IMG/VR virus record: IMGVR_UViG_3300017917_003727
DNA: 64,000 bases
Reading direction: 5' to 3' (one strand)
Source: a virus
Taxonomy: Duplodnaviria; Heunggongvirae; Uroviricota; Caudoviricetes
The position numbers and the translations under genes are program-made. Positions 1-64,000 of the stretch are shown here, one piece after another; positions within the stretch are counted from its first letter, which is position 1, and each line of letters starts with the position of its first letter. The notes below the pieces were generated by a model. It worked only from the letters and a program-made list of their open reading frames with translations. It searched no databases and was not told where the DNA came from.

Positions 1-182
1 TAATTAGTCAAAATGGTACTTTACCATGTAATACCGCGGTTGTAGATGCTTACATATCACTCTCAGTAGGATTTAACGGACCATCAATAAGTAATGGTTG
101 TTCAACTTTACAAGTTCTAACCCCACCAAATAATCAATCTTACAGTCAACTATATCAACCATATTACAATCAACAACAATAA
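1..182 (+). CDS. 3' end of a Ser/Thr/Asn/Gln-rich protein (partial; continues left of window)
   Basis: Frame 3 is open from the window edge to TAA at 180-182; composition resembles the following 734-aa protein. Confidence 0.35.
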   Translation, partial: ISQNGTLPCNTAVVDAYISLSVGFNGPSISNGCSTLQVLTPPNNQSYSQLYQPYYNQQQ

Positions 183-206
183 TTCACAATTCAATATTTA
201 TAAAAA

Positions 207-2411
207 ATGGCATATATAATTAAAGATACCACAGCACTTGTAAACACACAACTTACCGACGTAGGTAGAAGAAGAATATCTCAAGGTAACTTCAACATTG
301 CCTATTTTCAGTTGGGTGACAGTGAAGTATGTTATGATTGTATTAGTGGCTCCAATAGTTCACAACAACAAATAATAGTACCTGAATATAACTATCAAAA
401 CGATACTGGGGTACCACAAAGCAATAAAATGGGAATTAAATACCCAATATTTCTTTCAAGTTCAACAGGAGATACAAGTACTTTTGGAATACCTTTTCAA
501 GATTCACAAGTTGTACCAATATTTAATACACCAGAACCCAGAGGATTTTTCACTGGTTCTACAGGGGCTTTTTCAGCGTTTACATCATCAGCCTTAACCA
601 TAACCGCAAATTATACATTTAGTTTGTCTTCATTAACAAGTGGTAATACATTTATTATAAAAACAGGAAGTACTTGTGACGCAACAATTACTGCCACGCC
701 ACAAAATAATCAATTTGTTACATTATTTTTAGATAATGATGGTGGTTGCGGTCAAATTGATTATCCTTTCCCTGTACTTACATACAAAGTTGTAAATGTT
801 ACGGGAACTACCGTAACTGTTGATAGAGTTTTACCTGATTTTACTTCATTTACAGGAACGGGTAGAGCAATTTTCTATCCATCAGGTATGACACCATACT
901 ACGATAGTTACACACCAACCCCATATTATGATGGTGGAGTTTTTTCATTCGAACAAAACTGTGAAATACAACAACAAGATGTTAAAGTTTGGAATATGAA
1001 TCAACCTTGGACTGAAAATCCTGCGGGACTTTCACCCGATGTTTACAAAGGTTTTGAGGAATTTGGTTCTACTGCTTACACATCGACAAAACAATTCTTG
1101 GGATATCAAAGTAACTCAGGACAGACATTTCAAGACGTTAATTATAATTCAATAACTTCAGACACATTTTACTATAATTCATTCGGTGAAAAAATTTATG
1201 TACAACCAAATGAACAAAAAGTTATTTCATTAATTCACTATACAAATCAAGGAATTGATAATTTCTATGGTGAAAAATTTGCAACAGAACCATTTGATTT
1301 GGCTCAGTCGGGCGCGACTGGTCAGGCAAGAAATTTTAAATTAGAGGTACCAACTCTAATGTGGCACAAATCCAAAACAGGTGTAATTGGTGAAACATTT
1401 TACATAGACCCTGCTGGTTTTGACGATTTAAACTTGTTAAGTCCAAATTATATGATATCATCTAAAAATGATAACATGAACTTACCTGGTTTGAGATATT
1501 ATCATCTTTGGGATACACACGCAAATTTAGATGGTTATCCAAGTAGAGTAGGTAAAGTATTTCCTGATTTGAAAATGGTTGTTATTGATGATGAAGAATT
1601 GTGTGCGGCGATGTCATATAAATCCAATAGAAATTATACGTTACCCGCTCCAAGATTGGGATTAGTTGTTCCTAATACATTTAATCAAAACGTTTCAGCA
1701 ACAAGTGGTATATTGAGTGCTAATACTGAGGTAATGTATGTAACATATAGATTCCAAAACACTGGGTCAACAAACGGAATACATTGTAATTATTATTCAT
1801 CAATAAGTGGCTCAACTGTATCAGGACAAACAGATGACGTAATTGTTAGATTTGGTAATGAGTTTCCATTTTTGATAGAAGACATGGGTAATCAACCATC
1901 AGGATTTACATGTACAAATGTTAAATTGATTTGTCAAAAAGTTACCGATGGTACAAGACCTGACCCGACTTTGTGGAGAGAAATAGATGTAACTTCAGCA
2001 ATCACTGCAAACACTGGTTCAATAAACATTGGACCTATGGAAATAAGTGGTACAACCTTCCAAATAACCAAAAATTTATACGACAATGCAGGATATTATA
2101 GACTAGACCAAGTTGTTAATTTACCACTACTAAATTTGAATACAGGTATGACTTTTGGTGAAGAATATTTTTTCTATGGTACCTTAAAAACAGACGTTCA
2201 GGCGACTATCTACGAAATGAGGTATCTAATTAACTTAGCAACCAGTCAATATATTCGTTCATCCAATCCAACATGGAATTTAGGTAAAGATATGTATTTT
2301 TCTGAGGTCGGACTGTTCAATTCAGACAAAGAAATGTTGTTTGTTACAAAACTACAAAGTCCTGAAAAAAGACAGGGAGTCCAACAAATCGTCGTAAAAT
2401 ACGATTTTTAA
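207..2411 (+). CDS. Large hypothetical protein, Ser/Thr/Asn/Gly-rich; possible virion structural/adhesin-like protein
   Basis: 734-aa ORF with no catalytic motif recognised; low-complexity T/S/N-rich segments typical of fibre/structural proteins. Confidence 0.4.
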   Translation: MAYIIKDTTALVNTQLTDVGRRRISQGNFNIAYFQLGDSEVCYDCISGSNSSQQQIIVPEYNYQNDTGVPQSNKMGIKYPIFLSSSTGDTSTFGIPFQDSQVVPIFNTPEPRGFFTGSTGAFSAFTSSALTITANYTFSLSSLTSGNTFIIKTGSTCDATITATPQNNQFVTLFLDNDGGCGQIDYPFPVLTYKVVNVTGTTVTVDRVLPDFTSFTGTGRAIFYPSGMTPYYDSYTPTPYYDGGVFSFEQNCEIQQQDVKVWNMNQPWTENPAGLSPDVYKGFEEFGSTAYTSTKQFLGYQSNSGQTFQDVNYNSITSDTFYYNSFGEKIYVQPNEQKVISLIHYTNQGIDNFYGEKFATEPFDLAQSGATGQARNFKLEVPTLMWHKSKTGVIGETFYIDPAGFDDLNLLSPNYMISSKNDNMNLPGLRYYHLWDTHANLDGYPSRVGKVFPDLKMVVIDDEELCAAMSYKSNRNYTLPAPRLGLVVPNTFNQNVSATSGILSANTEVMYVTYRFQNTGSTNGIHCNYYSSISGSTVSGQTDDVIVRFGNEFPFLIEDMGNQPSGFTCTNVKLICQKVTDGTRPDPTLWREIDVTSAITANTGSINIGPMEISGTTFQITKNLYDNAGYYRLDQVVNLPLLNLNTGMTFGEEYFFYGTLKTDVQATIYEMRYLINLATSQYIRSSNPTWNLGKDMYFSEVGLFNSDKEMLFVTKLQSPEKRQGVQQIVVKYDF

Positions 2412-2412
2412 T

Positions 2413-2443
2413 TTGGCACTTTCAAAAAATTGTTGTAACTTTG
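2413..2443 (+). promoter_or_regulatory. Promoter TTGGCA-N17-TAACTTTG
   Basis: Matches the Bacteroidetes-type -33 TTG / -7 TAnnTTTG consensus; ATG of a small ORF 7 nt downstream. Confidence 0.5.
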
Positions 2444-2450
2444 TATTGTT

Positions 2451-2582
2451 ATGGAAAACAAAGATTGGAAACAGGGTTTATCAAACGGACACATAGCTCA
2501 GATAGTTCGTAGAAAGAATGTTGTTAGAGTTGTAGCTTCCAAGAAAGTCTATGATAGAAAAAAAGTTGAAAAAGTTTGGTAA
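2451..2582 (+). CDS. Small basic hypothetical protein (43 aa), leaderless-type start
   Basis: ATG immediately after a conserved promoter module; translation MENKDWKQGLSNGHIAQIVRRKNVVRVVASKKVYDRKKVEKVW; below the ORF-track size cutoff. Confidence 0.3.
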   Translation: MENKDWKQGLSNGHIAQIVRRKNVVRVVASKKVYDRKKVEKVW

Positions 2583-2606
2583 TTTGTTGGTTTTACCGTA
2601 ACTTTG
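2576..2606 (+). promoter_or_regulatory. Promoter TTGGTA-N17-TAACTTTG driving a non-coding unit
   Basis: Same conserved module as eight other sites; no ATG follows within the transcribed segment. Confidence 0.5.
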
Positions 2607-2611
2607 AATAT

Positions 2612-2736
2612 CGGTAGGTCACACCACAGAAATGAAACGAGACCGTAGCCCTTCACGTTGTTAGGGATTGGTAAGACACTACCACGGACCAAGTGAGACG
2701 GAAAACAGGTTGACAGGGGAGTAATCCCCTTTTTTA
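2612..2736 (+). ncRNA. Candidate ~125-nt small RNA or cis-regulatory leader
   Basis: Promoter module upstream, no ORF, GC-enriched relative to surroundings, ends in GGGGA-GTAAT-CCCC hairpin plus T-run. Confidence 0.4.
2716..2736 (+). terminator. Rho-independent terminator
   Basis: GGGGAGTAATCCCC hairpin followed by TTTTTT. Confidence 0.6.
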
Positions 2737-2757
2737 TTTTATAGGTATTTATTATTA

Positions 2758-3279
2758 ATGAAATTACTTAAATCACTCATTAACCTGATATCTGAAAGTA
2801 GAGGTAGAGAATATAGATTATTTCCTAATATCAGAAAAGGTAAAAAAACAATTATTTTTTTTGAAAGTGCGCACCAAAAATTTGATAGGAGTGGTGATTT
2901 AGATATTTTTGCACCTGAAAACAGACATATCTATGCAAAGATGATGGAAGGTTTTTGGAGGAGTGGTTTACCTACTGATATTATAAGAAAAAATATTGAA
3001 GAAAATTTTGACAAAATATGGGATGAGAGTACTAAGTATTTAGAGACTTGTCAAGAAGATTGTAGAATCTTATTTAAATCAAGGGATAGCGATTTAGAAA
3101 AAATTGAGTACGTAATTGCAATGTATAAATTAGACGATAACGTGATTAAGTTTGTGGTTGTTACTTCATACTTAAGTTACGATAAAGACTATCTCAGAAC
3201 TTTAAAAAGGAATGACCCAACAGTGGTTATATCTGAAAGTATTATGGACTTTGAAAAAATCAAAGTTGTTTACTTATAA
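2758..3279 (+). CDS. Hypothetical protein
   Basis: 173-aa ORF; no recognisable motif. Confidence 0.4.
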   Translation: MKLLKSLINLISESRGREYRLFPNIRKGKKTIIFFESAHQKFDRSGDLDIFAPENRHIYAKMMEGFWRSGLPTDIIRKNIEENFDKIWDESTKYLETCQEDCRILFKSRDSDLEKIEYVIAMYKLDDNVIKFVVVTSYLSYDKDYLRTLKRNDPTVVISESIMDFEKIKVVYL

Positions 3280-3312
3280 GATTTTGTATCTAATTTCTTA
3301 AAAAAACCATAG

Positions 3313-3918
3313 ATGGCTAAAAAACAAGATTTAAAAAATTCGCCCAAAGTTTTAGGATTAGACATTTCAACCAAAACCATAGGATGGGCGTTGTTTGACA
3401 TTCAATCGCACAAACTTTTAGAACTTACACATTTTTCCCCAATCATTAAACCACAACCTGAAGACAAGGTTGAAGAAATGATTTTAAAGGTTAACGCTTT
3501 TATAAAAAAACTTGAAGATTATAAAAATTTGGGAATATCCAAAATTATAATTGAGGAACCACTTTTAGGTTCTAATAATATCCATACAGTTGGAACACTT
3601 ATGAGATATAATGCAATGATTACCAAAGCAATATACGATGTATTGGGAATTGTGCCAAACTATATCTCAACATACAACTCAAGAAAATTTGCTTGGCCAA
3701 AATTAATGGGTAAGAATGATAAAAATCGTGAAACGCTTTTTGGAGGTTACCCCAAAGACATAGACAAAAAACAAGTGATTTGGGAATTTGTTTCTAAACA
3801 AGAACCACAAATTGTTTGGTTATATACTAAAAACATGACACTTAAGAAAGAGTGTTTTGACCAAGCGGATGCATATACCTGTGTTAGAGGGTATATGAAA
3901 ATGAATTCCTTTTGGTAA
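3313..3918 (+). CDS. RuvC-like Holliday junction resolvase
   Basis: N-terminal LGLDISTKTIGWALFD motif (RuvC/YqgF RNase-H-like fold) with downstream acidic residues (IIEEP, DQAD). Confidence 0.6.
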   Translation: MAKKQDLKNSPKVLGLDISTKTIGWALFDIQSHKLLELTHFSPIIKPQPEDKVEEMILKVNAFIKKLEDYKNLGISKIIIEEPLLGSNNIHTVGTLMRYNAMITKAIYDVLGIVPNYISTYNSRKFAWPKLMGKNDKNRETLFGGYPKDIDKKQVIWEFVSKQEPQIVWLYTKNMTLKKECFDQADAYTCVRGYMKMNSFW

Positions 3919-3953
3919 TTTGATATTCCCTTTATTTTTATTATCTTTCTAAC

Positions 3954-4877
3954 ATGGAAGATAATGCAATGTTAGTTGAACTACTCGAAGGAGTATTTGG
4001 TAAATACAAACTGCATTATCCATCCAAAGGACAGATTTCATTTGACTGTCCAGTATGTTCCTACGATATTAAAGGTCTTGATAAGACAGATGGAAAAGGA
4101 AACCTTGAAATCAATTATGCGGAGCACGTGTTCAAATGTTGGGCTTGTGGTGAGACACATAATACAAGAGGACATTTAGGTTATCTTATTGATAGGTACG
4201 GTAAGAAAAAAGAGAAAGAACTTTATGACTTGATTCGTCCCGACGAGTTTAAAAGAGTCGAAAAACAATACGAAAAGTTAAGATTACCCAAAGATTTCAG
4301 ACTTGCAACCGATGGTAGTATTTATCACATCCCATTCAGGGAGATGAGAAACTATCTTAAAAAACGTGGTGTAACCGATGAAATGATTACCAAGCATAAT
4401 ATTGGTTATTCTTTGGAAGGTGACTATGCTTTTAGGATTATAATACCATCATATGATGAGAACGGAAATTTAAATTATTATACGGGTCGTTCTTGGAATC
4501 CTAACACAAAGTCAAAATACAAAAACCCTGAGGCTGAAAAACAGATTGTAATTTTTAATGAAAGTTTGATTAATTGGAATGAAGATATACACATATGTGA
4601 GGGACCTTTTGATGCGCTTTTTCTAAACAACTCAATTGCACTTTTAGGTAAAAAGATGTCAGATGTGTTGTTTGAAACTTTATATGAAAAAGCAAAAAAA
4701 GACATCATAATTGTTTTGGACTCAGACGCTTGGGAAGACTCAAAAAAACTATACTTTAAACTGAGTGGGGGTAGATTATACGGAAGAATAAAAGTGGTAA
4801 AACTACCTGATGGTAAAGATATAGCAGACCTGAAAGGTGAGATATTACCCGAATACTTTATACAATTAGAAAAATAA
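3954..4877 (+). CDS. DNA primase (zinc-ribbon plus TOPRIM domain)
   Basis: CPVC...CWAC zinc ribbon N-terminally; TOPRIM-like ICEGPFDALF ... IVLDSDAWED acidic motifs C-terminally. Confidence 0.6.
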   Translation: MEDNAMLVELLEGVFGKYKLHYPSKGQISFDCPVCSYDIKGLDKTDGKGNLEINYAEHVFKCWACGETHNTRGHLGYLIDRYGKKKEKELYDLIRPDEFKRVEKQYEKLRLPKDFRLATDGSIYHIPFREMRNYLKKRGVTDEMITKHNIGYSLEGDYAFRIIIPSYDENGNLNYYTGRSWNPNTKSKYKNPEAEKQIVIFNESLINWNEDIHICEGPFDALFLNNSIALLGKKMSDVLFETLYEKAKKDIIIVLDSDAWEDSKKLYFKLSGGRLYGRIKVVKLPDGKDIADLKGEILPEYFIQLEK

Positions 4878-5662
4878 TGGACACAATTTTAGAATTAGCA
4901 AAATTTAATGAGGTAAAATATTTTGATGAACCACATAAGTACTATGCTCGTGGTAAAGAATATGTTTCAGCGACTACATTTATTGGTAAATTTAAACCAA
5001 AGTTTGAAACTCAAAGACTAGCAGAACAATATGCGGAAAGAAGAGGATTAAATGTTGATGATGTAATTGCCGACTGGGATTTAAAACGAGACATCTCAAC
5101 GGTAAAAGGTACTTTGGTACATAACATGGCGGAAAATTGGTGGAATAATAAAGCATTCCCTTATGACCCAACAATACCTGTAAAAAGTTTTGGTCACGAT
5201 ATTATAAAAGAAAAATATGAAAAGTGTGAACTACTTTTTAAAAAATTTTGGGCTGACGCATCGGAAAATTTAATTCCTGTTAAAATGGAATTAGTTGTTT
5301 GTGACCATGACTATGAGTTGGCGGGTATGGTTGACTGTTTGTTCTACAACAAAAAATCAGGAATGTTGGAAATTTGGGATTACAAAACCAACAAAGAAAT
5401 TAAAAAGAAAAATGATTATGGTCAAATGTTTAAAGACCCAATATCACATTTAGACGTTTGTGAGATTAATACATACTCACTCCAACTGTCTTTATATAAA
5501 CATATTATAGAAAAGAATACAAATCTTAATATTGGAAATTGTTATTTAATTTGGATAAATGAAAGTAGTGATAATTATAAGATATTCACTTGTAAGGATT
5601 TACAAGCGGAAATTAAACTAATGATTGAACACTATGAAAATAGCAAGAATAAGAAAGGGTAA
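4877..5662 (+). CDS. PD-(D/E)XK family nuclease (Cas4/RecB/YqaJ-like exonuclease)
   Basis: MVDCLF ... LEIWDYKT gives a D...E.K catalytic triad; N-terminal HKYY...G motif common in phage recombination exonucleases. Confidence 0.5.
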   Translation: MDTILELAKFNEVKYFDEPHKYYARGKEYVSATTFIGKFKPKFETQRLAEQYAERRGLNVDDVIADWDLKRDISTVKGTLVHNMAENWWNNKAFPYDPTIPVKSFGHDIIKEKYEKCELLFKKFWADASENLIPVKMELVVCDHDYELAGMVDCLFYNKKSGMLEIWDYKTNKEIKKKNDYGQMFKDPISHLDVCEINTYSLQLSLYKHIIEKNTNLNIGNCYLIWINESSDNYKIFTCKDLQAEIKLMIEHYENSKNKKG

Positions 5663-5770
5663 GAAAAGAGAACAAATCATGTTTTTAAAAAACGTTTTTA
5701 AGAAATTTCAAAATCACCCTACAGTAAAATTACCAAAACACATATTCCATTTGATTAAGTAAGTTTTTTT

Positions 5771-6001
5771 TTGTATATTTTTAATATGCAAGAATCACAA
5801 ATGAAAATCGACTTAAGGGAACAACCTTCAGTTAAGTGTGAAAAATGTGAGAGTCTTTTTTTTGAAGAAGTCACAATGATTAAAAAAGTTTCACGACTTA
5901 TGACAGGTTCCCCTCAGGACACTATTGTCCCTTTTCCAACTTACAGATGCGCGGATTGTAAACATATTAACGAAGAATTTAAGATATTTGATGATAAATA
6001 A
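5771..6001 (+). CDS. Small zinc-ribbon protein
   Basis: CEKCE ... CADCKH pairs of CxxC. Confidence 0.4.
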   Translation: MYIFNMQESQMKIDLREQPSVKCEKCESLFFEEVTMIKKVSRLMTGSPQDTIVPFPTYRCADCKHINEEFKIFDDK

Positions 6002-6773
6002 AATAGTACATTTTTCGGATTTACACATTCGTCTTTTTAAGGACCACGACTTGTATCGCGACATTTTACGCAGTATGTTGTCTCGATTTGAAGAGCTCAA
6101 ACCAGATAGAATTGTGTTTACAGGTGATTTGGTACACTCAAAGAATCAGATGACACCTGAACTAATTGAGATGGTGTCTTGGGTCTTAACGGAGTGTTCT
6201 AAGATTGCTAAAACCGTATTAATTATTGGTAATCACGACTTCTTAGAAAACAATGTGTCAAGATTGGATGCTTTAACACCAATTATTGATTCGTTACAAA
6301 ATGAAAATATTTATTACTACAAAAAAAGAGGTGTATATGCAGACGAAAACATTGATTGGGTGGTATACTCACTTTACGACCACAATATTACTCCCGAAAT
6401 TGATTCAAGTTCTAATAACCTTAAGATTGGGTTATTTCACGGTCCTGTTGTTGGACTTTCTACAGACGTGGGTTATAAATTTGAAGAGGGTTTTGATACA
6501 CATAGGTTCATGGGTTGCGACCTTGTTCTTTGTGGTGATATCCATAAGCGCCAAATCTTTGATATTCCCAATAAAAAGAAAGCTTACATGGTTGGTTCGA
6601 CGATTCAACAAAACTTTGGGGAAACAGTAACTAAACACGGATTTGGTGTTTACGATGTATCTAATGATAAGTATGAGTTTGTTGACTTGGAAAATCCAAA
6701 ACCATTTTTAGTATTCAAGATAGACGATTATTCTGTGATTGAAACAGGTAAAGAAAAACTAAAAAACTATTAA
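5991..6773 (+). CDS. SbcD/Mre11-like nuclease (calcineurin-like phosphoesterase; T4 gp47 analogue)
   Basis: HFSDLHI, TGDLVH and GNHD phosphoesterase motifs; ATG at 5991 overlaps the upstream stop; ORF-track start 5925 is probably too far upstream. Confidence 0.6.
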   Translation: MINKIVHFSDLHIRLFKDHDLYRDILRSMLSRFEELKPDRIVFTGDLVHSKNQMTPELIEMVSWVLTECSKIAKTVLIIGNHDFLENNVSRLDALTPIIDSLQNENIYYYKKRGVYADENIDWVVYSLYDHNITPEIDSSSNNLKIGLFHGPVVGLSTDVGYKFEEGFDTHRFMGCDLVLCGDIHKRQIFDIPNKKKAYMVGSTIQQNFGETVTKHGFGVYDVSNDKYEFVDLENPKPFLVFKIDDYSVIETGKEKLKNY

Positions 6774-6774
6774 A

Positions 6775-7446
6775 ATGTATTCTATTGAAATAAAAGATAA
6801 TAAAGATGTTTATGAGTATTGCCGACTGAACGGAATTACCGATATAAACAAATTCATTCAAGAGTGTTTCAAACAAGGATACGACATAAAAAAATATGGA
6901 TTAATAGGAAATACGGGCGGGATTGAAGAAAAACGGGTGGAAATTGAGGTAATTCGTGAAAAACGGGTAGAAGTACCAGTTGAAATAATTAAGGAAGTTG
7001 AAAAAATTGTTGAAGTTCCTATTGAGATAATTAAGGAAATCCCCGTTGATAAAGTTGTGGTTAAAGAAGTGGTAAAAGAAATACCTGTTGAAAAAATTGT
7101 TACAAAAATAGAATATATTAGTGACAATTCACAAGTTGAAGATTTACTTAAAAAGATTGAAGATTTAGAGTCAGATAAGAAAATATTTTCCACTAAGATA
7201 GAAGAATTAGAGGAAGAGAATAAAAAATTTTCCACTATAATCAAAGAAAAAGAAAATATTTTCCAAAATAATGATAAAACACAACAGTTACAAACAACAA
7301 TTCAAACACTAATGAGTAAGATTAGAGAAAAAGATAAAGAAATAACTGACTTAAAAGAACAGGTAAAAAATACAAGAACAAATGATGATGTAAAACCAGC
7401 GGTGTATTTACGTTCATCAAATTTAGGTGATAATTTATACAAATAA
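6775..7446 (+). CDS. Repeat-containing coiled-coil hypothetical protein
   Basis: Tandem peptide repeats (EKRVEIEV / VEVPVEIIKE / KKIFSTKIEEL); repeats also visible at DNA level. Confidence 0.45.
   Translation: MYSIEIKDNKDVYEYCRLNGITDINKFIQECFKQGYDIKKYGLIGNTGGIEEKRVEIEVIREKRVEVPVEIIKEVEKIVEVPIEIIKEIPVDKVVVKEVVKEIPVEKIVTKIEYISDNSQVEDLLKKIEDLESDKKIFSTKIEELEEENKKFSTIIKEKENIFQNNDKTQQLQTTIQTLMSKIREKDKEITDLKEQVKNTRTNDDVKPAVYLRSSNLGDNLYK
6927..7110 (+). repeat. Imperfect in-frame tandem repeats inside a CDS
   Basis: gaaaaacgggtRgaa and gttgaaataattaaggaa units repeated. Confidence 0.4.
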
Positions 7447-7455
7447 TAATATAAT

Positions 7456-7791
7456 ATGTGGTTAACAATTTGGATTTTGATGGCTTATGGAATGAGTCAA
7501 ATTTTAGTTTACGGTTCGATATTCGAATCATTTAGGAATGGTATTCATAAATGGGGTAACGATGAATATGCACCATTTCAAGGAATAGGAAAATTTTTAT
7601 CAGGACTAATATCCTGTATGATGTGTACATCAACATGGGTTGGATTTTTTATGAGCTTAGTTCTTTTTTCTCCAACAGAGTATTGTTTTAATACTCACAT
7701 TGTAATTTCAACATTTTTTGACGGAATGTTGGGCTCAGGTTCGGTTTGGGCACTAAATGCAATAATCGAATGGTTTGAATCTAAAAAATAA
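7456..7791 (+). CDS. Small membrane protein
   Basis: Two to three hydrophobic helices; CMMCTSTWVGFF segment. Confidence 0.4.
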   Translation: MWLTIWILMAYGMSQILVYGSIFESFRNGIHKWGNDEYAPFQGIGKFLSGLISCMMCTSTWVGFFMSLVLFSPTEYCFNTHIVISTFFDGMLGSGSVWALNAIIEWFESKK

Positions 7792-7809
7792 TTTTATTAT
7801 AATTAAGTT

Positions 7810-8016
7810 ATGCCAGTTTCAAGAAATAGAAAAAATCACAAAAAGAAAGTTGCACAAAGGAACAAGCAACACAAACAACAAGTTAAAAAAGCTCAAGAGT
7901 TATACAATCAAAAAATAATTGAGCATTTAAAACAAATGCACGAAGAATACGTAAAGTCATCAGGTGATACCGAAAACAATGGACCTGTTCAATCCACCCC
8001 TAACACCGAACTATAA
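7810..8016 (+). CDS. Small highly basic protein
   Basis: 68 aa, rich in K/R/H/Q; possible nucleic-acid binding. Confidence 0.35.
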   Translation: MPVSRNRKNHKKKVAQRNKQHKQQVKKAQELYNQKIIEHLKQMHEEYVKSSGDTENNGPVQSTPNTEL

Positions 8017-8020
8017 GTAC

Positions 8021-10345
8021 ATGTCTCACGATTTAGATGTAAGTAAACTTGAAAATCCATACATACAAGTTGTTTGGGAAGACACGGCCGAAAATTTTAC
8101 ACAGGAGCGTGTTAAGAGTGTACGCAGTTACTTTTCAAAAAAATATAATTCAACAAATGTAAATGTTTTAACTAAAGTTAAGACTACAGAGGATGTTCAA
8201 CAAACAGTTGATGTTTCCGTGAACATTATGGACCGAAATTATCAGTTGGAATTACTTAAAGAGTTATTAAAACAAAAAGGTCAAGAAAAACTTCATGAAG
8301 ATGTAATTAAGTTGGACAATATTGTAGAATCCAAATTATCATCCGAAGACATCCAAGCATTCAAAAAATGGTACATAAAGAAGATTGAATTTAGTAATTT
8401 TTTGTCATATGGAGAAAATCAAGTTTTAGATTTTGAGAAGTGTAATGGAATTAGTGTGATTGAATCCAACCCACCAAACTTTGGCGGTAAGACAGTACTA
8501 ACGGTAGACCTACTTTTATTTCTATTCTTCAATACAACTACCAAAACATCTAAAGCTGAGGAAATATTTAATAGATTTTCAGACAAAGACAAAGTGTCTG
8601 TAAGAGGAGAAATTAGTATTGATGGTGACGACTACATTTTAGTTAGACAAATAACACGAAAATTAGCTAAGTCAGGTGAATGGAATGTAAAAACAGAACT
8701 TGATTTTTTTAAGAAACTACCAACAGGTGAGTTACAAAACTTCACTGGTGAGCAACGTAGAGAAACAGAGGCTTTTATTAAGAATTCCATAGGAAACATG
8801 GATGACTTTTTGATGACTATTTTAACTACGGCTTCTAATCTTGAAGATTTATTAGAAGCAAAACCAACTGCAAGAGGACAGGTTCTATCAAGATTTTTGG
8901 GATTAGAATTTCTTAAAAGAAAAGAAGAAATAGGTAAAGAACTATATTCCATGTTTAGTAAGTCTATGATTTCAAACGTTTATAATACAGAGACGTTAAA
9001 AGAAAATATTCAAGAACTTATTAATAAAATTGATACTCACAAACAAGAAAACCAAACACTTGAGGACAACATTAAAGAATCTTTGGAGAAATTAGAAAAA
9101 GGTAAAAAGTTCAAAGAGGATTTATTGGCACAAAAATACACGGATATTGACCATGAATTATTAGTTTTAAATCCTAATTCTGTTAATGGAGAGGTCGAAC
9201 TAATTCGTCGTAAAATAAATGAGTTGAATTCTAACATCCAACAGGTTAAGGTTGTTGAACCTAAAGAATATTATCATGAGGACCAACACGATAAAGTTAA
9301 GGATAATGTCAATGAGGTATATAAACAAATAGTACAAATTGATACTGAGATTTCATCAATCAATAAACTAAAGTCTGAAGTTTCTGGTGGAATCAAGTGT
9401 GAACATTGTGGTATTGAACTTATGAACGCGGCAATTACCAACGCCAAAATTGCCGAACTTGATGGATTTATTCAACAAAAAGACCAAAAAACTAAGTTAA
9501 TGCAGGATTTAACCAGCAAAGAACAAGGTTTTACACAACTTAAGAGAGACTTTGACGAGTATGAGAAAAATAAGTTAATTAGAGAAAAATATGAACTTAG
9601 TCTTGAATCCGAAAACTTAAAATTAGAAAAAAACTTAGATAAATTAAAAAGATATCAAGACGTTCAAGAAAAGATTCAAAAGAACAAACTAATTGAAGAA
9701 AAATTAATTAAAGCGAATCTTCGTATCGATGAAATTGAACGTGAAAAAAATCAATACACTAACAAAATTTCATCTAACAACACAATGATTGGTAATTTTG
9801 AAAAAGAAATTGAATCAAAGAATGAAAAGATTTTAAAGATTGCGGAAGAGTTTGAAAAGGAAAAGGTCTACAAAACCTACTTAGAAATATTTGGAAAGAA
9901 TGGAATCTCAAAAATGATTATGAAAACTATGATGCCATTGATTAATGACGAATTACAAAGACTACTTCAAGACAGTGCATTCTTTAAATTAGAAGTTAGA
10001 ATCAGTGATAAAAATGAGGTTGAATTTGTTATGATAGATAATTCTACAGGTATTGAAAAATTGATGTCGAGTGGTTCAGGGTTTGAAAGAACAATAGCCT
10101 CTTTAGCGTTAAGGGCGGTATTATCCAAGATTTGTTCTTTACCAAAGCCAAATATAATTGTATTCGATGAGGTTTTTGGTAAAGTGTCAAACGACAATTT
10201 GGATATGGTTGGTGAATTTTTCACAAAGATTAAGGAATACTTTGAAAAAATATTTGTAATTACACATAACCCACTAGTGTCCAATTGGGCTAACAATATA
10301 GTTAGAATTACAAAGGTAGATAATATATCAAGAGTAAGTCAATAA
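8021..10345 (+). CDS. SbcC/Rad50-like ATPase (T4 gp46 analogue)
   Basis: Degenerate Walker A (NFGGKT), long coiled coil with CEHCG zinc hook, Walker B IIVFDEV, H-loop ITHN; paired with the SbcD-like gene; start could be 7964 (in frame). Confidence 0.55.
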   Translation: MSHDLDVSKLENPYIQVVWEDTAENFTQERVKSVRSYFSKKYNSTNVNVLTKVKTTEDVQQTVDVSVNIMDRNYQLELLKELLKQKGQEKLHEDVIKLDNIVESKLSSEDIQAFKKWYIKKIEFSNFLSYGENQVLDFEKCNGISVIESNPPNFGGKTVLTVDLLLFLFFNTTTKTSKAEEIFNRFSDKDKVSVRGEISIDGDDYILVRQITRKLAKSGEWNVKTELDFFKKLPTGELQNFTGEQRRETEAFIKNSIGNMDDFLMTILTTASNLEDLLEAKPTARGQVLSRFLGLEFLKRKEEIGKELYSMFSKSMISNVYNTETLKENIQELINKIDTHKQENQTLEDNIKESLEKLEKGKKFKEDLLAQKYTDIDHELLVLNPNSVNGEVELIRRKINELNSNIQQVKVVEPKEYYHEDQHDKVKDNVNEVYKQIVQIDTEISSINKLKSEVSGGIKCEHCGIELMNAAITNAKIAELDGFIQQKDQKTKLMQDLTSKEQGFTQLKRDFDEYEKNKLIREKYELSLESENLKLEKNLDKLKRYQDVQEKIQKNKLIEEKLIKANLRIDEIEREKNQYTNKISSNNTMIGNFEKEIESKNEKILKIAEEFEKEKVYKTYLEIFGKNGISKMIMKTMMPLINDELQRLLQDSAFFKLEVRISDKNEVEFVMIDNSTGIEKLMSSGSGFERTIASLALRAVLSKICSLPKPNIIVFDEVFGKVSNDNLDMVGEFFTKIKEYFEKIFVITHNPLVSNWANNIVRITKVDNISRVSQ

Positions 10346-10372
10346 AAAAACCCCGAGAAATCGGGGTTTTTA
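10344..10372. terminator. Bidirectional intrinsic terminator between convergent genes
   Basis: AAAAAA-CCCCGA-GAAA-TCGGGG-TTTTT. Confidence 0.65.
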
Positions 10373-10373
10373 T

Positions 10374-10889
10374 TTATTTCATTTTTTCTTTTATTTTTTC
10401 TAATCTATCCTGAAGACTGTCACCATATATTAAATATAGTTTTTCTAAAACACCTTTTGGGTTCTTTCTCATGTATCTTAAAACATCGTTAGGTATGTCT
10501 TCACCATATTTACCAAACACAGTACCCAATTCATATTCACGTGGCATCTTCTTAACGTTCGGCTCAACAGTAAAATCTTCATCATCCATATCACCCTCTT
10601 GAACCATGTTAGGTTCATTTACCGTGTTCATCATAAAATCAAAAACTTGGTCCATATTATTTTTAGCCTCAGATATATGGTCAACAGCCCAATCATGTTG
10701 CTTTAAAATATTATCAACCATATTAGTATCTAATTCCATCAACATGGATGTTTGTCTGTTAATCTGTTCTAAATTACCAAAAAACATGTAGTTTTCTACA
10801 CCCATATCATTACCCTCATTCAATTTGGTTTTTTGAAGTTTTTTAACTAACTTTGCTAACTGAGATTCATTTACAATTATATTTCTCAT
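10374..10889 (-). CDS. Hypothetical protein
   Basis: 171-aa ORF on minus strand, convergent with the SbcC-like gene. Confidence 0.4.
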   Translation of the reverse strand: MRNIIVNESQLAKLVKKLQKTKLNEGNDMGVENYMFFGNLEQINRQTSMLMELDTNMVDNILKQHDWAVDHISEAKNNMDQVFDFMMNTVNEPNMVQEGDMDDEDFTVEPNVKKMPREYELGTVFGKYGEDIPNDVLRYMRKNPKGVLEKLYLIYGDSLQDRLEKIKEKMK

Positions 10890-10909
10890 AAAATAACTTT
10901 ACTATAAAT

Positions 10910-11449
10910 ATGAATAAACAAAGAAAAGAAACAGTAGGGACCAAGTATTTACTAATTGGTTTTGGGGATTTCAAAGGAAATCAGAAACTAATAACACAAT
11001 TATTCAATCAATTCACACCCATACTTTCATCTAGTTTCCTAAAATTTCATTTTGGTGATGATTATGTGATTGCTCATTTTGAAACAGAAGAAACTCAAAA
11101 AAACGTGAGAGAATTTTGTAATATGGTATTACAAAACACAATTTGTAATTTTATTTTACTTCCACACAATAAAAATGTCATGGTTTCGTTACCAAAAGAA
11201 CTTCAAGACTTTTTATTCAATTTAGACCAACAAGACCAAATAATTACTGACAATTTGTCTGATAATGTTGAGGAAGAAGACGAAAGAGATTTTATGGAAC
11301 AATTGTTGGAAAAATTAAATACACCAAAAACACAAGAAGAAACAAAATTGTCGCTCGACGAACTACTAGATAAAATTCAACAAAAAGGTATTGACCAACT
11401 AACACAGAAAGAAAAACAACAACTATATGACTATTCAAAAGGAATCTAA
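10910..11449 (+). CDS. Hypothetical protein with acidic C-terminus
   Basis: 179-aa ORF immediately upstream of and overlapping the sigma factor gene. Confidence 0.4.
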   Translation: MNKQRKETVGTKYLLIGFGDFKGNQKLITQLFNQFTPILSSSFLKFHFGDDYVIAHFETEETQKNVREFCNMVLQNTICNFILLPHNKNVMVSLPKELQDFLFNLDQQDQIITDNLSDNVEEEDERDFMEQLLEKLNTPKTQEETKLSLDELLDKIQQKGIDQLTQKEKQQLYDYSKGI

Positions 11450-12248
11450 AACAATCACCAAAAACACTGGCATTATTAATCAGGAAGAAATATCATCTTA
11501 TCTGAAAGACATTCGTAAACTAAAAGTTATGACTGTCGATAGAGAAAAAGAACTATCTGAAAAAATGTTATCAGGTACTTGTACTGAAAAAGAAAAACAA
11601 GAAATATATTCCGAGTTACTCGAAGGTAATTTACGTTTTGTAATCACAGTTGCAAAACAATACCAAAATCAGGGATTGGATTTACCTGATTTGATTGCTG
11701 AGGGTAATTTAGGATTGATGAAAGCAATTCATAATTTTGATTGGACCAAAAAACTTAGATTTATCTCCTACGCAGTTTGGTGGGTTAAACAATCAATTCT
11801 CCAATCTCTTAATGAGAACGCAAGAACTATTCGACTTCCCGTAAACGTAGTTCAAGAATTACACAGGGCAAAAAAAGAACTTGAAAAGGGTATTACAGAA
11901 CTTGATGATAAGTTTGCAATGTTACCAACAACGGTAAATTTAGAGTCTACAATAAATGAAGACGGTGACACTCTTTTAGACATGATTGAGAATCCAAACG
12001 CAATTATGCCTGATGAAGGATTGAATAGTCAAGACAAGTTGAAAGACAAACTATTATCCATCATGAACATATTGGATGATAGAGAGAAAGTCATTGTTGA
12101 AGATTATTTTGGTTTAACTGGTACACCAAGAACTTTGGAAGATATCGGTGAAGACTTCAATCTTACCAAAGAAAGAGTTAGACAAATTAAGGAAAAAGCA
12201 TTACGTAAACTACGTAACGAATCATCTACACTATTTGATTATTTATAA
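11427..12248 (+). CDS. RNA polymerase sigma-70 family factor
   Basis: Region 2 (DLIAEGNLGLMKAIHNFD ... FISYAVWWVKQSI) and region 4 (TLEDIGEDFNLTKERVRQIKEKALRKLR) signatures. Confidence 0.75.
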   Translation: MTIQKESKTITKNTGIINQEEISSYLKDIRKLKVMTVDREKELSEKMLSGTCTEKEKQEIYSELLEGNLRFVITVAKQYQNQGLDLPDLIAEGNLGLMKAIHNFDWTKKLRFISYAVWWVKQSILQSLNENARTIRLPVNVVQELHRAKKELEKGITELDDKFAMLPTTVNLESTINEDGDTLLDMIENPNAIMPDEGLNSQDKLKDKLLSIMNILDDREKVIVEDYFGLTGTPRTLEDIGEDFNLTKERVRQIKEKALRKLRNESSTLFDYL

Positions 12249-12277
12249 TATTTTTGTATTTATAAATTAAAAGCAGT

Positions 12278-12562
12278 ATGAAAATTTTAGATTTTTTAAA
12301 AAAATACCAACAACAAATTTTGGTAGTATTATTTATCTTCTTACTTTTCCGTTCATGCGGAACAGGTTCAGAAGTTACTAGATTAAGAAAAGAAGTTGAA
12401 TCGCAGAAAACATTATTGGAAAATCTACCAACCAAAAAAGATATTCAAATCGAAGGTTTAAAAGTAGAAAAAAGAATGATTCAAGCGACCGATAGAAAAC
12501 TACTCGACGTTCAAAGACAAAACGAAATTGAAAAAGAAATTGATAAACTACAAAACAAATAA
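12278..12562 (+). CDS. Small membrane-anchored coiled-coil protein
   Basis: N-terminal TM helix then charged coiled coil. Confidence 0.4.
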   Translation: MKILDFLKKYQQQILVVLFIFLLFRSCGTGSEVTRLRKEVESQKTLLENLPTKKDIQIEGLKVEKRMIQATDRKLLDVQRQNEIEKEIDKLQNK

Positions 12563-12564
12563 AC

Positions 12565-13347
12565 ATGAGACAGTGGTTATCAAAAAATTTGAACGCAGTA
12601 ATTATCGGTAGTTTTTTAATTCCGATATTATTGGTTGCATTTGTGTCAATTTCACATGTAACAACATTTTATAATTTAGCGAACCCATTCACATGGGCTG
12701 TATATCTTTCAGTTGCTGTCGAAGTTGCTGCGTTGGCAGCTTTGGCGGGTGTGTCGGCTAAATTCGGTAAATTTATTTATATACCATTTGGTATTGTAAC
12801 TTTCATTCAGTTAATTGGTAATTTCTTTTTTTCCTACACTTGGATTGATGTTAATTCAAAAGAGTTCAAAGATTGGGTTGATATGGTAGGTGCAATTTTG
12901 GAACCTATGGGGATTGATTCTTCAGACCCCACAAGTCAAAGAAGGGTATTAGGGTTTCTTACGGGAGGTCTATTACCTTTTATTTCTTTGACTTTTGCAC
13001 ATATGTTAATTGTTTATTCGAACAAAATTAAAGACACAGATAACGTTGTACCTGTTGAATCTCTAACAGATAAAGATATTGAAGAATTATCTAAAGAAGC
13101 GGGTAAAAAAGAAAAAGAACGTGACGAGAATATAAAACCATACGTACCATCAGAAGATGAACTAATAAAATTACAAGAACTTTTTGAAAAAAAATATGGT
13201 GAACAGAAACAAGAATTTGATGTAACTGTTACTCCTCAACCAACAGAAAGTCCAACACCAACTCCTGAACCGTTATATTTTGTTGATGACCAACCAGTTG
13301 TGGAAGAAAATAAATCCTCTCGTTTGGTTTATACAAAAAATGAGTGA
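12565..13347 (+). CDS. Multi-pass membrane protein (holin-like candidate)
   Basis: About four predicted TM helices followed by a charged C-terminal tail; sits upstream of the amidase-like gene. Confidence 0.35.
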   Translation: MRQWLSKNLNAVIIGSFLIPILLVAFVSISHVTTFYNLANPFTWAVYLSVAVEVAALAALAGVSAKFGKFIYIPFGIVTFIQLIGNFFFSYTWIDVNSKEFKDWVDMVGAILEPMGIDSSDPTSQRRVLGFLTGGLLPFISLTFAHMLIVYSNKIKDTDNVVPVESLTDKDIEELSKEAGKKEKERDENIKPYVPSEDELIKLQELFEKKYGEQKQEFDVTVTPQPTESPTPTPEPLYFVDDQPVVEENKSSRLVYTKNE

Positions 13348-13897
13348 ATATACCCAAAAAACTCAAATCGTTTTAATCCACACCTCAAGAGTGGCGGAGG
13401 ATTATTTAAAGTCACTAGAATTTAGATATGACGGTAAATATGATAAAAAACCACATTATGTTATATTAAAATCTGGTGAAGTTGTAAATGTCCTTAACGA
13501 TACGGATGAAACAAATCTTTTTAACAAAGAAAATCCGAACAAAAATTCAATTGTAATCTGTTTGGAAAATTTAGGTTGGGTAAATAAAAATACTCTGTCT
13601 ACAACATTTTCTAATTGGATAGGAAACAAGATAGAACTTGTAAAAGAAAAAAAATGGAGGTCTAAGTTTTTTTGGGATTTTTACACCCAAGAACAAACTT
13701 CTTCTTTAGTTGAGTTATGTGAAAAACTTTGTGAAAAACATAACATACCAAAAAAATTTATTGGAACAAACACAAGAATTTCAGGTTCCGAAAATTACGA
13801 AGGAATTATTACAAGAAGTAATTTCGACGAAGATTACACAGATTTGTCGCCAGCTTTCAACTTCGTATATTTATTAGAAAAGTTTAATGATGATTAA
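13340..13897 (+). CDS. N-acetylmuramoyl-L-alanine amidase-like (Amidase_2/PGRP fold) protein, possibly non-catalytic
   Basis: IVLIHTS, PHYVILKSGEV, NSIVICLENLG and YTQEQ..L align to T7-lysozyme/PGRP blocks; the second His and the Cys zinc ligands are not evident; ATGA overlap start at 13340. Confidence 0.4.
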   Translation: MSEYTQKTQIVLIHTSRVAEDYLKSLEFRYDGKYDKKPHYVILKSGEVVNVLNDTDETNLFNKENPNKNSIVICLENLGWVNKNTLSTTFSNWIGNKIELVKEKKWRSKFFWDFYTQEQTSSLVELCEKLCEKHNIPKKFIGTNTRISGSENYEGIITRSNFDEDYTDLSPAFNFVYLLEKFNDD

Positions 13898-14426
13898 CGA
13901 ATACGATGAAATAAAAAATCTACTTAAGAAAAGTAGATTATTGACAGAACAACCTACACCAGGTCCTATCAATTTAGCTAAAGACATTGAAAAGTCTGCT
14001 GAAGATAGTATGAACAAAGACGAAAACAACCCAAGAGAGAAAACAAAAAAATATAGAATCTCAGGAGGTATATTAACAATCAATGGGGACAGCTCAACAG
14101 AGGTGCAACTTACTACCGATGATAAAATCGCATTTCAAGAAACCATGGATGAGTTTGTTTCTGAGGTTTCAGATTTAGTTGATTTTGGTCCACTTAATCT
14201 ATATAAGAACTCAGTTGAGTGGAGTGGAAAGATTGTAGATTTTGATGTAGAATTTTTTATGACAATAGGGGAACAGAACGGTGTATACATAAATGGTAAT
14301 CAATTAAAGTTAGATGAAAAATTTATGGATACTATATCTAAATTAGTAACCTATTACGAAAAATTCAAATCAAAGTGGGCTAAAGTCATTGCATCAAGAA
14401 AGAAAACAAAAGTAAAAACAAGCTAA
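13887..14426 (+). CDS. Hypothetical protein
   Basis: 179-aa ORF. Confidence 0.4.
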   Translation: MMINEYDEIKNLLKKSRLLTEQPTPGPINLAKDIEKSAEDSMNKDENNPREKTKKYRISGGILTINGDSSTEVQLTTDDKIAFQETMDEFVSEVSDLVDFGPLNLYKNSVEWSGKIVDFDVEFFMTIGEQNGVYINGNQLKLDEKFMDTISKLVTYYEKFKSKWAKVIASRKKTKVKTS

Positions 14427-14773
14427 TGGATTTTGTAAAAAAGATATTGATGTTTCTTGGTATAATCTGTCCTATTATACTTTTTTACCTGTTAACAAAA
14501 CCAGTTGATAATTCAAACATAGAATTATTGGAGAATAAATGTGATTCATTACAAAATGAAATACAACTAACAACAATAAAAATTGATAGTTTTAATTTGG
14601 AGACAAAAAAATTGGTTGAAAAAAGTGTAGTTCTCAAGAATGAACTAACAACACTAAACAAAAAAACTAAAGAGCTTAAAAAACAACATGAAAAAGATAT
14701 TAATTACATTAATAGTCTCTCTAACAATGATGTTGCCGACGTATTCGCAAACGAATTCAAAGACATCGAGTGA
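14426..14773 (+). CDS. TM plus coiled-coil protein (i-spanin-like candidate)
   Basis: N-terminal TM helix followed by coiled coil. Confidence 0.35.
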   Translation: MDFVKKILMFLGIICPIILFYLLTKPVDNSNIELLENKCDSLQNEIQLTTIKIDSFNLETKKLVEKSVVLKNELTTLNKKTKELKKQHEKDINYINSLSNNDVADVFANEFKDIE

Positions 14774-15095
14774 TAGTTGTATTGTTCCCGTTTCAACACT
14801 AAGAAACGCATTAATAATAAAATCACAAAGAGATTTATTAAAAAAAGAAATTGAAATCACAAGAGACTCAATTTCTAAACTTACTGAACTTGTAGATGTA
14901 AAAGATTCAATAATTAAGAATCAAGAAGAGATAATTTTATTATACAAACAAAATTTAGAAAGATGTCAGGAAGTTGTTAAGACTAAAGATTCCATAATTG
15001 AAGAGTGGAAAAAAAAGTATAAAAAACAAAGAAATTTAAAATTGGCTGGTTTCGGAACTGGCATACTCGGAATATTTATTGCAATCATTAAATAA
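14688..15095 (+). CDS. Signal-peptide coiled-coil protein with C-terminal TM (overlapping, out-of-frame with previous)
   Basis: N-terminal signal-like MKKILITLIVSLTMMLP, coiled coil, C-terminal LAGFGTGILGIFIAII. Confidence 0.3.
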   Translation: MKKILITLIVSLTMMLPTYSQTNSKTSSDSCIVPVSTLRNALIIKSQRDLLKKEIEITRDSISKLTELVDVKDSIIKNQEEIILLYKQNLERCQEVVKTKDSIIEEWKKKYKKQRNLKLAGFGTGILGIFIAIIK

Positions 15096-15879
15096 TATGA
15101 ACGTAGTTACAAAACAATTTAAAGATGCACTAAGTAAAAAATTACCAGAAGTGACAGACATTAAAGGAAAACAAGACATAAGTAAACTCATGGCTAAAAT
15201 AGGTGGTGAAACTAAAGAAGCAACAACAACTGGAGGAGGAACGTTTGAACCACCAGCATTTTCTCTATTTTCAAACGAGGCACCCAAAAAAACCAAACCT
15301 AAAGGTGGGGAAGTTGGAGAATCTGAAAAAATAAAAGGAGGACTTGCAGATAACAAGACTCTTGAAAATATTGCAAAAAAACATGATAAAAAAGGATATT
15401 ATCATGTTAACAATATGATATCATCATTAAAAAAACAACTTACTAAAGGTATTGAAGTTGAGATGGAACATACCAAGGATAGAAAAAAGGCCGAGGAAAT
15501 TGCAATGGACCATTTATTTGAAGACCCAAACTATTATACAAAACTTAGTAAAATAGAAAAAGGAGAATTTAAAGAGGCAACTACTTCAGCATCATCAGGC
15601 TCGTTTGTTGGGGCGTCTTTTTTGGCTAAATCTCAAAATAAAAAAGATTGGAGAGGAGCAGCAAAACCACTATATAAAGGTGGTAAGTTTGTTAGAGTTA
15701 AGAAAAAATGTAAAACATTCCCATATTGTAATCAGGGAGATATAAAAGCTCTTGAATTGTGGGAGGATGATAAATTAACCGAGGCAATTAAAAAAGTTGC
15801 TAAAGATAAAAATATTCACGAAAATGTAATCCGAGCTATAGTTTTACATGAAATTGAGGAAAAACTTTTTGGTGAATAA
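15079..15879 (+). CDS. Hypothetical protein with conserved GIEVEMEHT...AMDHLFEDPNYY block (DUF5661-like)
   Basis: 266-aa ORF; start may be ATG 15097 just after the upstream stop. Confidence 0.4.
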   Translation: MQSLNNMNVVTKQFKDALSKKLPEVTDIKGKQDISKLMAKIGGETKEATTTGGGTFEPPAFSLFSNEAPKKTKPKGGEVGESEKIKGGLADNKTLENIAKKHDKKGYYHVNNMISSLKKQLTKGIEVEMEHTKDRKKAEEIAMDHLFEDPNYYTKLSKIEKGEFKEATTSASSGSFVGASFLAKSQNKKDWRGAAKPLYKGGKFVRVKKKCKTFPYCNQGDIKALELWEDDKLTEAIKKVAKDKNIHENVIRAIVLHEIEEKLFGE

Positions 15880-15896
15880 AACTATTTATATGTAAT

Positions 15897-17246
15897 ATGA
15901 AAAACATTGAAAGAAACATTTCGAAATTAGTTAATAGATTTATAAAAGAATCATTCGTCGATATCACAGATATGGACACAGATGCCGCAGTTGAGGAGGT
16001 AACAGAAAAAACTCACGGCAAAGATAAAAAGTTTGGTGACGGTAGAGACAAAATCGACGTTGCAAAACCAAAAGGTAAAATCACAGGTGCCGATTTCAGA
16101 AAACTACAGAGTATGAAGAAAAGGGAAATGGACGAGAATTACGGTATGGAAGATGAAATGGGTGGAGGATATTACAAATATGATAATCCTAATAGACATA
16201 AAGCGTCTAAATTAGCTGACCGTTTTCCTGGCGTTACTTTTAGTGATGACGATTTAAATAAGAGCGAAGACGAACTAACTGCAGATTATGAAAAAATCAT
16301 GGGTAAAAGAAAAAGATTTGATATAAACGACCCTAATTTTAGAAGTCCAGGTGGTTTTAAGGCTGGTGAATTAGTTTTCGAGGAAGGTGAAACTGAGGAG
16401 GGTAACGAATTCACAGGTGCTTTAGCTAAAGCTAAGGAAGAAGGTAAGGATACATTCACCGTTGATGGAAGAGAATATAATGTAACAAAAGAATCAGTTA
16501 ACAGAAAAATTGAAAGAATTCTTGAAAGAAGAAGAAGTAAAGTAAACGAAAGAAAAGAAAGAACAAATCAAAACAAAGTTGTTTTCACTGAGTCTGAATT
16601 GATTGACTTTATTGAAAGAATTGTTGAATCGGAAATTAAGACAGATAAAGATACAACTAACGCATTATCAAAAACCAAGAAAGTCAATTCTGATGCAACT
16701 AAAGAAGTTGTAGAAAAAATGAAAGACTATATGAAAAACATGGGAATGGAATATAAAGAAAATGCTGAAGAGTTCCCAAAAGGAAATAAAAAAATGTCTA
16801 GAGAAGATTATGGTAAATCAACAACAGACGAGAAGAAAAAAGCTTACAAAGCTTCAAATTCTGTAGAAGAATATATTGACCAAATTGCGAGAAGTGGTGG
16901 TATGGAAGTTTTAGAATACGACCAAATAAAACCAAACGAAGAGTGGATGGACATGAACATAGAAGGCTCTTCAAAAACAGGTAATTCTCAGGAATACGCA
17001 AATGCGGTACCAACTGATGTTAATAAAAATGTAAACAGAAGAAGAAAATTAAACATCTTAAACAAATTAAAGAAACAATCTTATCAAAAGGCTGAACAAC
17101 CTGTTTATGATGTTGCTGGTGAAGATACACACTTGGACAAAATGTTAGGTATAGAAGAATCTGTAGAAAATAGAAAAGATAAAAAAATCAACGAAGATAT
17201 GGAAAAAATGAAAAAGTTGATTAATTACGCTCAGAAGACACAATAA
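15897..17246 (+). CDS. Highly charged (K/E/D-rich) hypothetical protein
   Basis: 449-aa ORF, low complexity, no motif. Confidence 0.4.
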   Translation: MKNIERNISKLVNRFIKESFVDITDMDTDAAVEEVTEKTHGKDKKFGDGRDKIDVAKPKGKITGADFRKLQSMKKREMDENYGMEDEMGGGYYKYDNPNRHKASKLADRFPGVTFSDDDLNKSEDELTADYEKIMGKRKRFDINDPNFRSPGGFKAGELVFEEGETEEGNEFTGALAKAKEEGKDTFTVDGREYNVTKESVNRKIERILERRRSKVNERKERTNQNKVVFTESELIDFIERIVESEIKTDKDTTNALSKTKKVNSDATKEVVEKMKDYMKNMGMEYKENAEEFPKGNKKMSREDYGKSTTDEKKKAYKASNSVEEYIDQIARSGGMEVLEYDQIKPNEEWMDMNIEGSSKTGNSQEYANAVPTDVNKNVNRRRKLNILNKLKKQSYQKAEQPVYDVAGEDTHLDKMLGIEESVENRKDKKINEDMEKMKKLINYAQKTQ

Positions 17247-17293
17247 GAAAAAAAATATTTTCTTTATTTGGTCCATGTTTATATTTCATTATA

Positions 17294-17779
17294 ATGGAAA
17301 TGAAGTATAACATGGACCAATTTTTTAATTGGTTGGCAAAACCGATGTTACCTGAGGAAATTGACGCTTGGTATAAGTCAAATAATATCATTCCTGAGAT
17401 GAGTGATTTATTCAGGGATTTTTGTTTCTCATTATTAAAATTAGTCGATGAAACTTATTTAGGTAATGATGAAGATTCAAAGGAAACAAAAATAGGATTA
17501 ACTCAAGAAGACAAATTGGCTCATTTTGTTTGGTGTTGGAACAAAACAGTGAATAACTTTGAAAAAGAAAATATTGTATTCATCAAAAACGAAGAAACTT
17601 TTAACTACTTTAAAAACTTCTTCATGGAGGTATATTATAACCAAGAACAAGACTTTATACGAAAATCACTCAGTGATTTTTTTATTCAAATTTTCAATAG
17701 GAACAATAAACATAGTAAATCAGATATTGAGATGTTTACTGAACTTTATAAACTATTAGAAAAGAGTTTACAACATTAA
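17294..17779 (+). CDS. Hypothetical protein
   Basis: 161-aa ORF. Confidence 0.4.
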   Translation: MEMKYNMDQFFNWLAKPMLPEEIDAWYKSNNIIPEMSDLFRDFCFSLLKLVDETYLGNDEDSKETKIGLTQEDKLAHFVWCWNKTVNNFEKENIVFIKNEETFNYFKNFFMEVYYNQEQDFIRKSLSDFFIQIFNRNNKHSKSDIEMFTELYKLLEKSLQH

Positions 17780-17794
17780 TTAAACCTATTTCTA

Positions 17795-17824
17795 TTTACA
17801 ATAAACCACAAAAAATTAACTTTT
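17795..17824 (+). promoter_or_regulatory. Promoter TTTACA-N16-TAACTTTT (variant of the conserved module)
   Basis: Upstream of a small basic-protein gene. Confidence 0.35.
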
Positions 17825-17841
17825 AATAAAAATAAGAAAAA

Positions 17842-18018
17842 ATGGAAACACTAGAAAAAATCAAAGCGATTATTGAAAATCTATCTGTAGATGCTACTAA
17901 ATTCTACCAAGGAAATAAATCCGCAGGTACAAGAGCTAGAAAACACTGTCAAGATTTGAAAGCTTTAGCTCAACAATTAAGAGGCGAAATATTGGAAGCA
18001 AAAAAAGATGATAAGTAA
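17842..18018 (+). CDS. Small basic histone H1-like / nucleoid-associated protein (58 aa)
   Basis: METLEKIKAIIENLSVDATKFYQGNKSAGTRARKHCQDLKALAQQLRGEILEAKKDDK resembles the short GNKAAGTR-containing 'histone H1-like' proteins common in Bacteroidetes; below the ORF-track cutoff. Confidence 0.4.
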   Translation: METLEKIKAIIENLSVDATKFYQGNKSAGTRARKHCQDLKALAQQLRGEILEAKKDDK

Positions 18019-18156
18019 TTTATTATCACATATAAGTCTTTTTATATTTGTTTTTTCAGTATTATCATTACTGAGACTCACCTTTTTATTTATAAGTTCT
18101 CTCATTTCGTATAAAAATTTAAAATTAGAAATGAGGGAACTTATTTTTTATGGTAT

Positions 18157-18594
18157 TTGTCTTTCATATTTTATATCTTATATTGTATCTATATGAGTTT
18201 TTACAAGGAAGTTGAAAAAATAATAGAATATACAAACTCAATAAGAAAATTAGAAAATTATTTGAGTTTCGATTTATTGTTTCCCGCAAGTTGGTCAATA
18301 CTAAAAAGTCAAGTAGATGAAACTAAAACAGTTTTTCATAAAACTGATGATAAAGGAAAAACGGTTTCCTTTTTATCGGAAATAAATGAAACATCAATTA
18401 CCGAAACGGTGCAAACAATTGAAAAAATAATTCATTTCAATAAAGAAAAAGAAGAAAAACAAAGATTATTCAACGAAAAAGTAAATGAGTTGAAAAATTT
18501 ATTCGAGAAAGAAAGTTTAACAGAATTAAAGGCTTTAAAATTCGATATAGATGAAACACCAAAACTTGAAGGAACCGAAGAGTCAATATCTTGA
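18157..18594 (+). CDS. Hypothetical protein (start may be ATG 18193)
   Basis: 145-aa ORF; N-terminal 12 aa hydrophobic. Confidence 0.35.
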   Translation: MSFIFYILYCIYMSFYKEVEKIIEYTNSIRKLENYLSFDLLFPASWSILKSQVDETKTVFHKTDDKGKTVSFLSEINETSITETVQTIEKIIHFNKEKEEKQRLFNEKVNELKNLFEKESLTELKALKFDIDETPKLEGTEESIS

Positions 18595-18778
18595 TAGATT
18601 GTTGACGTGGTATGATAAAACCAAAAAGATTGACGAAGTTGAGGTCAAAAAACAAAAAGAAGAGTTTATCGAACAAATTAAAAAATTTAAAAAACAAGAT
18701 ATTAAAAACTCAACTAATGAACCACCTGAGGGTATATCAATATGGATGAGAATAAAGAAAACGTTAGGGATTGGTTAA
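18551..18778 (+). CDS. Small hypothetical protein
   Basis: 75-aa ORF. Confidence 0.3.
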   Translation: MKHQNLKEPKSQYLDRLLTWYDKTKKIDEVEVKKQKEEFIEQIKKFKKQDIKNSTNEPPEGISIWMRIKKTLGIG

Positions 18779-18966
18779 ATGATTTGGGATTGATTGTTGA
18801 ATCTATTGAAAAAACATTTATTTCAGAAAACTGTAAAATAGTTGTAGAGTTGGAAGAGGATAAATTTAGAAAGTTCCAAAGAAACTTTAGAGAAATTGAC
18901 AGAACTAGAAACGAAATTGTTGTTGTTATAGATAATATCGAGTTTACTTTTTTTCTGAAAAAGTAG
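18742..18966 (+). CDS. Small hypothetical protein
   Basis: 74-aa ORF. Confidence 0.3.
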   Translation: MDENKENVRDWLNDLGLIVESIEKTFISENCKIVVELEEDKFRKFQRNFREIDRTRNEIVVVIDNIEFTFFLKK

Positions 18967-19585
18967 TAGACTGTCTGTAAAGTTTTTTCTTATCAAAACC
19001 ATTATCTTCTAATAATTTATATAGGTATTTTCTATGTACCGTATTTGAATCACTAACAAAGATAGCGTCAGCTCTTTTTTTATCAATCATATAATTTTGT
19101 AATACTGAAATGAATCTTTTAGATTCATTTTTGTTTTTTAACGAGAAAAGATTAACCAAATCATCATTCTGAACTACAACTTTGTTATTGACTGTAAAAA
19201 TGTTTTTTAAACCAGAGGTATTAACATACTTTAAACAAAACTCTTCAAAATCTATTCTTTTGTTTTGTTTCCAATCAAATATTTTTTCAGGTAAATTATA
19301 TTTTTGTAGTCTTATAATTTTATAATCTGAGTCCGTCATTTCTATTTTTACGTTTCTACCCATATCATCTTGTTTAAAAAGTACCATTTGAGTGTCATCC
19401 AAAACAGATATTATTGATATTTCATATGTAACTTTATTGGCGTTTTCAACAACTACTTCAAACTGTACCTTGTTAGATTCGTCAATACATTTGTTAAAAA
19501 ACAATTCCGCCTTATTTTTTCTTACAAAAGATTTGATGATTTTTTTTCTTTTCTTATTTTTAAACAATACAACCAAATAGTTCAT
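18944..19585 (-). CDS. Hypothetical protein
   Basis: 213-aa minus-strand ORF abutting the dnaJ start. Confidence 0.4.
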
Positions 19586-20576
19586 GTCTAAAGATTACTA
19601 TAAAATATTAGGAGTTAAAGAGAATGCCTCTCAAGAAGAAATAAAAAAGGCATATAGAAACCTATCTAAAAAATATCACCCAGACGTAAATCCTGAGGGT
19701 AAAGAGATGTTTCAAAACATTTCAGAAGCTTACGAGAATGTTGGAGACCCAAAAAAAAGAGAACAATATGATTTCAATAGAAATAATCCTTTTGCCAATA
19801 GCGGACCTGATTTAGGTGATTTATTTGACCTATTTAACAGAGGACAGAATCCTTTTTCACAAAGAAGAAGACAGAACGCTCCTGATAAAGTTGTTATTCT
19901 AAACTTAACACCATTTGAGTCATACTTAGGAGTTACAAAAGATTTGACATATCAAAGAAAAGAATCGTGTAAGATTTGTAATGGTCAAGGGGGTGAAAGG
20001 ATGACTTGTAACACTTGTCACGGTAGAGGTGTATTACAACAACAATTTGAATTTGGGGGTGCAATACACATTCAAAACACCAACTGCCCATCTTGTAGAG
20101 CCAACGGTTATGTTTTGACTCAAGTTTGTTATAATTGTTCGGGTCATGGCTCGAAAACTAATCTTCATAAAATTACCGTTGATATTCCTAAGTCAGTTGA
20201 TGATGGGGATTTTCTTAGAATACCAAATTCTGGAGATTTTACAACTAATGTTGGAATTGGAGATTTAGTCGTACAAATAAAATTAATTAACGATGGTGTT
20301 TATCAAAAAATAGGTCAAAATTTGTACATGAATTATAAATTGGCACCAGAGTCTTTCTTTATTAAGGATGATATAAAACTTGAACACCCTGATGGAACCT
20401 TAATGGTAAAGTTCCCACAAAACTTCAACACGGTAACACCAATAAGATTACGAGGTAAGGGATTTCAAATCGGTCAAAACTACGGTGATTTTATAATCAA
20501 GTTTGAAATAGACGGCTCACTGAGTACACTAAATGAAGAAAAAATTAGTAAAATTATAGAAACATTAAAAGAATGA
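19584..20576 (+). CDS. dnaJ: DnaJ-like co-chaperone (J domain plus CxxCxGxG zinc-finger domain)
   Basis: DYYKILGV ... YHPDVNP (HPD motif) J domain; CKICNGQG / CNTCHGRG / CPSCRANG / CYNCSGHG repeats. Confidence 0.75.
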
Positions 20577-20924
20577 TAATATATATTTCACTATGGTAAC
20601 AACACCAACTGTTGAGGTTACAAGTACAAATATAGATATTGGCCAAGCAATTTTGTTGTAACTACTCAAACTCCTTTTTTTACATTTTTTACATTCAGTC
20701 ATAATATTTATAAATATGAATAACATAATTTTAGAGGTATTACGTCAATACGTAAATGAAAAAGAGACTAAAAAATTCAAAAAACCTAGAAAATATAGTA
20801 AATCATACTGCAACTCAACACCATGTAATAAAATGGGTTTCACACAAAAAGCTTCTTGCAGACCATATAAAAATTGTTATAAATAACATTTGCTTTTTAC
20901 AATTTTTTTTCTTATACTTTTACT

Positions 20925-21764
20925 ATGTTAAGTTATATTGGCGGTAAAAGTAAAATAGGTAAATGGATAGTGGACTATTATCCAACAGAAATGGAAACAT
21001 ATGTAGAGACGTTTGGTGGTATGTTTTGGTGTTATTTCAATATGGATTTAAAAAAATACCCAAACCTAAAAAGAGTTGTCTATAATGATTTCAACCCTTT
21101 AAACTATAATTTGTTTATGTGTCTACAGGACCCGTCAACACTTTTGATGGCAATTAATAGAATACCGTGTCAACAATTAGGTGTTGAGAACACTCCTTTG
21201 GTTTATAAAGAACAATTTGGTGAATTCCAACAAGAATTGTTTGGTAGTGGATTTACAATTAACTATCCTGACTATGATGTCGCCGCCAAGTATGCATACA
21301 TACTTACTTCTATTTTCAGTGGTTCAAAACCAGAATCATCAGGATTTATTGACTTAAAAGGTAAATATAAGTCAAAGTTTTTAACTTTTAGAGATAAATT
21401 ATCAAAACCTGATTGGATTACACATTTTAACAAAATAACTCATTTTAGGCGAGGGGATTTCCAAAATGTAATTGAAGAGTTTGATAGTCCGACAACATAT
21501 TTTTATGTTGACCCACCATATTGGAAGACGGAAAATTATTACTCAAACCATGATTTTGATAGAGATGACCATGAAAGACTAGCCAAATCACTTAACTTAA
21601 TTCAAGGTAAATTTTCATTATCATATTATGACTTTGATTTGTTACATGAATGGTTTCCTGAACCACAATTTACTTGGGAAAAAAAACAATTTGCTAAGGC
21701 CGCAGCTGCTAAAAAAGGTAAGACTCAGAACATGGGTGAAGAATTGTTGATTATGAACTATTAA
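20925..21764 (+). CDS. DNA N6-adenine methyltransferase, Dam/D12 class
   Basis: N-terminal IGGKSK, FGGMF and catalytic DPPY (FYVDPPYW) motifs. Confidence 0.65.
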   Translation: MLSYIGGKSKIGKWIVDYYPTEMETYVETFGGMFWCYFNMDLKKYPNLKRVVYNDFNPLNYNLFMCLQDPSTLLMAINRIPCQQLGVENTPLVYKEQFGEFQQELFGSGFTINYPDYDVAAKYAYILTSIFSGSKPESSGFIDLKGKYKSKFLTFRDKLSKPDWITHFNKITHFRRGDFQNVIEEFDSPTTYFYVDPPYWKTENYYSNHDFDRDDHERLAKSLNLIQGKFSLSYYDFDLLHEWFPEPQFTWEKKQFAKAAAAKKGKTQNMGEELLIMNY

Positions 21765-21806
21765 TTTTATAATATTCCTAATATTTATCATTAAACATAT
21801 TTAAAA

Positions 21807-23081
21807 ATGAAGTTTACAGAGGTATTAAAGAATATTATTTCAGAAGATGTTCGAGCAGAACTTTTTATTAAAAAGTTTACCGAACCTACTGTCGATAAAA
21901 AAACAGGTAAGAAAGCTAATCCTGTACTAACCAAGGAAGAATTATTGACTTTGATTAAGAATGACCCAACATCAAGAGTTAGCGATGATGCAACTTCTAT
22001 GGAAGAAGTTAAAAAGACTGGTGGTTATGTACAATGGATGATTAATCAAGTAAAAAGATTACGTCCTGATGGTGTCGGTAAAGGTGGTTCTCGTGAATCA
22101 TCAGAAAGAATAAATTTATTCTTTGAAGATTTATACAAAACAAAAGAAGATTTAATTAAATTCGAAAGATTCAAAAACCAAATACCTGTTGATAAGAGAG
22201 ATATCAACAAGTTAACCTCTGATGAACTTTACGACCTTGTAAAAGACTTTTCTTTGGAAAAGGCAACAACAACAAAGGCAGAGAGAAAAGATGCCAAATA
22301 CGCTCATCCTGGTGGAGAATATATTTTGGAAACTCCAACATATGTTGTAACCAAGATTACAAGAACAGATGCGTTAGGTAAAGAAGCGGCTTGTTTCTAT
22401 GGTGGTAACAACAAAGAAACAAGGTGGTGTACTTCAGCACCTGGTCTTTCTTACTTTGATAGGTACATTAAAGATGGTCCTTTATACCAAGTTTTTGATA
22501 AAACATCTGAAATTTCAAAAGAAACAGGACTACCATCTAAGAGATACCAATTCCACTTCCCATCAAGTCAATTCATGGATAAAGATGATAGACAGATTGA
22601 TTTGATTGAATTCTTGAATAATGCCGAACCTGAAGTAAAAGAATATTTCAAACCTGAATTTATGAAAGGGTTACTTTCAGGAGGTTCTGCAGGTAAGAGT
22701 ATAGAAGTTGAATTCCCAAGAAGTCCTGCGGCTAAATTTATTGCTCTTTATGGTTTCGACGAATTCTTTGAAACTATCCCAACGGATGTTACAAGAATGG
22801 ATATTTCAGGACCTGGCTCATCTTCTTTCAAATTACCAGATGCAATTGGTAACTTAACAAACTTGACAGGTATTCACATTGATGGTCTTGTTTCTGAATT
22901 ACCTGAATCTATGTGTAAATTGGACAAATTAAGATATTTGTCTTTACCAAACAACACACAATTGAAAAGATTACCAGCTTGTTTGGCTAATTTACCAAAT
23001 CTAAAGTTGATTAATACAAAAGGTTGTTCAAATCTTCAGGTCCCTGATGAGTTGAAGACAAAAGTAAAAGTTTGGGGGTAA
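21807..23081 (+). CDS. Hypothetical protein: central 'TKWC' paralog domain plus C-terminal leucine-rich repeats
   Basis: C.FYGGNNKETRWCTS...Y...LYQVFDK block shared with ORFs 28977 and 55260; C-terminal LxxLxxLxLxxN repeats. Confidence 0.45.
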   Translation: MKFTEVLKNIISEDVRAELFIKKFTEPTVDKKTGKKANPVLTKEELLTLIKNDPTSRVSDDATSMEEVKKTGGYVQWMINQVKRLRPDGVGKGGSRESSERINLFFEDLYKTKEDLIKFERFKNQIPVDKRDINKLTSDELYDLVKDFSLEKATTTKAERKDAKYAHPGGEYILETPTYVVTKITRTDALGKEAACFYGGNNKETRWCTSAPGLSYFDRYIKDGPLYQVFDKTSEISKETGLPSKRYQFHFPSSQFMDKDDRQIDLIEFLNNAEPEVKEYFKPEFMKGLLSGGSAGKSIEVEFPRSPAAKFIALYGFDEFFETIPTDVTRMDISGPGSSSFKLPDAIGNLTNLTGIHIDGLVSELPESMCKLDKLRYLSLPNNTQLKRLPACLANLPNLKLINTKGCSNLQVPDELKTKVKVWG

Positions 23082-23103
23082 TTTGTAATTACCCCTTTTT
23101 TTT
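23075..23103 (+). terminator. Rho-independent terminator
   Basis: GGGGTAATT-tgt-AATTACCCC hairpin then T8. Confidence 0.65.
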
Positions 23104-23113
23104 CGTAACTTTG
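23083..23113 (+). promoter_or_regulatory. Promoter TTGTAA-N17-TAACTTTG, ATG 4 nt downstream
   Basis: Conserved module; overlaps the terminator stem. Confidence 0.45.
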
Positions 23114-23117
23114 TGGT

Positions 23118-23393
23118 ATGGATGTTGACGTTCAAATCTACATATCAAATCTGAAACAATTTTTTAAAAACAATCCAAATGACCTTATGGTCTTAATTGG
23201 TGATGCCAACCATGATAAGTTTTTTGAGTTGGTTGAAAAACAAGTTTTAGAAAATCAAAAAAATGGTGATGGTCTTGAATTGACCAAAAAACAAATCATA
23301 GATATTGTACTTATTCTTACAAAAGAAGAAGACAAAGAAAAGGTGGAGAGTTATATTATGAAAGGTCCTTTTGGTAACATAAATCTAAATTAA
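23118..23393 (+). CDS. Hypothetical protein (leaderless-type start)
   Basis: 91-aa ORF. Confidence 0.4.
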   Translation: MDVDVQIYISNLKQFFKNNPNDLMVLIGDANHDKFFELVEKQVLENQKNGDGLELTKKQIIDIVLILTKEEDKEKVESYIMKGPFGNINLN

Positions 23394-23394
23394 A

Positions 23395-25056
23395 ATGGCT
23401 AAAGAAACACTATTCAAACTTGTTGTAAAAACCTATCAAACAACACATAATCGTGACCATAACGATATTGATTTGATTAAAGATATGCGTCCTAAAGACA
23501 AGGAGATTTATTTAAAATATCCTCTATTCACATTTGAAAGACATGGTGAAAAAACTGAACAGGAGTTTGTAGAAAATTATGGTAATCCTTTGGCAGAAGT
23601 GCTTCAGGTTAATAATCAGTTGATTGTGGAAGAAGAAGGTGATAAATTATCATTAAAGAAATTTACATCAACATATTACAGGAAAGTTGGTAGGAAATAT
23701 TTTGAGAAGAAGAAACACATGAGCTTCTTTACCATCAACAAAAAAACATTTGAATTCTATGTTGGTGGTATTGAAAACTATCAAAACAAAATCAAAGTCA
23801 AAAAAAGAGTTAGGAGAAACCCAGTAACTTCACCAAATTATTTAAAGAATGAATTGAGTGTATATTTTAATTATTTGTTGGCTAAAGCTCCTGAAATGAT
23901 TGGGGAATTTGTACAAGTAATTTCAGACAAATTGAAAATTAATTTTGTTGACTATGATACCATGGCAAAACAAGTAATTATTAATTTTTATAACAAAAGA
24001 GGTATTAAATTACCCGACAACATTGAGTCATTTTTAGGGGAACAACATGAGTTTATTCCAAAAACAAAGGAATTCAAGAAACATAAAAATAAGTTTATTG
24101 ACACCTTTATGTCTTTTTTCCAACTCAAAGGTAATGAGATTAAAAAAGCACTTCATTTAACTACCAATGTTAATGTCTACGGACTTAAATCATTGATAGA
24201 CATTTTTGGATACGATTTGTTATATAATGAAAAACTTATCCAACCAATCTTGGATATGCATCATTCTAAAAACTACTTCAACGTGATTCCACACAGAGCA
24301 ACAAAGAAGGAGATGAAAGACCTATTGAATTATTTTAAGTGGTTAATTATTGATGGTCAAATCAACGCTCCAACTCTTTCTGACCACATCAGATATTTTA
24401 ATCAACTCAGGTCTTTAGGTGAGGAAATAAGTTTTGATGCAAAAACCATTGATGATTTTGTTGTGGAACATGCTAACTGGTCAACAAGGGTTGCTAAGTA
24501 CCAAAATGGTGACCACGTAAGAAACTACCCACAATCGTTCAAAGAAACTATCGACCAACCTATCTTTAGTATGGATGGCGTGACATATCATCCAATACTA
24601 CTTACAACCTCAGAAGAGTATAACATGGAAAGTACAATTCAGAGTAACTGTGTTCGAAATTACATTCAAACAGCATCTGCAATTATTGTTTCAGTTCGAC
24701 TTGGTGATGAAAATTCAAAAGAAAGAGCAACGGTTGAGTATAGAGTAATGTATGATTCAACCAATCGTAAATTCATAGCAAAAAGAGTTCAATACTTGGG
24801 TAGATATAATAAAAATCTTCCCGAAACATGGAACACTGTTTTAGAGATTTTGGACCAAAGAGTAAACGAGGAAATTGAACAAAAAGACTTTAAAGTATCT
24901 ATTAAGACAACTTTCAGTAATCAAAAAGTACTCACAAGAGAATTAGTGTTTGGTGATTCTCACAGAAATGAGCAAGGAAACTACCAAGCACCAGTATTTT
25001 GGGACAAAGAAATTAATAAAGTTCACCCAAATAATTTTGATTATTTAAATTTTTAA
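23395..25056 (+). CDS. Large hypothetical protein
   Basis: 553-aa ORF; no motif recognised. Confidence 0.4.
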   Translation: MAKETLFKLVVKTYQTTHNRDHNDIDLIKDMRPKDKEIYLKYPLFTFERHGEKTEQEFVENYGNPLAEVLQVNNQLIVEEEGDKLSLKKFTSTYYRKVGRKYFEKKKHMSFFTINKKTFEFYVGGIENYQNKIKVKKRVRRNPVTSPNYLKNELSVYFNYLLAKAPEMIGEFVQVISDKLKINFVDYDTMAKQVIINFYNKRGIKLPDNIESFLGEQHEFIPKTKEFKKHKNKFIDTFMSFFQLKGNEIKKALHLTTNVNVYGLKSLIDIFGYDLLYNEKLIQPILDMHHSKNYFNVIPHRATKKEMKDLLNYFKWLIIDGQINAPTLSDHIRYFNQLRSLGEEISFDAKTIDDFVVEHANWSTRVAKYQNGDHVRNYPQSFKETIDQPIFSMDGVTYHPILLTTSEEYNMESTIQSNCVRNYIQTASAIIVSVRLGDENSKERATVEYRVMYDSTNRKFIAKRVQYLGRYNKNLPETWNTVLEILDQRVNEEIEQKDFKVSIKTTFSNQKVLTRELVFGDSHRNEQGNYQAPVFWDKEINKVHPNNFDYLNF

Positions 25057-25066
25057 CGTAACTTTG
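25037..25066 (+). promoter_or_regulatory. Promoter TTGATT-N16-TAACTTTG
   Basis: Conserved module upstream of a small basic ORF. Confidence 0.4.
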
Positions 25067-25100
25067 TATAAAATATCACATAATTAAAAAATAAATAGAA

Positions 25101-25253
25101 ATGGCAAAGAAACCCGCAAAATCAAGTTCAAGCTTCTCTTCCAAGTACAGAGAAAAGGCAAAGGTAAGTCGTCCTGGTATTCACGCAAAAACTAAGAGCT
25201 CGAACCATAAACGCTCAAAAAATTACGTGAAGAAATCTCGTGGACAAGGATAA
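25101..25253 (+). CDS. Small very basic Ser/Lys-rich protein (50 aa)
   Basis: MAKKPAKSSSSFSSKYREKAKVSRPGIHAKTKSSNHKRSKNYVKKSRGQG; promoter upstream; below the ORF-track cutoff. Confidence 0.3.
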   Translation: MAKKPAKSSSSFSSKYREKAKVSRPGIHAKTKSSNHKRSKNYVKKSRGQG

Positions 25254-25569
25254 AGATTTTATTATTCCAAAACACATCCTTGAACTTTATTCTCAAGTTC
25301 ATACAGGTAAACCATTCCCATCTATATGGGATTTTGGTTTTGTAGATAAATCAGTTTTAGAATCAACCAAAGTCAAACCGTATTTTGAACAACTTGATAC
25401 AACTGGTAAACAAAAGGAAATTTATCTACACACTCCTGAATATGATATTTACTTGCTTAATCTTATAGATACATTTGAGATGTATTTTCTCTATGATTCT
25501 GAAATAAAAGATTCAGTATTAATAGCAGCAAGTAAACTAAAAAAATATAAAGTAAAATTCGAAGACTAA
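25240..25569 (+). CDS. Hypothetical protein (ORF-track start is GTG; true start uncertain)
   Basis: 109-aa ORF in +1 frame relative to the preceding small ORF, overlapping it by 14 nt. Confidence 0.3.
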   Translation: MDKDKDFIIPKHILELYSQVHTGKPFPSIWDFGFVDKSVLESTKVKPYFEQLDTTGKQKEIYLHTPEYDIYLLNLIDTFEMYFLYDSEIKDSVLIAASKLKKYKVKFED

Positions 25570-25570
25570 A

Positions 25571-25885
25571 ATGGAACTATCATCAGAACAACTAAAAGAA
25601 AAGTTGGAATCAAACGAGAAATTTATATTGGACCTCTACGCTTCTTGGTGCGGTCCCTGTAAAGTTTTATCACCAATACTTGAAAGAGTAGAAACACAAC
25701 TTAATCAACAAAACTCAGACGTTAAAGTCTATAAATTCAACATCGAAAGTGACCCACAACTTGTGAGCTCTTTAGGTGTAAGAGCTGTACCAACAATTAA
25801 ATTTTATTCAGGTGGTCAGAATACAAAAACTAATGTTGGTATGATGACAGAATCGGCTCTACTTACTGAAGCTTCAGTTTTGTAA
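25571..25885 (+). CDS. Thioredoxin
   Basis: WCGPC active site and thioredoxin-fold spacing. Confidence 0.75.
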   Translation: MELSSEQLKEKLESNEKFILDLYASWCGPCKVLSPILERVETQLNQQNSDVKVYKFNIESDPQLVSSLGVRAVPTIKFYSGGQNTKTNVGMMTESALLTEASVL

Positions 25886-26172
25886 TGATAAAAGTTTATT
25901 TGTTTACTATGGATGGTTGTCCACATTGTCAAGAAATGAAAGACATGTTGGATGAAAGTGGGATTGAATATACAGTCAAAGATATTGATAAAGATGAAGA
26001 TGAATACGCAGAATATCAGACTTTAGTGGAGGGTAACGAATATGTACCAGCTTTTCTATGTGTTGAACTAGAAAAGAATAAAGTCAAAAGATACGGAGCA
26101 TTTGCACCCGACAGGGACTACATGGAACTATCAGAGGCTTTAGATAAAGTCAAAGGTTTTATCGCAGGGTAA
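25885..26172 (+). CDS. Glutaredoxin/NrdH-like redoxin
   Basis: CPHC active site near N-terminus of a ~95-aa thioredoxin-fold protein. Confidence 0.6.
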   Translation: MIKVYLFTMDGCPHCQEMKDMLDESGIEYTVKDIDKDEDEYAEYQTLVEGNEYVPAFLCVELEKNKVKRYGAFAPDRDYMELSEALDKVKGFIAG

Positions 26173-26195
26173 AATCTGTTTTTTTTCATTGTAAA

Positions 26196-26223
26196 GGGGG
26201 ATTTTTTAATTCCCCTTTTTTTA
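26196..26223 (+). terminator. Rho-independent terminator
   Basis: GGGGA-ttttttaat-TCCCC then T8. Confidence 0.5.
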
Positions 26224-26236
26224 TTATATTTGTATC

Positions 26237-26761
26237 ATGGACTTATCATATAAAGAAAAAGGTAAAAACGTAAGACACAATCCACTTAAACATTATGCAA
26301 TGGAAGACGGAACTTTGGTTGCAATATATCAGGGATTTAGAGGTGGGAATCCATTGTTAGATTTTATAGTGAAATATAAGAGTAAAGGTCAAAGACTCAG
26401 GACACCCAGTCATACTCATTGGATTGTAGACCTTCTTGTTAAATGTGAATACAGTAAAGAGGTTGTTGGTGAGTATGTTCAGACTATGTTGAACTTCTAT
26501 GATACAACACAACCATTTAGAAATGTTACAGAAAGAGATACATATGAATTATCATTGTATGGTACTTTCGATTATGATTGTTTAGACACACACGGATATT
26601 ATTCTATTGAAACACTAACAGCGTTTATTGAATTGTTTTCAAAGTGTGAAAAACAAACAGAAGGTGCATTTATGTTCAGAACCCTGTTACAGTTAGTTAA
26701 AGACTACTGTGACGGTAAGAAAGATTTCTATCAAGTAGTGGGATATTCTAAAAGAGTTTAA
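26237..26761 (+). CDS. Hypothetical protein
   Basis: 174-aa ORF preceded by TATATTTG-tatc-ATG. Confidence 0.4.
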   Translation: MDLSYKEKGKNVRHNPLKHYAMEDGTLVAIYQGFRGGNPLLDFIVKYKSKGQRLRTPSHTHWIVDLLVKCEYSKEVVGEYVQTMLNFYDTTQPFRNVTERDTYELSLYGTFDYDCLDTHGYYSIETLTAFIELFSKCEKQTEGAFMFRTLLQLVKDYCDGKKDFYQVVGYSKRV

Positions 26762-27624
26762 AGAAGTATAATTTCTTTTACTCGGTCTCTATTCTTCCAA
26801 GGGTAGTTTTCATTTACAACTAATATCTCATTTGCGAAGTCATAACTATCTAAGTTCAAATGGGATATTAGTTTTTCAGGTTCAAAGTCAAATATATCTA
26901 AAACCAAACTTTCAACCCATTTTTTTGTAGTAATTAAAGATTCACTATCGATTGTCAGATTTATATTTTCCCAAGATATATTATTTAATTCAGCGTCTGT
27001 TGATATGTGAATGTCTAAGGTCTTGCATAGGTTCTTTTCAAACAAGTTGTGAGTGATGTATCTTGAAAGTATGTAAAGGTATTTTTCACTTCTAATGTCT
27101 TTACCATATATTGGTTCGGATTTATATGTCCTTTTGGAGATAAGTAATTCCGTGTATTCTTTTGGTATTTCTAATTCATTTTCATTACTTATCACATTGA
27201 TGTACTGAGTGGTTCCAAAGTGTCTTAGATTTGCAAATAAACCCTTTTTATTCCACTCTAATAACTTTTTATAGTCTGTGAAGTTTTCGTGATAATTAGA
27301 TTTGTATTTTGTAAAAAAATGGTTATATAATATTGTTGTACTTTCTCTTTCTTTTCCATACTCAATCATATCAAAAACCTTCACCAAAATTTTCATTGAT
27401 TCAGGTACTGTTTCCATAAACGATTCAAAAATTTCAGTCAGGTTTAATCTTTCTTCAAGTGAAGTCTTACCAAAAACAATCAAGAATTGATTTACATTTG
27501 TTACTGAAATATCAACGTAATGTTTGGGGTCAATGAGTTTTATTTTTTCTACAATTGAATTTACTAAAAGATTACAGAGATTCGTCCCGAAGTAGGGATT
27601 ATAAATAATATTTTCGTTAGACAT
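26758..27624 (-). CDS. Hypothetical protein
   Basis: 288-aa minus-strand ORF. Confidence 0.4.
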   Translation of the reverse strand: MSNENIIYNPYFGTNLCNLLVNSIVEKIKLIDPKHYVDISVTNVNQFLIVFGKTSLEERLNLTEIFESFMETVPESMKILVKVFDMIEYGKERESTTILYNHFFTKYKSNYHENFTDYKKLLEWNKKGLFANLRHFGTTQYINVISNENELEIPKEYTELLISKRTYKSEPIYGKDIRSEKYLYILSRYITHNLFEKNLCKTLDIHISTDAELNNISWENINLTIDSESLITTKKWVESLVLDIFDFEPEKLISHLNLDSYDFANEILVVNENYPWKNRDRVKEIILL

Positions 27625-27654
27625 GTTATAAATCTAACAATTAAATTTTATTAG

Positions 27655-28689
27655 TTAAATGTTATCTGAGAAATGTGAGTTATAAATTTCTTTTAAATTG
27701 TTCCAATCAGGATAAACGTAGTCAAGGTAAAGACTTGGTAATCTTGTTTCATCTTTTAAATAGCTTTCCAAACCACCATGATAATCAATTAATCTATTAT
27801 CTTCGTCCCAATAACTTACGTCTGCTATTGAACTTTCTATGGCTTCCTCAAATATTTTATCTGCGTTTACTAAATACTGTTCTTTTGCAACTACAGAACC
27901 ATTATATCTTGTAATATTAATAGTTCTCCATTTTCCTAATTCATTTGGAGAAACTCCAAAATATGCTGCAATTTCACCAATAGTTTTTTCATAAATTTTA
28001 TCAACACTTGCTTGGTCGTGAGCCCAATTAAAAAACCTGTTCATATCATCTTTGAGTTCCTCGAAGTTATCAGATTCACTCAATAATTCGTATAATCCAT
28101 CTCTTTGTGTGATTATTTGATTTAGTCTCTCAGTTGTTAAAATAAATGTGGAAGAATTGCCATCCGCTTCAATAAAAGACTCAATTAAATCATCACTACC
28201 ATTAAATTCAATTTCTTTATTTAGGCCATCTTCTTTTATTTTTTCAATTAATCTTTGTTTGTTTTCAGGTGTTAGGTCATCGACTAAATCACTCCCAATA
28301 TTTTGCATATCTGTATAATAATCGGCATCACCACTTAAAACTGATTCTATATATTTTTGACCTGCAGAATTTCTACCCGAATCAAAGAATTCAGACAACT
28401 CTGAGATGTCATCTAAAATCATGTAATATTTTCCATCTTCTTCAATAACGTCAGATAATTTATCTGAAACGTATTTTTTTACGGCATCTTTACTTACGTT
28501 ATAGTAGTAGTAATTCAAGTATTGGATTGGAAATAATTCAGCTAATGTGGTATCAAACTTTTCTTTACTAGATAGACCCTCATCAATTACATAATTGAAA
28601 AATAACTCACTATCACCATTAAAATATTTTTTAATAATGTCTTTTAATTCCTCAGTGTCACCGTCATTTAAAAGTTCTTCTATGTCCAT
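27655..28689 (-). CDS. Acidic hypothetical protein
   Basis: 344-aa minus-strand ORF, D/E-rich. Confidence 0.4.
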   Translation of the reverse strand: MDIEELLNDGDTEELKDIIKKYFNGDSELFFNYVIDEGLSSKEKFDTTLAELFPIQYLNYYYYNVSKDAVKKYVSDKLSDVIEEDGKYYMILDDISELSEFFDSGRNSAGQKYIESVLSGDADYYTDMQNIGSDLVDDLTPENKQRLIEKIKEDGLNKEIEFNGSDDLIESFIEADGNSSTFILTTERLNQIITQRDGLYELLSESDNFEELKDDMNRFFNWAHDQASVDKIYEKTIGEIAAYFGVSPNELGKWRTINITRYNGSVVAKEQYLVNADKIFEEAIESSIADVSYWDEDNRLIDYHGGLESYLKDETRLPSLYLDYVYPDWNNLKEIYNSHFSDNI

Positions 28690-28753
28690 TACTGTATAAA
28701 TATAAAAAAAGGGAAGATTTTACTTCCCTTTTACAACGCAACCAAATTTTTAT

Positions 28754-28885
28754 TATTTTTTAACAGTCTTTTGATAGTATTTTTCAACTGTCTTTTTAAC
28801 TGCATTTACTACGGCTTCGTTGGTTGCCTGACTAGTTTGAACTGGTTGTGTTGGTTGTTGTGGTTTTTTACATCCGCATCCCATG
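28754..28885 (-). CDS. Small protein (43 aa) with MGCGCKK N-terminus
   Basis: Minus-strand ATG at 28885; followed on the minus strand by a GGGAAGTAAAATCTTCCC hairpin plus T-run; below the ORF-track cutoff. Confidence 0.25.
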
Positions 28886-28976
28886 GTATTGTTACTTAAT
28901 TAAGTTTATTACTATAAATATTGTCTTATGATATATTATATCAACAAACAAATATTTATCAATATAAAATTGTACA

Positions 28977-30776
28977 ATGTCTTTAATTCAAATTATATCA
29001 GAAAGTAGAAAAGATACTTTTACTTCAAAGTTTTCTAACAAGTTCACAACAGAACAATTGGAATCCATTGTTCAAAACTCAGAAAAAATACCAGGACAAA
29101 ACAAATATCTTATGTTTATGGGTAATACAATAAACCCTAAAAACTTCAAAGACGATTTGTCTATTGTTACTAAACTATTAGAAAGGTTTTCATCTGTTGG
29201 AAGTAACTTACCACTCAAAGATATTAATCAGTATAAAAATATTGCTGAACTTAGAAACGCTCTAAATGAATATGACAATAGAGTTAGAAGAGAGATAAAA
29301 ACAGTAGATGATGCAGATGTTGTTTATGAAGACGACACTCTTACTGTTGTAATGCCAAAGACTTATAAAGCTTCATGTCAATTCGGTGCGGGTACAAAAT
29401 GGTGTACAACTTCATCAGACACTTATTTTAGAAGATACAATGAAGAAGCGAAATTGTTTTATTTTATTGATAAAAAAAGACCTACTTCAGACCCATTATA
29501 TAAAGTCGCTTTACTACAAAAATTCAATGGAGACAAGACATACTTTAACGCTAAGGATGATGCGTTCACAACGGGTTGGATATTTGGTTCAGAAAAACTT
29601 GAAAAGATATTAAATCGTATTAACACCTACATAAGAACAACATTCCCTGAAGAACTTAAAATTTGGAATGACAAGGAAGCTGCAGAACAAGAAAGAAGAA
29701 GACTAAGAGCTCAGGAAGAGGCAAGAAGACAGGCCGAGAGATTAGAAGGAATACAACAAAGAAGAGAGGAGGGACACTTTGATTTGGCACAATATCCAAA
29801 TGATAGTGATACCATAAGAGCAAACGCCCTATTCCAACATTTAGTTACTATTGCTGAATTGGATGTAATGTCAGATGAAGACAAAGAAGAACTTCAAAGA
29901 ATGCAAACAAATTTAGAGGAACTAAATACAAGATATGAAAATGGTGAAGAAGACCTTGTAGATGAGATATCTGACTTAGAACAAGAAATACAAGATTTCC
30001 AAAGTAATTATCAAGACATATACGATTTAGTTCCCGAAGGATGGACACACTATGGTCTCCAAGTATTTTCTTTTGATGGCGCTGAATACGCGGTAGGTAG
30101 TGAACGCGAAATGGATGTTGCTGCTTGGGATTATGTGGACAATTTAATTGATGAGATTGGAATTGAAGGATTTAATGCTGGTTTTGTATCAAACTATGTA
30201 AATGACAGTGAGGTTGAAGATTATATTAGAGATTTTTTTGAGAGTGATGTTTATGAAAACCCTGAATCTTATTTAAGTGATGAAGATAGAACATTAAGTG
30301 GTCAACAAGAACAAGAAATCGAAGATTTAAGAAGAGAAGAAAAAGAATTAGAAGCTCAAAGAGACGCACTTGAAACTCAAAAAGACGCACTTGATACTGG
30401 TGATGAAAATTGGGAAGAACAATATGACGCATTTAATGATAAAATTTCTGAAATAGAAGACAGACTTTTAGAAATTCCTGATGAAATTGATGAAATAGAA
30501 AATAATCCTGATGGTGATTATGATACATCAAAATTAGATGATATTGTTGAAGATAGAGTTAGTTGGTATAGTGATAATCCTGAAAGATTTGTGTCTGAAT
30601 ATATTGGAGAAGAATATTCAACATGGGTTATTAATAATAATTTTGTAGATAGAAGTGAATTTATTCAGGGTGTTATTGACTCTGACGGATGGGGAACTTT
30701 GTTAAACCCATATGACGGTACATATGAAGAAGAAACTGTCAATGATAGAAGTTATTACATAGTTAGGGTAAATTAA
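28977..30776 (+). CDS. Hypothetical protein: 'TKWC' paralog domain plus long acidic/charged coiled-coil C-terminal region
   Basis: SCQFGAGTKWCTT...Y...LFYFIDKK block; ERRRLRAQEEARRQAERLE coiled coil; very acidic tail. Confidence 0.45.
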   Translation: MSLIQIISESRKDTFTSKFSNKFTTEQLESIVQNSEKIPGQNKYLMFMGNTINPKNFKDDLSIVTKLLERFSSVGSNLPLKDINQYKNIAELRNALNEYDNRVRREIKTVDDADVVYEDDTLTVVMPKTYKASCQFGAGTKWCTTSSDTYFRRYNEEAKLFYFIDKKRPTSDPLYKVALLQKFNGDKTYFNAKDDAFTTGWIFGSEKLEKILNRINTYIRTTFPEELKIWNDKEAAEQERRRLRAQEEARRQAERLEGIQQRREEGHFDLAQYPNDSDTIRANALFQHLVTIAELDVMSDEDKEELQRMQTNLEELNTRYENGEEDLVDEISDLEQEIQDFQSNYQDIYDLVPEGWTHYGLQVFSFDGAEYAVGSEREMDVAAWDYVDNLIDEIGIEGFNAGFVSNYVNDSEVEDYIRDFFESDVYENPESYLSDEDRTLSGQQEQEIEDLRREEKELEAQRDALETQKDALDTGDENWEEQYDAFNDKISEIEDRLLEIPDEIDEIENNPDGDYDTSKLDDIVEDRVSWYSDNPERFVSEYIGEEYSTWVINNNFVDRSEFIQGVIDSDGWGTLLNPYDGTYEEETVNDRSYYIVRVN

Positions 30777-30814
30777 TATTCATTTTAATATAAAAATGAA
30801 TTAGATTAGGATAT

Positions 30815-31540
30815 ATGAAGACAGATTGGATGATAGATGAGCCGATTGATTTTGAGTACCAAGAGTACAAGATGTTGGCTTATTTTCAAAAAGTATCTCA
30901 AGACTTAGACAATTTTAAACTATATCCACATTTTAGAGATATATCACTTCATTATGCCAATTTTTCAAACTTAAAATCCAAAGACAAATATATTGTTCTG
31001 AGAAGTGAAATGGAAGATGTGGATGATGAAATATTGTTGACTGATTTGGAGTTTGCAGAAATTCCTAAAATGTCACCACAAGAATATTCAGAATATAGAA
31101 CAATAGTTGATTTTGCTGAGGATAAATTTAAAGATTATTTTTTGGTTGCCAAATCTGTTTGGACAATTATATATGAGTCACTGTGGGTTAGTTTGTTAGA
31201 GAATGACGACCAATTAAAAAGAGGTAGAGGATATGTGTTTTTTGATTATGGAGATTTGAACTACCTTTACAGATTCGAGCAAAAACCTTTCAAAAGAAAT
31301 AAAAAAGAAAAAAAAATGACTCTTACACCAATTAAAATAACACAAGAGTCTTTAGATATTCCAAAATTAATTTCAGAGGATAAATACGAAATAAAAAAAC
31401 CAGGACATCCAATATTTGTTATTAAAATTAAGAAGAACACAGATACTTTTGTACCTTTGGAAGAAACAATATTACCACTAATTAAAAGAAGAATTAATTC
31501 TTTTGTTCAACAAGCGAAACCAATTAAAACTTTGAAATAA
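30815..31540 (+). CDS. Hypothetical protein
   Basis: 241-aa ORF. Confidence 0.4.
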   Translation: MKTDWMIDEPIDFEYQEYKMLAYFQKVSQDLDNFKLYPHFRDISLHYANFSNLKSKDKYIVLRSEMEDVDDEILLTDLEFAEIPKMSPQEYSEYRTIVDFAEDKFKDYFLVAKSVWTIIYESLWVSLLENDDQLKRGRGYVFFDYGDLNYLYRFEQKPFKRNKKEKKMTLTPIKITQESLDIPKLISEDKYEIKKPGHPIFVIKIKKNTDTFVPLEETILPLIKRRINSFVQQAKPIKTLK

Positions 31541-31558
31541 TTTTATTATATTTGTACT

Positions 31559-31951
31559 ATGAAACATAGTCAAGAAAACGGAGATAAATCCCGTAACGGT
31601 AATAAATTGGAAAAATATTTTACCGAACAAACTGGGTTGAGTAAGATTAAAAAGACTCAAAAACCAAGTTTTGTTAATTCTTTTGGTAGAAAACAAATAA
31701 TTGATTTTGATTTTCATAAAAATGTTGACGGTGTTGACATTTATATGGATTTAACGACAACATATAGGACTGACAGATTAAAACAAAAAGCTTATAATGC
31801 TGTAATGTACAAAAACAATTTCAAAACACCATGTAAATTTTATATGGTTGTAGGGTCTTTGACAGAACACGGTAAAACAAAAAAACCAATCTTAATTGAG
31901 GGTATTGATGGTGTTGTAGAAATAAGTGATGCAATTAAAATGTTGGTTTGA
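31559..31951 (+). CDS. Hypothetical protein
   Basis: 130-aa ORF preceded by TATATTTG-tact-ATG. Confidence 0.4.
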   Translation: MKHSQENGDKSRNGNKLEKYFTEQTGLSKIKKTQKPSFVNSFGRKQIIDFDFHKNVDGVDIYMDLTTTYRTDRLKQKAYNAVMYKNNFKTPCKFYMVVGSLTEHGKTKKPILIEGIDGVVEISDAIKMLV

Positions 31952-31981
31952 GTTATCAAATAATTTTACTATCTTTGCATT

Positions 31982-32584
31982 ATGAAAGTTATATTCCTTG
32001 ACCACGATGGCGTAATTTGCCTTTCTTCCGAGTGGGGAGGTCGTTTTAAAAAAGAAAAAAAATTTAGAGAAAAAACGGGTGTTGAAAGAAAATTAAGTTC
32101 ACCGCATTACGGACTGCCAGTTGAATGTAGGTTTGACAATTTTAATAAAAAAGCAATTAACGTTCTTAATGAAATTTTAAAAGAAACAGGTGCTGAGATA
32201 GTTGTATCGTCAGATTGGAAAAGATGGGCAAATGTAGAAGAAATGGGTGAATACTATGAGTCACAGGGTATTGTTAAAAAACCAATTGCATTTACAAAAA
32301 GTCTACAAGATTGTACTCATCATAATGAGAAAACGTTTATTTGGTCAAGAGATTGGGACCTTGAACAATCAAGAAGTGTTGAAATCAAACAATACTTAAT
32401 TGACCATCCTGAAATTACACATTGGGTTGCAATTGATGACCTTAATATGGGAAAAACAGGGTTACATTATGGTATGGAATTCGAACACGATTGGGGGTTA
32501 GACAACTTTGTTTACACACCACTTTCAAATGAAGGTATCAAACAAAACGGAGTTAAAGAAAAAATTTTAAAACATTTGTCATGA
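31982..32584 (+). CDS. HAD-superfamily phosphatase (polynucleotide 3'-phosphatase / nucleotidase-like)
   Basis: N-terminal FLDHDGVI (DxDG motif I) and downstream SSDW / IDD acid motifs. Confidence 0.5.
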   Translation: MKVIFLDHDGVICLSSEWGGRFKKEKKFREKTGVERKLSSPHYGLPVECRFDNFNKKAINVLNEILKETGAEIVVSSDWKRWANVEEMGEYYESQGIVKKPIAFTKSLQDCTHHNEKTFIWSRDWDLEQSRSVEIKQYLIDHPEITHWVAIDDLNMGKTGLHYGMEFEHDWGLDNFVYTPLSNEGIKQNGVKEKILKHLS

Positions 32585-32793
32585 AAATAGGAAAAAATAA
32601 ATTTGCATTACGTTTTGTGAAAAACATAAATAAAGAATTTGGTTTTGCTCAATATGAGATATTACCATCACTTACATTCATTAAGACAGAAAAGTATATA
32701 GAAACAGGTGTTACATTACCCATGTATTTACTTTCATTATCATTTTTATGTTATGAAGTTTATTTGGAATTTACACCAAACGATATTGATTAA
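32581..32793 (+). CDS. Small hypothetical protein
   Basis: 70-aa ORF. Confidence 0.3.
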   Translation: MKIGKNKFALRFVKNINKEFGFAQYEILPSLTFIKTEKYIETGVTLPMYLLSLSFLCYEVYLEFTPNDID

Positions 32794-32820
32794 GAAAAAA
32801 CAAACATTTATATTTTTGAT

Positions 32821-33066
32821 ATGAAAACAATAAGGAATACAAAGACAGGAGAAATCAAACGTCTTAACGACAAAGAAGCTCACAAAGCAGTGACATTACA
32901 AGGTTACTTAGGGTGGAGTTATGTTCCAAAAGAAGTGTGGAAGAATGAAGTCAGAGGTCCCGTAGGAAAAAAAGAACAAAACAAAACCAATAATTTAAAA
33001 AATGAAACTGACACCACAACAAGAAAAACTTCTAACGTCAAAACTAAGAAGACCAGTTCACGTTAA
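32821..33066 (+). CDS. Small basic hypothetical protein
   Basis: 81-aa ORF. Confidence 0.3.
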   Translation: MKTIRNTKTGEIKRLNDKEAHKAVTLQGYLGWSYVPKEVWKNEVRGPVGKKEQNKTNNLKNETDTTTRKTSNVKTKKTSSR

Positions 33067-33208
33067 TTACATTGCACATTTATTAAGATGTGAAATTAAT
33101 GAGGCTGAAAACCTGATGTTAGATTGGGTCGAAAAAGGTATTGTAGAAGAATACGACCCGAAAATTGCGAAACAATATTATGTTTTGAAAAATCAAATAA
33201 AACCTTAA
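33002..33208 (+). CDS. Small hypothetical protein (overlaps previous)
   Basis: 68-aa ORF. Confidence 0.25.
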   Translation: MKLTPQQEKLLTSKLRRPVHVNYIAHLLRCEINEAENLMLDWVEKGIVEEYDPKIAKQYYVLKNQIKP

Positions 33209-33215
33209 ATAATTT

Positions 33216-34409
33216 ATGTTAACAAAATTAGAATACGTTTGGTTAGACGGTTATACACCTGAACCAAACCTCAGAAGTAAAGTAAAAGTATGTAGACTTG
33301 ACAGTTGGAGTGTTGAAAGATTGCCCGAATGGTCCTTTGATGGTTCATCAACGAAACAAGCTGAAGGACACTTTTCAGATTGTATTTTGAAACCTGTGAG
33401 AGTTTACGAAAATCCATTAAACAAAGGTACAATTCGTTCTTTGTTGGTACTATGTGAGGTAATGAATCCCGATGGTACGCCACACAGTACAAACACAAGA
33501 GCTAAAATTGGTGAAGAGCAAGAAGATTTGTGGTTTGGTTTTGAACAAGAATATACCATTATGAAAGATGGTAGACCATTGGGTTTCCCTGATAATGGAT
33601 ACCCTGAACCACAAGGTAAATACTATTGTGGCGTTGGTAATGGACAGGTTCATGGTCGTGAGTTTGTAGATAAACACATGGAGTATTGTATCAAAGCGAA
33701 CATTGATATTACAGGTACAAACGCTGAAGTTCTTTTAGGTCAGTGGGAATACCAAGTATTTTCAAAGGGTAAACTTAAAGCTGGAGACGACCTATGGGTG
33801 TCAAGATACATTCTTCAACAAATGTCAGAAGATTACGGATTTAAAATTGAGTTCCATCCAAAACCTGTTCAAGGTGATTGGAATGGTTCAGGACTACATT
33901 GTAACTTCTCAAACAATAGAATGAGAAATGAGGGTGGTGAAGAATACTTCAAAAACATATTTAGAGCTTTTGATGTTAGACATGAATTACACATTGAAAA
34001 TTATGGTTCAGATAATCATCTTCGTTTAACTGGTAAACATGAAACCCAATCAATCGATAAATTCAGTTGGGGGGTTTCAGACAGAGGTTCGTCAATAAGA
34101 GTTCCATTGTCAACAGCTAAAGAGTGGAAAGGATATGTCGAAGACCGCAGACCAGCATCAAATGGTGACCCATATAAAATCGTTAATGTAATTTCAAGTT
34201 CTATTGAGTTTGCAGAAGTATTAGACAAAACAAATTCAAACATTACTAACAACATAGATTTGTTAAATATCTCTAAAAAATACGGTACTTTAACTGATGA
34301 AGAACTTTTGGCGGAATTTGTAAAAGATACTGAATTTGATATGAGTGAAACCATGGCCCACACCAATGAAACAATAACTGAAATTAAGTTTAATCCTGAA
34401 AATAATTAA
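33216..34409 (+). CDS. Glutamine synthetase type II (eukaryote-like GlnII) homologue with C-terminal extension
   Basis: EYVWLDG...LRSKVKV N-terminus, GKYYCGVGNGQVHGREFVDKH, TGTNAEVLLGQWEYQV, FHPKPVQGDWNGSGLHCNFS blocks align to GS-II catalytic motifs. Confidence 0.7.
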   Translation: MLTKLEYVWLDGYTPEPNLRSKVKVCRLDSWSVERLPEWSFDGSSTKQAEGHFSDCILKPVRVYENPLNKGTIRSLLVLCEVMNPDGTPHSTNTRAKIGEEQEDLWFGFEQEYTIMKDGRPLGFPDNGYPEPQGKYYCGVGNGQVHGREFVDKHMEYCIKANIDITGTNAEVLLGQWEYQVFSKGKLKAGDDLWVSRYILQQMSEDYGFKIEFHPKPVQGDWNGSGLHCNFSNNRMRNEGGEEYFKNIFRAFDVRHELHIENYGSDNHLRLTGKHETQSIDKFSWGVSDRGSSIRVPLSTAKEWKGYVEDRRPASNGDPYKIVNVISSSIEFAEVLDKTNSNITNNIDLLNISKKYGTLTDEELLAEFVKDTEFDMSETMAHTNETITEIKFNPENN

Positions 34410-34410
34410 T

Positions 34411-34596
34411 ATGTCAGAAGAAGTTAAAGAAACCGAAAAATGTATCATGTGTGGAATTGATACAGGAATCGTTAAACAAAAACCAATTCAAGATAGACTG
34501 GCATATATCGAAGGTGCTGGCCAAATGTGTAGTAAATGTTTTTTAGATTTTTATAAAAAGGTTCACATAAACGATGACACTAAATCGAAGCCATAA
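34411..34596 (+). CDS. Small zinc-ribbon protein
   Basis: CIMCG ... CSKCF. Confidence 0.35.
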   Translation: MSEEVKETEKCIMCGIDTGIVKQKPIQDRLAYIEGAGQMCSKCFLDFYKKVHINDDTKSKP

Positions 34597-35068
34597 AAGA
34601 ACAATTCTTGTCGGCAAAGCTGGTTCAGGAAAAGACTTTCTTAGAAAAAAATTTGAAGGTCGTGGGTTTAAATATGCAATAAGTTATACCACAAGACCAC
34701 CAAGAGAAGGTGAAGTTCATGGTAAAGACTATTATTTTATATCCGAAGACGAGGCTAAAGTTTTAATTGAGTCAGGATTTTTTTATGAATATGTAATCTT
34801 TAACGGATGGATTTATGGAACATCATTAACACAATTCTACAGTGATGATTTATTCATAATGACACCCAAAGGTATTTCAAGAATAAAAGAAGAAGATAGA
34901 GAAAATTCTTTTATTATTTATCTTGATATTCCAACAAATGTTAGAATTAAAAGATTGGGTAAAAGAGAAATGCCTGGTGATTCATTAAGAAGAAGAATTG
35001 AAGCTGATGAAATAGACTTTGATGATTTTATTGATTATGATTTAAGAATAACAAACCCTGATTTCTAA
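34574..35068 (+). CDS. Guanylate kinase-like nucleoside monophosphate kinase
   Basis: P-loop GKAGSGKD and YTTRPPREGEVHGKDYYF signature. Confidence 0.6.
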   Translation: MTLNRSHKRTILVGKAGSGKDFLRKKFEGRGFKYAISYTTRPPREGEVHGKDYYFISEDEAKVLIESGFFYEYVIFNGWIYGTSLTQFYSDDLFIMTPKGISRIKEEDRENSFIIYLDIPTNVRIKRLGKREMPGDSLRRRIEADEIDFDDFIDYDLRITNPDF

Positions 35069-35934
35069 TGGAAGAACTGAAAGAATATTTAAATAGAATC
35101 ACAGTAGGTAACTGTATAGACGTTATGTCTGACCTACCTCAAAACTCAATTGACTTATTGGTTACATCTCCACCATATAATGTTGGTATTGAATATGACC
35201 AACATGACGATAGGATGAGTATGAACGAATATTGGCAGTTTACTGAAGATTGGTTAAAAGAATCGTTCAGAGTATTAAAAGATGATGGTAGGATTGCTAT
35301 TAATATTCCTTATGAAGTTAACGTACAAGATAGAGGTGGTAGAGTTTTGTTTATGGCTGAGTTTTGGGCAATAATGAAGAAAGTTGGATTTAAATTCTAC
35401 GGTTTAGTAGATTTGAACGAAGATTCTCCTCATAGAAGTAAAACTACGGCTTGGGGTTCTTGGATGTCACCCTCTTCACCATACATTTATAATCCAAAAG
35501 AATGTGTAATCTTGGCCTATAAGAACCTATCTAAAAAGGTCGTTAAAGGAGTTCCACAATGGCAACCTGAGTATGTGGAGAAAGAAGATGGTAAACTAAA
35601 GGCAACATATACTGAAAATGAAAAGAAAGAATTCATGAGTTTGGTTTATGGTCAGTGGGATTATTTTGCCGACACAAAACAAATGACTAAAGCAACATTT
35701 TCTATGGATATACCAACCAAAGCTATTAAAATTTTAACATATAAGGGTGATATTGTTTTAGACCCATTCATGGGTTCAGGAACATCAGCTTTAGCCGCTG
35801 AATTTTTGGGAAGACATTGGATTGGTATTGAGTTAAGTGAATCTTATGTTGAAGTTGCAAATAGGAGAGTTGGTGAATATCGAGCCAAACTATTACAAAC
35901 AAAATTACAATTAGAAGAGGTTAGCAAGTTCTAA
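35068..35934 (+). CDS. DNA methyltransferase (N6-adenine or N4-cytosine, beta class)
   Basis: Catalytic SPPY (LLVTSPPYNVG) precedes AdoMet motif LDPFMGSGTS. Confidence 0.65.
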   Translation: MEELKEYLNRITVGNCIDVMSDLPQNSIDLLVTSPPYNVGIEYDQHDDRMSMNEYWQFTEDWLKESFRVLKDDGRIAINIPYEVNVQDRGGRVLFMAEFWAIMKKVGFKFYGLVDLNEDSPHRSKTTAWGSWMSPSSPYIYNPKECVILAYKNLSKKVVKGVPQWQPEYVEKEDGKLKATYTENEKKEFMSLVYGQWDYFADTKQMTKATFSMDIPTKAIKILTYKGDIVLDPFMGSGTSALAAEFLGRHWIGIELSESYVEVANRRVGEYRAKLLQTKLQLEEVSKF

Positions 35935-35948
35935 CCTCTTTTTTTTTT
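35917..35948 (+). terminator. Rho-independent terminator
   Basis: GAGGTTAG-caagtt-CTAACCTC then T10. Confidence 0.65.
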
Positions 35949-35967
35949 CTACTGAGTATTTATTAGT

Positions 35968-36756
35968 ATGGAAAATGTATCAGAAGTAGTTGCTGGATTA
36001 CAGGAACTTTTTAATCAAGTGAAATACTTTCACTGGCAAACTAAATCATTTGCTCAACACGAAGCATTCGGAAAAGTATTTGACTCTTTATCAGATTTAA
36101 TTGATGAATTTGTTGAAGTCTCAATGGGTAAATACGGTAGACCATCAACCAAAGGTCAAGAATTAGAGATGTTTGACCTAGAAGATGTAGATATAATGGA
36201 TTGGACTTCAGGTGTTGTTGATTACTTAATATCATTTGATGATATTTTAGATGATGTTGAAGATACTGACCTATTGAACATACGTGATGAAATGATGGCA
36301 CAATTTAATAAATTAAAATACCTATTAACGCTTAAGGAAAGTAAAAGAAAAAAAGTAATAAAACTTACTGAGGCTGATTTATATAGAATTGTTAAAAGAG
36401 TTATAACGGAAGAAAATGAAACTGCGAAAAAACAAATTGTTGGTAGTTTAATGTCAACAGATGGTCAATATGTTAATAGAGTAATAAAAAGTCTTGGACA
36501 AAATTTAAAAACAGAATTATTTAGAATTGTTTATGTTAGTGGTAAAGTAATTAGACAAAAGAACAAACAAATTGCATCTAGAGACATGTACATCGATAAA
36601 AACGAAAATTTTATATTTGTTCCTAAATCAAGTATTACCGTCGCTCTCTTCAAAAAGAAAACTGACCCAAAAAATCCTACAGATTATCCTACAGTACAAC
36701 TTAATTTTGGGGCTGACGAATCAGGTAAACTATACGTAGAAGGTGTTGGGGCATAA
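35968..36756 (+). CDS. Hypothetical protein
   Basis: 262-aa ORF. Confidence 0.4.
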   Translation: MENVSEVVAGLQELFNQVKYFHWQTKSFAQHEAFGKVFDSLSDLIDEFVEVSMGKYGRPSTKGQELEMFDLEDVDIMDWTSGVVDYLISFDDILDDVEDTDLLNIRDEMMAQFNKLKYLLTLKESKRKKVIKLTEADLYRIVKRVITEENETAKKQIVGSLMSTDGQYVNRVIKSLGQNLKTELFRIVYVSGKVIRQKNKQIASRDMYIDKNENFIFVPKSSITVALFKKKTDPKNPTDYPTVQLNFGADESGKLYVEGVGA

Positions 36757-38168
36757 TGGGAAAAACACTAATTAGGGAATCGGGAATTAGAGAAATTAAG
36801 GAACTAGCAAAAAGATATCCTAAAGCTAGAATATATTTTCACCAAGATTTGGATGGTGTTACCACCGCAATTGCAATGAAAAAATATCTTGAATCTAATG
36901 GTATCCAAGTTTCTGGTGTTGAAGTTATACAATATGGTGAAAGAGAATTTGCAATTAGTAAAGTAGATGCTGAAGGTGATACAATGCCAGTTTTAGTTGA
37001 TTTTGCACACGGTAAACCAATGTTCAAAATACATACCGACCACCATGATACTCAAGTAGGTGCTGGCGATACAAAGGCAACATCATTTAAAGAATCACCA
37101 TCAAACGTTAGAACAATTTCACAAGTATTATCACCACGTGATATATTCACAGATACCGATATTAATCTAATATCAACCGTAGACTCGGCTAAATTTAAGG
37201 GATTAAAACCTAAAGATATTATGAATTTTGTTTTCAGACTAGACAAAGAAGCTGGTTTGGAAAAAAACAAATTTGCTATGGGTTTAGTTGCTAACAAACT
37301 TCTTTTAGCGTATAAAAACAAAAAAGGTTTTTTGGAATACTTGGTTATGAATTCTGCACCATCCCTATATTCAATATTAAATAATATTAAAAAATACGCA
37401 CAGGAAAATAATCTATTATCTGTTGATGATATGATTAAAAACCAAGAAAAATATATTGAACAACAAAGAACCAGTGAAGACATAAAGTATGATGATGGTA
37501 TTATAGTACAATATGGTACGGGTTACTTAAGAACTGGTTCATATGATAGATACACACCATTTGAATTACACCCTGATGCTGACTTCTTGGTTATATCATA
37601 CCTCAATGGTATGGTTCAATCATCGTGTAACCCATTTAAAGAAAACAGGGCTTTACCTGGTATTAATTTAAAAAAAATCGCTGATGATGTATTGGAATCG
37701 GGAAGGTCTTGGTTTGAATCTAAGATTGTTCCTATCACAACAATTAAATGGGTTAGTGAAAGTGCTGCAGAAGCCGCGACTTCTGTTGGTTTTACTAGCA
37801 AAGATTTGGAAGCTTTTTATCCTCAAATTGTTACAAAAATTAAAAAAGCAGGTGAAAATGTTTGGGAAATATTTAGTAAGATTATGGACAAACCATATTC
37901 TTTATTAACTGAAAATGAATTAACAGTTTTAGATAGATTTGGGATACCACTTTGGGACATTATTAAAACTAACTCAGGTGGACACAGATGTATTACTAAT
38001 ATATCTGGTTTGAATTACTATGGTAGAGCAAGAAGAAGACCTGTGAAAACTTCATACAAGAGAGTAAAAGATGAAAATGATGAAGGTACTCCATATATTA
38101 GATTGATTAAAAATATACAACAACAATTTGCTGATAAGCTAAGAGAAGAAGTTAAATCGTCAACTTAA
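36756..38168 (+). CDS. DHH/DHHA1-family phosphoesterase (NrnA/RecJ-like)
   Basis: HQDLDG, HTDHHD and C-terminal SGGH motifs. Confidence 0.55.
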   Translation: MGKTLIRESGIREIKELAKRYPKARIYFHQDLDGVTTAIAMKKYLESNGIQVSGVEVIQYGEREFAISKVDAEGDTMPVLVDFAHGKPMFKIHTDHHDTQVGAGDTKATSFKESPSNVRTISQVLSPRDIFTDTDINLISTVDSAKFKGLKPKDIMNFVFRLDKEAGLEKNKFAMGLVANKLLLAYKNKKGFLEYLVMNSAPSLYSILNNIKKYAQENNLLSVDDMIKNQEKYIEQQRTSEDIKYDDGIIVQYGTGYLRTGSYDRYTPFELHPDADFLVISYLNGMVQSSCNPFKENRALPGINLKKIADDVLESGRSWFESKIVPITTIKWVSESAAEAATSVGFTSKDLEAFYPQIVTKIKKAGENVWEIFSKIMDKPYSLLTENELTVLDRFGIPLWDIIKTNSGGHRCITNISGLNYYGRARRRPVKTSYKRVKDENDEGTPYIRLIKNIQQQFADKLREEVKSST

Positions 38169-38505
38169 TATTCTGACCCTCTTCGATTCCACACTCATCA
38201 CAAGTACCTGCGGGTAATTCTAAAACATATTGACCTGAACCATTATAATGTTCACAAGGTTCAGTATTACAAGGTTGACAGTTTTTGTGAATCGAAGTTA
38301 TTTTTCTACTTGGGTCAACAAAAATAATATCCAAAGGTGTTATACAGTTTTTCATCCAAAAACTTTGTTCACCATTTTCAGGCATCATAAATAACATACC
38401 ATTAAAATCTTGGTTAAAATTTTGACCCATCATACCTTTTTGAATAGTCTCAGGTGTCATACAAACTCTAACTTTAAAGATATTATCATTTACTAGTACT
38501 CTCAT
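38152..38505 (-). CDS. DUF192-family protein with Cys-rich C-terminus
   Basis: GMLFMM...FWMKN...PLDIIFVD resembles the DUF192 (COG1430) core. Confidence 0.4.
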   Translation of the reverse strand: MRVLVNDNIFKVRVCMTPETIQKGMMGQNFNQDFNGMLFMMPENGEQSFWMKNCITPLDIIFVDPSRKITSIHKNCQPCNTEPCEHYNGSGQYVLELPAGTCDECGIEEGQNIKLTI

Positions 38506-38525
38506 ATTTATTATAAATATAATGT

Positions 38526-38915
38526 ATGAGTAAATACGCTGGTGTAATTGTTAGGTTTGAGAATAAATGTCTTTTGTGTAAAAGGTCACCACATAACGAC
38601 TTTTTACCAAATGTTTGGTCTATACCTTCAGGACACGTTGAAGAAGATGAAAGTGATATATCCGCAGCGGCAAGAGAGTTCTACGAGGAGACAGGATACA
38701 AAGCTAAAAACTTGAGATACATTTCAAAGATGGAAAGTGCTAATGGTAAAGGTGATGTTGCTCTTTTTTTAATGGACGTGAAAAAACCAATTTACCCTGA
38801 TTTAATGGAAGCTAAAGATGGTCATGAACACAGTGAATGTGATTATTTTTCACTTAAAACAATACCACGTACAACAAAGGAACTTAAAAAAGTTTTAGAA
38901 ATTTTGTTGACGTGA
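38526..38915 (+). CDS. NUDIX hydrolase
   Basis: Nudix box GHVEEDESDISAAAREFYEETG. Confidence 0.65.
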   Translation: MSKYAGVIVRFENKCLLCKRSPHNDFLPNVWSIPSGHVEEDESDISAAAREFYEETGYKAKNLRYISKMESANGKGDVALFLMDVKKPIYPDLMEAKDGHEHSECDYFSLKTIPRTTKELKKVLEILLT

Positions 38916-38992
38916 TTTGACTTTTCAAAAATAAAGCTATATTTATTTATCACAATCCCAAAAAGATTTCTTAAAAAAGTTTTCAGGGGGAC

Positions 38993-39023
38993 TTGACAAA
39001 ATCAAAATCCCGTCGTAACTTTG
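38993..39023 (+). promoter_or_regulatory. Promoter TTGACA-N17-TAACTTTG (best match of the conserved module)
   Basis: Perfect -35-like hexamer, 17-nt spacer, -7 box; no ORF downstream for ~1 kb. Confidence 0.55.
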
Positions 39024-39029
39024 TAATCC

Positions 39030-39977
39030 AATTAAGGGAAAATGTTCTTTAACTTATGAATATGTCCAACACAGGACAAAATATAATGGACCCCTCCATC
39101 TATTTCGTTCAGTGTTGATAACAGACATAATTCGGCGGTTTAGCGTCGATACAAGATAACCCCAGCAATGGGACTATAGGGGCGAGAGTTTCAACAGAAC
39201 GGGTAGCTCGGTGTCACGAAAGTGGCTCACAACTAAACAGATTACCTACGGGTAGGTCCTCATGGGCAACAGCTGAGAGGAAATATTCATTCTGACTACG
39301 TGAGGTGTCAGGATTGAGGTGGAGACACCAACAGGAAAAGGTAAAGGGAATGGTTCGACTCAGACGCCAATCTGATGTAGGGCTAGGTCGCCAGTTCATC
39401 ACAGGTATCCAAAGGGTAACCTACCGATATCAAGTTGAACCGTAGTCTTGGCGGATTACAGAAAGGTGAGTGGTATTTCCTTCTTCAAAAGAGAAGCTAG
39501 CCACCTCAGAGCTCATCTTTCATTACACTCACTATGTTGATTTAATTATGAAAAATTAAAACTACAGAAAAGGAAAAGTCTCTGAGCGGTTAAGCTGAAA
39601 GTCACCTAATTCCTCGAGTGGCGACACTAACGGGGAAATTGACAGGACCCCAAGTCCTTCAGTTTTGACTAAGAAAGTCCTAGTACCTGGGCACGGGTTT
39701 AGGGAGTCCGCAAGATTCCATAGAGACGAGTAAAAGTTGAGTAGGATTAACCGATACGAGTGATTGACGTAAACAATCGGTGATGACTCAATACAGATGG
39801 CAACATTTGTGGACAATGTGAAGAACCTCTAGTAAAGGATAATGTCACGAAAGATGGGTCAAGAATACGTGTAGTCTCAGCGTTTCAGCCTTACCACCCC
39901 TTGGATAGTATCTTTGGGCCGACTTCGAAGTTTCAAATGTACACCCCACGATAAACCAATTTCGTGGGGTTTTTTTA
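39030..39977 (+). ncRNA. Candidate large (~950 nt) structured non-coding RNA of unknown class
   Basis: ORF-free on the sense strand, GC ~50% in a 33% GC genome, consensus promoter and intrinsic terminator on the same strand; not recognised as rRNA, tmRNA, RNase P or group II intron by motif inspection. Confidence 0.5.
39944..39977 (+). terminator. Rho-independent terminator
   Basis: CCCCACGA-taaaccaatt-TCGTGGGG then T8. Confidence 0.65.
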
Positions 39978-39987
39978 TTTTATTATC

Positions 39988-40016
39988 TTGACAATGCGAT
40001 AAATAAGAAATATAAT
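39988..40016 (+). promoter_or_regulatory. Sigma-70-consensus-like promoter TTGACA-N17-TATAAT (followed by TAACTTAG)
   Basis: Exact hexamers at exact spacing, 50 nt upstream of the DGQHR gene. Confidence 0.4.
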
Positions 40017-40066
40017 TAACTTAGAAATTTAAAGACCGATTTTGATTGGTAAAAAAATAAATTAAA

Positions 40067-40924
40067 ATGCTTATGACACAATTAATAAATACTGAGGGGG
40101 CTATTGAGTCCCAGTTTAAAGTGGTTGGTCAAGTTTACGAAACTGACAATTATTCACTTTTTGGTTACATCAAAGGTAACCGCGAAATTAGTTCTTCGAA
40201 CCTAAAAAAAGTTACAGAATCACTAAAGAAAAGAAGAATCAAAGAAACTTCAATTCTTGTTGGTTATGTTCCTGATGACAAGGATGGAAAAATCTTCCAT
40301 ATTTTGGACGGACAACATAGATTTGAGTCCTGTAAAAAATTAGGATTACCTATCAGTTTTGTCGTATATGAGGATTATAATCCAAGTGATATGGATAAAT
40401 CTTTGGGTGTTATTGAACTATTAAACACAGCATCCAAAACTTGGGATGTTAGTAACTTTATGATTTCCAAGGCAATTATTGGAAACGTAAATTATCAAAG
40501 ATATGCGGAACTTTACAATAAGTACCCAATCGAACATGAAGTAATTTTCTACATCTTTGCTGAAATTACAAAAAAGAAAACCAACTTTAACGAGTTCAAA
40601 GAAGGAAAATTTGAACTAACTGAAGAACAAGCGAAAAAGATTGATGAAAAACTTAAGTTTTTGACTAATTTTTCCGCTAAAATAGCAAATAAATCAGGTA
40701 AAAGATATTACTACAAAGCTTTAATAGATGCTTCTATGTCCCCTAATTTATTGGTAGACCGACTTATCGAAAGATTCAACGATGAAAAATTTGACCCATC
40801 ACCTGTCACCAAAATATGTGAAGCTATCAAAATAATTCGTAAAAGATACAATGGTAGAGACAGTCATAAAATGGAACTGATAACTGGTAAACACGATAGA
40901 TTAAAACCAATATTTGTTGGTTAA
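40067..40924 (+). CDS. DGQHR-motif ParB-like domain protein (DndB-related fold)
   Basis: HILDGQHRFES motif in a ParB/Srx-like N-terminal domain. Confidence 0.5.
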   Translation: MLMTQLINTEGAIESQFKVVGQVYETDNYSLFGYIKGNREISSSNLKKVTESLKKRRIKETSILVGYVPDDKDGKIFHILDGQHRFESCKKLGLPISFVVYEDYNPSDMDKSLGVIELLNTASKTWDVSNFMISKAIIGNVNYQRYAELYNKYPIEHEVIFYIFAEITKKKTNFNEFKEGKFELTEEQAKKIDEKLKFLTNFSAKIANKSGKRYYYKALIDASMSPNLLVDRLIERFNDEKFDPSPVTKICEAIKIIRKRYNGRDSHKMELITGKHDRLKPIFVG

Positions 40925-40931
40925 AATAAAA

Positions 40932-40956
40932 CCCCTCACAAACGAGGGGTTTTTTA
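40932..40956 (+). terminator. Rho-independent terminator
   Basis: CCCCTC-acaaac-GAGGGG then T6. Confidence 0.6.
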
Positions 40957-40957
40957 T

Positions 40958-40988
40958 TTGGTAATATCAAAACTTTTTTATAACTTTG
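40958..40988 (+). promoter_or_regulatory. Promoter TTGGTA-N17-TAACTTTG, ATG 4 nt downstream
   Basis: Conserved module. Confidence 0.5.
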
Positions 40989-40992
40989 TATT

Positions 40993-41259
40993 ATGACTCA
41001 CTACCAACTCAATTTTGTACATCCTGTGTTAGGTGAATTGACATCTCCAACATTCACCGACCAAACACAATTCCGTATATTCTGTAAGATGGTTCAGGCT
41101 TCCTTGGCTTTGAAACAAGACCTTACAACCTATGACGCACAGGATTTGTTTATCCATATTCCTTACAAGGTATTGGTTGAATCTGTTGTTGTATCTAAAG
41201 TAAATGGGTTGAACTTGGCTGACTACGTAAAAGAAAAAGCAAAGATAGCTACTCAATAA
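40993..41259 (+). CDS. Hypothetical protein (leaderless-type start)
   Basis: 88-aa ORF. Confidence 0.4.
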   Translation: MTHYQLNFVHPVLGELTSPTFTDQTQFRIFCKMVQASLALKQDLTTYDAQDLFIHIPYKVLVESVVVSKVNGLNLADYVKEKAKIATQ

Positions 41260-41986
41260 TGAACGGTATTTCATTACGATAGGGTCTTGTTAATTCTGGG
41301 TCCGTCATTCCTACATGGTGACTATCACCATAGTCAGTATCTCGATGGTCTGGATTATAATTCCAAAAGTCATCTTTAATTTTTTCAACAAACTCGTCAA
41401 GAAGTTCTTGATTGTCCGCTTCGGCTGAAAAATCAACGCTCCAAAATGCGTATTCTGTTTGTTCTCTTTCTTCAATCCAATTAAACGAATATCTTATAAA
41501 TCTTGAAATAGGTGTTGAAGTTGATATTTCTTTACCATAATTGTCATTAGCACATAACACATATTGCATGTAAGCATCATCATCGGCTCCCCTATTACCA
41601 ATATTCAAATATCTTTTCAAACTTTTAAGTACTGATATTGAATGTCCTTTTAAATAATCACCATTATAGTAACTTTCACTAAGTTGTGATAGTTCTTCCT
41701 GACTGTAATTGTCCAAAAAAAACTCAACTATAAAAACTTCTTTTTCGGTAAGTGTGGGTCTACTTGAAGACTCAGATTCAAGTAAAGAAACCATAGACAT
41801 TGGTTTTGTCTTTCTTTGTTTGTTTACCAATTTAAATGTATCACTTTCAGTTATTTCAATATTTTGACCTGAGAACATATCTCTACCAATCCATACATTA
41901 TTATTACTTTCAACAAGTTTTACAACCCTTGAACCTTTGGATTCACAAAACAATACATCATTTTTTCTTAAACTTCCGAAACTCAT
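41249..41986 (-). CDS. Hypothetical protein
   Basis: 245-aa minus-strand ORF. Confidence 0.4.
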   Translation of the reverse strand: MSFGSLRKNDVLFCESKGSRVVKLVESNNNVWIGRDMFSGQNIEITESDTFKLVNKQRKTKPMSMVSLLESESSSRPTLTEKEVFIVEFFLDNYSQEELSQLSESYYNGDYLKGHSISVLKSLKRYLNIGNRGADDDAYMQYVLCANDNYGKEISTSTPISRFIRYSFNWIEEREQTEYAFWSVDFSAEADNQELLDEFVEKIKDDFWNYNPDHRDTDYGDSHHVGMTDPELTRPYRNEIPFIIE

Positions 41987-41999
41987 TTCATATAAATAT

Positions 42000-42030
42000 T
42001 TGACTATTCAATAAATGTTTAATAACTTTG
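42000..42030 (+). promoter_or_regulatory. Promoter TTGACT-N17-TAACTTTG, ATG 4 nt downstream
   Basis: Conserved module. Confidence 0.5.
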
Positions 42031-42034
42031 TATT

Positions 42035-42307
42035 ATGAGAGACCTAACCATACAAGACGTAATGGACAAAAGAATGGTTCACCCTTTGGGTGGATACCAA
42101 TCTCGATTTGAGGTTGGCGAATATGAAGTGTCAGTTGTTGGTGGAAGACACGGATTATACGGTGATTTTGAAACCACTTTCGAACTTGCAATTTTTGACA
42201 AAAATGGTGAATTTGTCACGGAAGAATTTGTAAAGAGAGGAAATGGTGACGTTGAGGGTTGGCTCGACAAGGAACAGTTGATGGATATAATTAACTCAAT
42301 TCCTTAA
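42035..42307 (+). CDS. Hypothetical protein (leaderless-type start)
   Basis: 90-aa ORF. Confidence 0.4.
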   Translation: MRDLTIQDVMDKRMVHPLGGYQSRFEVGEYEVSVVGGRHGLYGDFETTFELAIFDKNGEFVTEEFVKRGNGDVEGWLDKEQLMDIINSIP

Positions 42308-42362
42308 GTTTCTTGTTTCTTAAAAACAAGTGGTGGAATCTGAACTATCCGTTCAGCCCTAA

Positions 42363-42388
42363 GGGTGGAATTATTCCACCCTTTTTTT
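42363..42388 (+). terminator. Rho-independent terminator (third of three tandem hairpins, 42312-42388)
   Basis: GGGTGGAAT-t-ATTCCACCC then T7; preceded by CTTGTTT/AAACAAG and CTGAAC/GTTCAG hairpins. Confidence 0.55.
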
Positions 42389-42401
42389 ATATTTATATGT
42401 A

Positions 42402-42812
42402 ATGGAAAATGAAAATGTAGTTGTATATCCAAGTCAGTTTGACCCGAGTATTCAGGTTATGGTTATATTTCCTGGTCATGAAAACTATGACGGGTTAAAA
42501 CCTTTGTTTGATGAATTAGGTTTTGGGTTTGTTGCACCTGAGGAAAACCTTGTTATTATTAATGGTGATATATTAGGTTCAGAAGATAATTTGGATATAG
42601 ATATTTTGAGATTTATTGAAGCTCACGAACTAGCTCACACAATGTTAAAACACAATACAAGAAATCCTGATGATGAAAAAGATGCTGACCTTTATGCTTT
42701 TATATTATTGGGTGGAAAGAACTACGACACAGCTCAGGAGTATTTGGTTGACAGTTTTGAAGAAAGACATGGTGAACCATTTGATATATCCATGATTGAA
42801 AAATTCAGGTAA
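42402..42812 (+). CDS. Putative zincin-like metallopeptidase (HExxH; ImmA/IrrE or SprT-like)
   Basis: HELAHTMLKH motif in a 136-aa protein. Confidence 0.3.
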   Translation: MENENVVVYPSQFDPSIQVMVIFPGHENYDGLKPLFDELGFGFVAPEENLVIINGDILGSEDNLDIDILRFIEAHELAHTMLKHNTRNPDDEKDADLYAFILLGGKNYDTAQEYLVDSFEERHGEPFDISMIEKFR

Positions 42813-42829
42813 TTTATTATATTTCTTGT

Positions 42830-43255
42830 ATGGAAGAAAGTGAAATCTGTTTAGATTTTATAAAGAATTTTTATTGGATTACAGTTACATCTGATGGTGA
42901 CAAGATGATAATTTTTCACGACTGTTTAGAAGTGTCCAAGACAAATAAATTAAAGTGGATTGGTGCGGTAATGGGTGTTGATATATTTTTGATTTGGGAT
43001 AAAGCAGAAAAGATTACAACAATTAATATTGATAGAAAAGATAATGTAAAAACAATATCGGCAATCACTAAAAGTTTTAAGAACCCTCAAACATTCTCAT
43101 TTATAAAATATTTGATTGATAGTTTTGATAAATACAACAGAAAAGTTTCAATGCCGTTAGAAGAAATTAAAGAAGAATTTCCTTTATTGTTTTTAGGTGA
43201 AGAAATAAAAGAAAATCCAATATTCTTTAGTGATATTATCAGAGATTATGCTTAA
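42830..43255 (+). CDS. Hypothetical protein
   Basis: 141-aa ORF preceded by TATATTTC-ttgt-ATG. Confidence 0.4.
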   Translation: MEESEICLDFIKNFYWITVTSDGDKMIIFHDCLEVSKTNKLKWIGAVMGVDIFLIWDKAEKITTINIDRKDNVKTISAITKSFKNPQTFSFIKYLIDSFDKYNRKVSMPLEEIKEEFPLLFLGEEIKENPIFFSDIIRDYA

Positions 43256-43876
43256 TTATTTATCTTCAGTGATATTGTAATAAAAACTATCCGTATCTTC
43301 TGTAACCCATCTGTCGGCAACATTTTCGATTGACGGTAATTTTGTATCCACTTTAAATTGTTTTAAATTTGTTGGTAATTGTTTGGTGACCCAATTAGAA
43401 TCTTTCCAAAAAATTCTGTTGTTTGGCATACACAAAAGATAACCATCATCACTTTTTAAAATGTGACCACATTTATAATCTGATGGTTCATCACTATATG
43501 GATTATCAAACCAATCAACTGTGAACATGTATTCACACCATACTTTATTACCATCCCTTAAAACTACTTGTGCTCTGTGATATTTTAAAAAATCATATGT
43601 AACTACATTTACATTTTCAGAAAAACAATCCCATAACTGTTTGTAAAAAAATGGGACATCATTTTTTGGTTCCTCAATATATATTTCCGATAAAGGAACT
43701 CTACTCCTTACCATTCCGTGGTCAGTCATTACATGAAATGTTAATATTTTACCTGTTATTGATTGTACTCCGAAACAATAAACATCATAAAATTCTGTGT
43801 CTTCCTCATTCTTTGTAAAGTAAGATTTTTTTACTTTGGCCTTGAATTGAGGTATATTTGAATTTAGTTTACTCAT
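43256..43876 (-). CDS. Hypothetical protein
   Basis: 206-aa minus-strand ORF. Confidence 0.4.
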   Translation of the reverse strand: MSKLNSNIPQFKAKVKKSYFTKNEEDTEFYDVYCFGVQSITGKILTFHVMTDHGMVRSRVPLSEIYIEEPKNDVPFFYKQLWDCFSENVNVVTYDFLKYHRAQVVLRDGNKVWCEYMFTVDWFDNPYSDEPSDYKCGHILKSDDGYLLCMPNNRIFWKDSNWVTKQLPTNLKQFKVDTKLPSIENVADRWVTEDTDSFYYNITEDK

Positions 43877-44138
43877 AAAATTGTATTTTAATTTTTAAGT
43901 CATCTGACCCACGTTTTATTCTGTGATAAATACCTTTTGGTATTTTGATTTCATCTCCAACTTTAAGAGTTATTGGTAAGTCATCATCCATTTGAAATTG
44001 CCAATTAGTTCCTTCAAGTATTGTCACTTTTCTGTTTTCATTGTCAAAGTGCCATTTTAACTCATCAGTTTCAACATCTTTAGAAAAGATGCGTATCCAA
44101 TAGTTCTCAAACTTTTCTTGTGAGAATGGTAGTTCCAT
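43869..44138 (-). CDS. Small hypothetical protein (possible cupin-like fold)
   Basis: 89-aa ORF; W.HFD...ILEG...GDEIKIPKGIYHRI pattern. Confidence 0.3.
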   Translation of the reverse strand: MELPFSQEKFENYWIRIFSKDVETDELKWHFDNENRKVTILEGTNWQFQMDDDLPITLKVGDEIKIPKGIYHRIKRGSDDLKIKIQFYE

Positions 44139-44156
44139 AAATAAATTATAATTCGA

Positions 44157-44789
44157 TTACCAAGAAGCTGAAGACTTCAATCCAAGTTGTTTGGCATATC
44201 TACCAACGTTACACGCCCAATAACCTGCAGTTGTCCTGTCTTTCTTTTGGTCACATTTGTGACGAGCTCTAAATGATTTAGCGGCTTTCTTATTTGCGTT
44301 TCTAACTCTAAGACCAGGGTAACCAAAAGTAACCTTTTTTACGTTACCTCCTTTACTCTTTACGTATACCGCAAATTTCTTTGGACCACCTGGTGTTCTA
44401 AACGGCCTATTTAATGTAACTTTTTTACCTCTGTGTAATGCTTCACTCAACCATTCAACATCTTCTTCAGTAACAACCTCTTCAATAAAAGGAGCATCCA
44501 AATAAATTACCGAACCATCTTTCAATACTACCGACTCACCTAAATCAGTTTCAATTAAACCTAAGTCATCTTCGTTTAATTTAATTAGACCCTCATTATG
44601 AAGTTCTCTTACTTCATTAACAAGTTCAAAGTATTTTTTTGAATATACTCTAAATACGTTTTCAGTTAATGATAGATTTTCTTGGATGTGGTATCTTAAA
44701 TTATCAGATACATCAATATCTTCTGTTAATACTAAAGATTTGTTTTGTTCTTTTAGTAATGATTCGTGTAATATTTGTTTTAGGTTCAT
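44157..44789 (-). CDS. Hypothetical protein with basic C-terminal region
   Basis: 210-aa minus-strand ORF. Confidence 0.4.
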   Translation of the reverse strand: MNLKQILHESLLKEQNKSLVLTEDIDVSDNLRYHIQENLSLTENVFRVYSKKYFELVNEVRELHNEGLIKLNEDDLGLIETDLGESVVLKDGSVIYLDAPFIEEVVTEEDVEWLSEALHRGKKVTLNRPFRTPGGPKKFAVYVKSKGGNVKKVTFGYPGLRVRNANKKAAKSFRARHKCDQKKDRTTAGYWACNVGRYAKQLGLKSSASW

Positions 44790-44790
44790 A

Positions 44791-45366
44791 TTATAATAGC
44801 TCTTTAATTTTTTTATCTACAAGTTCTTTCATCATAAATAGTTTCTTAAGTTTATCTTCTCTACTTTCAGAAACATTTTCTATTGATTCTTTCAAATCTT
44901 TAATCTCTTCAAATTTAAATATATTCCAATCATTTATTTCATAATGTGCATCTTCCTCGTTAATAAACTCTCCGTCATTTGGATAGAAATCGCCAGTATC
45001 ATAGTGCCACCACAATGAATTTATTGAGAATAACTCTTTTTGGTAACGATAGTATTCATAACCTGATTTATGAAAAGTACATTCTGTTTCTATTTTAAAT
45101 GCTTTTAATTCAGGAATTTTTATGTTATTTTCTGTTAAGTTACCATTTTTAATTAAATCGTAGTTATCAAGATAAACATGATATATAAAATCGACATCGG
45201 CCTCATACAAATCAAAAACTCTTCTTGTAGTTCTGATTTGGTTATTAAATTCATCAATAGACATTCTTTCGTACTTACTAATTTTGTTAAACATATCAGG
45301 AGTTATTCCGTCCTCCTCGATTAAGAATTCTATGATTGAAATTATGTTATCCTTAGATAAATCCAT
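44791..45366 (-). CDS. Hypothetical protein
   Basis: 191-aa minus-strand ORF. Confidence 0.4.
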   Translation of the reverse strand: MDLSKDNIISIIEFLIEEDGITPDMFNKISKYERMSIDEFNNQIRTTRRVFDLYEADVDFIYHVYLDNYDLIKNGNLTENNIKIPELKAFKIETECTFHKSGYEYYRYQKELFSINSLWWHYDTGDFYPNDGEFINEEDAHYEINDWNIFKFEEIKDLKESIENVSESREDKLKKLFMMKELVDKKIKELL

Positions 45367-45387
45367 AATGATAAATATTTAATAAGT

Positions 45388-46164
45388 ATGGAATTTCCAC
45401 TTGACGAATTAATAGAGATATTTTCATCTGAACTACACCCAAATAATGACCTAAGAACGGTTAAAGATTTAATCTTTAGGCACCCTCTGATGAAGAGTGA
45501 ATATCAAAGTATGTCACTTGAGCAATTGGCACTATTGATATACAGTGTATATTTTGTTTCCAACGGTAGAAAAGTTGAAGTATTAAACAGATTAAGAGAA
45601 AATATAGTTTTTTACATCGTTTGTGACTTTGATTATAGTTACCCAAAAACTGTAAGTTGTGATACTTGCGACGGTGATGGTTATACAGATTGTAGTGGAT
45701 GTGACGGAAGTGGTGAAGTTTCATGTAGTGAATGTGATGGTGAAGGAAGTAGGGAGGTTGAAGATGATGAATGGGAAGATTGTGAGGTATGTAACGGTAA
45801 TGGTGAAGTTTCATGTAGAGAATGTAACGGAAGTGGTAAAGAAACTTGTTATGACTGTGATGGAAATGGTGAGATAGAAAGAGGTGAAGAAATTGATTAT
45901 AGAAATTTATTATATGTGTCAATATTACCTTTATCTGTTATAGAAAAAATGAAACAACAGGATGGAGACCTAACAACTGAATTCAACGAAGAGTTTGAAC
46001 AAGTGTCCAGACTAACTCTAATTTTAGATAGAGACGCATACTCCCGTGCTATTGATGATGATAGTTATTATTGGAGGGATGTGGAAGAAGGTACCGAAAT
46101 GTTTTATGGAGTTGTAGATGGAGAACTAAAAGTAACTGAAGTAGATTATCCAGAATTTAATTAA
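45388..46164 (+). CDS. Protein with six tandem CxxCxGxG (DnaJ-type zinc-finger) motifs
   Basis: CDTCDGDG, CSGCDGSG, CSECDGEG, CEVCNGNG, CRECNGSG, CYDCDGNG; internal near-exact DNA duplication. Confidence 0.5.
   Translation: MEFPLDELIEIFSSELHPNNDLRTVKDLIFRHPLMKSEYQSMSLEQLALLIYSVYFVSNGRKVEVLNRLRENIVFYIVCDFDYSYPKTVSCDTCDGDGYTDCSGCDGSGEVSCSECDGEGSREVEDDEWEDCEVCNGNGEVSCRECNGSGKETCYDCDGNGEIERGEEIDYRNLLYVSILPLSVIEKMKQQDGDLTTEFNEEFEQVSRLTLILDRDAYSRAIDDDSYYWRDVEEGTEMFYGVVDGELKVTEVDYPEFN
45711..45825 (+). repeat. Intragenic direct duplication (ggtgaagtttcatgtagNgaatgt)
   Basis: Two ~25-nt near-identical copies 90 nt apart, in frame. Confidence 0.45.
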
Positions 46165-46577
46165 TAGATATCCATCTTAATCCAAGGAATAATGTGCGGC
46201 ATCCTAAAAAACTCAAAAAATAATTTAATTTCTGCGTACAGTTGATTTTGCCAATTATATTTGACAATAGAGTCGGATATAATATCTGCAAATTTTTCTT
46301 TATCTATTTTATCAACTTTCATGAGATTCGAAAAACTAATTTTAAGAAAAACAGTTGAATCTTTACTCCAAACACTAATGGGCACATACTGAAAAGTTTT
46401 GTACTTTTCAAGTTCTTCGTCAATTTGTTCAAAATAATTACCCATAGTAATTTCGCCAACCTCAAAAAGGTCTCCATAATTATCAGAAAAATATTCTTTT
46501 ATAAAGTCTTTATAAGCTTGAACAAACTCTTCTTTATCTAAGTTAGCGTATTCTTCTCTATTTAAGTTTTTTGCCAT
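46161..46577 (-). CDS. Hypothetical protein
   Basis: 138-aa minus-strand ORF. Confidence 0.4.
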   Translation of the reverse strand: MAKNLNREEYANLDKEEFVQAYKDFIKEYFSDNYGDLFEVGEITMGNYFEQIDEELEKYKTFQYVPISVWSKDSTVFLKISFSNLMKVDKIDKEKFADIISDSIVKYNWQNQLYAEIKLFFEFFRMPHIIPWIKMDIY

Positions 46578-46710
46578 ATCTTTATAAATATAGAAAAAAA
46601 TAGTATATTTGTATTATGGCTGATATAGTTTTAGTAAGTGCGTTAACATTATTTCATCTATACATGTTGTCGGCAGTAAAAGACAAAGAAAAACGTTAAT
46701 ATTTATTGTT

Positions 46711-46992
46711 ATGAATCCAGAGATAGAACAAAAATACACAGGTGATACTGAAGACAGAGTAATGAATTATTTACGCAGAAATCATCCTGTCCATGAAATA
46801 AGATTGAAAGGATTCGAAAAACCATTCAAATCAATATCGATTGATGATAAACTCAGACCTTTAAACAGTAAAAAATATATAGTAAACTTACTGTTTCAAG
46901 AAATAGAATATTCTGAAAAATTCAAAGATGTTGAAGAAAGAGTAATCAGGAGAACAATCAAAAAATATATAGATTATTTGATGCTTGATTAA
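46711..46992 (+). CDS. Hypothetical protein
   Basis: 93-aa ORF. Confidence 0.35.
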   Translation: MNPEIEQKYTGDTEDRVMNYLRRNHPVHEIRLKGFEKPFKSISIDDKLRPLNSKKYIVNLLFQEIEYSEKFKDVEERVIRRTIKKYIDYLMLD

Positions 46993-47019
46993 GTAAATTC
47001 TTTTTTTTAGAATTGGAAC

Positions 47020-47247
47020 ATGGCTAAACCAATTCTTATTGTACGATTCCCACATATTGAAGGACAAAATTTTGATTTACATTTAAAACATTTATATGAA
47101 CACCAAATTGCAAGTGAATATCATGTATTGGTGACAAAGGAAAATGGTGTTAGTAGAGTTGAATTTGAAACCCATAATGTTTTAAACGCAACCGATATTG
47201 ATTTGGAACAACTTAGAAACGAATTACAAGAACAATTTAATAAATAA
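47020..47247 (+). CDS. Hypothetical protein
   Basis: 75-aa ORF. Confidence 0.35.
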   Translation: MAKPILIVRFPHIEGQNFDLHLKHLYEHQIASEYHVLVTKENGVSRVEFETHNVLNATDIDLEQLRNELQEQFNK

Positions 47248-47251
47248 TACT

Positions 47252-47518
47252 ATGCCTGAATTTGAAACTTACGTAGACGTTGACATTGATGACTTTTTGA
47301 ACGCTTGCTCTAACAGAGAAAGAGACGACCTGATTGATGCTTTGGAAGAAGATGGTTGGGTTAAAAGAGTTGCAAGAAGAGGTGCCAAAACTAATGAACA
47401 AGGACCATCCATTTTAGAAATGGAATGGCAAGAAATGTGTAACAAGTTGTCCGATATTAGATTACGTATTTCACGTGATGACGAAGAAACAATTAAAACA
47501 ATTTTAGAAAGATATTAA
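47252..47518 (+). CDS. Acidic hypothetical protein
   Basis: ATG 47252 just after the upstream stop; ORF-track start 47198 is probably too far upstream. Confidence 0.35.
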   Translation: MPEFETYVDVDIDDFLNACSNRERDDLIDALEEDGWVKRVARRGAKTNEQGPSILEMEWQEMCNKLSDIRLRISRDDEETIKTILERY

Positions 47519-47519
47519 T

Positions 47520-47822
47520 ATGGAACTTAAAACAAAAGAAAGATTATTTTTTACAGGTTTATTCCTGTGGGTAGTTATGATGATATTTGTAGCGCTTACA
47601 TTTACAAGTTGTCAGAACAAAACAAGAGTTAAATCGGTTGATACCGAAACATTAATCATAGATTCAATTTGGGTTAAAAAACCTGGTGAAATTAATACTA
47701 TGCAAACAGACTATAGATATTTTGCAAGACTCACAAATGGAAAAGAAATTATGGTAAATAGTTTTACAAAGGTTGGAGATACAGTACACTTTGTTTTTTA
47801 TAATTTGGAAAAATACAAATAA
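47520..47822 (+). CDS. Small membrane-anchored protein
   Basis: N-terminal TM helix. Confidence 0.35.
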   Translation: MELKTKERLFFTGLFLWVVMMIFVALTFTSCQNKTRVKSVDTETLIIDSIWVKKPGEINTMQTDYRYFARLTNGKEIMVNSFTKVGDTVHFVFYNLEKYK

Positions 47823-47835
47823 TTCGGTAACTTTG
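47805..47835 (+). promoter_or_regulatory. Promoter TTGGAA-N17-TAACTTTG, ATG 4 nt downstream
   Basis: Conserved module. Confidence 0.45.
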
Positions 47836-47839
47836 CATT

Positions 47840-47998
47840 ATGAAAACAATAATTGTATTAGTTATTCTTTGTTGCAACTCACAAAGTGAAAGTGGCTACA
47901 AGTATGAAGCGAAGAATTTGACCACAAATCAAACAGGTGATTTTTACACCAAAGTTAAATATAACGAAGGTGATACGGTAAAAATAGAAATAAAATAA
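47840..47998 (+). CDS. Small putative lipoprotein (52 aa)
   Basis: MKTIIVLVILCCNSQSE signal/lipobox-like N-terminus; below the ORF-track cutoff. Confidence 0.3.
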   Translation: MKTIIVLVILCCNSQSESGYKYEAKNLTTNQTGDFYTKVKYNEGDTVKIEIK

Positions 47999-47999
47999 G

Positions 48000-49013
48000 A
48001 TGGAAAGAAAATTAGCAACAATCAGGATTATTACGGACATCAGACCTATTGAAGGTGCTGATAAGATTGAACTTGCCAGTGTTGGCGGTTGGAATGTTGT
48101 TGTTGCCAAAGATGTTGGACATAAGGTTAACGATATGGTAATTTATTGTGAGATTGATTCTTTTCTTCCAATTAGAGAAGAGTTTGAATTCTTACGTAAA
48201 TCGTCTTACAAGAAAATGGGTGACCAAGAAGGTTTCCGTCTGAAAACTATTAAACTTCGTGGTCAGGTTTCTCAGGGACTTATTCTTCCTATTCACGTTT
48301 TACCTTTGGGTGAAATGGTTCACGAAGGTCAGGATGTAACCGAAATGTTGGGTATTGTTAAATATGAACCACCAATTCCTGCAGAACTTGCTGGTAAAGT
48401 TAAAGGTCAGTTCCCATCATTCTTACAAAAGACCGATGAAGAAAGGGTTCAAAACTTGGTTGGTGAATATGAGAAATATAAATTAACTTCTTCTCATCAG
48501 TTTTATGTTACTGAAAAACTTGATGGTTCATCCTCAACATTCTACATCAAAGATGGTGAGTTCGGTGTATGTTCTCGTAATTTAGAATTACTTGAAACGG
48601 AAGGTAACACGTTTTGGAAAGTAGCTCGTGAAATGAACTTGGAAGAAAAACTTAAATCAACAGGTAAAAACATTTGTTTACAAGGTGAACTGATTGGTGA
48701 AGGCATTCAAGGAAATCCATACAAGATTAAAGGTCATAGAGTTATGTTCTTCAACGCCTTTGATATTGATAAACACCAAAGAATGACCATGCCTCAGTTC
48801 TTAGAACTTATGGAAAGTTTAGAACTCCAACACGTACCATGTTTAGAATTACCTTTCTTGTTACCAAGTACAGTTGAAGGTATGTTAAAATATGCTGAGG
48901 GAACATCTGTACTTAACAGACAGACTGAAAGGGAAGGTGTTGTAGTAAGGTCTTACGATAATAAGATTAGTTTCAAAGCAATTTCTAACAAATTTTTGTT
49001 GGAGGAAAAATAA
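48000..49013 (+). CDS. ATP-dependent RNA ligase, Rnl5-like (N-terminal OB-like domain plus nucleotidyltransferase)
   Basis: KxDG motif I (VTEKLDGSSSTFY) and N-terminal IRII...ADKIELASVGGWNVVV domain as in DraRnl/NgrRnl-type ligases. Confidence 0.55.
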   Translation: MERKLATIRIITDIRPIEGADKIELASVGGWNVVVAKDVGHKVNDMVIYCEIDSFLPIREEFEFLRKSSYKKMGDQEGFRLKTIKLRGQVSQGLILPIHVLPLGEMVHEGQDVTEMLGIVKYEPPIPAELAGKVKGQFPSFLQKTDEERVQNLVGEYEKYKLTSSHQFYVTEKLDGSSSTFYIKDGEFGVCSRNLELLETEGNTFWKVAREMNLEEKLKSTGKNICLQGELIGEGIQGNPYKIKGHRVMFFNAFDIDKHQRMTMPQFLELMESLELQHVPCLELPFLLPSTVEGMLKYAEGTSVLNRQTEREGVVVRSYDNKISFKAISNKFLLEEK

Positions 49014-49014
49014 A

Positions 49015-49206
49015 ATGATTACATTTGAATTAAACGAAAAACAAGAAAAAGAACTTAAAGAATGGCAAGAGGCAATTAAAAAAGTATTCGGCGAATACGG
49101 TTCATTTGATTATATCTTTACACCTACTGGTATAGGTAATTGTGTTAAAGTTTATAGTCACTTAGCCAAAACAGAATTGGAATTGACAGATGTTGACTCT
49201 TGGTAA
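49015..49206 (+). CDS. Small hypothetical protein
   Basis: 63-aa ORF. Confidence 0.3.
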   Translation: MITFELNEKQEKELKEWQEAIKKVFGEYGSFDYIFTPTGIGNCVKVYSHLAKTELELTDVDSW

Positions 49207-49228
49207 AAAATTTAATATAATTAACATT

Positions 49229-49666
49229 ATGAACATAAAACAAGCATTGAAAGAAAAAAACAAATTGGCGAAGAAGATTACCGATTTGATGGACAGAGTG
49301 AACAGATATAACTCAATTGATGAGGGTGGTGTTCGTTCATACGAGCCTGAGACAACATTGAGAGTTGCAACCGATTACGTTGAAGAATTGGTTGAACTTA
49401 AAACAAAAATTCACAAAGCAAATGCTGAGGTATATGAGAAGATTTTCCGTATGTCTGAGTACAAGTCATTTGTGAAATATTTGAGGTCTTTGAACTGTAC
49501 CGAAGGAACTTTAGTTCAAAGAGGGTATGGTGACACAACCACTCGTCAAATGACCACAGTAATCACTGAGGTTCAAAGAGACCAAATGGTTGAAAGATAT
49601 GAGTCAATGATTGACCAAATTCAATCTGAGTTGGATGCTCACAATGCAACCACTCAGATAGATTAA
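49229..49666 (+). CDS. Hypothetical protein
   Basis: ATG 49229; ORF-track start 49190 is probably too far upstream. Confidence 0.4.
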   Translation: MNIKQALKEKNKLAKKITDLMDRVNRYNSIDEGGVRSYEPETTLRVATDYVEELVELKTKIHKANAEVYEKIFRMSEYKSFVKYLRSLNCTEGTLVQRGYGDTTTRQMTTVITEVQRDQMVERYESMIDQIQSELDAHNATTQID

Positions 49667-49851
49667 GACCTTGTGGTTGTTGTCAGTGTGTAAGTTTTTA
49701 TAGGTATCCACCTATTTACATCATTCTACTAGACATGTGATATTTGAAACTGATACGTATTCAACATTCAGAAGTTCAACAGGTCAACAGATTCATTCCT
49801 CAATAACCTCAAAACTCTTTTGGAATAATTTATAACACGGACAGCCACAGA

Positions 49852-49878
49852 CCCTCACCCAAAAGGTGGGGGTTTTTT
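49852..49878 (+). terminator. Rho-independent terminator, 'CCCTCAC...GTGGGGG' family copy 1
   Basis: CCCTCACC-caaaa-GGTGGGGG then T6. Confidence 0.65.
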
Positions 49879-49889
49879 AAATAAACTAA

Positions 49890-49918
49890 TTGACAATAAA
49901 ATAAAAAAATACTATAAT
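49890..49918 (+). promoter_or_regulatory. Sigma-70-consensus-like promoter TTGACA-N17-TATAAT
   Basis: Exact hexamers and spacing, 10 nt upstream of the YceI gene. Confidence 0.45.
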
Positions 49919-49928
49919 TTAAACACTT

Positions 49929-50453
49929 ATGAAAAGAATGACAATTGACAACACCCACTCAGAGATTGGGTTTAAAGTAAGACATCTTATGATTTCAACA
50001 GTTAAAGGTAATTTTAATACTTTTTCTGGTGGAATACAAGAAGACGGAAACGTATTTGTATCCATAAACGTTGGTTCAATCAATACAGGTAACGTAGACC
50101 GAGATAATCATCTTAAGTCTGCCGATTTCTTCAACTCTGAAGAATACCCTACAATTAATTTTGGAGGTAAGATGAGTGAAGACATGTCTACTGTTACAGG
50201 TGAGATTACAATCAAAGGGATAACCAAAGAAGTTACACTTAACACCGAATATAACGGTATGGGTGTTGACCCTTGGGGAAACACAAAGCACGGATGGGAA
50301 ATTACAGGTTCAATCAACCGTAATGATTTTGGTCTTACATGGAACGCTCCACTTGAAACAGGTGGTGTATTGTTAAGTGAAGAAGTTAAACTTAGCATTG
50401 ACGTTCAGATGGTAGAAGTTGTGGAAGAAATGGCTGTAGAATCAGCTGAATAA
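49929..50453 (+). CDS. YceI-family protein (moron-like insert)
   Basis: YceI-like blocks (FKVRHLMISTVKGNF, SINTGNVDRDNHLKSADFF, RNDFGLTWN); own promoter and terminators on both sides. Confidence 0.6.
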   Translation: MKRMTIDNTHSEIGFKVRHLMISTVKGNFNTFSGGIQEDGNVFVSINVGSINTGNVDRDNHLKSADFFNSEEYPTINFGGKMSEDMSTVTGEITIKGITKEVTLNTEYNGMGVDPWGNTKHGWEITGSINRNDFGLTWNAPLETGGVLLSEEVKLSIDVQMVEVVEEMAVESAE

Positions 50454-50477
50454 TCTTCACTCAATTAAAACATTAAA

Positions 50478-50504
50478 ACCCTCACTCAAAAGGTGGGGGT
50501 TTTT
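50478..50504 (+). terminator. Rho-independent terminator, family copy 2
   Basis: CCCTCAC-tcaaaa-GGTGGGGG then T5. Confidence 0.65.
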
Positions 50505-50516
50505 GTATTTATAGAC

Positions 50517-50708
50517 ATGAAGGAATTCATCAAATTTTTAATTATTTGGATTGCTAGTAACCTTTCAATACCCTTTTGGGTTATTGGACATGTTCATTTA
50601 ACCATGAATATTTATCAAGATATCTACGAGATTATTGCTTCTTTTGGTATGAATATTATTGTTGCTTTAGGTTTTTGGTTAGATTGGAAATCACAGAAAA
50701 AAACATAA
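50517..50708 (+). CDS. Small membrane protein
   Basis: Two hydrophobic helices; ATG 50517 in frame within ORF-track 50493. Confidence 0.35.
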   Translation: MKEFIKFLIIWIASNLSIPFWVIGHVHLTMNIYQDIYEIIASFGMNIIVALGFWLDWKSQKKT

Positions 50709-50775
50709 CATATTGTTAATATTTAATTAACACTATTACAAGATTTTTTTACTACTTATTGGTGGTAAAAAATTT

Positions 50776-53007
50776 ATGTCATTACTATACATAGCACTAT
50801 TCAACCTAATACCAGGTCCGATAGACACAGCAAAAGCTGAAACCATTGGTCAAGTTACCGTCAAGGCTTCGTCAAAAAAAGAAACAGTATCTTCTGTAAT
50901 TAATATTCAAAGAAAGAGTTTAACAATAATGGATGCAGTGTCATCCGAATCAATTAAAAAAACACCTGACAGAACAATTGGGGATGTTTTAAAAAGAGTT
51001 GGTGGTACATCAATACAAAATGATAAGTTTGTAGTTGTTAGGGGTCTTGCTGATAGATACAATTCGGTTTTAGTAAATGGTTCAATCATAGGTTCAACAG
51101 AACCTGATAGGAAATCATTTTCATTTGATTTAATACCATCAAATACAATTGATAATTTAGTTGTTTACAAAACCGCATCACCTGATTTACCTGGTGATTT
51201 TTCAGGTGGAGTAATAAAACTAACAACTAAAGTGGTAGACTCAAAATCAAAATCATTTGATTTTGGATTAGGATATGGAACGTTAAGTTCTTTTAGAAAT
51301 TCTTGGCAAATATCATCATATGTTTTACCTAATAATTTTTTAACTACCAAAGAATTTAGAGCATTATCAAGTGAGGCAAGACACGTAGAGTCACAAAAAA
51401 TAACACAATCTTTTAACCCAACACAAGGATTTAATATCCCTAATTTGACTCTTGTTTATAATCAGGGTAACATGACCAAAAAGTTTTCTTATTTGACAAA
51501 TTTTACATTAAGAAATTCACATAATATTACCACAACACAAAGAAAAGATTATATGTCGGGTAATGATTTAATGTATGATTATACCGACAAGATTTATACT
51601 AACACAACAAGTTTTGGTGGAATTGTAAATTTGAAGTATAAAAAATATGATTTTAAAAATAATATTAATTATTTGAATGAAAATTCTATTACAAATAGAA
51701 ACGGAATTAACTTTGATAATGAACAGTTAATTACAAGTAGTAGTTCTAATCACAATAGAAAGTTTATTTTGATGTCACAATTTGTGACCCCAAAGTACTC
51801 ATTTAATTATACATTGTTACACAGAAGTCAGCCAGATTATAGAGTTAATCCATTTGCCAAGAACATCACATCAAATGGTGATAGTTCGTTTGTATGGAGA
51901 GATTCTTACAGGTTTTGGAGTACCATGAACGAACACACTTTTGGTGGTTATTACAACGATACGATTGGTAAATTCAAATATGGTTTCTACGAACAATTAA
52001 AATACAGAAATTTTGGAGCGAGAGTTTTCAGATACGAACCAAATTACATTTTAAGTGAAATTACGAACAACACCGACAAGTATAATGCATATTCTAACTT
52101 ACTTTCAGGATATGGAATGTATTCTAAAACTTATAATAAGTTTACTACATCAGGTGGAATAAGAATTGAAAATCAAATATTCAAAGTTAATACATATGAT
52201 TTTAGTGGGAGACCACAACAAGTTAATAGAAATTATCTTGATGTATTACCATCATTAAACTTAATCTATGGTGTTAGGAATAATAAAAATATTAGAGCTT
52301 CAGTTAGTAGGACAGTTGCTAGACCTGAGTTTAGAGAAGTAAGTAATTTCTCTTTCTATGACTTTGTTAGAAACGCACAAGTAATTGGAAACCCAAAGTT
52401 ATTAAGAACACAAATAACTAATATTGATTTAAGATACGAGATATATCCATCATCAAAAGAAATTATCACATTCTCAACATTCTATAAAAAATTTACAAAT
52501 CCAATTGAACAAATTGTTGATAATGGTTCGGTACCAAGCAACTTAATTTTAACATTATCTAACCCTAAACAAGCAACAATATACGGTGGAGAATTGGAAA
52601 TAAGGAAATCAATTAATAACAATTTCACAATATATTCCAACTTGTCTTATTTTAAATCTGAAGTTAATATTCAAGGGAGAACAAGACAATTGCAAGGACA
52701 ATCACCATACATTATCAACACAGGATTGTATTATACAAAAGGAAAGTACTCTGTTAATATGTTCTATAATAGAATTGGAGAAAGAATATCGGCAGTAGGA
52801 TTTCAAGGGTATCCCGACATTTATGAAAATGCAAGGGATGTAATTGACTTGACAATTCAATACCAAACAAAGAAGATATCAATTAAATTTGGTGTGTCAG
52901 ACTTGTTAGGGCAATACTCAAAGTTTTATCAAAATAATCAAAATAGAACATTAATTAAAACAAATAACGAACAAACAATAAATCTAAATATAAATTACAA
53001 ATTATGA
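50776..53007 (+). CDS. TonB-dependent receptor-like outer-membrane protein (plug plus beta-barrel)
   Basis: Plug-domain blocks (VRGLADRYNSVLVNGS, RKSFSFDLIPS, VYKTASPDLPGDFSGGVIKLTTK); long Y/N/T-rich barrel-like remainder; atypical N- and C-termini. Confidence 0.55.
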   Translation: MSLLYIALFNLIPGPIDTAKAETIGQVTVKASSKKETVSSVINIQRKSLTIMDAVSSESIKKTPDRTIGDVLKRVGGTSIQNDKFVVVRGLADRYNSVLVNGSIIGSTEPDRKSFSFDLIPSNTIDNLVVYKTASPDLPGDFSGGVIKLTTKVVDSKSKSFDFGLGYGTLSSFRNSWQISSYVLPNNFLTTKEFRALSSEARHVESQKITQSFNPTQGFNIPNLTLVYNQGNMTKKFSYLTNFTLRNSHNITTTQRKDYMSGNDLMYDYTDKIYTNTTSFGGIVNLKYKKYDFKNNINYLNENSITNRNGINFDNEQLITSSSSNHNRKFILMSQFVTPKYSFNYTLLHRSQPDYRVNPFAKNITSNGDSSFVWRDSYRFWSTMNEHTFGGYYNDTIGKFKYGFYEQLKYRNFGARVFRYEPNYILSEITNNTDKYNAYSNLLSGYGMYSKTYNKFTTSGGIRIENQIFKVNTYDFSGRPQQVNRNYLDVLPSLNLIYGVRNNKNIRASVSRTVARPEFREVSNFSFYDFVRNAQVIGNPKLLRTQITNIDLRYEIYPSSKEIITFSTFYKKFTNPIEQIVDNGSVPSNLILTLSNPKQATIYGGELEIRKSINNNFTIYSNLSYFKSEVNIQGRTRQLQGQSPYIINTGLYYTKGKYSVNMFYNRIGERISAVGFQGYPDIYENARDVIDLTIQYQTKKISIKFGVSDLLGQYSKFYQNNQNRTLIKTNNEQTINLNINYKL

Positions 53008-54224
53008 AAAAATTGATTCCATTTATCATGGTATTATTATTGGGTTTGGGTTCATGTAAACCCGAAGAACCAATAGTTCCAACTGCAAACACTGAACTTG
53101 TTGGAACATTAACTGAAAACAAAACTTTAACTGCGGACAAAGTTTGGAGTCTTAAAGGTTATGTTTATGTACCTGAAGGTATTACATTAACTATTGAAGC
53201 GGGAACCAAAATTGTTAGTGACGTTACTGAAAAAGGTGCATTGTGTATTGAAAGAGGTGCTAAAATTTATGCTAATGGAACTGCGGACCAACCAATTATT
53301 TTTACATCAGGACAGTCTTCACCAAAACCTGGTGATTGGGGTGGATTGATAATTTTAGGAAACGCTCCAACTAATAAACCAAATCCAACAATTGAAGGTG
53401 GTGTAGGTAGACCCTATGGTGGTGTTGATGAAAGTGACAACAGTGGTGTGTTAAAGTATGTAAGAGTTGAATACGCTGGTATCGCGGCATTTCCTGGTTC
53501 TGAAATTAACGCATTCACATTTGGTGGTGTAGGAAAAGGAACTGTAGTTGATTACTGTGAATCTTACTACGCTAATGATGACGCATTTGAATTCTTTGGT
53601 GGTAATGTAAACTGTTCACATTTAGTGGCTGTTGGAACTGCTGATGATGATTATGATTTTGACTTTGGATATACAGGTACAATAAAATTTGCAATATCAA
53701 AAAGAGACCCATTATTTGTTGATATGGCAGATGCGGGTAATGGTATTGAGTGTGATAATGATGGTACTGGTTCCGTTGCAATTCCAATAACAAAACCTAA
53801 TTTACAAAATTTCACTCTTATTGGTCCTATAGAGTCAACATCTTTATCAAATCACAACTTAGCAATGAGATGGAGAAGAGGAACTGCATTTAATGTTCAA
53901 TATTCTATTTTCTATGGATACATGAAAGGTGGTTTTAGTATTGAATCTGACATCACCGCAGGGTATTTTAATACAGGTATGAGTACAATGTTCAATAATT
54001 ACATATCATCTGTGGATACCGTAAATACAATAAAAACAAGTTCAACATTATTAACAAAAGAAAACATGTTAGCTCTTTGTAGTAAACAAGGAACAATAAT
54101 AACAAGCTCACAAGTTAAACCTTTTGATAATAATTTCCAAACAATTTCAAGTGTGGTAAATGGACAGTGGGGAGCAATCCCTTCGGGTTCCTCAATTTGG
54201 ACTTTGGGTTGGACAAAATTTTAA
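53004..54224 (+). CDS. Lipoprotein, beta-helix-like
   Basis: Signal plus lipobox (LLLGLGSC); G/T/N-rich repetitive beta-strand composition. Confidence 0.45.
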   Translation: MKKLIPFIMVLLLGLGSCKPEEPIVPTANTELVGTLTENKTLTADKVWSLKGYVYVPEGITLTIEAGTKIVSDVTEKGALCIERGAKIYANGTADQPIIFTSGQSSPKPGDWGGLIILGNAPTNKPNPTIEGGVGRPYGGVDESDNSGVLKYVRVEYAGIAAFPGSEINAFTFGGVGKGTVVDYCESYYANDDAFEFFGGNVNCSHLVAVGTADDDYDFDFGYTGTIKFAISKRDPLFVDMADAGNGIECDNDGTGSVAIPITKPNLQNFTLIGPIESTSLSNHNLAMRWRRGTAFNVQYSIFYGYMKGGFSIESDITAGYFNTGMSTMFNNYISSVDTVNTIKTSSTLLTKENMLALCSKQGTIITSSQVKPFDNNFQTISSVVNGQWGAIPSGSSIWTLGWTKF

Positions 54225-54342
54225 AAAAAAATATTTTTGTATTGATACTTTATAATTGTCAAATATATTTATTTCTGATGAAAAAATTGAGACGACATAA
54301 TTATCGAACACAAATAAACAATATTAATATATTATCATTTAA

Positions 54343-54372
54343 ATCCCTTCTCTAATGAAGGGATTTTTTTTG
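54343..54372 (+). terminator. Rho-independent terminator
   Basis: ATCCCTTC-tctaat-GAAGGGAT then T8. Confidence 0.6.
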
Positions 54373-54383
54373 CCCATACGAAT

Positions 54384-55214
54384 ATGAAAAACACAGAAAT
54401 ATATAACGAACTAGTACAGAAGATGAGAGAATTCTTCTTAAAGAGAAATTTCAAAGAAGTTCCTACACAAAGTAGACTATCAATCTTGGCGGCTTGTGAA
54501 AACCCACATTCAGTAAAAACATTTGAATATGGTGGATTACAATGGCCATTACCACAAACAGGCCAAATGTGGTTGGAACATGAACTATTAAAAAACCCTG
54601 AATGGGACGGAGTATTTTGTATTTCAACTTCTTACAGGGAAGAAAAAAATCCAATTGAAGGAAGACACGAAATGATATTCCCAATGTTTGAATTCGAATC
54701 AAAAGGAACTATGAGAGAACTTCACCAACTTGAAGTTAGATTACTTGAACATTTAGGTTTTGAAACACCAGCAATTTGTAAATACGATGATGTTTGTCAA
54801 GAGTATGGTGGTGTTGAAATACTTGAAAACGAACATGAACAAAGAATGTGGGAAGAAAAAGGACCTGTAGTTTCATTACAAAACTTTCCATTAAGAACAA
54901 ACCCATTTTGGAATATGAAACATGGTGGAAATAACATTTATAATAAAATTGATGTTATTCTTTACGGTCAAGAAACAATTGGTTCTGCAGAGAGAAGTTG
55001 TGATGTTGAAGAAATGAAAAACAATTTTTACACAATTGAAAATGGTGCTTACTGTGCAAAGTTGTTTGAATTGTTTGGAAAAGAAAGAGTAGAGAAAGAA
55101 CTTGAAGAATTCTTATCGCTTAATTTCTTCCCGAGATTTGGTGGAGGTATTGGAATGACAAGAATGGCTCGGGCTTACGAATTGATGAAACAAGAACAAC
55201 TACAGATGGTGTAA
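54384..55214 (+). CDS. Class II aminoacyl-tRNA-synthetase-like ligase (AsnA/aspartate-ammonia-ligase-like or EpmA-like)
   Basis: Motif 2 YREEKNPIEGRHEMIFPMFEFE and motif 3 GGGIGMTRM of the class II core; no anticodon-binding domain. Confidence 0.5.
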   Translation: MKNTEIYNELVQKMREFFLKRNFKEVPTQSRLSILAACENPHSVKTFEYGGLQWPLPQTGQMWLEHELLKNPEWDGVFCISTSYREEKNPIEGRHEMIFPMFEFESKGTMRELHQLEVRLLEHLGFETPAICKYDDVCQEYGGVEILENEHEQRMWEEKGPVVSLQNFPLRTNPFWNMKHGGNNIYNKIDVILYGQETIGSAERSCDVEEMKNNFYTIENGAYCAKLFELFGKERVEKELEEFLSLNFFPRFGGGIGMTRMARAYELMKQEQLQMV

Positions 55215-55222
55215 AAATAACA

Positions 55223-55249
55223 AACCCTCACTTAACGGTGGGGGTTTTT
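55223..55249 (+). terminator. Rho-independent terminator, family copy 3
   Basis: CCCTCAC-ttaac-GGTGGGGG then T6. Confidence 0.65.
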
Positions 55250-55259
55250 TATTTAAAAA

Positions 55260-56132
55260 ATGTTTCTTACACTTACCAAAACTATTATGAGTAGGTTAGA
55301 AAAAATAAAGGAACAACACCCTGAGTTGAATGTTACAATCATTGACTTGTTGGCAAGTATGGACCCAACTGATTCATACAAATACTTGGAGTTTTTGGTA
55401 AAAAGACTCAAAGATTATTATCAAGAAGAAAAGGAACAATTAGGTTTACACATTGCCATTGATTTGATAGGTACTGAAAACACCAAGACACTTAATGAGT
55501 ATGAAAAACATTGTAAAGCCAACAGGATTGAGAAAAATGATATAACTCAAATTAAGACTTGGCAAGAAATGAAAAGTGAGGTTAAAAAAGCCGAAGCAAT
55601 TGAAGAACAGAAAAAGAATGAGAAACAAATAAAGAAAATTTTTGAAAATGAAAATTACAAAATTTTAATTCCTCTTTCTTATGAAGCTTGTAAGATTTAT
55701 GGTTCAAATACAAAATGGTGTATAACACAAAAAAGTCATTGGGACACATATTCCAAAAGCTATAACATCTTATTTGTAATTGATAAATTATCAAATAAAA
55801 AATACGCCATTTCAAGAAAGAAAGGTGAACAGACAATTGATGCTTGGGATGAAAAGGATGTTCAAATGAGTCCTTTATTGTTGAAACTTCCACATGAAAT
55901 TATGGATAAGATTGTTGAGACAATATCAAAGGAAAAAACTATTGTTGAAATGGCTAAAAACTTAGTTAAGAAAGAAGAACCAAAACAAAAAAAGATGGAC
56001 GATTATCTACCTTATTTCAACCCAAATAATAGTATCTATTATGATGAAAATCTTATTGGTGAGTTATTTTCAAAATGGATAGACTCAAGTAAAATTCCTA
56101 CAAGTTATTTTTACACTAAAGGAGACGAATAA
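55260..56132 (+). CDS. Hypothetical protein: 'TKWC' paralog domain plus K/E-rich N-terminal region
   Basis: EACKIYGSNTKWCIT...Y...LFVIDK block shared with ORFs 21807 and 28977. Confidence 0.45.
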   Translation: MFLTLTKTIMSRLEKIKEQHPELNVTIIDLLASMDPTDSYKYLEFLVKRLKDYYQEEKEQLGLHIAIDLIGTENTKTLNEYEKHCKANRIEKNDITQIKTWQEMKSEVKKAEAIEEQKKNEKQIKKIFENENYKILIPLSYEACKIYGSNTKWCITQKSHWDTYSKSYNILFVIDKLSNKKYAISRKKGEQTIDAWDEKDVQMSPLLLKLPHEIMDKIVETISKEKTIVEMAKNLVKKEEPKQKKMDDYLPYFNPNNSIYYDENLIGELFSKWIDSSKIPTSYFYTKGDE

Positions 56133-56133
56133 T

Positions 56134-56508
56134 ATGAAATTTGCACTTATAGCACACGACGGAAAAAAGGCGGACATGGTTGCCTTTGTAATGAAAAGAT
56201 TAGAATTCTTCAACAGGGAAGATGTTGAAATATATGCTACAGGAACAACAGGTAAAAGAATTGTTCATGCTGGTGTTGAAAAGGTTGTAACCCTAAACTC
56301 AGGACCAATGGGTGGTGATGCGGAAATTGGAGCCATGGTTGCCAAAGGTGAATTGGAAGGAGTAATATTCTTCAGGGACCCACTTGATAAACACCCACAT
56401 GAACCCGATGTTCAAATGCTAATGAGACTATGTGATGTCCACGATGTACCACTAGCAACAAACTATAAAAGTGGACATATTATGGTTAAGTATTACTCAG
56501 AAAAATAA
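56134..56508 (+). CDS. mgsA: Methylglyoxal synthase
   Basis: FALIAHDGKK, YATGTTG, SGPMGGD, VIFFRDPL...PHEPDV blocks align closely to bacterial MgsA. Confidence 0.7.
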   Translation: MKFALIAHDGKKADMVAFVMKRLEFFNREDVEIYATGTTGKRIVHAGVEKVVTLNSGPMGGDAEIGAMVAKGELEGVIFFRDPLDKHPHEPDVQMLMRLCDVHDVPLATNYKSGHIMVKYYSEK

Positions 56509-56514
56509 AATCAT

Positions 56515-56907
56515 ATGAAAACAAAAATATATTTCAAAGGAGAATTTGAGGGATATGGTGTTGTCATATCTTGGGATAAAAGTAGGAATGATAAAAAGTA
56601 TCAAAATTTTTCATTTAGTAGAGTTCCATCAGCCCGTGAGAATGGATACAAGACAAGAGAATTGAGTTACAATCAAATTGCTGGTGGACAATACACAACC
56701 AAAGAAATCACAAGATACCTTGTAACAGGTTCGTTTGGTTCTTGGATTACTCACAAAACTGAATTGATGGATGAATTTGAAAAAGTAATTAATATTTGTG
56801 TTGACGAATTTATAAAAGATGTCAACAATGAATATTCACTTGACGGAATGATTGGAAGAATATTTATACAACCTTTTGAGAAATTTTTTGACTGGTTAAA
56901 AAAATAA
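56515..56907 (+). CDS. Hypothetical protein
   Basis: 130-aa ORF. Confidence 0.4.
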   Translation: MKTKIYFKGEFEGYGVVISWDKSRNDKKYQNFSFSRVPSARENGYKTRELSYNQIAGGQYTTKEITRYLVTGSFGSWITHKTELMDEFEKVINICVDEFIKDVNNEYSLDGMIGRIFIQPFEKFFDWLKK

Positions 56908-56918
56908 TTGTATATTTG
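56888..56918 (+). promoter_or_regulatory. Promoter TTGACT-N17-TATATTTG, ATG 4 nt downstream
   Basis: Conserved module; overlaps the end of the upstream gene. Confidence 0.45.
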
Positions 56919-56922
56919 CAAC

Positions 56923-57198
56923 ATGATTAAACTATTTAAAGAAAAATTTTTACAGTTGGATTTTGGTATTCAGATGATAATAGTTACACTAACTATTTTA
57001 ATATCAAATCAACTATTGTCCTTCACAACTAAGTTGATGAATTATTCCGACACGTTCGCATTTAATACTGGTCTCATTCTAACCTTTACTTTATTTGTAT
57101 TCCAAGCTTTATTCATATTTTTGGGTATAAAGTCAGTGATAAATTACATAAGAAAAACAAAACAAAATAATATAAATAACAATGAGCAATCTAACTAA
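56923..57198 (+). CDS. Small membrane protein
   Basis: ATG 56923 (ORF-track 56908 is a TTG); three hydrophobic helices. Confidence 0.4.
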   Translation: MIKLFKEKFLQLDFGIQMIIVTLTILISNQLLSFTTKLMNYSDTFAFNTGLILTFTLFVFQALFIFLGIKSVINYIRKTKQNNINNNEQSN

Positions 57199-58048
57199 AT
57201 TCTTGCTTGGACTATCAGTTGTAGTCCTTATGATTTTCAGTTTCACGGGATGTGAGCGTATCGACGCTGGTCACGTTGGAGTAAAAGTAAACCTTTATGG
57301 TAACGGAAAAGGCGTTGATGATGTGACAGAAGTTACTGGTTGGGTATTTTATAACCCAATTTCAACAAAAATTGTTGAGTTTCCAACCTATGTTCAACAC
57401 AAAGAATACAAAGCGATTATGGAAGACGGAAAAGTTGTATCTGACGAATCTTTTGTAATCAACTCAAAAGACGGTTCCGAGTTTCATGTTTCACCACTTC
57501 TTAACTATTCAGTTAAACGTGAAAAAGTTCCTTACATTTTCAACAAATACCGTGTAACACTCGGACAAATTGAAGAAGGATTTCTTAAAACTGCAGTATA
57601 CGATGCGTTTCGTGTTGTTGCTAACTCATATACTGCCGATGAATTGATATCTAATCGTGAATTATTTGAAATAAAAGTAAGAAAAAACCTTGAGGAACAC
57701 CTTGCACCCGAGGGATTTGTCTTGGCACAATTTACTTCTAATCTTGTTTATCCCACTACGTTTAAAAATGCGATTGAAGCTAAGAATAACGCAGTTCAAA
57801 AAGCTTTGACCGCTGAGAATGAAGTTAAAACTGCTGAGGCTCAGGCAAGGATTAAAGTGGCAACCGCAGAAGGTGAAGCGAAGGCGATGTTAACATCCGC
57901 AAAGGCTGAAGCTGAATCTAACAGGTTGAGACAACAAACATTGACACCACTTCTTCTACAACAAATGTGGATTGAAAAATGGAATGGTGGTCTTCCATCC
58001 ACGATGCTGGGTCAAGGACAAAATTTAATGTTCGGACTTAATAAGTAA
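57182..58048 (+). CDS. SPFH/band-7 (prohibitin/HflK-C-like) lipoprotein
   Basis: Lipobox FSFTGC; SPFH core with C-terminal Ala/Glu-rich coiled coil. Confidence 0.6.
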   Translation: MSNLTKFLLGLSVVVLMIFSFTGCERIDAGHVGVKVNLYGNGKGVDDVTEVTGWVFYNPISTKIVEFPTYVQHKEYKAIMEDGKVVSDESFVINSKDGSEFHVSPLLNYSVKREKVPYIFNKYRVTLGQIEEGFLKTAVYDAFRVVANSYTADELISNRELFEIKVRKNLEEHLAPEGFVLAQFTSNLVYPTTFKNAIEAKNNAVQKALTAENEVKTAEAQARIKVATAEGEAKAMLTSAKAEAESNRLRQQTLTPLLLQQMWIEKWNGGLPSTMLGQGQNLMFGLNK

Positions 58049-58058
58049 GACTAACAAA

Positions 58059-58086
58059 ACCCTCACAGAAATGTGGGGGTTTTTTA
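58059..58086 (+). terminator. Rho-independent terminator, family copy 4
   Basis: CCCTCAC-agaaat-GTGGGGG then T6. Confidence 0.65.
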
Positions 58087-58129
58087 TTTGAAATATATAC
58101 TAAAATAAAAATAAAATTATATTGTTAAT

Positions 58130-58375
58130 ATGTTTAAAAAATTTAAATATTTAGATAACACACAAAAATCATTTCTGATTATTGTTACATTATTTTTATC
58201 AAGTAAATTGACTGATTATACGACTCCCATGTTAACTAAAACAGAACCAATAGTACTATATACTGGTTTAGGTTTAACTGTACTTTTGCTACTTATACAG
58301 GGAGTAGCATTATATTTCGGAATAAAAATATTGTTTAAATTGTTTGAAGATTTTAAATCCAACTTCAAGATTTAA
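58130..58375 (+). CDS. Small membrane protein
   Basis: 81 aa, two TM helices. Confidence 0.35.
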   Translation: MFKKFKYLDNTQKSFLIIVTLFLSSKLTDYTTPMLTKTEPIVLYTGLGLTVLLLLIQGVALYFGIKILFKLFEDFKSNFKI

Positions 58376-59120
58376 TTTTCGGTTCACACTTATGACAAGT
58401 GTAAGGGTCATCACCACCCTCAGATAGTTTCCAAGACCAACCACAATCTTCACAAGTTACCATACCATCATCTACAGAAACAGATTCATAAATTTTATTG
58501 GTATCGTTTTTAATCACATAATCATTAATTGCGGTAATATAAAAATCATCAAATACCCCATGATGTCCTTTATAAAATAAATTATTTAATGTGTTTACAA
58601 AATGAGTATGATTAAAAGCCAATCCATCTTCAACGTTCTTATCAATAAAAATTATCAATTCGGCTCTTCGTAAATTTGAAATAATTTTAAATTTCAAATT
58701 TGGATAATGATAGTCTCGAGAATAAACTTTCATTGCTTTTTCTAACATTGGTTTTGCAATTTCGGCGACTTTATCAGAATTTTTGTGAAAATAAACAGTA
58801 ACTTGATACTGTAATTCATCACCAAAATATTTGTCAGTTAATGTGTAAATCTTATCATCTAATCCATTTACGAAATCCCAATAACTTTCATCATAATTTG
58901 GTGAAACCATATGATACATAGATGAATCTATTGTTGCCTCAACACTAAAACCAACAGAGTTTTCTTCTTCGTAATTAAATTCAAGAACACTTTTATATTG
59001 AATGTTTCCGTCAAATGATAACATTGTATTTAACAAGTCATCAACCAAATCTAACTTATCCTGTGCAGATTCGCACATTAATTTTCTTGACCTAAACAGT
59101 TGTTCTTGAAGTATCATCAA
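58365..59120 (-). CDS. Hypothetical protein with C-terminal zinc ribbon
   Basis: CEDCGWSWKLSEGGDDPYTCHKC. Confidence 0.4.
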   Translation of the reverse strand: MMILQEQLFRSRKLMCESAQDKLDLVDDLLNTMLSFDGNIQYKSVLEFNYEEENSVGFSVEATIDSSMYHMVSPNYDESYWDFVNGLDDKIYTLTDKYFGDELQYQVTVYFHKNSDKVAEIAKPMLEKAMKVYSRDYHYPNLKFKIISNLRRAELIIFIDKNVEDGLAFNHTHFVNTLNNLFYKGHHGVFDDFYITAINDYVIKNDTNKIYESVSVDDGMVTCEDCGWSWKLSEGGDDPYTCHKCEPKIKS

Positions 59121-59185
59121 ATATAAATATCGTATTTTTTCCTTATAAGAATATATTTATCAATATTAAAATAATAACTTTAATT

Positions 59186-59497
59186 ATGCCAGCATCACAA
59201 ACACCAATAGCTACCCCAGCTTTACCAAACAAACACAGAGAGGAGATAGATTGGAACGAAAATTATGGACAGACATTTAAAGCTGTTATTGTTCCTGAAG
59301 AGTTAGAATCAATAGAAGATACTACCATGATTGTAACACCCAAAAACACGGTAGAATGGACAACATGGAATGAAGTTTCAGAAAAACATTTATGTACCAT
59401 GAAAAAAAATTGGAACATAATTCAAAAAAACCTCACAGAATACAAATACCAAGAGATATTAAGTTATATCAAAAACTTGGAAAAAACCTTTATTTGA
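59186..59497 (+). CDS. Hypothetical protein
   Basis: 103-aa ORF preceded by TAACTTTA-att-ATG. Confidence 0.35.
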   Translation: MPASQTPIATPALPNKHREEIDWNENYGQTFKAVIVPEELESIEDTTMIVTPKNTVEWTTWNEVSEKHLCTMKKNWNIIQKNLTEYKYQEILSYIKNLEKTFI

Positions 59498-59511
59498 TTA
59501 TATTTTACTCT

Positions 59512-59637
59512 ATGTGGGAGTTAATAATCATAAACAAAGACGACAAAGGTTATTTAGTTCAGGCACCAAATGGTGATACACATTGGATGTCAAAACAGGA
59601 CTATCAAAAGTATTTAGAAAAAATCAATAAAAATTAA
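59512..59637 (+). CDS. Small hypothetical protein (41 aa)
   Basis: ATG 59512 within ORF-track 59392; the upstream part overlaps the previous CDS. Confidence 0.25.
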
Positions 59638-60608
59638 TGTACGGCAATTCTAATCTTGATAAAGATTTTGTGGTTGATGATGACCTAATTAAACTTGCCG
59701 AGTTCGAAGCAAGAATCGCTGCGGGTGATAAGATTGAGCCAAAAGATTGGATGCCGAAAGAATATAGAAAACAACTTATCAGGATGATTGAACAACACGC
59801 TCATTCTGAAATTATTGGTTCTTTACCTGAAGGGACTTGGATTACAAGAGCACCAGGTTTTAGAAGAAAATTAGCATTGATGGCTAAAGTTCAGGACGAA
59901 GTCGGACATGCACAATTATTATATTCCGCAGCTGAAACATTGGGTAAAAGAAGAGAAGATATGGTTAATGATTTAATCAATGGCAAATCAAAATATTCAA
60001 ATGTCTTCAACTATCCAGCAAAGACTTGGGCTGATACCGCAATTATAGGTTGGTTAATTGATGCTGCGGCAATAGTTAATCAATTAGCAAACTCAAAAGG
60101 TTCATATGGTCCTTATTGTAGGGCTTTGGAAAGGATATGTTATGAGGAAAGTTTTCACCTAAAACAAGGTCATAGTAATTCTGTATACTTGGCAACAGGA
60201 ACAGAAAAACAAAGAGAGATGGTTCAAGATGCACTTAATCGTTGGTGGAAACCTGTGATACATTTCTTTGGACCACCTGATTCACAGTCAGTTCATTCAG
60301 AAAAGTTAATAAAATGGAAAGTTAAGATGATGACTAACGACCAAATGAGATTTCAATTCTTTGATATGTATGTCCCAAAGATTAGAGAATTAGGATTAGT
60401 AATCCCTGATGAAAAATTAAAAAGAAATGAAGATGGTACTTGGGATTACTCAGACCCTGATTGGAACGAATTCAAAGAAGTAATCAAAGGAAACGGACCA
60501 TGTAATAAAGAAAGATTGGCGGTTAGAAGGATGGCAGAAGAAAGAGGTAGATGGGTTAGAAAAGCTTTACTAAATAAAGATACTAATTATGTTACACCAC
60601 TAGCATGA
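59637..60608 (+). CDS. PaaA-like ferritin-fold di-iron protein (phenylacetyl-CoA epoxidase subunit A family)
   Basis: [25 protein letters not shown]...[13 protein letters not shown] di-iron carboxylate motifs. Confidence 0.55.
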
Positions 60609-60943
60609 ACGAAATTTTTACAATTACAGAAGCGGCTGAAAAACAATTAAAAAAATTAATGAGTGAAGATAAAAAAGTAACTCAGGAACACTTCCTTAGA
60701 GTTGGTGTAAAAGGTGGTGGGTGTTCAGGATTATCTTATGAATTAGCATTTGATAACTTAGAACAAGATGGTGATAATATTTTTGAAACTAACAATATTA
60801 AAGTTCATATAGATAAAAAATCATTCTTATACCTTTTTGGTACTGAACTTGATTTTACTGACGGATTAAACGGTAAAGGTTTTCAATTTATTAATCCAAA
60901 TGCAACAAGAACTTGCGGATGCGGTGAAAGTTTTGCTATTTAA
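60605..60943 (+). CDS. A-type iron-sulfur carrier (IscA/SufA/ErpA, HesB family)
   Basis: C-terminal CGCGESF motif and the upstream Cys. Confidence 0.6.
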
Positions 60944-60967
60944 TACTCTCTTTATATTTATTTAATA

Positions 60968-61561
60968 ATGAGAGAGCTTATTCGTCAAATCATACATGAA
61001 GAAATAGAAAAGAAAGTTGAACCTTCAGACAGGGTAATTAGAAGTATTTGTGATTCAAAAGAATTTTGTAAAGCTCAGGGTCCTATAACTTTTGGTCAAC
61101 TTAAATCTATAGTTGAAAGTGCTATGGGTAGAAGAATCGCTCTCCATGTTGGTGAAGGTGGATACAAAGCAACACTCAGACTATTACCTTGGTTTCTTCC
61201 ACAATTGGCAATTGCAGGATTCTTAGGTGCGACAATGAGAGCGATGAATAAGATATTCAAACCAATTATTACTGAAACAACAAATTACAAAACATGGTGG
61301 GGAAAAACAATATTAAAAATATTTGATTTAGTTGAGGGAGAGTTAAACCCAAGAGACCCATTTAGTAGAATCTTTTTCATATCTGATGGATTGATGAACA
61401 TGTTAGATGAGGAAAACAAAGTTAAGTTTGCAAGACACATAGCCGAAATAGCATCGGAAATGCCTGATGAGGAACCAGTACCTGATTTTTTTGTTGAAAA
61501 CGAATTAAGAAAATGGGTTAACCAAAGATTTTTATTGGACCCACCATTATCTTTGAAGTAA
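60968..61561 (+). CDS. Hypothetical protein
   Basis: 197-aa ORF. Confidence 0.4.
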   Translation: MRELIRQIIHEEIEKKVEPSDRVIRSICDSKEFCKAQGPITFGQLKSIVESAMGRRIALHVGEGGYKATLRLLPWFLPQLAIAGFLGATMRAMNKIFKPIITETTNYKTWWGKTILKIFDLVEGELNPRDPFSRIFFISDGLMNMLDEENKVKFARHIAEIASEMPDEEPVPDFFVENELRKWVNQRFLLDPPLSLK

Positions 61562-62017
61562 GTTCTTACTTTTATATCTATCCAAATGGTATTTCATCAT
61601 TTTTGATGCGTGAAATCTTAACCACGGCTCACAATATGTTAGATGATTCATAAAATCTAATTCATATTTGTAGGCACTATATTCTTCATAGTCAGGGTCT
61701 ATACCATATTTGTAACTCATTAAATGATATGATTCATGAATTATTACACAACTTATATTGTTCAAAGGAAAGTTCATGTCCTTTTGTGAAATCATAATTG
61801 AATTCGAATCTTCTGTGGTTGAAAAATCACCGTTCCAAAAAGTTATGTGATTACAATATTTAATAAGTGAGTCATATTTTGAACTATCATACAACTTTAT
61901 TGTTTGTAGTGATTGTTCTATTTTGTTCTTCCAATTATCTCCAACATCCTCTATGTGTATCTGAGACACTAATGTGTTAAAAAAAAGTAAAAAGGGTAGC
62001 AATACTAAGGTTTTCAT
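61547..62017 (-). CDS. Secreted putative zinc metalloprotease-like protein (HExxH)
   Basis: N-terminal signal peptide; IIHESYHL motif. Confidence 0.35.
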   Translation of the reverse strand: MKTLVLLPFLLFFNTLVSQIHIEDVGDNWKNKIEQSLQTIKLYDSSKYDSLIKYCNHITFWNGDFSTTEDSNSIMISQKDMNFPLNNISCVIIHESYHLMSYKYGIDPDYEEYSAYKYELDFMNHLTYCEPWLRFHASKMMKYHLDRYKSKNLLQR

Positions 62018-62050
62018 ATATTTATAAGTATTAAAAATAAACCCTTTACA

Positions 62051-63943
62051 ATGAAAAAAAACTTATTATTATTTTTGACTTTTGCAATGTCCATGCTTGG
62101 ATATTCGCAGACGTGTCCCACACCAACCACGTCGGGAGTTCACATCACGTTAGATTCTACCTATAAAATCGGGACTTATAGGTCGGGTAAAACGAGTGTC
62201 GGATTGTGTTTTTACAATAGCACATCTGAAAAAATCACAGCAGCACAATACAGAGTATTTTACGACAAATCTGCATTTGCTGGCGTAGACACTATAAAAA
62301 CAAAAAACTCATCATTCTCACAGTATCTTCAGTATGTAGATAATCCATCAGGTGGATTTGTAACTATTACAATTACTTACACTGGTACAAATTCGAGTTT
62401 CAATATTCCAAACGGAGCTTTGTTTGAAATTGTATTCAAACATACTTCAGCACTTGCAACAACTTATTTCTCACCAACTGATATGACATTTAATGGTGGT
62501 TCATCTTTTAGTCAAACAGCAACCAACCAAGCGGGTAACGACTACACTTTGACACTAACAAATTTCGGTGGTAAATTCGAGAAACAAAAAATGTCTTACA
62601 AGGGTAAATTTGTTAACGTTCAAGGCTCAGCAGCTAAAAACCTAACAGTATCTTTGGAAAAGAAATTGAAATCAGGTGGAAGTTGGAGTTATGTTCAAAC
62701 ATCGGTTACAAACACATCAGGTAGATTTAATTTTACAGATGTTGAAATCGATACAACTGCTTGGAATGTAAGAATTGCGGTTAAAGGTGATACTATGGGT
62801 GTAGGTTCTATTGTGTCTGTATCAGATGCTCAAAGAATCAACCAATACGTATTAGGAACTCAAACACCAACAGGATTTGATTTCTACACTTCAGATGCTA
62901 ACGGAGATGATAAGATTACAATATCAGACGTTTATAGTGTTTACGGTAGAGTTGGTGGAAGATTCACAGCATTCCCTAATTCAGTTCAAGACGTATTGTT
63001 CTTCACTGAATCTGAATACAACACAATTAATAATTCATCTACAAACTATACTTCAACAATTCAAGGTGTAACTAATTTTACATTTGATATTATTGCAGGT
63101 CAACCTGACTCAGTAACATATTATGTTGTATGTCCTGGTGATGCTAATGGAACAGGTTATCACATGGCTCGTATGATTCCTATTGAAATTGTAAATCCAA
63201 ATAATGCTCACAAACACATTATTGATGTTACAACTCACTACGACGACGAGACACTTAAGACTATTGAAGTTAACTATCCTAAATTAGGTGTTGATGCTGA
63301 AGACGTAGTTTCTATTCCTGTTAAAGTTAAAACAAACGGTATTGAATTAGGTTCATTACAATTGAGTATGAAATACGATTCTACCCTGTTAACATTTAAA
63401 GGTGTGAAAAATGAAAGTAAAACTTCTTATTGGATTTCTTTTGTTAACCCATCTGAAGGTGTTGTTGAGTGGGGTGGTTACGACCCTACAAATAACAAAC
63501 ACTTAATGAAAGATGGTGAGATGTTTTTTACTTTAGAATTCACCGCAAAGAAACCACAAAATGATTGGGGTAAAAGTCCTTTATATGTGACAAGAAAATT
63601 TGCTGGTAATGCATCCGCAACTGATTTAGTTATTACACCAACTGATGGAATTATTCAAGTTTTCAGAATGTCAGGACCAACCAACTTCAAAGATTTGGGA
63701 TTAAGTCCAAACCCTTCAGATAAAACAATGTACTTTACATTTAAAGTATATCAAGATGGTAAAACATCAATTAGTTTATACGACTTGATTGGTAAAGAAC
63801 AAGTAAAAGTAGTTGAAGGTTATTACCCTGTTGGAATCTACACAGAACCTAAAGACATCTCAATGTTATCACCAGGTATGTACTTGGCAATTTTGAGAAC
63901 TGAAGAGAAAGTGGTAGTAAAAAAAGCAATTAAAAACAATTAA
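62051..63943 (+). CDS. Secreted protein with type IX secretion system C-terminal sorting domain
   Basis: N-terminal signal peptide; C-terminal ~80 aa matches the Por/T9SS CTD pattern (KTSISLYDLIGKEQ...GMYLAILRTEEKVVVKKAIK). Confidence 0.6.
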   Translation: MKKNLLLFLTFAMSMLGYSQTCPTPTTSGVHITLDSTYKIGTYRSGKTSVGLCFYNSTSEKITAAQYRVFYDKSAFAGVDTIKTKNSSFSQYLQYVDNPSGGFVTITITYTGTNSSFNIPNGALFEIVFKHTSALATTYFSPTDMTFNGGSSFSQTATNQAGNDYTLTLTNFGGKFEKQKMSYKGKFVNVQGSAAKNLTVSLEKKLKSGGSWSYVQTSVTNTSGRFNFTDVEIDTTAWNVRIAVKGDTMGVGSIVSVSDAQRINQYVLGTQTPTGFDFYTSDANGDDKITISDVYSVYGRVGGRFTAFPNSVQDVLFFTESEYNTINNSSTNYTSTIQGVTNFTFDIIAGQPDSVTYYVVCPGDANGTGYHMARMIPIEIVNPNNAHKHIIDVTTHYDDETLKTIEVNYPKLGVDAEDVVSIPVKVKTNGIELGSLQLSMKYDSTLLTFKGVKNESKTSYWISFVNPSEGVVEWGGYDPTNNKHLMKDGEMFFTLEFTAKKPQNDWGKSPLYVTRKFAGNASATDLVITPTDGIIQVFRMSGPTNFKDLGLSPNPSDKTMYFTFKVYQDGKTSISLYDLIGKEQVKVVEGYYPVGIYTEPKDISMLSPGMYLAILRTEEKVVVKKAIKNN

Positions 63944-64000
63944 TAACTTGGGAGGTCACTGACCTCCCATAAGCCAAAAAAAAATAAACTAAAAATTAAA

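Follow-up and report, generated by a model that had tools for sequence, protein, structure and literature searches.

Host-type promoters with predicted leaderless starts and a second candidate promoter class in a giant phage of Bacteroidota

Which signals direct transcription in an uncultivated giant phage, and could some of them place the first base of the transcript on the start codon itself? The question is raised by a 64,000-nt stretch of DNA (the window; 31% G+C) that is part of such a phage, of ~200-320 kb and infecting a member of the Bacteroidota. A sequence-only reading had described nine sites in which a TTG precedes a box of the Bacteroidetes sigma-A type, five of them with an ATG exactly 4 nt past the box, and had derived from these a host phylum, a promoter map and leaderless mRNAs. 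We mapped genes by ORF-based calls, which include no structural genes in the window, used 300 dinucleotide-preserving shuffles as the null for class 1 motif counts, and compared spacing in 27 related non-redundant loci (324 kb). The phage DNA would carry two families of transcription signals, the host-type class 1 and a class A, a model that we consider probable overall. Motifs, their statistics, positions and conservation are observed; transcription start points, leaderless translation, timing and the factor reading class A are deduced from them.

The assignment of the host to the Bacteroidota is independently supported by sequence features: a T9SS sorting domain scores above its NCBIfam threshold, 10 of 11 relatives of the TonB-dependent receptor belong to Bacteroidota, and no Shine-Dalgarno enrichment was found upstream of starts in the window.

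All nine -7 boxes lie where they had been placed, each with a TTG 19-21 nt upstream. Class 1 comprises 12 full sites, all on the plus strand (none was found on the minus strand of the window), and three boxes lacking a -33 element; the box is TAACTTTG in 10 of the 12 full sites, and the TTG-to-box spacing is exactly 20 nt in nine. Shuffled sequence does not reproduce these frequencies, as the observed counts exceed the maxima of all 300 shuffles. TTG-N19-21-TAACTTTG occurs 10 times on the plus strand and never on the minus strand (expected, 0.19; shuffle maximum, 2), TTG-N19-21-TAnnTTTG 19 and five times (expected, 3.6), and TAnnTTTG-N4-ATG nine times and twice (expected, 1.0). Intergenic DNA makes up 6.5% of the window, yet it holds 16 of the 77 plus-strand boxes. 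The promoter of the Bacteroidetes primary sigma factor (sigma-ABfr) consists of a -33 TTTG and a -7 TAnnTTTG, the latter with T-12 A-11 .. T-8 T-7 T-6 G-5 and free positions without G (Baez 2019, PMC6847099). The sites in the window fit TTTG / TAHHTTTG with this geometry, sharing the octamer, the absence of G from the two free positions, the TTG/TTTG 19-21 nt upstream and an intergenic, gene-oriented placement. Bayley 2000, Vingadassalom 2005 and Chen 2007 are reportedly further sources for the -33/-7 consensus. Together with the strand and intergenic bias and with relatives that vary at the two free positions alone, this fit supports reading class 1 sites as Bacteroidetes sigma-A promoters; class 1 would be the host primary-sigma promoter, with a -33 TTTG, a 19-21 nt spacer and a -7 TAHHTTTG. 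They differ from the published promoters in that the free positions are near-fixed, as AC here and TC in most relatives. In L014 (92% nucleotide identity), boxes are kept while free positions or flanks differ. Class 1 boxes at orthologous positions in distant relatives are weakly kept (3/15, against a background of 6/108), so individual class 1 promoters appear to turn over.

The earlier list of nine full sites was correct as far as it went and missed two, 10825/10848 and 17530/17554 (Table 1). Within the part of L001 that matches the latter, no TAACTTTG copy was found, and this site may be an internal promoter or no more than a coincidental match. As a complete promoter map the list does not hold, lacking both the sigma-operon promoter and the commonest motif, ATATTTAT. 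Among the looser variants it offered, three (26225, 31547 and 46604) are genuine TATATTTG-N4-ATG sites that lack a -33 element, and box 31970 (TATCTTTG) is more than loose, having a -33 TTG. The TATATTTC variants before 42830 and 20593 are weak and misfit the consensus, whose G-5 hardly varies (PMC6847099); the ORF at 20593 has only 22 aa.

Table 1. Predicted promoters of both classes and associated genes in the window (class A minus-strand sites in plus-strand coordinates; starts and leaders are predicted)
Feature	Coordinates	Strand	Details
Class A, ATATTTAT-N5-ATG	194..209	+	Ahead of 734-aa gene; TATTTAT-N5-ATG kept in L052, L059, L061, L064 (47% aa identity), flanks diverged
Class 1, TTG-N20-TAACTTTG	2413..2443	+	ATG 2451 7 nt past box, leader ~3 nt
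Class 1	2576..2606	+	-33 in last codons of ORF 2451-2582; opens noncoding unit
Class 1	10825..10855	+	Leader ~50 nt; ahead of DUF6576 and sigma-factor genes
DUF6576 gene	10910-11449	+	Same operon as sigma-factor gene; class 1 promoter at 10848
Sigma-70 family factor, primary-like, 273 aa	11427..12248	+	Regions 2 and 4, no region 1.1
Full class 1 match	17530..17561	+	Inside coding sequence of ORF 17294-17779
Class 1, N4-ATG	23083..23120	+	-33 TTTG in loop of terminator hairpin 23075-23095; gene 23118-23393 (predicted leaderless), then 553-aa gene; box kept in L013, L014, flank differs (cg -> ct in L014)
Class 1, TTG-N19	25037..25066	+	Leader ~30 nt; precedes basic 50-aa ORF (25101-25253) and thioredoxin cluster
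TATATTTG-N4-ATG, no -33 TTG	26225..26239	+	Directly past terminator-like hairpin; gene 26237-26761; TATCTTTG in L014, change confined to free positions
TATATTTG-N4-ATG, no -33	31547..31561	+	Gene 31559-31951
TTG-N19-TATCTTTG-N4-ATG	31948..31984	+	Gene 31982-32584, HAD domain of RNA-repair proteins
Class 1, cTTGACa-N17-TAACTTTG	38993..39023	+	GOLLD RNA gene; transcription start ~39028
GOLLD RNA gene, ~950 nt	39028..39975	+	Rfam RF02032, 299 bits (threshold 150)
Class 1, N4-ATG	40958..40995	+	Directly past terminator 40928-40953; gene 40993-41259 (predicted leaderless); box at N4 in both distinct ortholog upstream regions
Class 1, N4-ATG	42000..42037	+	Gene 42035-42307 (predicted leaderless); back to back with ATATTTAT site of minus-strand gene 41249-41986
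TATATTTG-N4-ATG and candidate 27-aa hydrophobic ORF (46616-46699)	46604..46699	+
Class 1, N4-ATG, and 52-aa ORF 47840-47998	47805..47998	+	Ahead of RNA ligase gene
TTG-N20-TATATTTG-N4-ATG	56888..56925	+	Gene 56923-57198 (hydrophobic, 91 aa), followed by SPFH (Band 7) gene
Class A [A/G/C]TATTTAT 8-mers	2745-2752, 12256-12263, 13867-13874, 15882-15889, 21781-21788	+	21781 kept in L001, L016, L018
Class A [A/G/C]TATTTAT 8-mers	28952-28959, 35956-35963, 38504-38511, 42389-42396, 46699-46706	+
Class A [A/G/C]TATTTAT 8-mers	50505-50512, 59153-59160, 60954-60961, 62018-62025	+
Class A ATATTTAT	10911-10904, 28703-28696, 28921-28914, 38520-38513	-
Class A ATATTTAT	41999-41992, 45378-45371, 46591-46584, 59130-59123	-

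The five ATGs said to lie 4 nt past a box (23118, 40993, 42035, 47840 and 56923) do so, and exact N4 spacing occurs at nine of the 15 class 1 boxes of the window. Ten boxes have an independently called start no more than 12 nt away, which in eight of them is at exactly 4 nt. The related loci show the same spike: the distance from TAHHTTTG to the start is 4 nt in 17 cases, 10 of which have the -33 TTG, with no case at 0-3 or 5-6 nt across the 27 loci (324 kb). In Flavobacterium johnsoniae, transcription begins 4-5 nt past the TAnnTTTG box (PMC6847099); this distance would account for the exact N4 spacing and, therefore, puts the predicted +1 on the A of the ATG. The starts themselves are corroborated by an in-frame stop within TAACTTTG, by several ORFs that have no alternative start, and by the product of 31982-32584, in which Pfam HAD_SAK_2 matches from residue 3 on, which argues for ATG 31982 as the start. 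Host RNA polymerase would start 4-5 nt past the final G of the box, and the N4 genes should yield mRNAs without a leader; in these nine cases the transcript would begin with AUG and be translated leaderless, as would suit a host that does without Shine-Dalgarno pairing. Two of the small ORFs flagged earlier also recur in relatives. ORF 2451-2582 (43 aa), downstream of the 2413 promoter and with no other in-frame start, is conserved in L059 and L061 together with its box-tattgtt-ATG arrangement. ORF 47840-47998, whose hydrophobic N-terminus includes a Cys and looks lipoprotein-like by eye, is found in L038 behind TATCTTTG-N4-ATG, where differences at third codon positions set in with the first codons.

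Leaderless mRNAs are familiar from lambda cI and from Actinobacteria, Deinococcus and archaea, with a -10 element just upstream of the start codon. The phage genes resemble these in having a core promoter element at a fixed short distance from the ATG, no ribosome-binding site, and ATG as the start codon. They differ in phylum and promoter type, in being a phage-family feature that is rare in the host phylum, and in combining terminator, promoter and ATG in modules of ~60 nt, in which the -33 element can fall inside the preceding terminator hairpin (23075-23113). Most transcripts of Bacteroidota hosts have leaders, whereas the phage boxes favor N4: leaders exceed 10 nt in 87% of cases in F. 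johnsoniae, leaderless mRNAs make up 5.5% in F. psychrophilum (PMC9723704), and 3.7% of 5' UTRs are under 10 nt in B. thetaiotaomicron (PMC7366714). A sample of Bacteroidota bacterial DNA (83 kb, 53 genes) has eight TAHHTTTG boxes, all of them 21-52 nt from a start. Leaderless mRNAs are modelled in GeneMarkS-2 (PMC6028130).

Class 1 promoters would also drive two transcripts without a coding sequence, as had been proposed for two of the sites. Box 39016 is placed at the expected 5' end of a GOLLD RNA, ~430 nt ahead of its conserved 3' half (39461-39883); a variable 5' half precedes that region and a terminator (39947-39975) follows. In published GOLLD RNAs, ~420 nt of 5' sequence leads up to the conserved 3' region (PMC12286853), and ours shares with them the conserved 3' half, a predicted length of ~950 nt, a 5' half of ~430 nt and a phage context, but has no tRNA genes nearby and is clearly delimited by a Bacteroidota-type promoter and an intrinsic terminator. 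Box 2599 opens a unit of ~125 nt (~2611-2735) that ends at terminator 2715-2730; it contains no ORF above 10 aa, has no Rfam match, and folds with a z-score of -0.48.

A host-type class 1 promoter with a normal leader would drive the operon of the phage sigma factor. The protein has Pfam Sigma70_r2 and r4 domains and is RpoD/SigA-like by NCBIfam and PDB sequence search; its homologues are 75-94% identical, and those whose contigs were read come from syntenic giant-phage contigs. A TAnnTTTG box precedes the operon in all eight relatives examined, with nn being AT, TC, TA or TT and a TTTG ~19 nt upstream in most, and it is kept even though the interval to the ATG varies between 14 and 54 nt.

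The class A motif, ATATTTAT, absent from the earlier description, is better conserved than class 1 and precedes more genes. A start follows within 30 nt of 16 of its 26 copies (p about 3e-20), and copies in gene orientation outnumber the reverse complement 18 to 3. The spacing to the start downstream is 4-7 nt in 14 cases and 12-29 nt in nine others, an A follows five bases past the motif in 20 of 24 sites, and no upstream partner element was found for it, leaving an 8-bp, -10-only signal. Among heads of divergent units, 12 of 27 have it upstream; the figure is six of 70 for co-directional genes and one of 33 where the gap is at most 5 nt. Several plus-strand sites directly follow terminators (2715, 35915, 42361), and of the eight sites on the minus strand, seven are followed after 4-14 nt by the gene that opens a unit on that strand. 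Relatives contain 20 copies (1.65 expected), and the motif is kept at the same spacing upstream of 14 of 23 orthologues, as opposed to one of 108 for genes without it.

Both classes could instead form one family, with ATATTTAT a weaker or variant -7 box of the host primary sigma and no phage-specific transcription step. Both are T-rich -10-region elements spaced much alike from the ATG, TATATTTA looks like a TAnnTTTG whose G is replaced by A, and many host promoters lack a clear -33 (PMC6847099). Yet that G-5 is nearly invariant in host promoters (PMC6847099), and the class A core is A-TATTTAT, with the T two bases upstream that the TAnnTTTA register demands in only 10 of 24 sites. TATTTAT is not enriched in the Bacteroidota bacterial sample (one upstream copy among 53 genes in 83 kb). 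Strand use also differs (class 1, 10 plus and 0 minus; class A heads seven minus-strand units), as does orthologue conservation (61% for class A against 20% for class 1), and we regard a single family as unlikely.

We give a low probability to the boxes being translation-initiation signals, such as a non-Shine-Dalgarno ribosome- or S1-binding AU-rich element, rather than promoters. In favor of this, the interval between either motif and the start codon is short and varies rather little, relatives show an excess of A-rich 8-mers ahead of their starts as well, and Bacteroidota, lacking Shine-Dalgarno sequences, rely on other leader features (PMC6847099). Class 1 sites, however, have the -33 TTG at promoter spacing and stand ahead of the GOLLD RNA and the noncoding unit as well, and the sigma-operon box persists at varying distance. 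Class A is rare at coupled genes and common at the heads of divergent units, where a promoter is required, and the A five bases past it is conserved wherever the ATG falls. A slightly less credible reading takes ATATTTAT as a site for a phage DNA-binding regulator or nucleoid protein, or for RNA processing, given that several copies form perfect back-to-back palindromes (38504-38520, ~20702-20716), that operators are often palindromic, and that AU-rich sites are typical RNase targets. Against it, most copies are single and gene-oriented, the palindromes sit in gaps that separate divergent genes, an arrangement in which one expects two promoters, RNA processing cannot explain the first gene of a divergent unit, and after terminators ATATTTAT is the sole conserved sequence ahead of the ATG. 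That the pattern is a by-product, devoid of regulatory role, of AT-rich intergenic composition (T-rich words are common at 31% G+C) or of recently duplicated cassettes (as the uniformity of TAACTTTG could suggest) is very improbable: no dinucleotide shuffle reaches the observed counts, composition-matched shuffles of upstream 35-mers give 4.2 +/- 2.1 TATTTAT copies against 23 observed, box flanks are unrelated to one another, distant relatives keep boxes while flanks diverge and free positions vary, and the N4 spike recurs independently in the 27 loci.

The two-class model has parallels in phage sigma cascades and -10-only late promoters, such as T4 gp55 with TATAAATA and SPO1 gp28 and gp33/34. 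In common with these, a presumably early host-type promoter precedes a phage sigma-factor gene, and many other genes have upstream of them a second, highly uniform 8-bp element that lacks a -35. Unlike in T4, the motif is ATATTTAT and the phage sigma factor is full and primary-like with region 4, which gp55 is not; in contrast to both phages, many class A sites lie 4-7 nt from the ATG, and the pairing of sigma factor and motif is conjectural. Region 4 normally reads a -35-like element, which class A lacks, so this factor may read class 1 and not class A. Class A would serve later in infection as a second set of promoters, recognized by a polymerase that the phage has reprogrammed, with the phage sigma factor as one candidate reader. 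In class 1 a known promoter type is put to unusual use, and the ATATTTAT promoter class may be new.

The window carries twelve full sites of the host-type promoter (class 1), all on the plus strand, in which a -33 TTTG or TTG is separated by 19-21 nt (N20 in nine sites, N19 in two, N21 in one) from a -7 box reading TAACTTTG, TATATTTG or TATCTTTG. All of these boxes fit TAHHTTTG, with G absent at both free positions, in line with the published Bacteroidetes sigma-A criterion of a -7 TAnnTTTG lacking G there (PMC6847099). Three further boxes (26225, 31547 and 46604), each followed after exactly 4 nt by an ATG (N4 sites), lack the -33 TTG, which is likewise missing from many host promoters (PMC6847099). 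The nine -7 boxes listed by the sequence-only reading stand where it placed them, each with a TTG 19-21 nt upstream of TA, and its match to the sigma-A consensus is borne out at both -7 and -33. Its list omitted two full sites (see table), and its looser variants divide: the 31970 box (TATCTTTG) does have a -33 TTG, while the TATATTTC sites before 42830 and 20593 are off consensus and were dropped from class 1, the ORF at 20593 being only 22 aa long. One of the omitted sites lies within a coding sequence, and no TAACTTTG copy was found in the part of the related locus L001 that matches the 17294-17779 region; this match may have arisen by chance or may mark an internal promoter that serves the small ORFs located from 17842 on.

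Counts were compared with 300 dinucleotide-preserving shuffles of the window. TTG-N19-21-TAACTTTG occurs 10 times on the plus strand and never on the minus strand (expected 0.19, shuffle maximum 2), TTG-N19-21-TAnnTTTG 19 and 5 times (expected 3.6), and TAnnTTTG-N4-ATG 9 and 2 times (expected 1.0). By our own ORF-based gene map, in which 93% of the window is coding, the intergenic 6.5% holds 16 of the 77 plus-strand TAnnTTTG boxes. The motif is thus not found at like density in shuffled or coding DNA, a possibility that the earlier reading had raised against itself. The sites stand ahead of transcription units, on the coding strand; intergenic enrichment, strand bias and footprints in relatives indicate that they are under selection. 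Based on the consensus match, class 1 would be read by the host sigma-A holoenzyme. The -33/-7 promoter is textbook for Bacteroidota, and its presence in a Bacteroidota phage is expected.

The footprints are visible at several distances. The related locus L014 (92% nucleotide identity) keeps the boxes, with differences in flanks or free positions; for example, the 26225 box TATATTTG becomes TATCTTTG. L038 retains TATCTTTG-N4-ATG and a 52-aa ORF before the RNA ligase gene; starting with the first codons, it differs at third codon positions, and the N-terminus of the ORF at 47840 is conserved. L059 and L061 retain box-tattgtt-ATG with a 43-aa ORF matching 2451-2582. The small ORFs 2451-2582 and 47840-47998, proposed from the sequence alone, are therefore upheld, being kept together with their boxes in L059/L061 and L038, respectively. 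Another small ORF behind a class 1 promoter encodes a very basic, Lys/Ser/Arg-rich product of 50 aa (MAKKPAKSSSSFSSKYREKAKV...), and the relative L066 has a 58-aa Hc1 histone-like gene elsewhere. When the window is compared with loci L013-L067, the pair of bases at the free positions of the -7 box proves to depend on the lineage: the window shares AC with L013 and L014, whereas most relatives have TC and some have TA. Such a pattern suggests that promoters are tuned in concert within each genome.

The spacing between box and start codon is narrowly fixed. It is exactly 4 nt in 8 of the 10 boxes lying no more than 12 nt from a called start in the window. In 324 kb of related sequence (27 non-redundant loci with 523 called starts), 17 TAHHTTTG boxes stand 4 nt from the start and none stands at 0-3 or 5-6 nt; a -33 TTG accompanies 10 of these 17 boxes, and the other boxes lie mostly 13-25 nt away. 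In 83 kb of bacterial Bacteroidota DNA, each of the 8 upstream boxes is separated from its start by 21-52 nt. The F. johnsoniae -7 element is T-12 A-11 .. T-8 T-7 T-6 G-5, with G essentially absent at the free positions, and because transcription there starts 4 or 5 nt past the box, box-N4-ATG would put +1 on the A of ATG (PMC6847099). Both the spike confined to N4 and this published geometry point to an mRNA at N4 sites whose 5' end would be the A of AUG. The ATGs concerned are those at 23118, 26237, 31559, 31982, 40993, 42035, 46616, 47840 and 56923.

The promoter-adjacent ATG appears to be the real start. At TAACTTTG-N4-ATG, the TAA of the box is an in-frame stop 12 nt upstream of the ATG, so these ORFs cannot start earlier; a HAD domain match begins at residue 3 of the 31982 product, and ORF 2451-2582 has no alternative in-frame start. 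We found no enrichment of Shine-Dalgarno sequences before window starts and rejected such a signal. Published leaderless fractions in the host phylum are small: 5.5% in F. psychrophilum (PMC9723704), 3.7% of 5' UTRs below 10 nt in B. thetaiotaomicron (PMC7366714), and leaders longer than 10 nt for 87% in F. johnsoniae (PMC6847099). Leaderless mRNAs make up 4-13% of transcripts in the host phylum; in the window, by our own count, roughly two in three promoters predicted for protein-coding genes lie no more than 7 nt from the ATG. Some of these units are very compact: terminator, promoter and leaderless ATG occupy about 60 nt each at 23075 and 40928, and at 23075-23120 the -33 TTTG sits inside the loop of the preceding terminator hairpin. 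Terminator hairpins overlap the next promoter at 23075-23113 and 40928-40988.

A second conserved motif, unlike the host consensus, precedes further genes. This 8-bp motif, ATATTTAT (class A; core TATTTAT), comes out first when all 8-mers are tested without bias for enrichment in the 30 nt ahead of starts; 16 of its 26 copies on both strands fall in these stretches (p about 3e-20). TATTTAT occurs 23 times upstream of starts, against 4.2 +/- 2.1 in composition-matched shuffles of the upstream regions, and is 4-7 nt from the ATG at 14 starts and 12-29 nt at 9 more. On the strength of these and the dinucleotide shuffles, we rejected a chance or compositional origin of the motifs. Class A has no -35-like partner; an A precedes it in 19 of 24 copies and another lies five bases after it in 20 of 24, whatever the position of the ATG. 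Its copies follow the direction of the gene (18 forward versus 3 reverse-complement). Of the 27 heads of divergent units 12 have it upstream, compared with 6 of 70 co-directional genes and 1 of the 33 genes whose gap is at most 5 nt. Seven minus-strand units are headed by class A and none by class 1, and several class A copies directly follow a terminator.

Class A is conserved across the family. In relatives, ATATTTAT is among the most enriched 8-mers (20 copies versus 1.65 expected). Counting distinct upstream regions below 88% amino acid identity, 14 of 23 orthologue regions have the motif at the same spacing where the window gene has it, versus 1 of 108 where it does not. TATTTAT-N5-ATG before the 734-aa gene is kept down to 47% amino acid identity as the flanks diverge. 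The bacterial Bacteroidota sample has one copy upstream of 53 genes, with no enrichment. A role in ribosome binding, as an operator or in RNA processing does not fit its placement, orientation and conservation. Its properties fit a -10-only promoter, which would form a second promoter class, most of whose sites would give leaders of 0-3 nt.

Three small ORFs that the ORF map called differently or not at all are listed in the table; in the 45-aa product, a CxxC motif precedes a hydrophobic stretch resembling a membrane helix. At 38504-38520 and 20695-20716, between divergent genes, ATATTTAT-(T)-ATAAATAT forms perfect palindromes with the halves back to back; each would be two overlapping, opposed class A sites with crossing predicted starts.

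The 10848 promoter heads an operon comprising a DUF6576 gene and a gene for a 273-aa sigma factor, so that a phage sigma-factor gene lies behind a host-type promoter. The protein belongs to the sigma-70 family and is RpoD/SigA-like, with regions 2 and 4 and without region 1.1. All top matches in a search with it are phage copies. It is kept at 68-94% identity across many giant-phage contigs; homologues of 75-94% identity have both sigma domains, and the contigs read are syntenic giant-phage contigs. The closest GenBank-phage match to the window protein is 37% identical, and no GenBank phage is related to the family at a higher sigma-factor identity. In the eight relatives examined (sigma factor 68-85% identical), the sigma operon likewise lies behind a TAnnTTTG box; the free positions are AT, TC, TA or TT, the leaders measure 14 to 54 nt, and most of the boxes have a TTTG about 19 nt upstream. 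This is the pattern that selection on a sigma-A promoter would leave.

Class A might be read by a phage-modified polymerase, although this is the weakest step of the proposed programme, as the presence of region 4 is at odds with the missing -35. Sigma region 4 normally reads a -35-like element, and since the phage protein has region 4 and class A lacks a -35, the phage sigma factor may act on class 1 instead of class A. The near-fixed AC of the window boxes (TC in most relatives) would fit lineage-specific tuning. We infer a phage-modified polymerase as the reader of class A.

Two promoters that precede no ORF had been proposed to drive candidate RNAs. At 39016 this is supported by the GOLLD RNA that follows (RF02032; 299.4 bits versus a gathering score of 150 in Rfam). 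The match spans model positions 1-416 of 416 and represents the 3' half, the part that is conserved universally; in published GOLLD RNAs, ~420 nt of less conserved 5' sequence come ahead of this half (PMC12286853), so the 5' end is expected near 39040. The 39016 box predicts a transcription start at ~39028, and a strong terminator lies at 39947-39975. The promoter thus delimits a GOLLD gene of ~950 nt (~39028-39975). GOLLD is often found near tRNA islands; ARAGORN detected no tRNA genes in the whole window. A perfect 12/12 match to the E. coli sigma-70 consensus (TTGACA-17-TATAAT) immediately follows the GOLLD terminator and lies 50 nt ahead of gene 40067-40924; its -10 is off TAnnTTTG, and such a match is odd for a Bacteroidota phage. 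No relatives of gene 40067-40924 were found among viral contigs.

The other such site, at 2599, opens a unit of ~125 nt (2611-2735) with no ORF above 10 aa and a terminator at 2715-2730. This unit has no Rfam match and no significant fold, and Rfam searches of the syntenic loci found nothing. The corresponding place in L052 and L059 is taken by noncoding units of ~200 nt, that of L052 with its own TATCTTTG box; these two share blocks with each other (for instance aacctgattggaaa and ggtggagcc.agtctcacgac) and little with the window copy. The unit may be a variable phage small RNA.

Coordinates of promoter sites, small ORFs, noncoding elements and auxiliary genes (window positions, except for the L052 and L059 units)
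Feature	Position	Strand	Remarks
Full class 1 site	10825/10848	+	upstream of 10910; missed by the sequence-only reading
Full class 1 match TTG-N21-TAACTTTG	17530-17561 (box 17554)	+	within coding sequence of ORF 17294-17779; missed by the sequence-only reading
Sigma-factor gene	11427-12248	+	273 aa
Small ORF, 45 aa	20702-20565	-	starts 4-7 nt after ATATTTAT
Small ORF, 56 aa	20716-20886	+	starts 4-7 nt after ATATTTAT
Small ORF, 25 aa	54278-54355	+	starts 4-7 nt after ATATTTAT
Basic ORF, 50 aa	25101-25253	+	behind class 1 promoter
GOLLD match	39461-39883	+	conserved 3' half
E. coli sigma-70 consensus	39988-40016	+
Noncoding unit, L052	about 5240-5440		longer than window copy
Noncoding unit, L059	about 5330-5530		longer than window copy
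GlnII-type glutamine synthetase	33216-34409		host-like auxiliary gene
TonB-dependent receptor	50776-53007		host-like auxiliary gene; 29-39% identical to Bacteroidota homologues
PaaA/PaaC-like protein	59637-60608		host-like auxiliary gene
T9SS-sorted protein, 630 aa	62051-63943		host-like auxiliary gene

The window is 31% G+C, with nearly all genes on the plus strand. It encodes replication and recombination proteins (a RuvC-like resolvase, a DnaG-like primase, a PD-(D/E)XK nuclease and SbcCD), a sigma-70 family factor, DnaJ, two DNA methyltransferases, thioredoxin, GlnII, guanylate kinase, NUDIX, a phage-type RNA ligase, a TonB-dependent receptor and a T9SS-sorted protein; no structural or polymerase genes were found in it. 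A megablast of 24 kb against GenBank phages gave no match, an exact-protein look-up of the GlnII-like product found none on record, and searching the large proteins (734, 553, 599 and 449 aa) against PHROGs, Pfam and PDB sequences was uninformative. Syntenic relatives are IMG/VR and metagenome contigs, and because these reach 295-321 kb, the window belongs to an uncultivated giant-phage family. One relative, Ga0480340_0000001, is 320,782 bp long.

Assignment to a Bacteroidota host, suggested earlier from the promoters, is supported by four observations independent of that motif: a T9SS type A sorting domain (32.7 bits versus an NCBIfam threshold of 23), the TonB-dependent receptor, whose relatives in bacterial genomes are Bacteroidota in 10 of 11 cases, the lack of Shine-Dalgarno enrichment before starts, and A-rich leaders, which are enriched in relatives and likewise occur in Flavobacterium (PMC6847099).

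Taken together, we tentatively propose, as a possibility falling somewhat short of even, that a widespread family of 200-320 kb Bacteroidota phages relies for the bulk of its gene expression on minimal terminator-promoter-AUG modules whose mRNAs have leaders of only 0-3 nt, using two promoter classes, the host -33/-7 type and an undescribed -10-only ATATTTAT-N4-A type read by a phage-reprogrammed polymerase, possibly via the phage's own primary-like sigma factor. On this proposal leaderless translation, though rare in cells of the host phylum, would be a main mode of expression for the phage. Less expected features are the systematic fusion of promoter and start codon, with a spacing of exactly 4 nt, throughout a phage family whose host phylum is poor in leaderless mRNAs, the highly conserved ATATTTAT class, and the primary-like sigma-factor gene with a TAnnTTTG box in the window and the eight relatives examined. 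Literature searches of limited coverage, and thus weak evidence of novelty, returned no report of ATATTTAT as a phage promoter or of leaderless genes in Bacteroidota phages; nor, within that incomplete coverage, did they return a report of any of these three features.

These observations assign the host to Bacteroidota from sequence alone and supply a transcription map that can be used for a family of giant phages. The map fixes start codons, exposes small genes missed by ordinary gene callers and bounds the GOLLD transcription unit from promoter to terminator. It also points to a two-step programme, in which a host-type promoter would yield a phage sigma factor and a second promoter class would follow. 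If transcript mapping confirms these predictions, the family would offer a natural system in which to study non-Shine-Dalgarno ribosomes initiating on 5'-terminal AUGs.

Follow-up and report, generated by a model that had tools for sequence, protein, structure and literature searches.

A complete glutamine synthetase gene in a phage-like genome

We describe a viral gene for glutamine synthetase of type II (GS-II), its ancestry and the additional segment at the C-terminus of its product. The gene is located in a 64-kb stretch of viral DNA, further called the window. A preliminary description, made from the nucleotide sequence alone, reported a full-length GS-II homologue at this place, and the exact ORF, the Pfam and NCBIfam matches and the structure matches all agreed with it. 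The features of the locus are collected in Table 1.

Table 1. Features of the phage GS gene and of its neighbourhood (positions in the window)
Feature	Position	Strand	Details
Two conserved genes upstream of GS (599 aa and 241 aa)	28977..31540	+	tblastn; found in 46/82 and 50/82 viral loci
Type II glutamine synthetase (GS-II, GlnII-type), complete ORF	33216..34409	+	397 aa; ATG to stop, stop codon included
N-terminal beta-grasp domain, aa 4-85	33225..33470	+	Pfam PF03951; D42/S45, ammonium site lent to the adjacent subunit
Catalytic domain, aa 104-330	33525..34205	+	Pfam PF00120; residues mapped onto mutagenesis-tested human/CHO GS residues (PMC6601560)
C-terminal helix, aa 319-346	34170..34253	+	AlphaFold2 and C-terminal alignments; about 10 residues longer than the terminal helix of cellular GlnII
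Viral-clade-specific acidic extension (tail), 61 aa, aa 337-397	34224..34406	+	absent in 80 cellular GlnII
Tail motif A, aa 354-371, KKYGTLTDEELLAEFVKD	34275..34328	+	family consensus LseKygTLsneELLkEY.ND
Tail motif B, extreme C-terminus, aa 385-397, ETITEIKFNPENN	34368..34406	+	family consensus P.EEIKFnln.k
N6/N4 DNA methyltransferase, DUF5856 protein and DHH-family phosphoesterase, downstream of GS	35068..38168	+	Pfam; found in 61/82, 16/82 and 36/82 viral loci, respectively

The ORF matched both Pfam domains of the enzyme, Gln-synt_N (aa 4-85, 44.7 bits, cut-off 33.4) and Gln-synt_C (aa 104-232, 56.9 bits, cut-off 24). The NCBIfam GlnII model (NF041605) was aligned end to end, aa 1-328 with profile positions 1-326 of 333 (E = 1.6e-118). 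Despite this alignment the score, 395.7 bits, was lower than the equivalog cut-off of 500 bits, which fits a divergent viral branch. The models of the other types gave 52.7 bits against a cut-off of 429 (GS-I, TIGR00653) and 27.7 against 470 (GS-III, NCBIfam). Solved GS-II structures were aligned with aa 6-330 (yeast Gln1, 3fky, E = 5e-104; Streptomyces GSII, 4bax, E = 6e-99). The GS-II chains in the PDB comparison covered E values from 5e-104 to 1e-90, compared with 4e-11 for the best GS-I chain. Taken as sequence comparisons, these matches place the ORF in the GS-II family far above chance. The sequence blocks quoted in the preliminary description were all present in the translation: EYVWLDG (aa 6-12), GKYYCGVG (aa 134-141), NAEVLLGQWEYQ (aa 169-180), FHPKPVQGDWNGSGLHCNFS (aa 213-232) and SSIRVP (aa 292-297).

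The AlphaFold2 model covers a single subunit and has moderate confidence (mean pLDDT 71.6); it was compared with known structures by Foldseek. The best match was 4bax (TMt 0.80), and the top 50 matches were all GS-II (TMt 0.70-0.80). A typical GS-II has approximately 330-375 aa and stops soon after the C-terminal helix, and the phage protein is longer.

Active site and ammonia specificity

To assess the active site, we used 26 substrate-binding residues that were tested by mutagenesis in mammalian GS (PMC6601560). The human reference was checked and its sequence was identical to PDB 8dnu_A. We observed that 24 of the 26 residues were identical in phage GS, and 23 of those were invariant across 81 viral sequences. 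The single exception was T166 (T in 74, E in 7 viral sequences). The two differing residues were P208→S, at a tolerant position (P208A is tolerated), and K333→W, at a non-conserved site that is Gly in the active yeast and Streptomyces GS-II according to structure alignments.

The metal ligands E110, E112, E171, E178, H228 and E309 (human E134, E136, E196, E203, H253 and E338) were present and invariant in the 81 viral sequences. The same was true for D42, S45, Y137 and E276 (human D63, S66, Y162 and E305), which form the ammonium site and the Glu flap, with roles as given in PMC5403932 and PMC6601560. The glutamate/ATP site consisted of W106, Y137, G167, N223, G224, N230, S232, R237, R270, E276 (the flap), R290, R295, Y307, R311 and R312. 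Human W130, G192, N248, G249, N255, S257, R262, R299, R319, R324, Y336, R340 and R341 were identical in phage GS and invariant in the viral clade. The preliminary description named a pseudoenzyme with substituted catalytic residues as a result that would speak against it. As the metal-binding Glu and His and the ammonium-site Asp were all found in the alignment, the protein does not fit such a description.

It was also proposed that the enzyme had been repurposed as a gamma-glutamyl ligase. Ammonia would then be replaced by a polyamine, monoamine, peptide or macromolecule, and the tail would recruit this substrate. The GS superfamily has repeatedly yielded such enzymes (PauA7, GlnA2, GlnA3, GlnA4), and the tail is conserved and limited to the viral clade, which counts in favour of this proposal. 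However, the gamma-glutamyl-polyamine ligases lost three residues of the ammonium pocket (D50→G, Y179→A, E327→W in GS-I numbering; PMC5403932), and the equivalents of these residues in phage GS, D42, Y137 and E276, were kept and invariant in 81 viral sequences. The NCBIfam model of gamma-glutamylputrescine synthetase (GGputSyn) gave only 33.3 bits against a cut-off of 650. Further, just 2 core positions differed systematically between the viral clade and the nearest cellular GlnII, which argues that the chemistry is unchanged. We therefore regard the repurposed ligase as very improbable. Since the residues lost in gamma-glutamyl-amine ligases are retained, ordinary ammonia-dependent glutamine synthesis appears to be the best reading of phage GS.

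Genomic context

The GS gene lies within a conserved block of what are probably phage genes. In the upstream part of this block, aa 26-164 were weakly similar to a 'structural protein' of PA5oct-like jumbo phages. The order of the three downstream genes was identical in two relatives (L161 and L162). The window also contained a primase, an exonuclease, SbcCD, a phage sigma factor, an RNA ligase and phage-only PHROG families. Genes for a capsid, portal or terminase were not detected in its 64 kb, out of a contig of 88.7 kb, so the identification as a phage rests on the replication-type PHROG matches, the gene organization and the IMG/VR class of the syntenic relatives. These replication genes, PHROG families and IMG/VR relatives make the earlier assignment of the gene to a phage probable.

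The host is probably a member of Bacteroidota: the nearest GlnII comes from this group, the window encodes a TonB-dependent receptor and a protein with a T9SS sorting domain, and one relative has a CHU_C protein. The cell-like cargo of the window comprised the TonB-dependent receptor, a YceI protein and the protein with the T9SS sorting domain. Among about 60 window ORFs scanned, we found no glutamine-using enzymes or other nitrogen genes; the use of glutamine by the phage is thus something that we infer.

A second ATP-dependent amidoligase, an AsnA/aaRS-like ligase, was previously suggested at 54384-55214. An identity as AsnA was not supported. The ORF encodes a bare class-II aaRS-like catalytic core, with no mark of AsnA in anything tested and just weak matches to AspRS, AsnRS or EpmA-like cores. 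It accompanied GS in just 4/82 related loci.

Viral clade and ancestry

At least 592 IMG/VR contigs, the longest of 227 kb, carried relatives of the gene. In a neighbour-joining tree, for which the cellular set was picked with two N-terminal peptide patterns, 83 viral sequences formed a clade with bootstrap 100 and with zero cellular members. In this tree, with this pattern-picked set, the sister group of the clade had a bootstrap of 44. Identity inside the clade decreased to 58%, and the nearest cells reached about 61-64% over 320 aligned core columns, Bacteroidota first; the depth of the clade thus equals its distance from cells. When the whole tblastn match was counted, the nearest cellular relatives were GlnII of Bacteroidota, Verrucomicrobiota and Planctomycetota (54-62% identity). 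No sequence above 62% identity was found in the representative genomes of 185,579 species. A phylogeny had been recommended earlier as a way to the donor, with Bacteroidota suggested. It did give Bacteroidota as the nearest cells, but a sister group with a bootstrap of 44 does not name the donor.

We considered a cellular origin, in which glnII was taken from a host not long ago or cellular DNA was wrongly classed as phage, and in which the tail is an artefact of annotation or read-through. The cell-like cargo, the window free of virion genes and the nearest cellular GlnII from Bacteroidota could be read this way. Against this are the 62% limit among the 185,579 species and the viral clade, which is monophyletic and deep internally. 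The flanks are syntenic with viral contigs in IMG/VR, which reach 227 kb, and the same window encodes phage-only PHROG families besides the primase, SbcCD, the phage sigma factor and the RNA ligase. In addition, the omega of the tail is well below 1 and its motifs are kept in distant members. This alternative, extremely improbable in our opinion, is largely refuted already. The preliminary description had named a recent host glnII, with an extension not conserved in relatives, as the result that would speak against it; what we found was a virus-only clade in which relatives keep the extension. Because of this conservation, the sequences indicate that phage GS does not originate from a recent host capture. 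It is best explained as an old virus-specific branch of bacterial GlnII, which would have been handed down in a lineage of large aquatic phages.

The C-terminal extension

We compared the number of residues that follow the EDRRP motif. There were 89 such residues in phage GS, while the 80 cellular GlnII had a median of 28 and a maximum of 46. Therefore we estimate the extension at about 61 aa, in agreement with the approximately 60 aa that were noticed before as lacking in canonical GS-II. The last 63 aa contain 13 D/E and 5 K/R. The C-terminal helix was predicted with pLDDT of about 70-89 up to approximately aa 340; in the tail pLDDT was lower than 50, and the model says nothing reliable about it.

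In close pairs of sequences omega (dN/dS) was 0.16-0.21 for the tail and 0.08-0.09 for the core, which indicates that the tail is under purifying selection. A regular-expression search detected motif A in 35/80 viral loci and motif B in 25/80, 24 of which also had motif A; neither was detected in the cellular loci (0/80 for each). Motif A reappeared in viral homologues with a core identity of just 58-60%. Tails shorter than 50 residues past EDRRP were observed in 13/80 viral relatives, and some of them (L035, L036 and L045) lacked the extension altogether.

No tail-like sequence outside this GS clade was found by the word-index, phmmer and tail HMM searches. The word-index protein search with the tail alone gave a single 100-aa fragment of the same gene and was uninformative. 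Phmmer against 1.84 billion representatives gave 1 match and none from the GS family itself; as the family's own representatives were not recovered, a search with a single tail sequence has limited sensitivity. From the window and all 165 loci, with ORFs taken in six frames, the tail HMM recovered only GS C-termini. The tail is thus not seen as a stand-alone or transplanted module, and there is no sign of a fusion with the downstream ORF.

The one phmmer match was a repetitive T/S-rich Ig-like surface protein and was dismissed as compositional. The likeness of motif A to helix motifs of the SAP/HeH type was considered, and no Pfam match was obtained at E ≤ 0.1.

GS enzymes of cells are known to bind regulators, namely TnrA/GlnR in Bacillus and the inactivating factors IF7/IF17 in cyanobacteria. 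With this precedent, phage GS could be a moonlighting protein or a decoy, whose acidic tail would bind a partner such as a nitrogen regulator of the host, a protein of the phage or nucleic acid, with catalysis secondary or dispensable. The purifying selection on the tail, its recurring motifs and its predicted flexibility would suit this idea, as they are often found in docking segments. However, 23 of the 24 kept catalytic residues are invariant in a clade that diverged to 58% identity, which argues that catalysis itself is selected. The short or missing tails of the 13 viral relatives argue further that the tail is not essential to whatever keeps the GS gene. Finally, no partner gene was found to co-occur with the tail in the flanks of related viral loci. 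We consider a moonlighting role improbable. The tail is most likely a viral addition, one that likely acts outside the catalytic pocket.

A more specific possibility is that the modular acidic tail, with motif A (KYGTLsxEELLxEY) and motif B (EEIKFN), is a module invented by viruses for control or docking, with which the phage could assemble, localise or switch its GS decamer independently of host nitrogen regulation. We put this forward only tentatively and think it rather unlikely. If it were true, phage GS would differ in mechanism from other GS-II as a form specific to viruses, and would be more than a borrowed housekeeping enzyme.

Such a module can be pictured, for example, as a tail that reaches into the neighbouring subunit or ring, or as one that tethers GS to a phage or host partner.

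Proposed function

We are confident that the best explanation as a whole is a catalytically competent GS-II from an old virus-specific branch, which would supply glutamine nitrogen and whose tail would act outside the pocket. The protein (EC 6.3.1.2) would convert glutamate, ATP and ammonium to glutamine via a gamma-glutamyl-phosphate intermediate, in active sites predicted between adjacent subunits of pentameric rings. The gene is probably co-transcribed in a long block, all on one strand, of genes for replication and nucleotide metabolism. During infection the enzyme may raise or safeguard the amide nitrogen of glutamine, free of the control that the host has over its own GS. This nitrogen would go to purines, pyrimidines, amino sugars and NAD. 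The tail, apparently an acidic and helical 61-aa extension that was added in viruses and is kept by purifying selection, may serve in stabilization of the ring or decamer, in regulation or in partner docking, to give examples.

These results suggest that one of the nitrogen-related auxiliary genes most often seen in large aquatic phages encodes an intact GS-II of bacterial type. Its long inheritance within the phage lineage argues that the supply of glutamine repeatedly limits these viruses where waters are poor in nitrogen. Through the clade-specific tail one may approach the question of how a virus could have modified an enzyme of central metabolism.

Comparison with known systems

Bacterial GlnII (NF041605; Streptomyces coelicolor GSII, 4bax; Bacteroidota, Verrucomicrobiota and Planctomycetota) has the same two domains and is collinear with phage GS over aa 1-330. 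The metal, ATP, glutamate and ammonium residues are all shared. Phage GS differs by the 61-aa acidic tail, the equivalog score lower than the cut-off and the separate virus-only clade.

GS genes of huge and jumbo phages were reported in 2025. The Huge Phage Genome Collection preprint (10.1101/2025.02.27.640493) counts GS among the auxiliary metabolic genes, with 247 huge phages that carry it, and it was reported for 9/25 moraphages (PMC12619734). The carriers are large phages of aquatic habitats, for the most part freshwater or marine, Bacteroidota are their predicted hosts, and the gene is read as a takeover of nitrogen metabolism; the window fits this picture by description. The passages on GS give presence and counts; they neither type the GS nor analyse its active site, and they describe no virus-only clade and no C-terminal extension. 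As GS in such phages had already been published, our result is an incremental one, and the tail is an undescribed detail and the sole new element beyond those genes.

The only matches of GS-II level in GenBank phage records were from the megaphages LR756501, LR756503, LR756502 and LR745206 (630-735 kb), which encode GS-II with 45-59% identity. These copies fall outside the viral clade of phage GS. The copy of LR756501 (331 aa, no tail) clusters with cellular GlnII, while those of LR756502 and LR745206, approximately 50% identical to phage GS, are outside the group that unites the viral clade and cellular GlnII. The megaphage copies are probably independent acquisitions.

The preliminary description called the enzyme 'eukaryote-type'. 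This is correct as the textbook nickname of GS-II, but not in terms of kinship. Eukaryotic GS-II (human GLUL, yeast Gln1, plant GS1/GS2) has the same fold and catalytic residues, and is more distant from phage GS (human 44%, yeast about 50% identity) than bacterial GlnII (54-62%). Phage GS is without the N-terminal meander/degron region of the eukaryotic enzymes. Plant plastid GS2 has a short C-terminal extension too; the sequence of the phage tail is unrelated to any eukaryotic C-terminus.

Type II glutamine synthetase encoded by a probable phage

The gene for type II glutamine synthetase (GS-II, GlnII) lies exactly where the preliminary description had placed it, and all sequence blocks quoted there were found in the translation of the ORF (hereafter the query). 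The Pfam search detected Gln-synt_N (aa 4-85) and Gln-synt_C (aa 104-232), each over threshold. The query aligned end to end with the NCBIfam GlnII model (E=1.6e-118), with a score of 395.7 bits, below the 500-bit equivalog cut-off. Among solved structures the best matches were GS-II enzymes (yeast Gln1, E=5e-104; Streptomyces coelicolor GSII, 6e-99; plant, insect and mammalian GS, approximately 1e-90 to 1e-95), while GS-I structures reached approximately 1e-11 at best. The closest fold to the AlphaFold2 model (mean pLDDT 71.6, pTM 0.74) was Streptomyces GSII (4bax, TMt 0.80), and the top 50 structural matches were all GS-II.

Further, we compared the active site residues, with human GLUL as the numbering reference (the copy used is identical to PDB 8dnu_A). 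Twenty-six substrate-binding GS residues were previously examined by alanine mutagenesis (PMC6601560); mapped via human GLUL, 24 of them are the same in the query, and 23 of those 24 were invariant across 81/81 aligned viral sequences. At the T191 equivalent, 74 of these sequences have T and 7 have E. Conserved positions of the query comprised the metal ligands (E110, E112, E171, E178, H228, E309), the ammonium site and flap (D42, S45, Y137, E276) and the ATP and glutamate site (W106, G167, N223, G224, N230, S232, R237, R270, R290, R295, Y307, R311, R312). Thus the metal-binding and ammonium-site residues singled out in the preliminary description were all retained, with no catalytic substitution. 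The two differences are predicted to be harmless: P208->S, where P208A was tolerated in mutagenesis (PMC6601560), and K333->W, a site occupied by Gly in the active yeast and Streptomyces enzymes in the structure-match alignments. To the extent that sequence allows a judgement, a pseudoenzyme is excluded, as the catalytic residues were intact (24/26 identical). The query covers the full length of GlnII, and its active site is intact.

It had also been suggested that the enzyme could instead be repurposed as a gamma-glutamyl ligase. In gamma-glutamyl-polyamine ligases D50, Y179 and E327 (GS-I numbering) are replaced, which makes room for bulky amines (PMC5403932). All three equivalents were kept in the query, and such repurposing, or any altered substrate, appears unlikely. 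The catalytic core is under strong purifying selection and is predicted to be that of an ordinary GlnII that depends on ammonia, since these residues were kept and the viral clade differs systematically from its closest cellular GlnII counterparts at just two core positions, L227 and F249.

C-terminal tail

In cellular GlnII the median length of sequence beyond the EDRRP motif is 28 residues (range 24-46, n=80); in the query it is 89 residues. The extension therefore corresponds to aa 337-397, which bears out the earlier claim of a C-terminal tail of approximately 60 aa. In the viral clade the median was 67 (range 27-119), with at least 50 residues in 67/80 sequences. The tail is acidic (13 D/E vs 5 K/R among the last 63 residues) and consists of an elongated C-terminal helix, motif A (KYGTLTDEELLAEF in the query; family consensus LseKygTLsneELLkEY.ND) and, at the extreme C-terminus, motif B (EIKFN in the query; family consensus P.EEIKFnln.k). 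Both motifs reappear in clade members with core identity of just 58-60%. By regular-expression search motif A was present in 35/80 viral loci, motif B in 25/80 and both in 24/80, vs neither motif in any of the 80 cellular loci. Some clade members end after motif A, some have a different tail, some have a third module in addition, and a few are without a tail.

The dN/dS values for close pairs were 0.16-0.21 in the tail and 0.08-0.09 in the core; medians over 157 pairs were 0.42 and 0.21, respectively. Therefore the tail is real coding sequence under constraint, approximately two times more relaxed than the core. In the AlphaFold model helix 319-346 was of fair confidence and was followed by three short helices with pLDDT <50; the tail may need the oligomer or a partner in order to fold. 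The module was found in no other protein. Across the window and approximately 2 Mb of retrieved loci, the tail HMM matched nothing but GS C-termini. The single match from an exhaustive tail search (1.84 billion representatives) was a compositional false positive. Its role probably lies in assembly, regulation or docking rather than in the chemistry.

Relatives and origin

In GenBank phage records GS-II was found only in four unannotated megaphage assemblies (630-735 kb, 45-59% identity to the query). At least 592 IMG/VR contigs encode relatives, the best 80 of which showed 58-84% identity (longest contig 227 kb), and a large protein database held >120 clusters (69-96% identity, 350-415 aa). 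A scan of one genome each for 185,579 prokaryotic species gave nothing above 62% identity. The top cellular matches came from Bacteroidota MAGs (Roseivirgaceae, Saprospiraceae, Chitinophagaceae, Flavobacteriales); Verrucomicrobiota, Planctomycetota and Poseidoniales ranked next.

We built a neighbour-joining tree (169 sequences, 320 core columns, 100 bootstraps). The query, 80 IMG/VR sequences and 2 more metagenomic sequences formed a clade with bootstrap 100 and no cellular members; the bootstrap for its sister grouping was just 44. Recent capture of a host glnII is contradicted by the virus-only clade, by the species scan, with cells at 62% or below, and by conservation of the extension in relatives. 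Instead, acquisition appears to be old, with inheritance thereafter within phages, because identity within the clade goes down to 58%, which matches the distance to the nearest cells (61-64%). The megaphage copies LR756501, LR756502 and LR745206 fall outside this clade, which suggests several independent GS-II captures by different phage lineages. The first (331 aa, without the tail) groups with cellular GlnII; the other two, at approximately 50% identity to the query, branch outside the group formed by the viral clade together with cellular GlnII.

Gene neighbourhood

Gene order around GS was kept among the viral relatives (82 loci). Two uncharacterised genes lie upstream (46/82 and 50/82 loci), and an N6/N4 methyltransferase (61/82), a DUF5856 protein (16/82) and a DHH protein (36/82) lie downstream. 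The zinc ribbon-like ORF and guanylate kinase that follow GS in the window are not conserved partners, since they were present beside it in only 4/82 and 2/82 loci.

The preliminary description had named a second, AsnA-like amidoligase. This was not supported: the 276-aa protein is a bare class-II aaRS-like core, its remaining matches were weak (AspRS, AsnRS or EpmA-like cores), no AsnA match was obtained, the anticodon-binding domain was absent, and the ORF accompanies GS in 4/82 related loci. Of that description, the observation itself was confirmed, and the interpretation was supported in part (the intact full-length GS-II and the real tail).

Features of the window and of one relative
Feature	Position	Strand	Evidence or remarks
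Phage-type RNA polymerase sigma factor	11427-12248	+	phrog_351, E=1e-52; adjoins SbcCD, primase, exonuclease module
HAD domain, 'Swiss Army Knife RNA repair' type	31982-32584	+	Pfam E=4e-21
GS-II gene	33216..34409	+	ORF with ATG start, 397 aa
61-aa ORF (zinc ribbon-like by eye) and guanylate kinase	34411-35068	+	CxxC...CxxC spacing; Pfam E=8e-20 (kinase); directly after GS
RNA ligase	48000-49013	+	phrog_968, E=2e-87
Cell-like gene block	49929-54224	+	within phage-like region
YceI-like protein	49929-50453	+	Pfam E=4e-43
TonB-dependent receptor, 743 aa	50776-53007	+	Plug and barrel domains
Uncharacterised 406-aa protein	53004-54224	+	
276-aa protein, class-II aaRS catalytic core only	54384-55214	+	Pfam tRNA-synt_2 E=1.6e-11; phrog_29758 E=1.8e-95 (annotated 'unknown function')
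T9SS C-terminal sorting-domain protein, 630 aa	62051-63943	+	Por_Secre_tail 25.7 bits, just below cut-off 27
CHU_C-domain protein in a relative (locus L161)	17364-19424		

Genome setting and host

The window has 31% GC and 89 ORFs, nearly all on one strand, and no tRNA genes. It encodes a DNA primase, exonuclease, SbcD, SbcC and a phage-type sigma factor, which suggests promoter specificity of the phage's own. Other genes encode two DNA methyltransferases, an RNA-repair HAD domain, a guanylate kinase, a DHH phosphoesterase, a ParB-like protein and an RNA ligase. There are also several phage-only families (phrog_14336, phrog_29758, phrog_200); virion genes were absent from the 64-kb window (source contig 88.7 kb). 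In a relative, T4 RNA ligase 1 and an AAA_33 kinase were observed close to GS. Because of these two genes, together with the HAD domain and RNA ligase of the window, this phage lineage may carry an RNA-repair toolkit.

Four clues point to a Bacteroidota host: the T9SS sorting-domain protein, the TonB-dependent receptor, the GS-adjacent CHU_C protein of the relative and the nearest cellular GlnII. Phage-encoded proteins apparently targeted to the type IX secretion system of Bacteroidota hint at the host. The receptor belongs to the cell-like block; it has homologues in the 634-kb megaphage LR745206 (26% identity, 93% coverage) and on short faecal 'Bacteriophage sp.' contigs. An outer-membrane transporter encoded by a phage is unusual.

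Proposed role and comparison with known phages

The query GlnII lies in a conserved, phage-like gene block, belongs to a virus-only clade and has a selected, clade-specific tail. During infection the enzyme would make glutamine from glutamate, ATP and NH4+, the amide nitrogen would pass into nucleotide and other biosyntheses, and the supply would be independent of the host's own, regulated GS. A scan of about 60 ORFs of the window revealed no enzyme that consumes glutamine, and any coupling would therefore involve pathways of the host. The same nitrogen-supply reading is given in two large-phage reports (10.1101/2025.02.27.640493; PMC12619734).

The former, a preprint from 2025, gives a total of 248 GS genes for 247 huge phages (215 of these from freshwater or marine habitats), and the latter, on moraphages, reports GS in 9/25 large aquatic phages whose predicted hosts are Bacteroidota. 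A jumbo-phage survey lists glnA among auxiliary metabolic genes. The accessible portions of these three sources do not describe the GS type, a virus-only clade or the tail. In summary, phage GS genes of this kind have been published before; what is modestly new is the tail conserved among the viral proteins and the apparently old virus-only clade.

Follow-up and report, generated by a model that had tools for sequence, protein, structure and literature searches.

The window examined here (the whole 64-kb stretch of viral DNA that was analysed) contains one segment, at positions 38993-39977, that differs from its surroundings in composition and raises the question of what it encodes. An earlier sequence-only reading had taken it for a large, highly structured non-coding RNA of the (+) strand, and for an undescribed one. 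We first consider its composition. The G+C fraction is 0.432 over 38993-39977, 0.451 over the RNA body (39133-39883) and 0.535 over 39180-39280, as compared with 0.314 in the remaining window, and the segment is the most G+C-rich 985-nt stretch of the 64 kb (sliding windows: mean 0.315, sd 0.025, maximum 0.431 at 38951). The reported enrichment is real and the local figure of about 54% at 39180-39280 agrees with our measurement; however, the overall estimate of roughly 50% was too high, the value being 43-45% overall and reaching 50% or more only around 39180-39400.

The claim that the sense strand carries no ORF was confirmed, the longest stop-free (+) stretch between the flanking genes being 55 codons; no credible ORF is present, and only two (+) ORFs are listed, one of 46 aa with a GTG start and one of 30 aa with a TTG start. 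On the minus strand, two ORFs are present (39214-39402, 62 aa; 39562-39816, 84 aa), so that the G+C enrichment could in principle reflect one or two small minus-strand proteins. This explanation is hardly credible: both ORFs begin with GTG or TTG, and the closest relatives (L020, L018 and L016) interrupt the same frames with one to three additional stops, a distant clade with up to five. In L020, the closest relative of all, three extra stops fall in the first frame and one in the second. The ORFs, whose conservation the sequence-only reading had singled out for scrutiny, are thus not conserved, and the substitutions keep base pairs, not codons. The minus-strand ORFs are not genes and no protein is encoded in the element. 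Folding against shuffled controls, which had also been suggested, gave z = -3.1 for the (+) strand, with none of 20 shuffles folding as well; the minus strand (z = -0.8) folded no better than shuffles. Together with the covariation described below, these results uphold the view of a large, highly structured non-coding (+)-strand RNA.

To which family does this RNA belong? A cmscan search against Rfam returned a single match within the 64-kb window: GOLLD (RF02032), at 39461-39883 on the (+) strand, with 299.4 bits against a gathering score of 150 (E = 1.1e-84). The match covers model positions 1-416 of 416 and is untruncated. Three further viral GOLLDs checked likewise by Rfam had lower scores (180-241 bits). 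GOLLD RNA (Weinberg et al. 2009) is among the largest and most elaborate bacterial and phage non-coding RNAs and forms protein-free nanocages larger than the ribosome; the marine metagenomic env-38 GOLLD is a 14-mer cage (PDB 9MEE; Kretsch et al. 2025, PMC12286853), and that of Streptococcus agalactiae (Sag) is a 12-mer (PDB 9L0R; reviewed in PMC12990946). We conclude, with a probability of about 0.96, that the interval from about 39030 to 39976 (+) is a GOLLD RNA gene of an uncultured, probably large, phage. Its principal parts are as follows.

39133-39460, (+) strand: 5' domain of GOLLD, documented as the family's variable part; about 16 helices, recognized by homology and covariation.
39461-39883, (+) strand: conserved GOLLD 3' domain, RF02032 positions 1-416, recognized by cmscan and covariation.
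39524-39571, (+) strand: A/U-rich variable linker J13/15, at unpaired and poorly conserved RF02032 positions.

The proposal of an undescribed large RNA therefore fails on a confident match to a known family, an outcome that the sequence-only reading had itself named beforehand as a refutation, and GOLLD, which it had cited as a mere precedent, is what the element is. Two observations had spoken for a new class of large structured RNA: neither the element nor the surrounding 20 kb has a blastn or megablast match in a phage collection of 50,697 records, and the 5' half has no Rfam family match and no similarity to the 5' domain of env-38. Nevertheless, the 3' half matches GOLLD over its full length with twice the score that the curated threshold requires, and the linker, L14, L20, L21a/b and the long-range helices each fall where the family model places them, which leaves such a class a negligible likelihood. 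The element belongs to a family already described, and what is new here is one more member. That it is not a tmRNA, RNase P RNA or group II intron, which had been set aside by eye along with rRNA, is borne out: none of these, nor group I introns, ROOL, HEARO or OLE, matched within 38900-40100 at E up to 10, and ARAGORN found no tmRNA. A lenient Rfam scan of the region returned, below threshold, only a trpB motif, anti-hemB and a His leader at 39883-39981; these hits are far below threshold, are driven by the terminator and were rejected.

We next turn to the 5' domain, the half that lies outside the Rfam model. At least 20 non-redundant viral contigs carry a homologue of this domain, and in each of them a GOLLD 3' domain follows immediately; nhmmer placed it directly upstream of the 3' core in at least 12 viral contigs, and a full-length profile was matched by 25 loci. 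The collection of homologues recommended earlier thus yielded viral relatives that include the 5' domain. An exact 30-mer from the 5' domain was not found in IMG/VR, and neither this set nor the phage collection contains the window. Three of the 21 loci recovered by a core-motif scan (L004, L006 and L019) are not GOLLD by Rfam and were discarded as chance matches.

The covariation test proposed by the sequence-only reading gave a clear answer. A structure of 231 pairs is 96.1% paired over 21 sequences, as compared with 36-46% when partners are slid by one to three columns. Double changes occur at 104 of the 231 pairs (18-30 in the slid controls), and the covariation score of 0.405 (0.06-0.10 in the slid controls) was reached by 0 of 500 shuffles. 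The support extends over both domains: helices 2-19, in the 5' domain, are 84-100% paired, most with compensatory changes, and helices 20-39, in the 3' domain, are 83-100% paired with many compensatory changes. A long-range helix enclosing P16-P21 (alignment columns 637-646 x 794-803) is 98.5% paired with four covarying pairs. One detail had to be revised. The helix offered earlier as an example, GGTGTC...GACACC (39304-39309 / 39324-39329), is replaced by a local hairpin GGUG-GAGA-CACC at 39318-39329, which covariation backs, while GUGUCAGG pairs with an upstream strand (helices 11 and 12).

How this domain relates to the solved structures was addressed with the env-38 cryo-EM construct, of which 815 of 833 nt served as query. 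By nhmmer, its 5' domain showed no sequence similarity to that of the window, and the construct gave nothing significant against the window halves or any of the loci. A covariance model of the L10-L12 module (R1) scored at most 3.4 bits in three other GOLLD sub-types, whether or not filters were applied; because this model is narrow (effective sequence number 1.15), its null result leaves deep homology possible. Features were mapped through the Rfam model and by position relative to helices, not by env-38 residue numbers. We claim no one-to-one correspondence between the 5'-domain helices and the published P1-P12, and its two kissing loops are named L10-like and L12-like for their expected position.

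If the element is a GOLLD, it would be expected to carry the loops through which the solved GOLLDs assemble into cages. The candidate contact elements are listed below.

39365-39370, (+) strand: loop CGCCAA of the hairpin 39359-39377, L10-like, a kissing-loop partner perfectly complementary to 39448-39453.
39448-39453, (+) strand: loop UUGGCG of the last 5'-domain hairpin (39442-39459), L12-like, pairing with 39365-39370.
39483-39493, (+) strand: L14 loop CUUCAAAAGAG with conserved adenosines, its CAAAAG core present in 21 of 21 sequences.
39572-39573, (+) strand: GG of J13/15, pairing respectively with C39651 and C39650 of the L20 loop, from covariation.
39644-39658, (+) strand: L20 hairpin AGGAC-CCCAA-GUCCU, a conserved internal GOLLD helix.
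39685-39698, (+) strand: L21a, ACCUG-GGCA-CGGGU, loop with a self-complementary GC core.
39702-39719, (+) strand: L21b, GGGAGUC-CGCAA-GAUUCC, loop with a self-complementary GC core.
39792-39811, (+) strand: hairpin UACAGAUG-GCAA-CAUUUGUG with a GNRA-type loop, L24-like; the GGCAAC loop is invariant and the stem has four compensatory pairs.

The L10-like and L12-like loops can form 6 bp, and the corresponding column pairs are 99.2% paired over 21 sequences, three of the six covarying (CG12/GC8/UA1; GC13/CG8; AU8/CG8/UG4). The position of the L12-like loop, in the last hairpin before the 3' domain, is that of L12 in both solved cages, where L10-L12' is an intermolecular kissing loop (bridge B4 of env-38, PMC12286853; Sag GOLLD, PMC12990946). 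The covariation supports the kissing pairs, and on sequence grounds these may be made within one molecule or between two. The second covarying contact joins J13/15 to L20: at column pair 623 x 700, the 8 sequences of the window's clade have G-C and the remaining 13 have C-G, and at 622 x 701 all but one of the 21 have G-C. The pairing corresponds to the published J13/15-L20 kissing loop, first found by covariation in 2009, which makes the intermolecular bridge B7 (PMC12286853; PMC12990946). The L20 hairpin was also flagged as "terminator-like" by a scan, an assignment that we rejected given its place as a conserved internal GOLLD helix.

The remaining contacts are recognized by conserved loops. 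The L14 adenosines make an intermolecular A-minor contact into P21 in the known cages (B6, PMC12286853; L14-P21' in Sag, PMC12990946). In the published bridges B8 and B9, self-complementary L21a and L21b loops kiss symmetrically and so connect the two half-shells (PMC12286853; PMC12990946); the GC core of L21a is kept in all relatives (GGCA, GGCC, UGCA or CGCA), and L21b is CGCAA in most relatives and CCGAA in L003 and the L025 group, a GC-to-CG swap in two sub-clades. An L24 tetraloop/receptor contact has been reported in the Sag cage (PMC12990946). The cage-forming contacts of the solved GOLLDs are therefore all present in the window RNA, and two of them (L10 x L12-like and J13/15 x L20) covary. 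Their independent recovery by covariation supports the conservation of cage assembly across distant GOLLD sub-types.

The A-rich linker noted earlier near 39520-39560 is real and joins the two domains as J13/15 of GOLLD. It had also been read as a possible boundary between two separate RNAs, a 5' part ending at about 39520 and a 3' part beginning at about 39560. The linker is indeed unstructured and variable, its sequence and length differing among the 21 relatives; the domains are structurally independent in the solved cage, where the equivalent residues 497-538 of env-38 are disordered and lie inside the cage (PMC12286853); and some GOLLDs, such as L005, carry a linker tRNA that tRNA-processing enzymes could excise. 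However, no full-length homologue separates the two halves, the linker has neither a promoter- nor a terminator-like site, and the Rfam model spans it: P13 closes across 39461-39523, ahead of the linker, and helices beyond it pair back. Moreover, the GOLLDs solved by cryo-EM are single chains, and the linker here has no tRNA to direct cleavage (ARAGORN found none in 39524-39571). A division into two RNAs is thus very improbable, and we treat the GOLLD element as one molecule.

We next asked how this RNA would be transcribed. Its flanks contain the following features.

38993-39023, (+) strand: promoter-like site TTGACA-N17-TAACTTTG, an exact match.
39030-39049, (+) strand: putative 5' end of the transcript, with a small weak hairpin UCC-AAUUAA-GGA followed by a conserved GUUCUUU (39043-39049).
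39060-39129, (+) strand: clade-specific structured leader of 70 nt with three helices, common to L031, L026 and L027.
39897-39918, (+) strand: clade-specific hairpin between the GOLLD core and the terminator, with compensatory stem changes.
39944-39976, (+) strand: intrinsic terminator with a G+C-rich stem of 8-9 bp, a 10-nt loop and a U7 tail, folding at -16 kcal/mol.

The -7 box of the promoter-like site is of the TAnnTTTG type, the -7 consensus in Flavobacterium and Bacteroides (PMC7641319). The exact site proposed by the sequence-only reading is present, but recurrence of its motif within the window has no significance by itself (with at most one mismatch, 5 matches against 2.0 expected; 7 of 100 shuffles equal that). 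The promoter is supported because the site is conserved upstream of homologous RNAs, not because the motif recurs: 12 of 16 non-redundant relatives have TTGAC-N16-17-TAnnTTTG at the corresponding position, with divergent spacer sequences. Transcription would then start at about 39030. At the other end, the strong intrinsic terminator reported earlier is there, its arms CCCCACGA and TCGTGGGG flanking the loop and followed by T7; a terminator scan missed it because the loop limit of the scan was 8 nt. It is almost identical in L031, L026, L023 and L016, and other relatives have a different G+C-rich hairpin with a T-run at the same place, so that a terminator lies 3' of the RNA in every relative. 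These conserved flanks suggest, as had been proposed, that the element is transcribed independently of its neighbours, into an RNA of about 950 nt.

The position of an ORF on the same strand immediately downstream (40067-40924, a ParB-like DGQHR gene) raises the alternative that the element is a long structured 5' leader, acting in cis on that gene. Two arrangements make this most unlikely: the terminator and then a perfect TTGACA-N17-TATAAT promoter (39988-40016) intervene, and the downstream gene is not conserved, its place being taken in L026 by a homologue of the window's 40993 ORF and in L020 by different genes.

Between promoter and 5' domain, the small hairpin and GTTCTTT are found in nearly all relatives. 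The leader that follows in the window's clade has an outer stem AUAUGUC/GACAUA (39060-39066 / 39124-39129), a second stem CAACAC/GUGUUG (39067-39072 / 39112-39117) and an inner hairpin AUGGA-CCCC-UCCAU (39086-39099). Its fold is reproduced by RNAfold, and the second stem shows compensatory changes (CAAUUC/GAAUUG in L031 and L026; CAACUG/CAGUUG in L027). Other clades have at this position a shorter hairpin with a C-rich loop, or nothing. GUUCUUU (39043-39049) does not vary. Among possible pairing partners for it and for the leader's C-rich loop, candidates such as AGGGGA near 39176 are invariant too, as is a GGUUUAG/CUAAAC pair of the alignment. The 3' hairpin is found in the window and in L031, L026, L023, L020, L024, L027 and L016, with stem variants ACAUAGGAU/AUCCUAUGU in L020 and UUCAAGGAU/AUCCUUGAA in L031; the other clade is without it, its terminator directly following the core.

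Comparison with the solved cages places these features in context. Like env-38, the window RNA is a molecule of about 0.85 kb in a phage context. Both are built of two domains, about 330-430 nt (5') and 420 nt (3') long, and both have an A/U-rich linker, disordered in env-38, after the first 3'-domain helix. The two also share the CAAAAG of L14, the J13/15-L20 complementarity, the self-complementary L21a and L21b, and a kissing loop of 6 bp in which the last hairpin of the 5' domain takes part. In contrast to env-38, the window RNA has a 5' domain without detectable primary-sequence similarity, adds the 70-nt leader and the 3' hairpin before the terminator, has a Bacteroidota-type promoter and has no tRNA nearby. 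The conserved GAAA loop of env-38 L11a is not kept across the window's clade, the window having a GAAA hairpin at 39210-39230 and the sister clades other loops. With Sag GOLLD, the window RNA shares the family and the contact classes (L10-L12', L15-L20', L14 into P21', L21-L21'' and the L24 tetraloop); they differ in host phylum and 5' domain, and Sag GOLLD is without P9, P11a-c and P21b, whereas the window RNA has both L21 hairpins. ROOL RNA (RF03087), the functional analogue, is likewise large, elaborate and carried by phages, is often found near tRNAs and builds its cage from RNA only, but it is unrelated in sequence and fold.

By analogy to the solved GOLLDs, the most likely mechanism can be outlined. 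Host RNA polymerase would start at the Bacteroidota-type promoter and stop at the terminator, and the resulting transcript would fold into two separate domains with a floppy A/U-rich linker between them. During infection, the RNA would self-assemble, with no protein needed, into a closed homo-oligomeric cage of dihedral symmetry comprising about 10-14 copies. Neighbouring molecules would be held by the L10-L12' and J13/15-L20' kissing loops and by the L14 adenosines docking into P21', the self-complementary L21a and L21b loops would join two half-shells, and the linker would point into the cavity. In print, such cages have been proposed to enclose or sequester cargo, whether tRNA, ribosomal or other, in lytic growth. 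The solved cages are 12-mers and 14-mers, and stoichiometry depends on details of the 5' domain (PMC12990946). It is conceivable, though we hold it only tentatively, that the 5' domain, leader and 3' hairpin of this clade give a stoichiometry or geometry different from these and that a tRNA-free unit may reveal a function independent of linked tRNAs.

The relation to tRNAs deserves attention. GOLLD "often" adjoins tRNAs, a proximity that is frequent and not obligatory. A tRNA-Met lies directly upstream in six sister loci, close relatives of the window RNA, as it does for env-38, and in L005 a tRNA lies inside the linker; ARAGORN found no tRNA gene in the 64-kb window. The locus adds little conceptually, yet it is a clean, well-delimited GOLLD with its own promoter and terminator and with no neighbouring or embedded tRNA. 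Since the transcription unit is tRNA-free and self-contained, the function of GOLLD is perhaps independent of linked tRNAs, and the locus argues that tRNA linkage is inessential to its role.

Finally, the window has PHROG hits, and the relatives of the RNA reside in IMG/VR viral contigs of up to 295 kb. The upstream gene order DHH-like / DUF192 / NUDIX / GOLLD is conserved in L020, and the best hits of the DHH-like neighbour are uncultured phages of 634-735 kb. Around the syntenic DHH-like gene of the 634-kb and 642-kb phages, no GOLLD was found within 8 kb. The NUDIX gene that flanks the element lies on a contig of run SRR5831666. The host, judged from the promoter type, is probably a member of the Bacteroidota. 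The window's clade comprises uncultured, apparently Bacteroidota-infecting, often very large phages, and the element belongs to a lineage that is related to huge phages and that probably infects Bacteroidota. Two Bacteroidota MAG contigs matching GACAYCAAYAGGAAAAGGTA were considered as host evidence and rejected as chance 20-mers with no flanking homology, about 4 such hits being expected in 596 Gb.

A substring search for this clade's sequences in a truncated, gapped copy of the published GOLLD alignment returned none, an uninformative result. As a separate observation on the family at large, that alignment includes a full-length hit in a Flavobacteriia MAG contig.

The whole window was scanned against Rfam at gathering thresholds, and the sole match was GOLLD (RF02032), on the + strand at 39461-39883 (E = 1.1e-84; 299.4 bits, the threshold being 150; the full model, positions 1-416, covered). 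Scanning 38900-40100 leniently added only weak terminator-like noise, and ROOL, HEARO, introns, RNase P and tmRNA gave no signal in that scan or in a tmRNA search. The sequence-only reading had proposed a novel large structured RNA at this site: the RNA gene is real, well delimited and was rightly spotted, but it belongs to the known GOLLD family and represents no new class. The Rfam model is limited to the 3' half, the universally conserved part of GOLLD. Published GOLLD RNAs combine a 5' region of ~420 nt, which is variable, with a 3' region of ~413 nt and a linker that is disordered (PMC12286853, PMC12990946); in the 833-nt marine metagenomic RNA env-38 this linker spans residues 497-538 (PMC12286853). 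The locus fits this layout, the A-rich linker already remarked on corresponding to the GOLLD linker:

38526-38915, NUDIX gene, 5' flank of the RNA region
39133-39460, + strand, GOLLD 5' domain (fit to the published layout)
39461-39883, + strand, GOLLD 3' domain (Rfam match)
~39524-39571, + strand, linker (fit to the published layout)
40067-40924, + strand, next gene after the RNA

Composition and coding potential agreed in most respects with the earlier description. The G+C enrichment is real, 38993-39977 ranking first among 985-nt windows of the whole 64 kb, but the proposed value of roughly 50% was too high, the actual one being ~43-45% (0.432 for 38993-39977, 0.451 for 39133-39883, a peak of 0.535 at 39180-39280 and 0.314 in the remaining window). 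The + strand indeed has no ATG-start ORF of at least 30 aa (longest open run, 55 codons), and its folding is 3 sd more favourable than that of dinucleotide shuffles; no such excess was seen for the minus strand of the region. Two minus-strand ORFs had also been named, but the nearest relatives carry additional in-frame stops in them, hence they are not genes.

The promoter-like site (TTGACA-N17-TAACTTTG, 38993-39023) and the terminator (CCCCACGA-N10-TCGTGGGG-T7, 39944-39976; folding energy -16 kcal/mol) were both found as described. TTGAC-N16-17-TAnnTTTG lies at the equivalent upstream position in 12 of 16 non-redundant relatives, with a divergent spacer between the boxes, and every relative has a G+C-rich hairpin and T-run at the RNA 3' end. 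We infer a transcript running from ~39030 to ~39976, about 950 nt, the same length as previously estimated. Flavobacterium and Bacteroides have TAnnTTTG as their conserved -7 box (PMC7641319); the promoter type, our sole basis here, suggests a Bacteroidota host. Near the presumed 5' end, nearly all relatives keep GUUCUUU (39043-39049 in the window) with constant spacing from the promoter; no pairing partner was identified for it. A terminator scan also called the hairpin and U-rich tail at 39644-39658, but this is L20, a conserved hairpin inside GOLLD, and therefore a false positive of the scan.

GOLLD loci were gathered from IMG/VR by the core motif AAAAGTCT-N15-GAAAG-N4-CTAAT and by the 5'-domain motif ACAACTAAACANANTACCTAC. 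At 12 loci the 5' part of the window RNA matched the sequence that adjoins the GOLLD core on its upstream side (up to 231 bits), a full-length profile matched 25 loci, and homology is contiguous from promoter to terminator in an alignment of 21 non-redundant sequences. On this alignment, a structure of 231 pairs (the RNAalifold consensus, with two loop-loop contacts added by hand) was 96.1% paired, versus 36-46% when the 3' partners were slid by 1-3 columns, and 104 pairs had changed on both sides, versus 18-30 in the slid controls. The observed pairing and covariation values were reached in none of 500 shuffles, and both domains contribute to them. The helix GGTGTC...GACACC, offered earlier as an example, differs from the evolutionarily kept pairing. 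The window 5' domain showed no detectable sequence similarity to that of env-38, and a covariance model built on its L10-L12 module found no match in three other Rfam-verified GOLLD sub-types, in line with the variability documented for this domain. The loop GGUUUAG (39138-39144) is perfectly complementary to CUAAAC (39233-39238), ~95 nt downstream; both sides of this predicted 6-bp long-range helix are invariant in 19 of the 19 sequences with letters there, so covariation says nothing for or against it. An early hairpin loop in the 5' domain of env-38 likewise contains GGUUUAG, the sole recognisable motif common to both 5' domains.

Two cryo-EM studies showed that GOLLD RNAs form protein-free cages that are closed and dihedral; env-38 builds a 14-mer (PMC12286853) and the S. 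agalactiae RNA a 12-mer (PMC12990946). The contacts are the kissing loops L10-L12', J13/15(L15)-L20' and L21-L21'', L14 adenosines docked into P21', and the L24 tetraloop (PMC12286853, PMC12990946); the linker sits inside the cavity (PMC12286853). All published contact elements have counterparts in the window, all on the + strand:

39365-70, L10-like loop CGCCAA, perfect 6-bp complement of UUGGCG
39448-53, L12-like loop UUGGCG, in the last 5'-domain hairpin, the position of L12
39483-93, L14, CUUCAAAAGAG
G39572 and G39573 opposite C39651 and C39650 of L20, J13/15-L20 contact
39685-98, L21a, GC-cored
39702-19, L21b, GC-cored
39792-811, invariant GGCAAC loop

The L10-like and L12-like loops are 99.2% paired in the alignment with three covarying positions, intra- and intermolecular pairing being indistinguishable from sequence, and one relative (L034) carries a third variant, CUGC/GCAG. 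The J13/15-L20 pair switches between G-C and C-G among clades, and the L21b core changes from GC to CG in two sub-clades. Because the contact elements are present and the loop pairs covary, the window RNA likely also forms a cage (probability roughly 0.7), of a copy number beyond the reach of sequence. The ~950-nt transcript would fold and assemble into an RNA-only cage like the solved GOLLDs, for which a role in encapsulating or sequestering tRNAs, ribosomes or other cargo has been proposed (PMC12286853, PMC12990946).

The window differs from typical GOLLD loci in having no tRNA gene anywhere in its 64 kb. The likeness to env-38, described as 'downstream of Met-tRNA', belongs instead to six sister loci with tRNA-Met immediately upstream (L001, at 3292-3364, L009, L012, L013, L014 and L021); these have the window's 5'-domain type and their own promoter-like site after the tRNA. 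Two other relatives, L016 and L020, lack the tRNA like the window. A different GOLLD sub-type (L005, 6954-7394, minus strand, 226 bits) carries tRNA-Gln in the J13/15 linker at 7252-7324, an 'embedded tRNA' arrangement described for Mycolicibacterium (PMC12990946). Some additions are clade-specific. A 70-nt element between GUUCUUU and the first 5'-domain hairpin is common to the window, L026, L027 and L031, its stem CAACAC/GUGUUG being replaced by CAAUUC/GAAUUG or CAACUG/CAGUUG among the sharers; in the window's sub-clade, an extra hairpin (39897-39918), with compensatory changes, follows the GOLLD core and precedes the terminator.

The gene after the RNA forms a self-contained cassette (39984-40960) with a separate, perfect sigma-70-type promoter downstream of the RNA terminator (TTGACA-N17-TATAAT, 39988-40016, + strand) and its own terminator (40928-40953). 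It encodes a ParB-like protein of 285 aa that carries a DGQHR motif (phrog_12305, E = 2e-19) and has no Pfam match at E below 0.01. In L026 the cassette is missing and a homologue of the window's 88-aa ORF (40993-41259) comes next after the GOLLD terminator; in L020 other genes occupy the slot, which thus looks like a variable insertion hotspot. Upstream lie genes for a DUF5856 protein, a DHH-like protein, a DUF192 protein (opposite strand) and NUDIX, the last three kept in this order in L020, a 295-kb viral contig. The best database matches of the DHH-like protein (36756-38168, + strand; 470 aa, RecJ-like N-terminus) are from uncultured phages with genomes of 634-735 kb, at 34-38% identity across 98-99% of its length, so the window may belong to a lineage akin to 'huge' phages. 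Contigs of 233 kb and 295 kb hold relatives with the same GOLLD clade, and no GOLLD was found within 8 kb of the DHH-like gene in the 634-kb and 642-kb genomes (L039, L040). The DUF192 gene (38152-38505, minus strand) overlaps the DHH-like 3' end convergently by 17 nt, and the same layout was called on a 2.4-kb Logan contig with an identical NUDIX protein.
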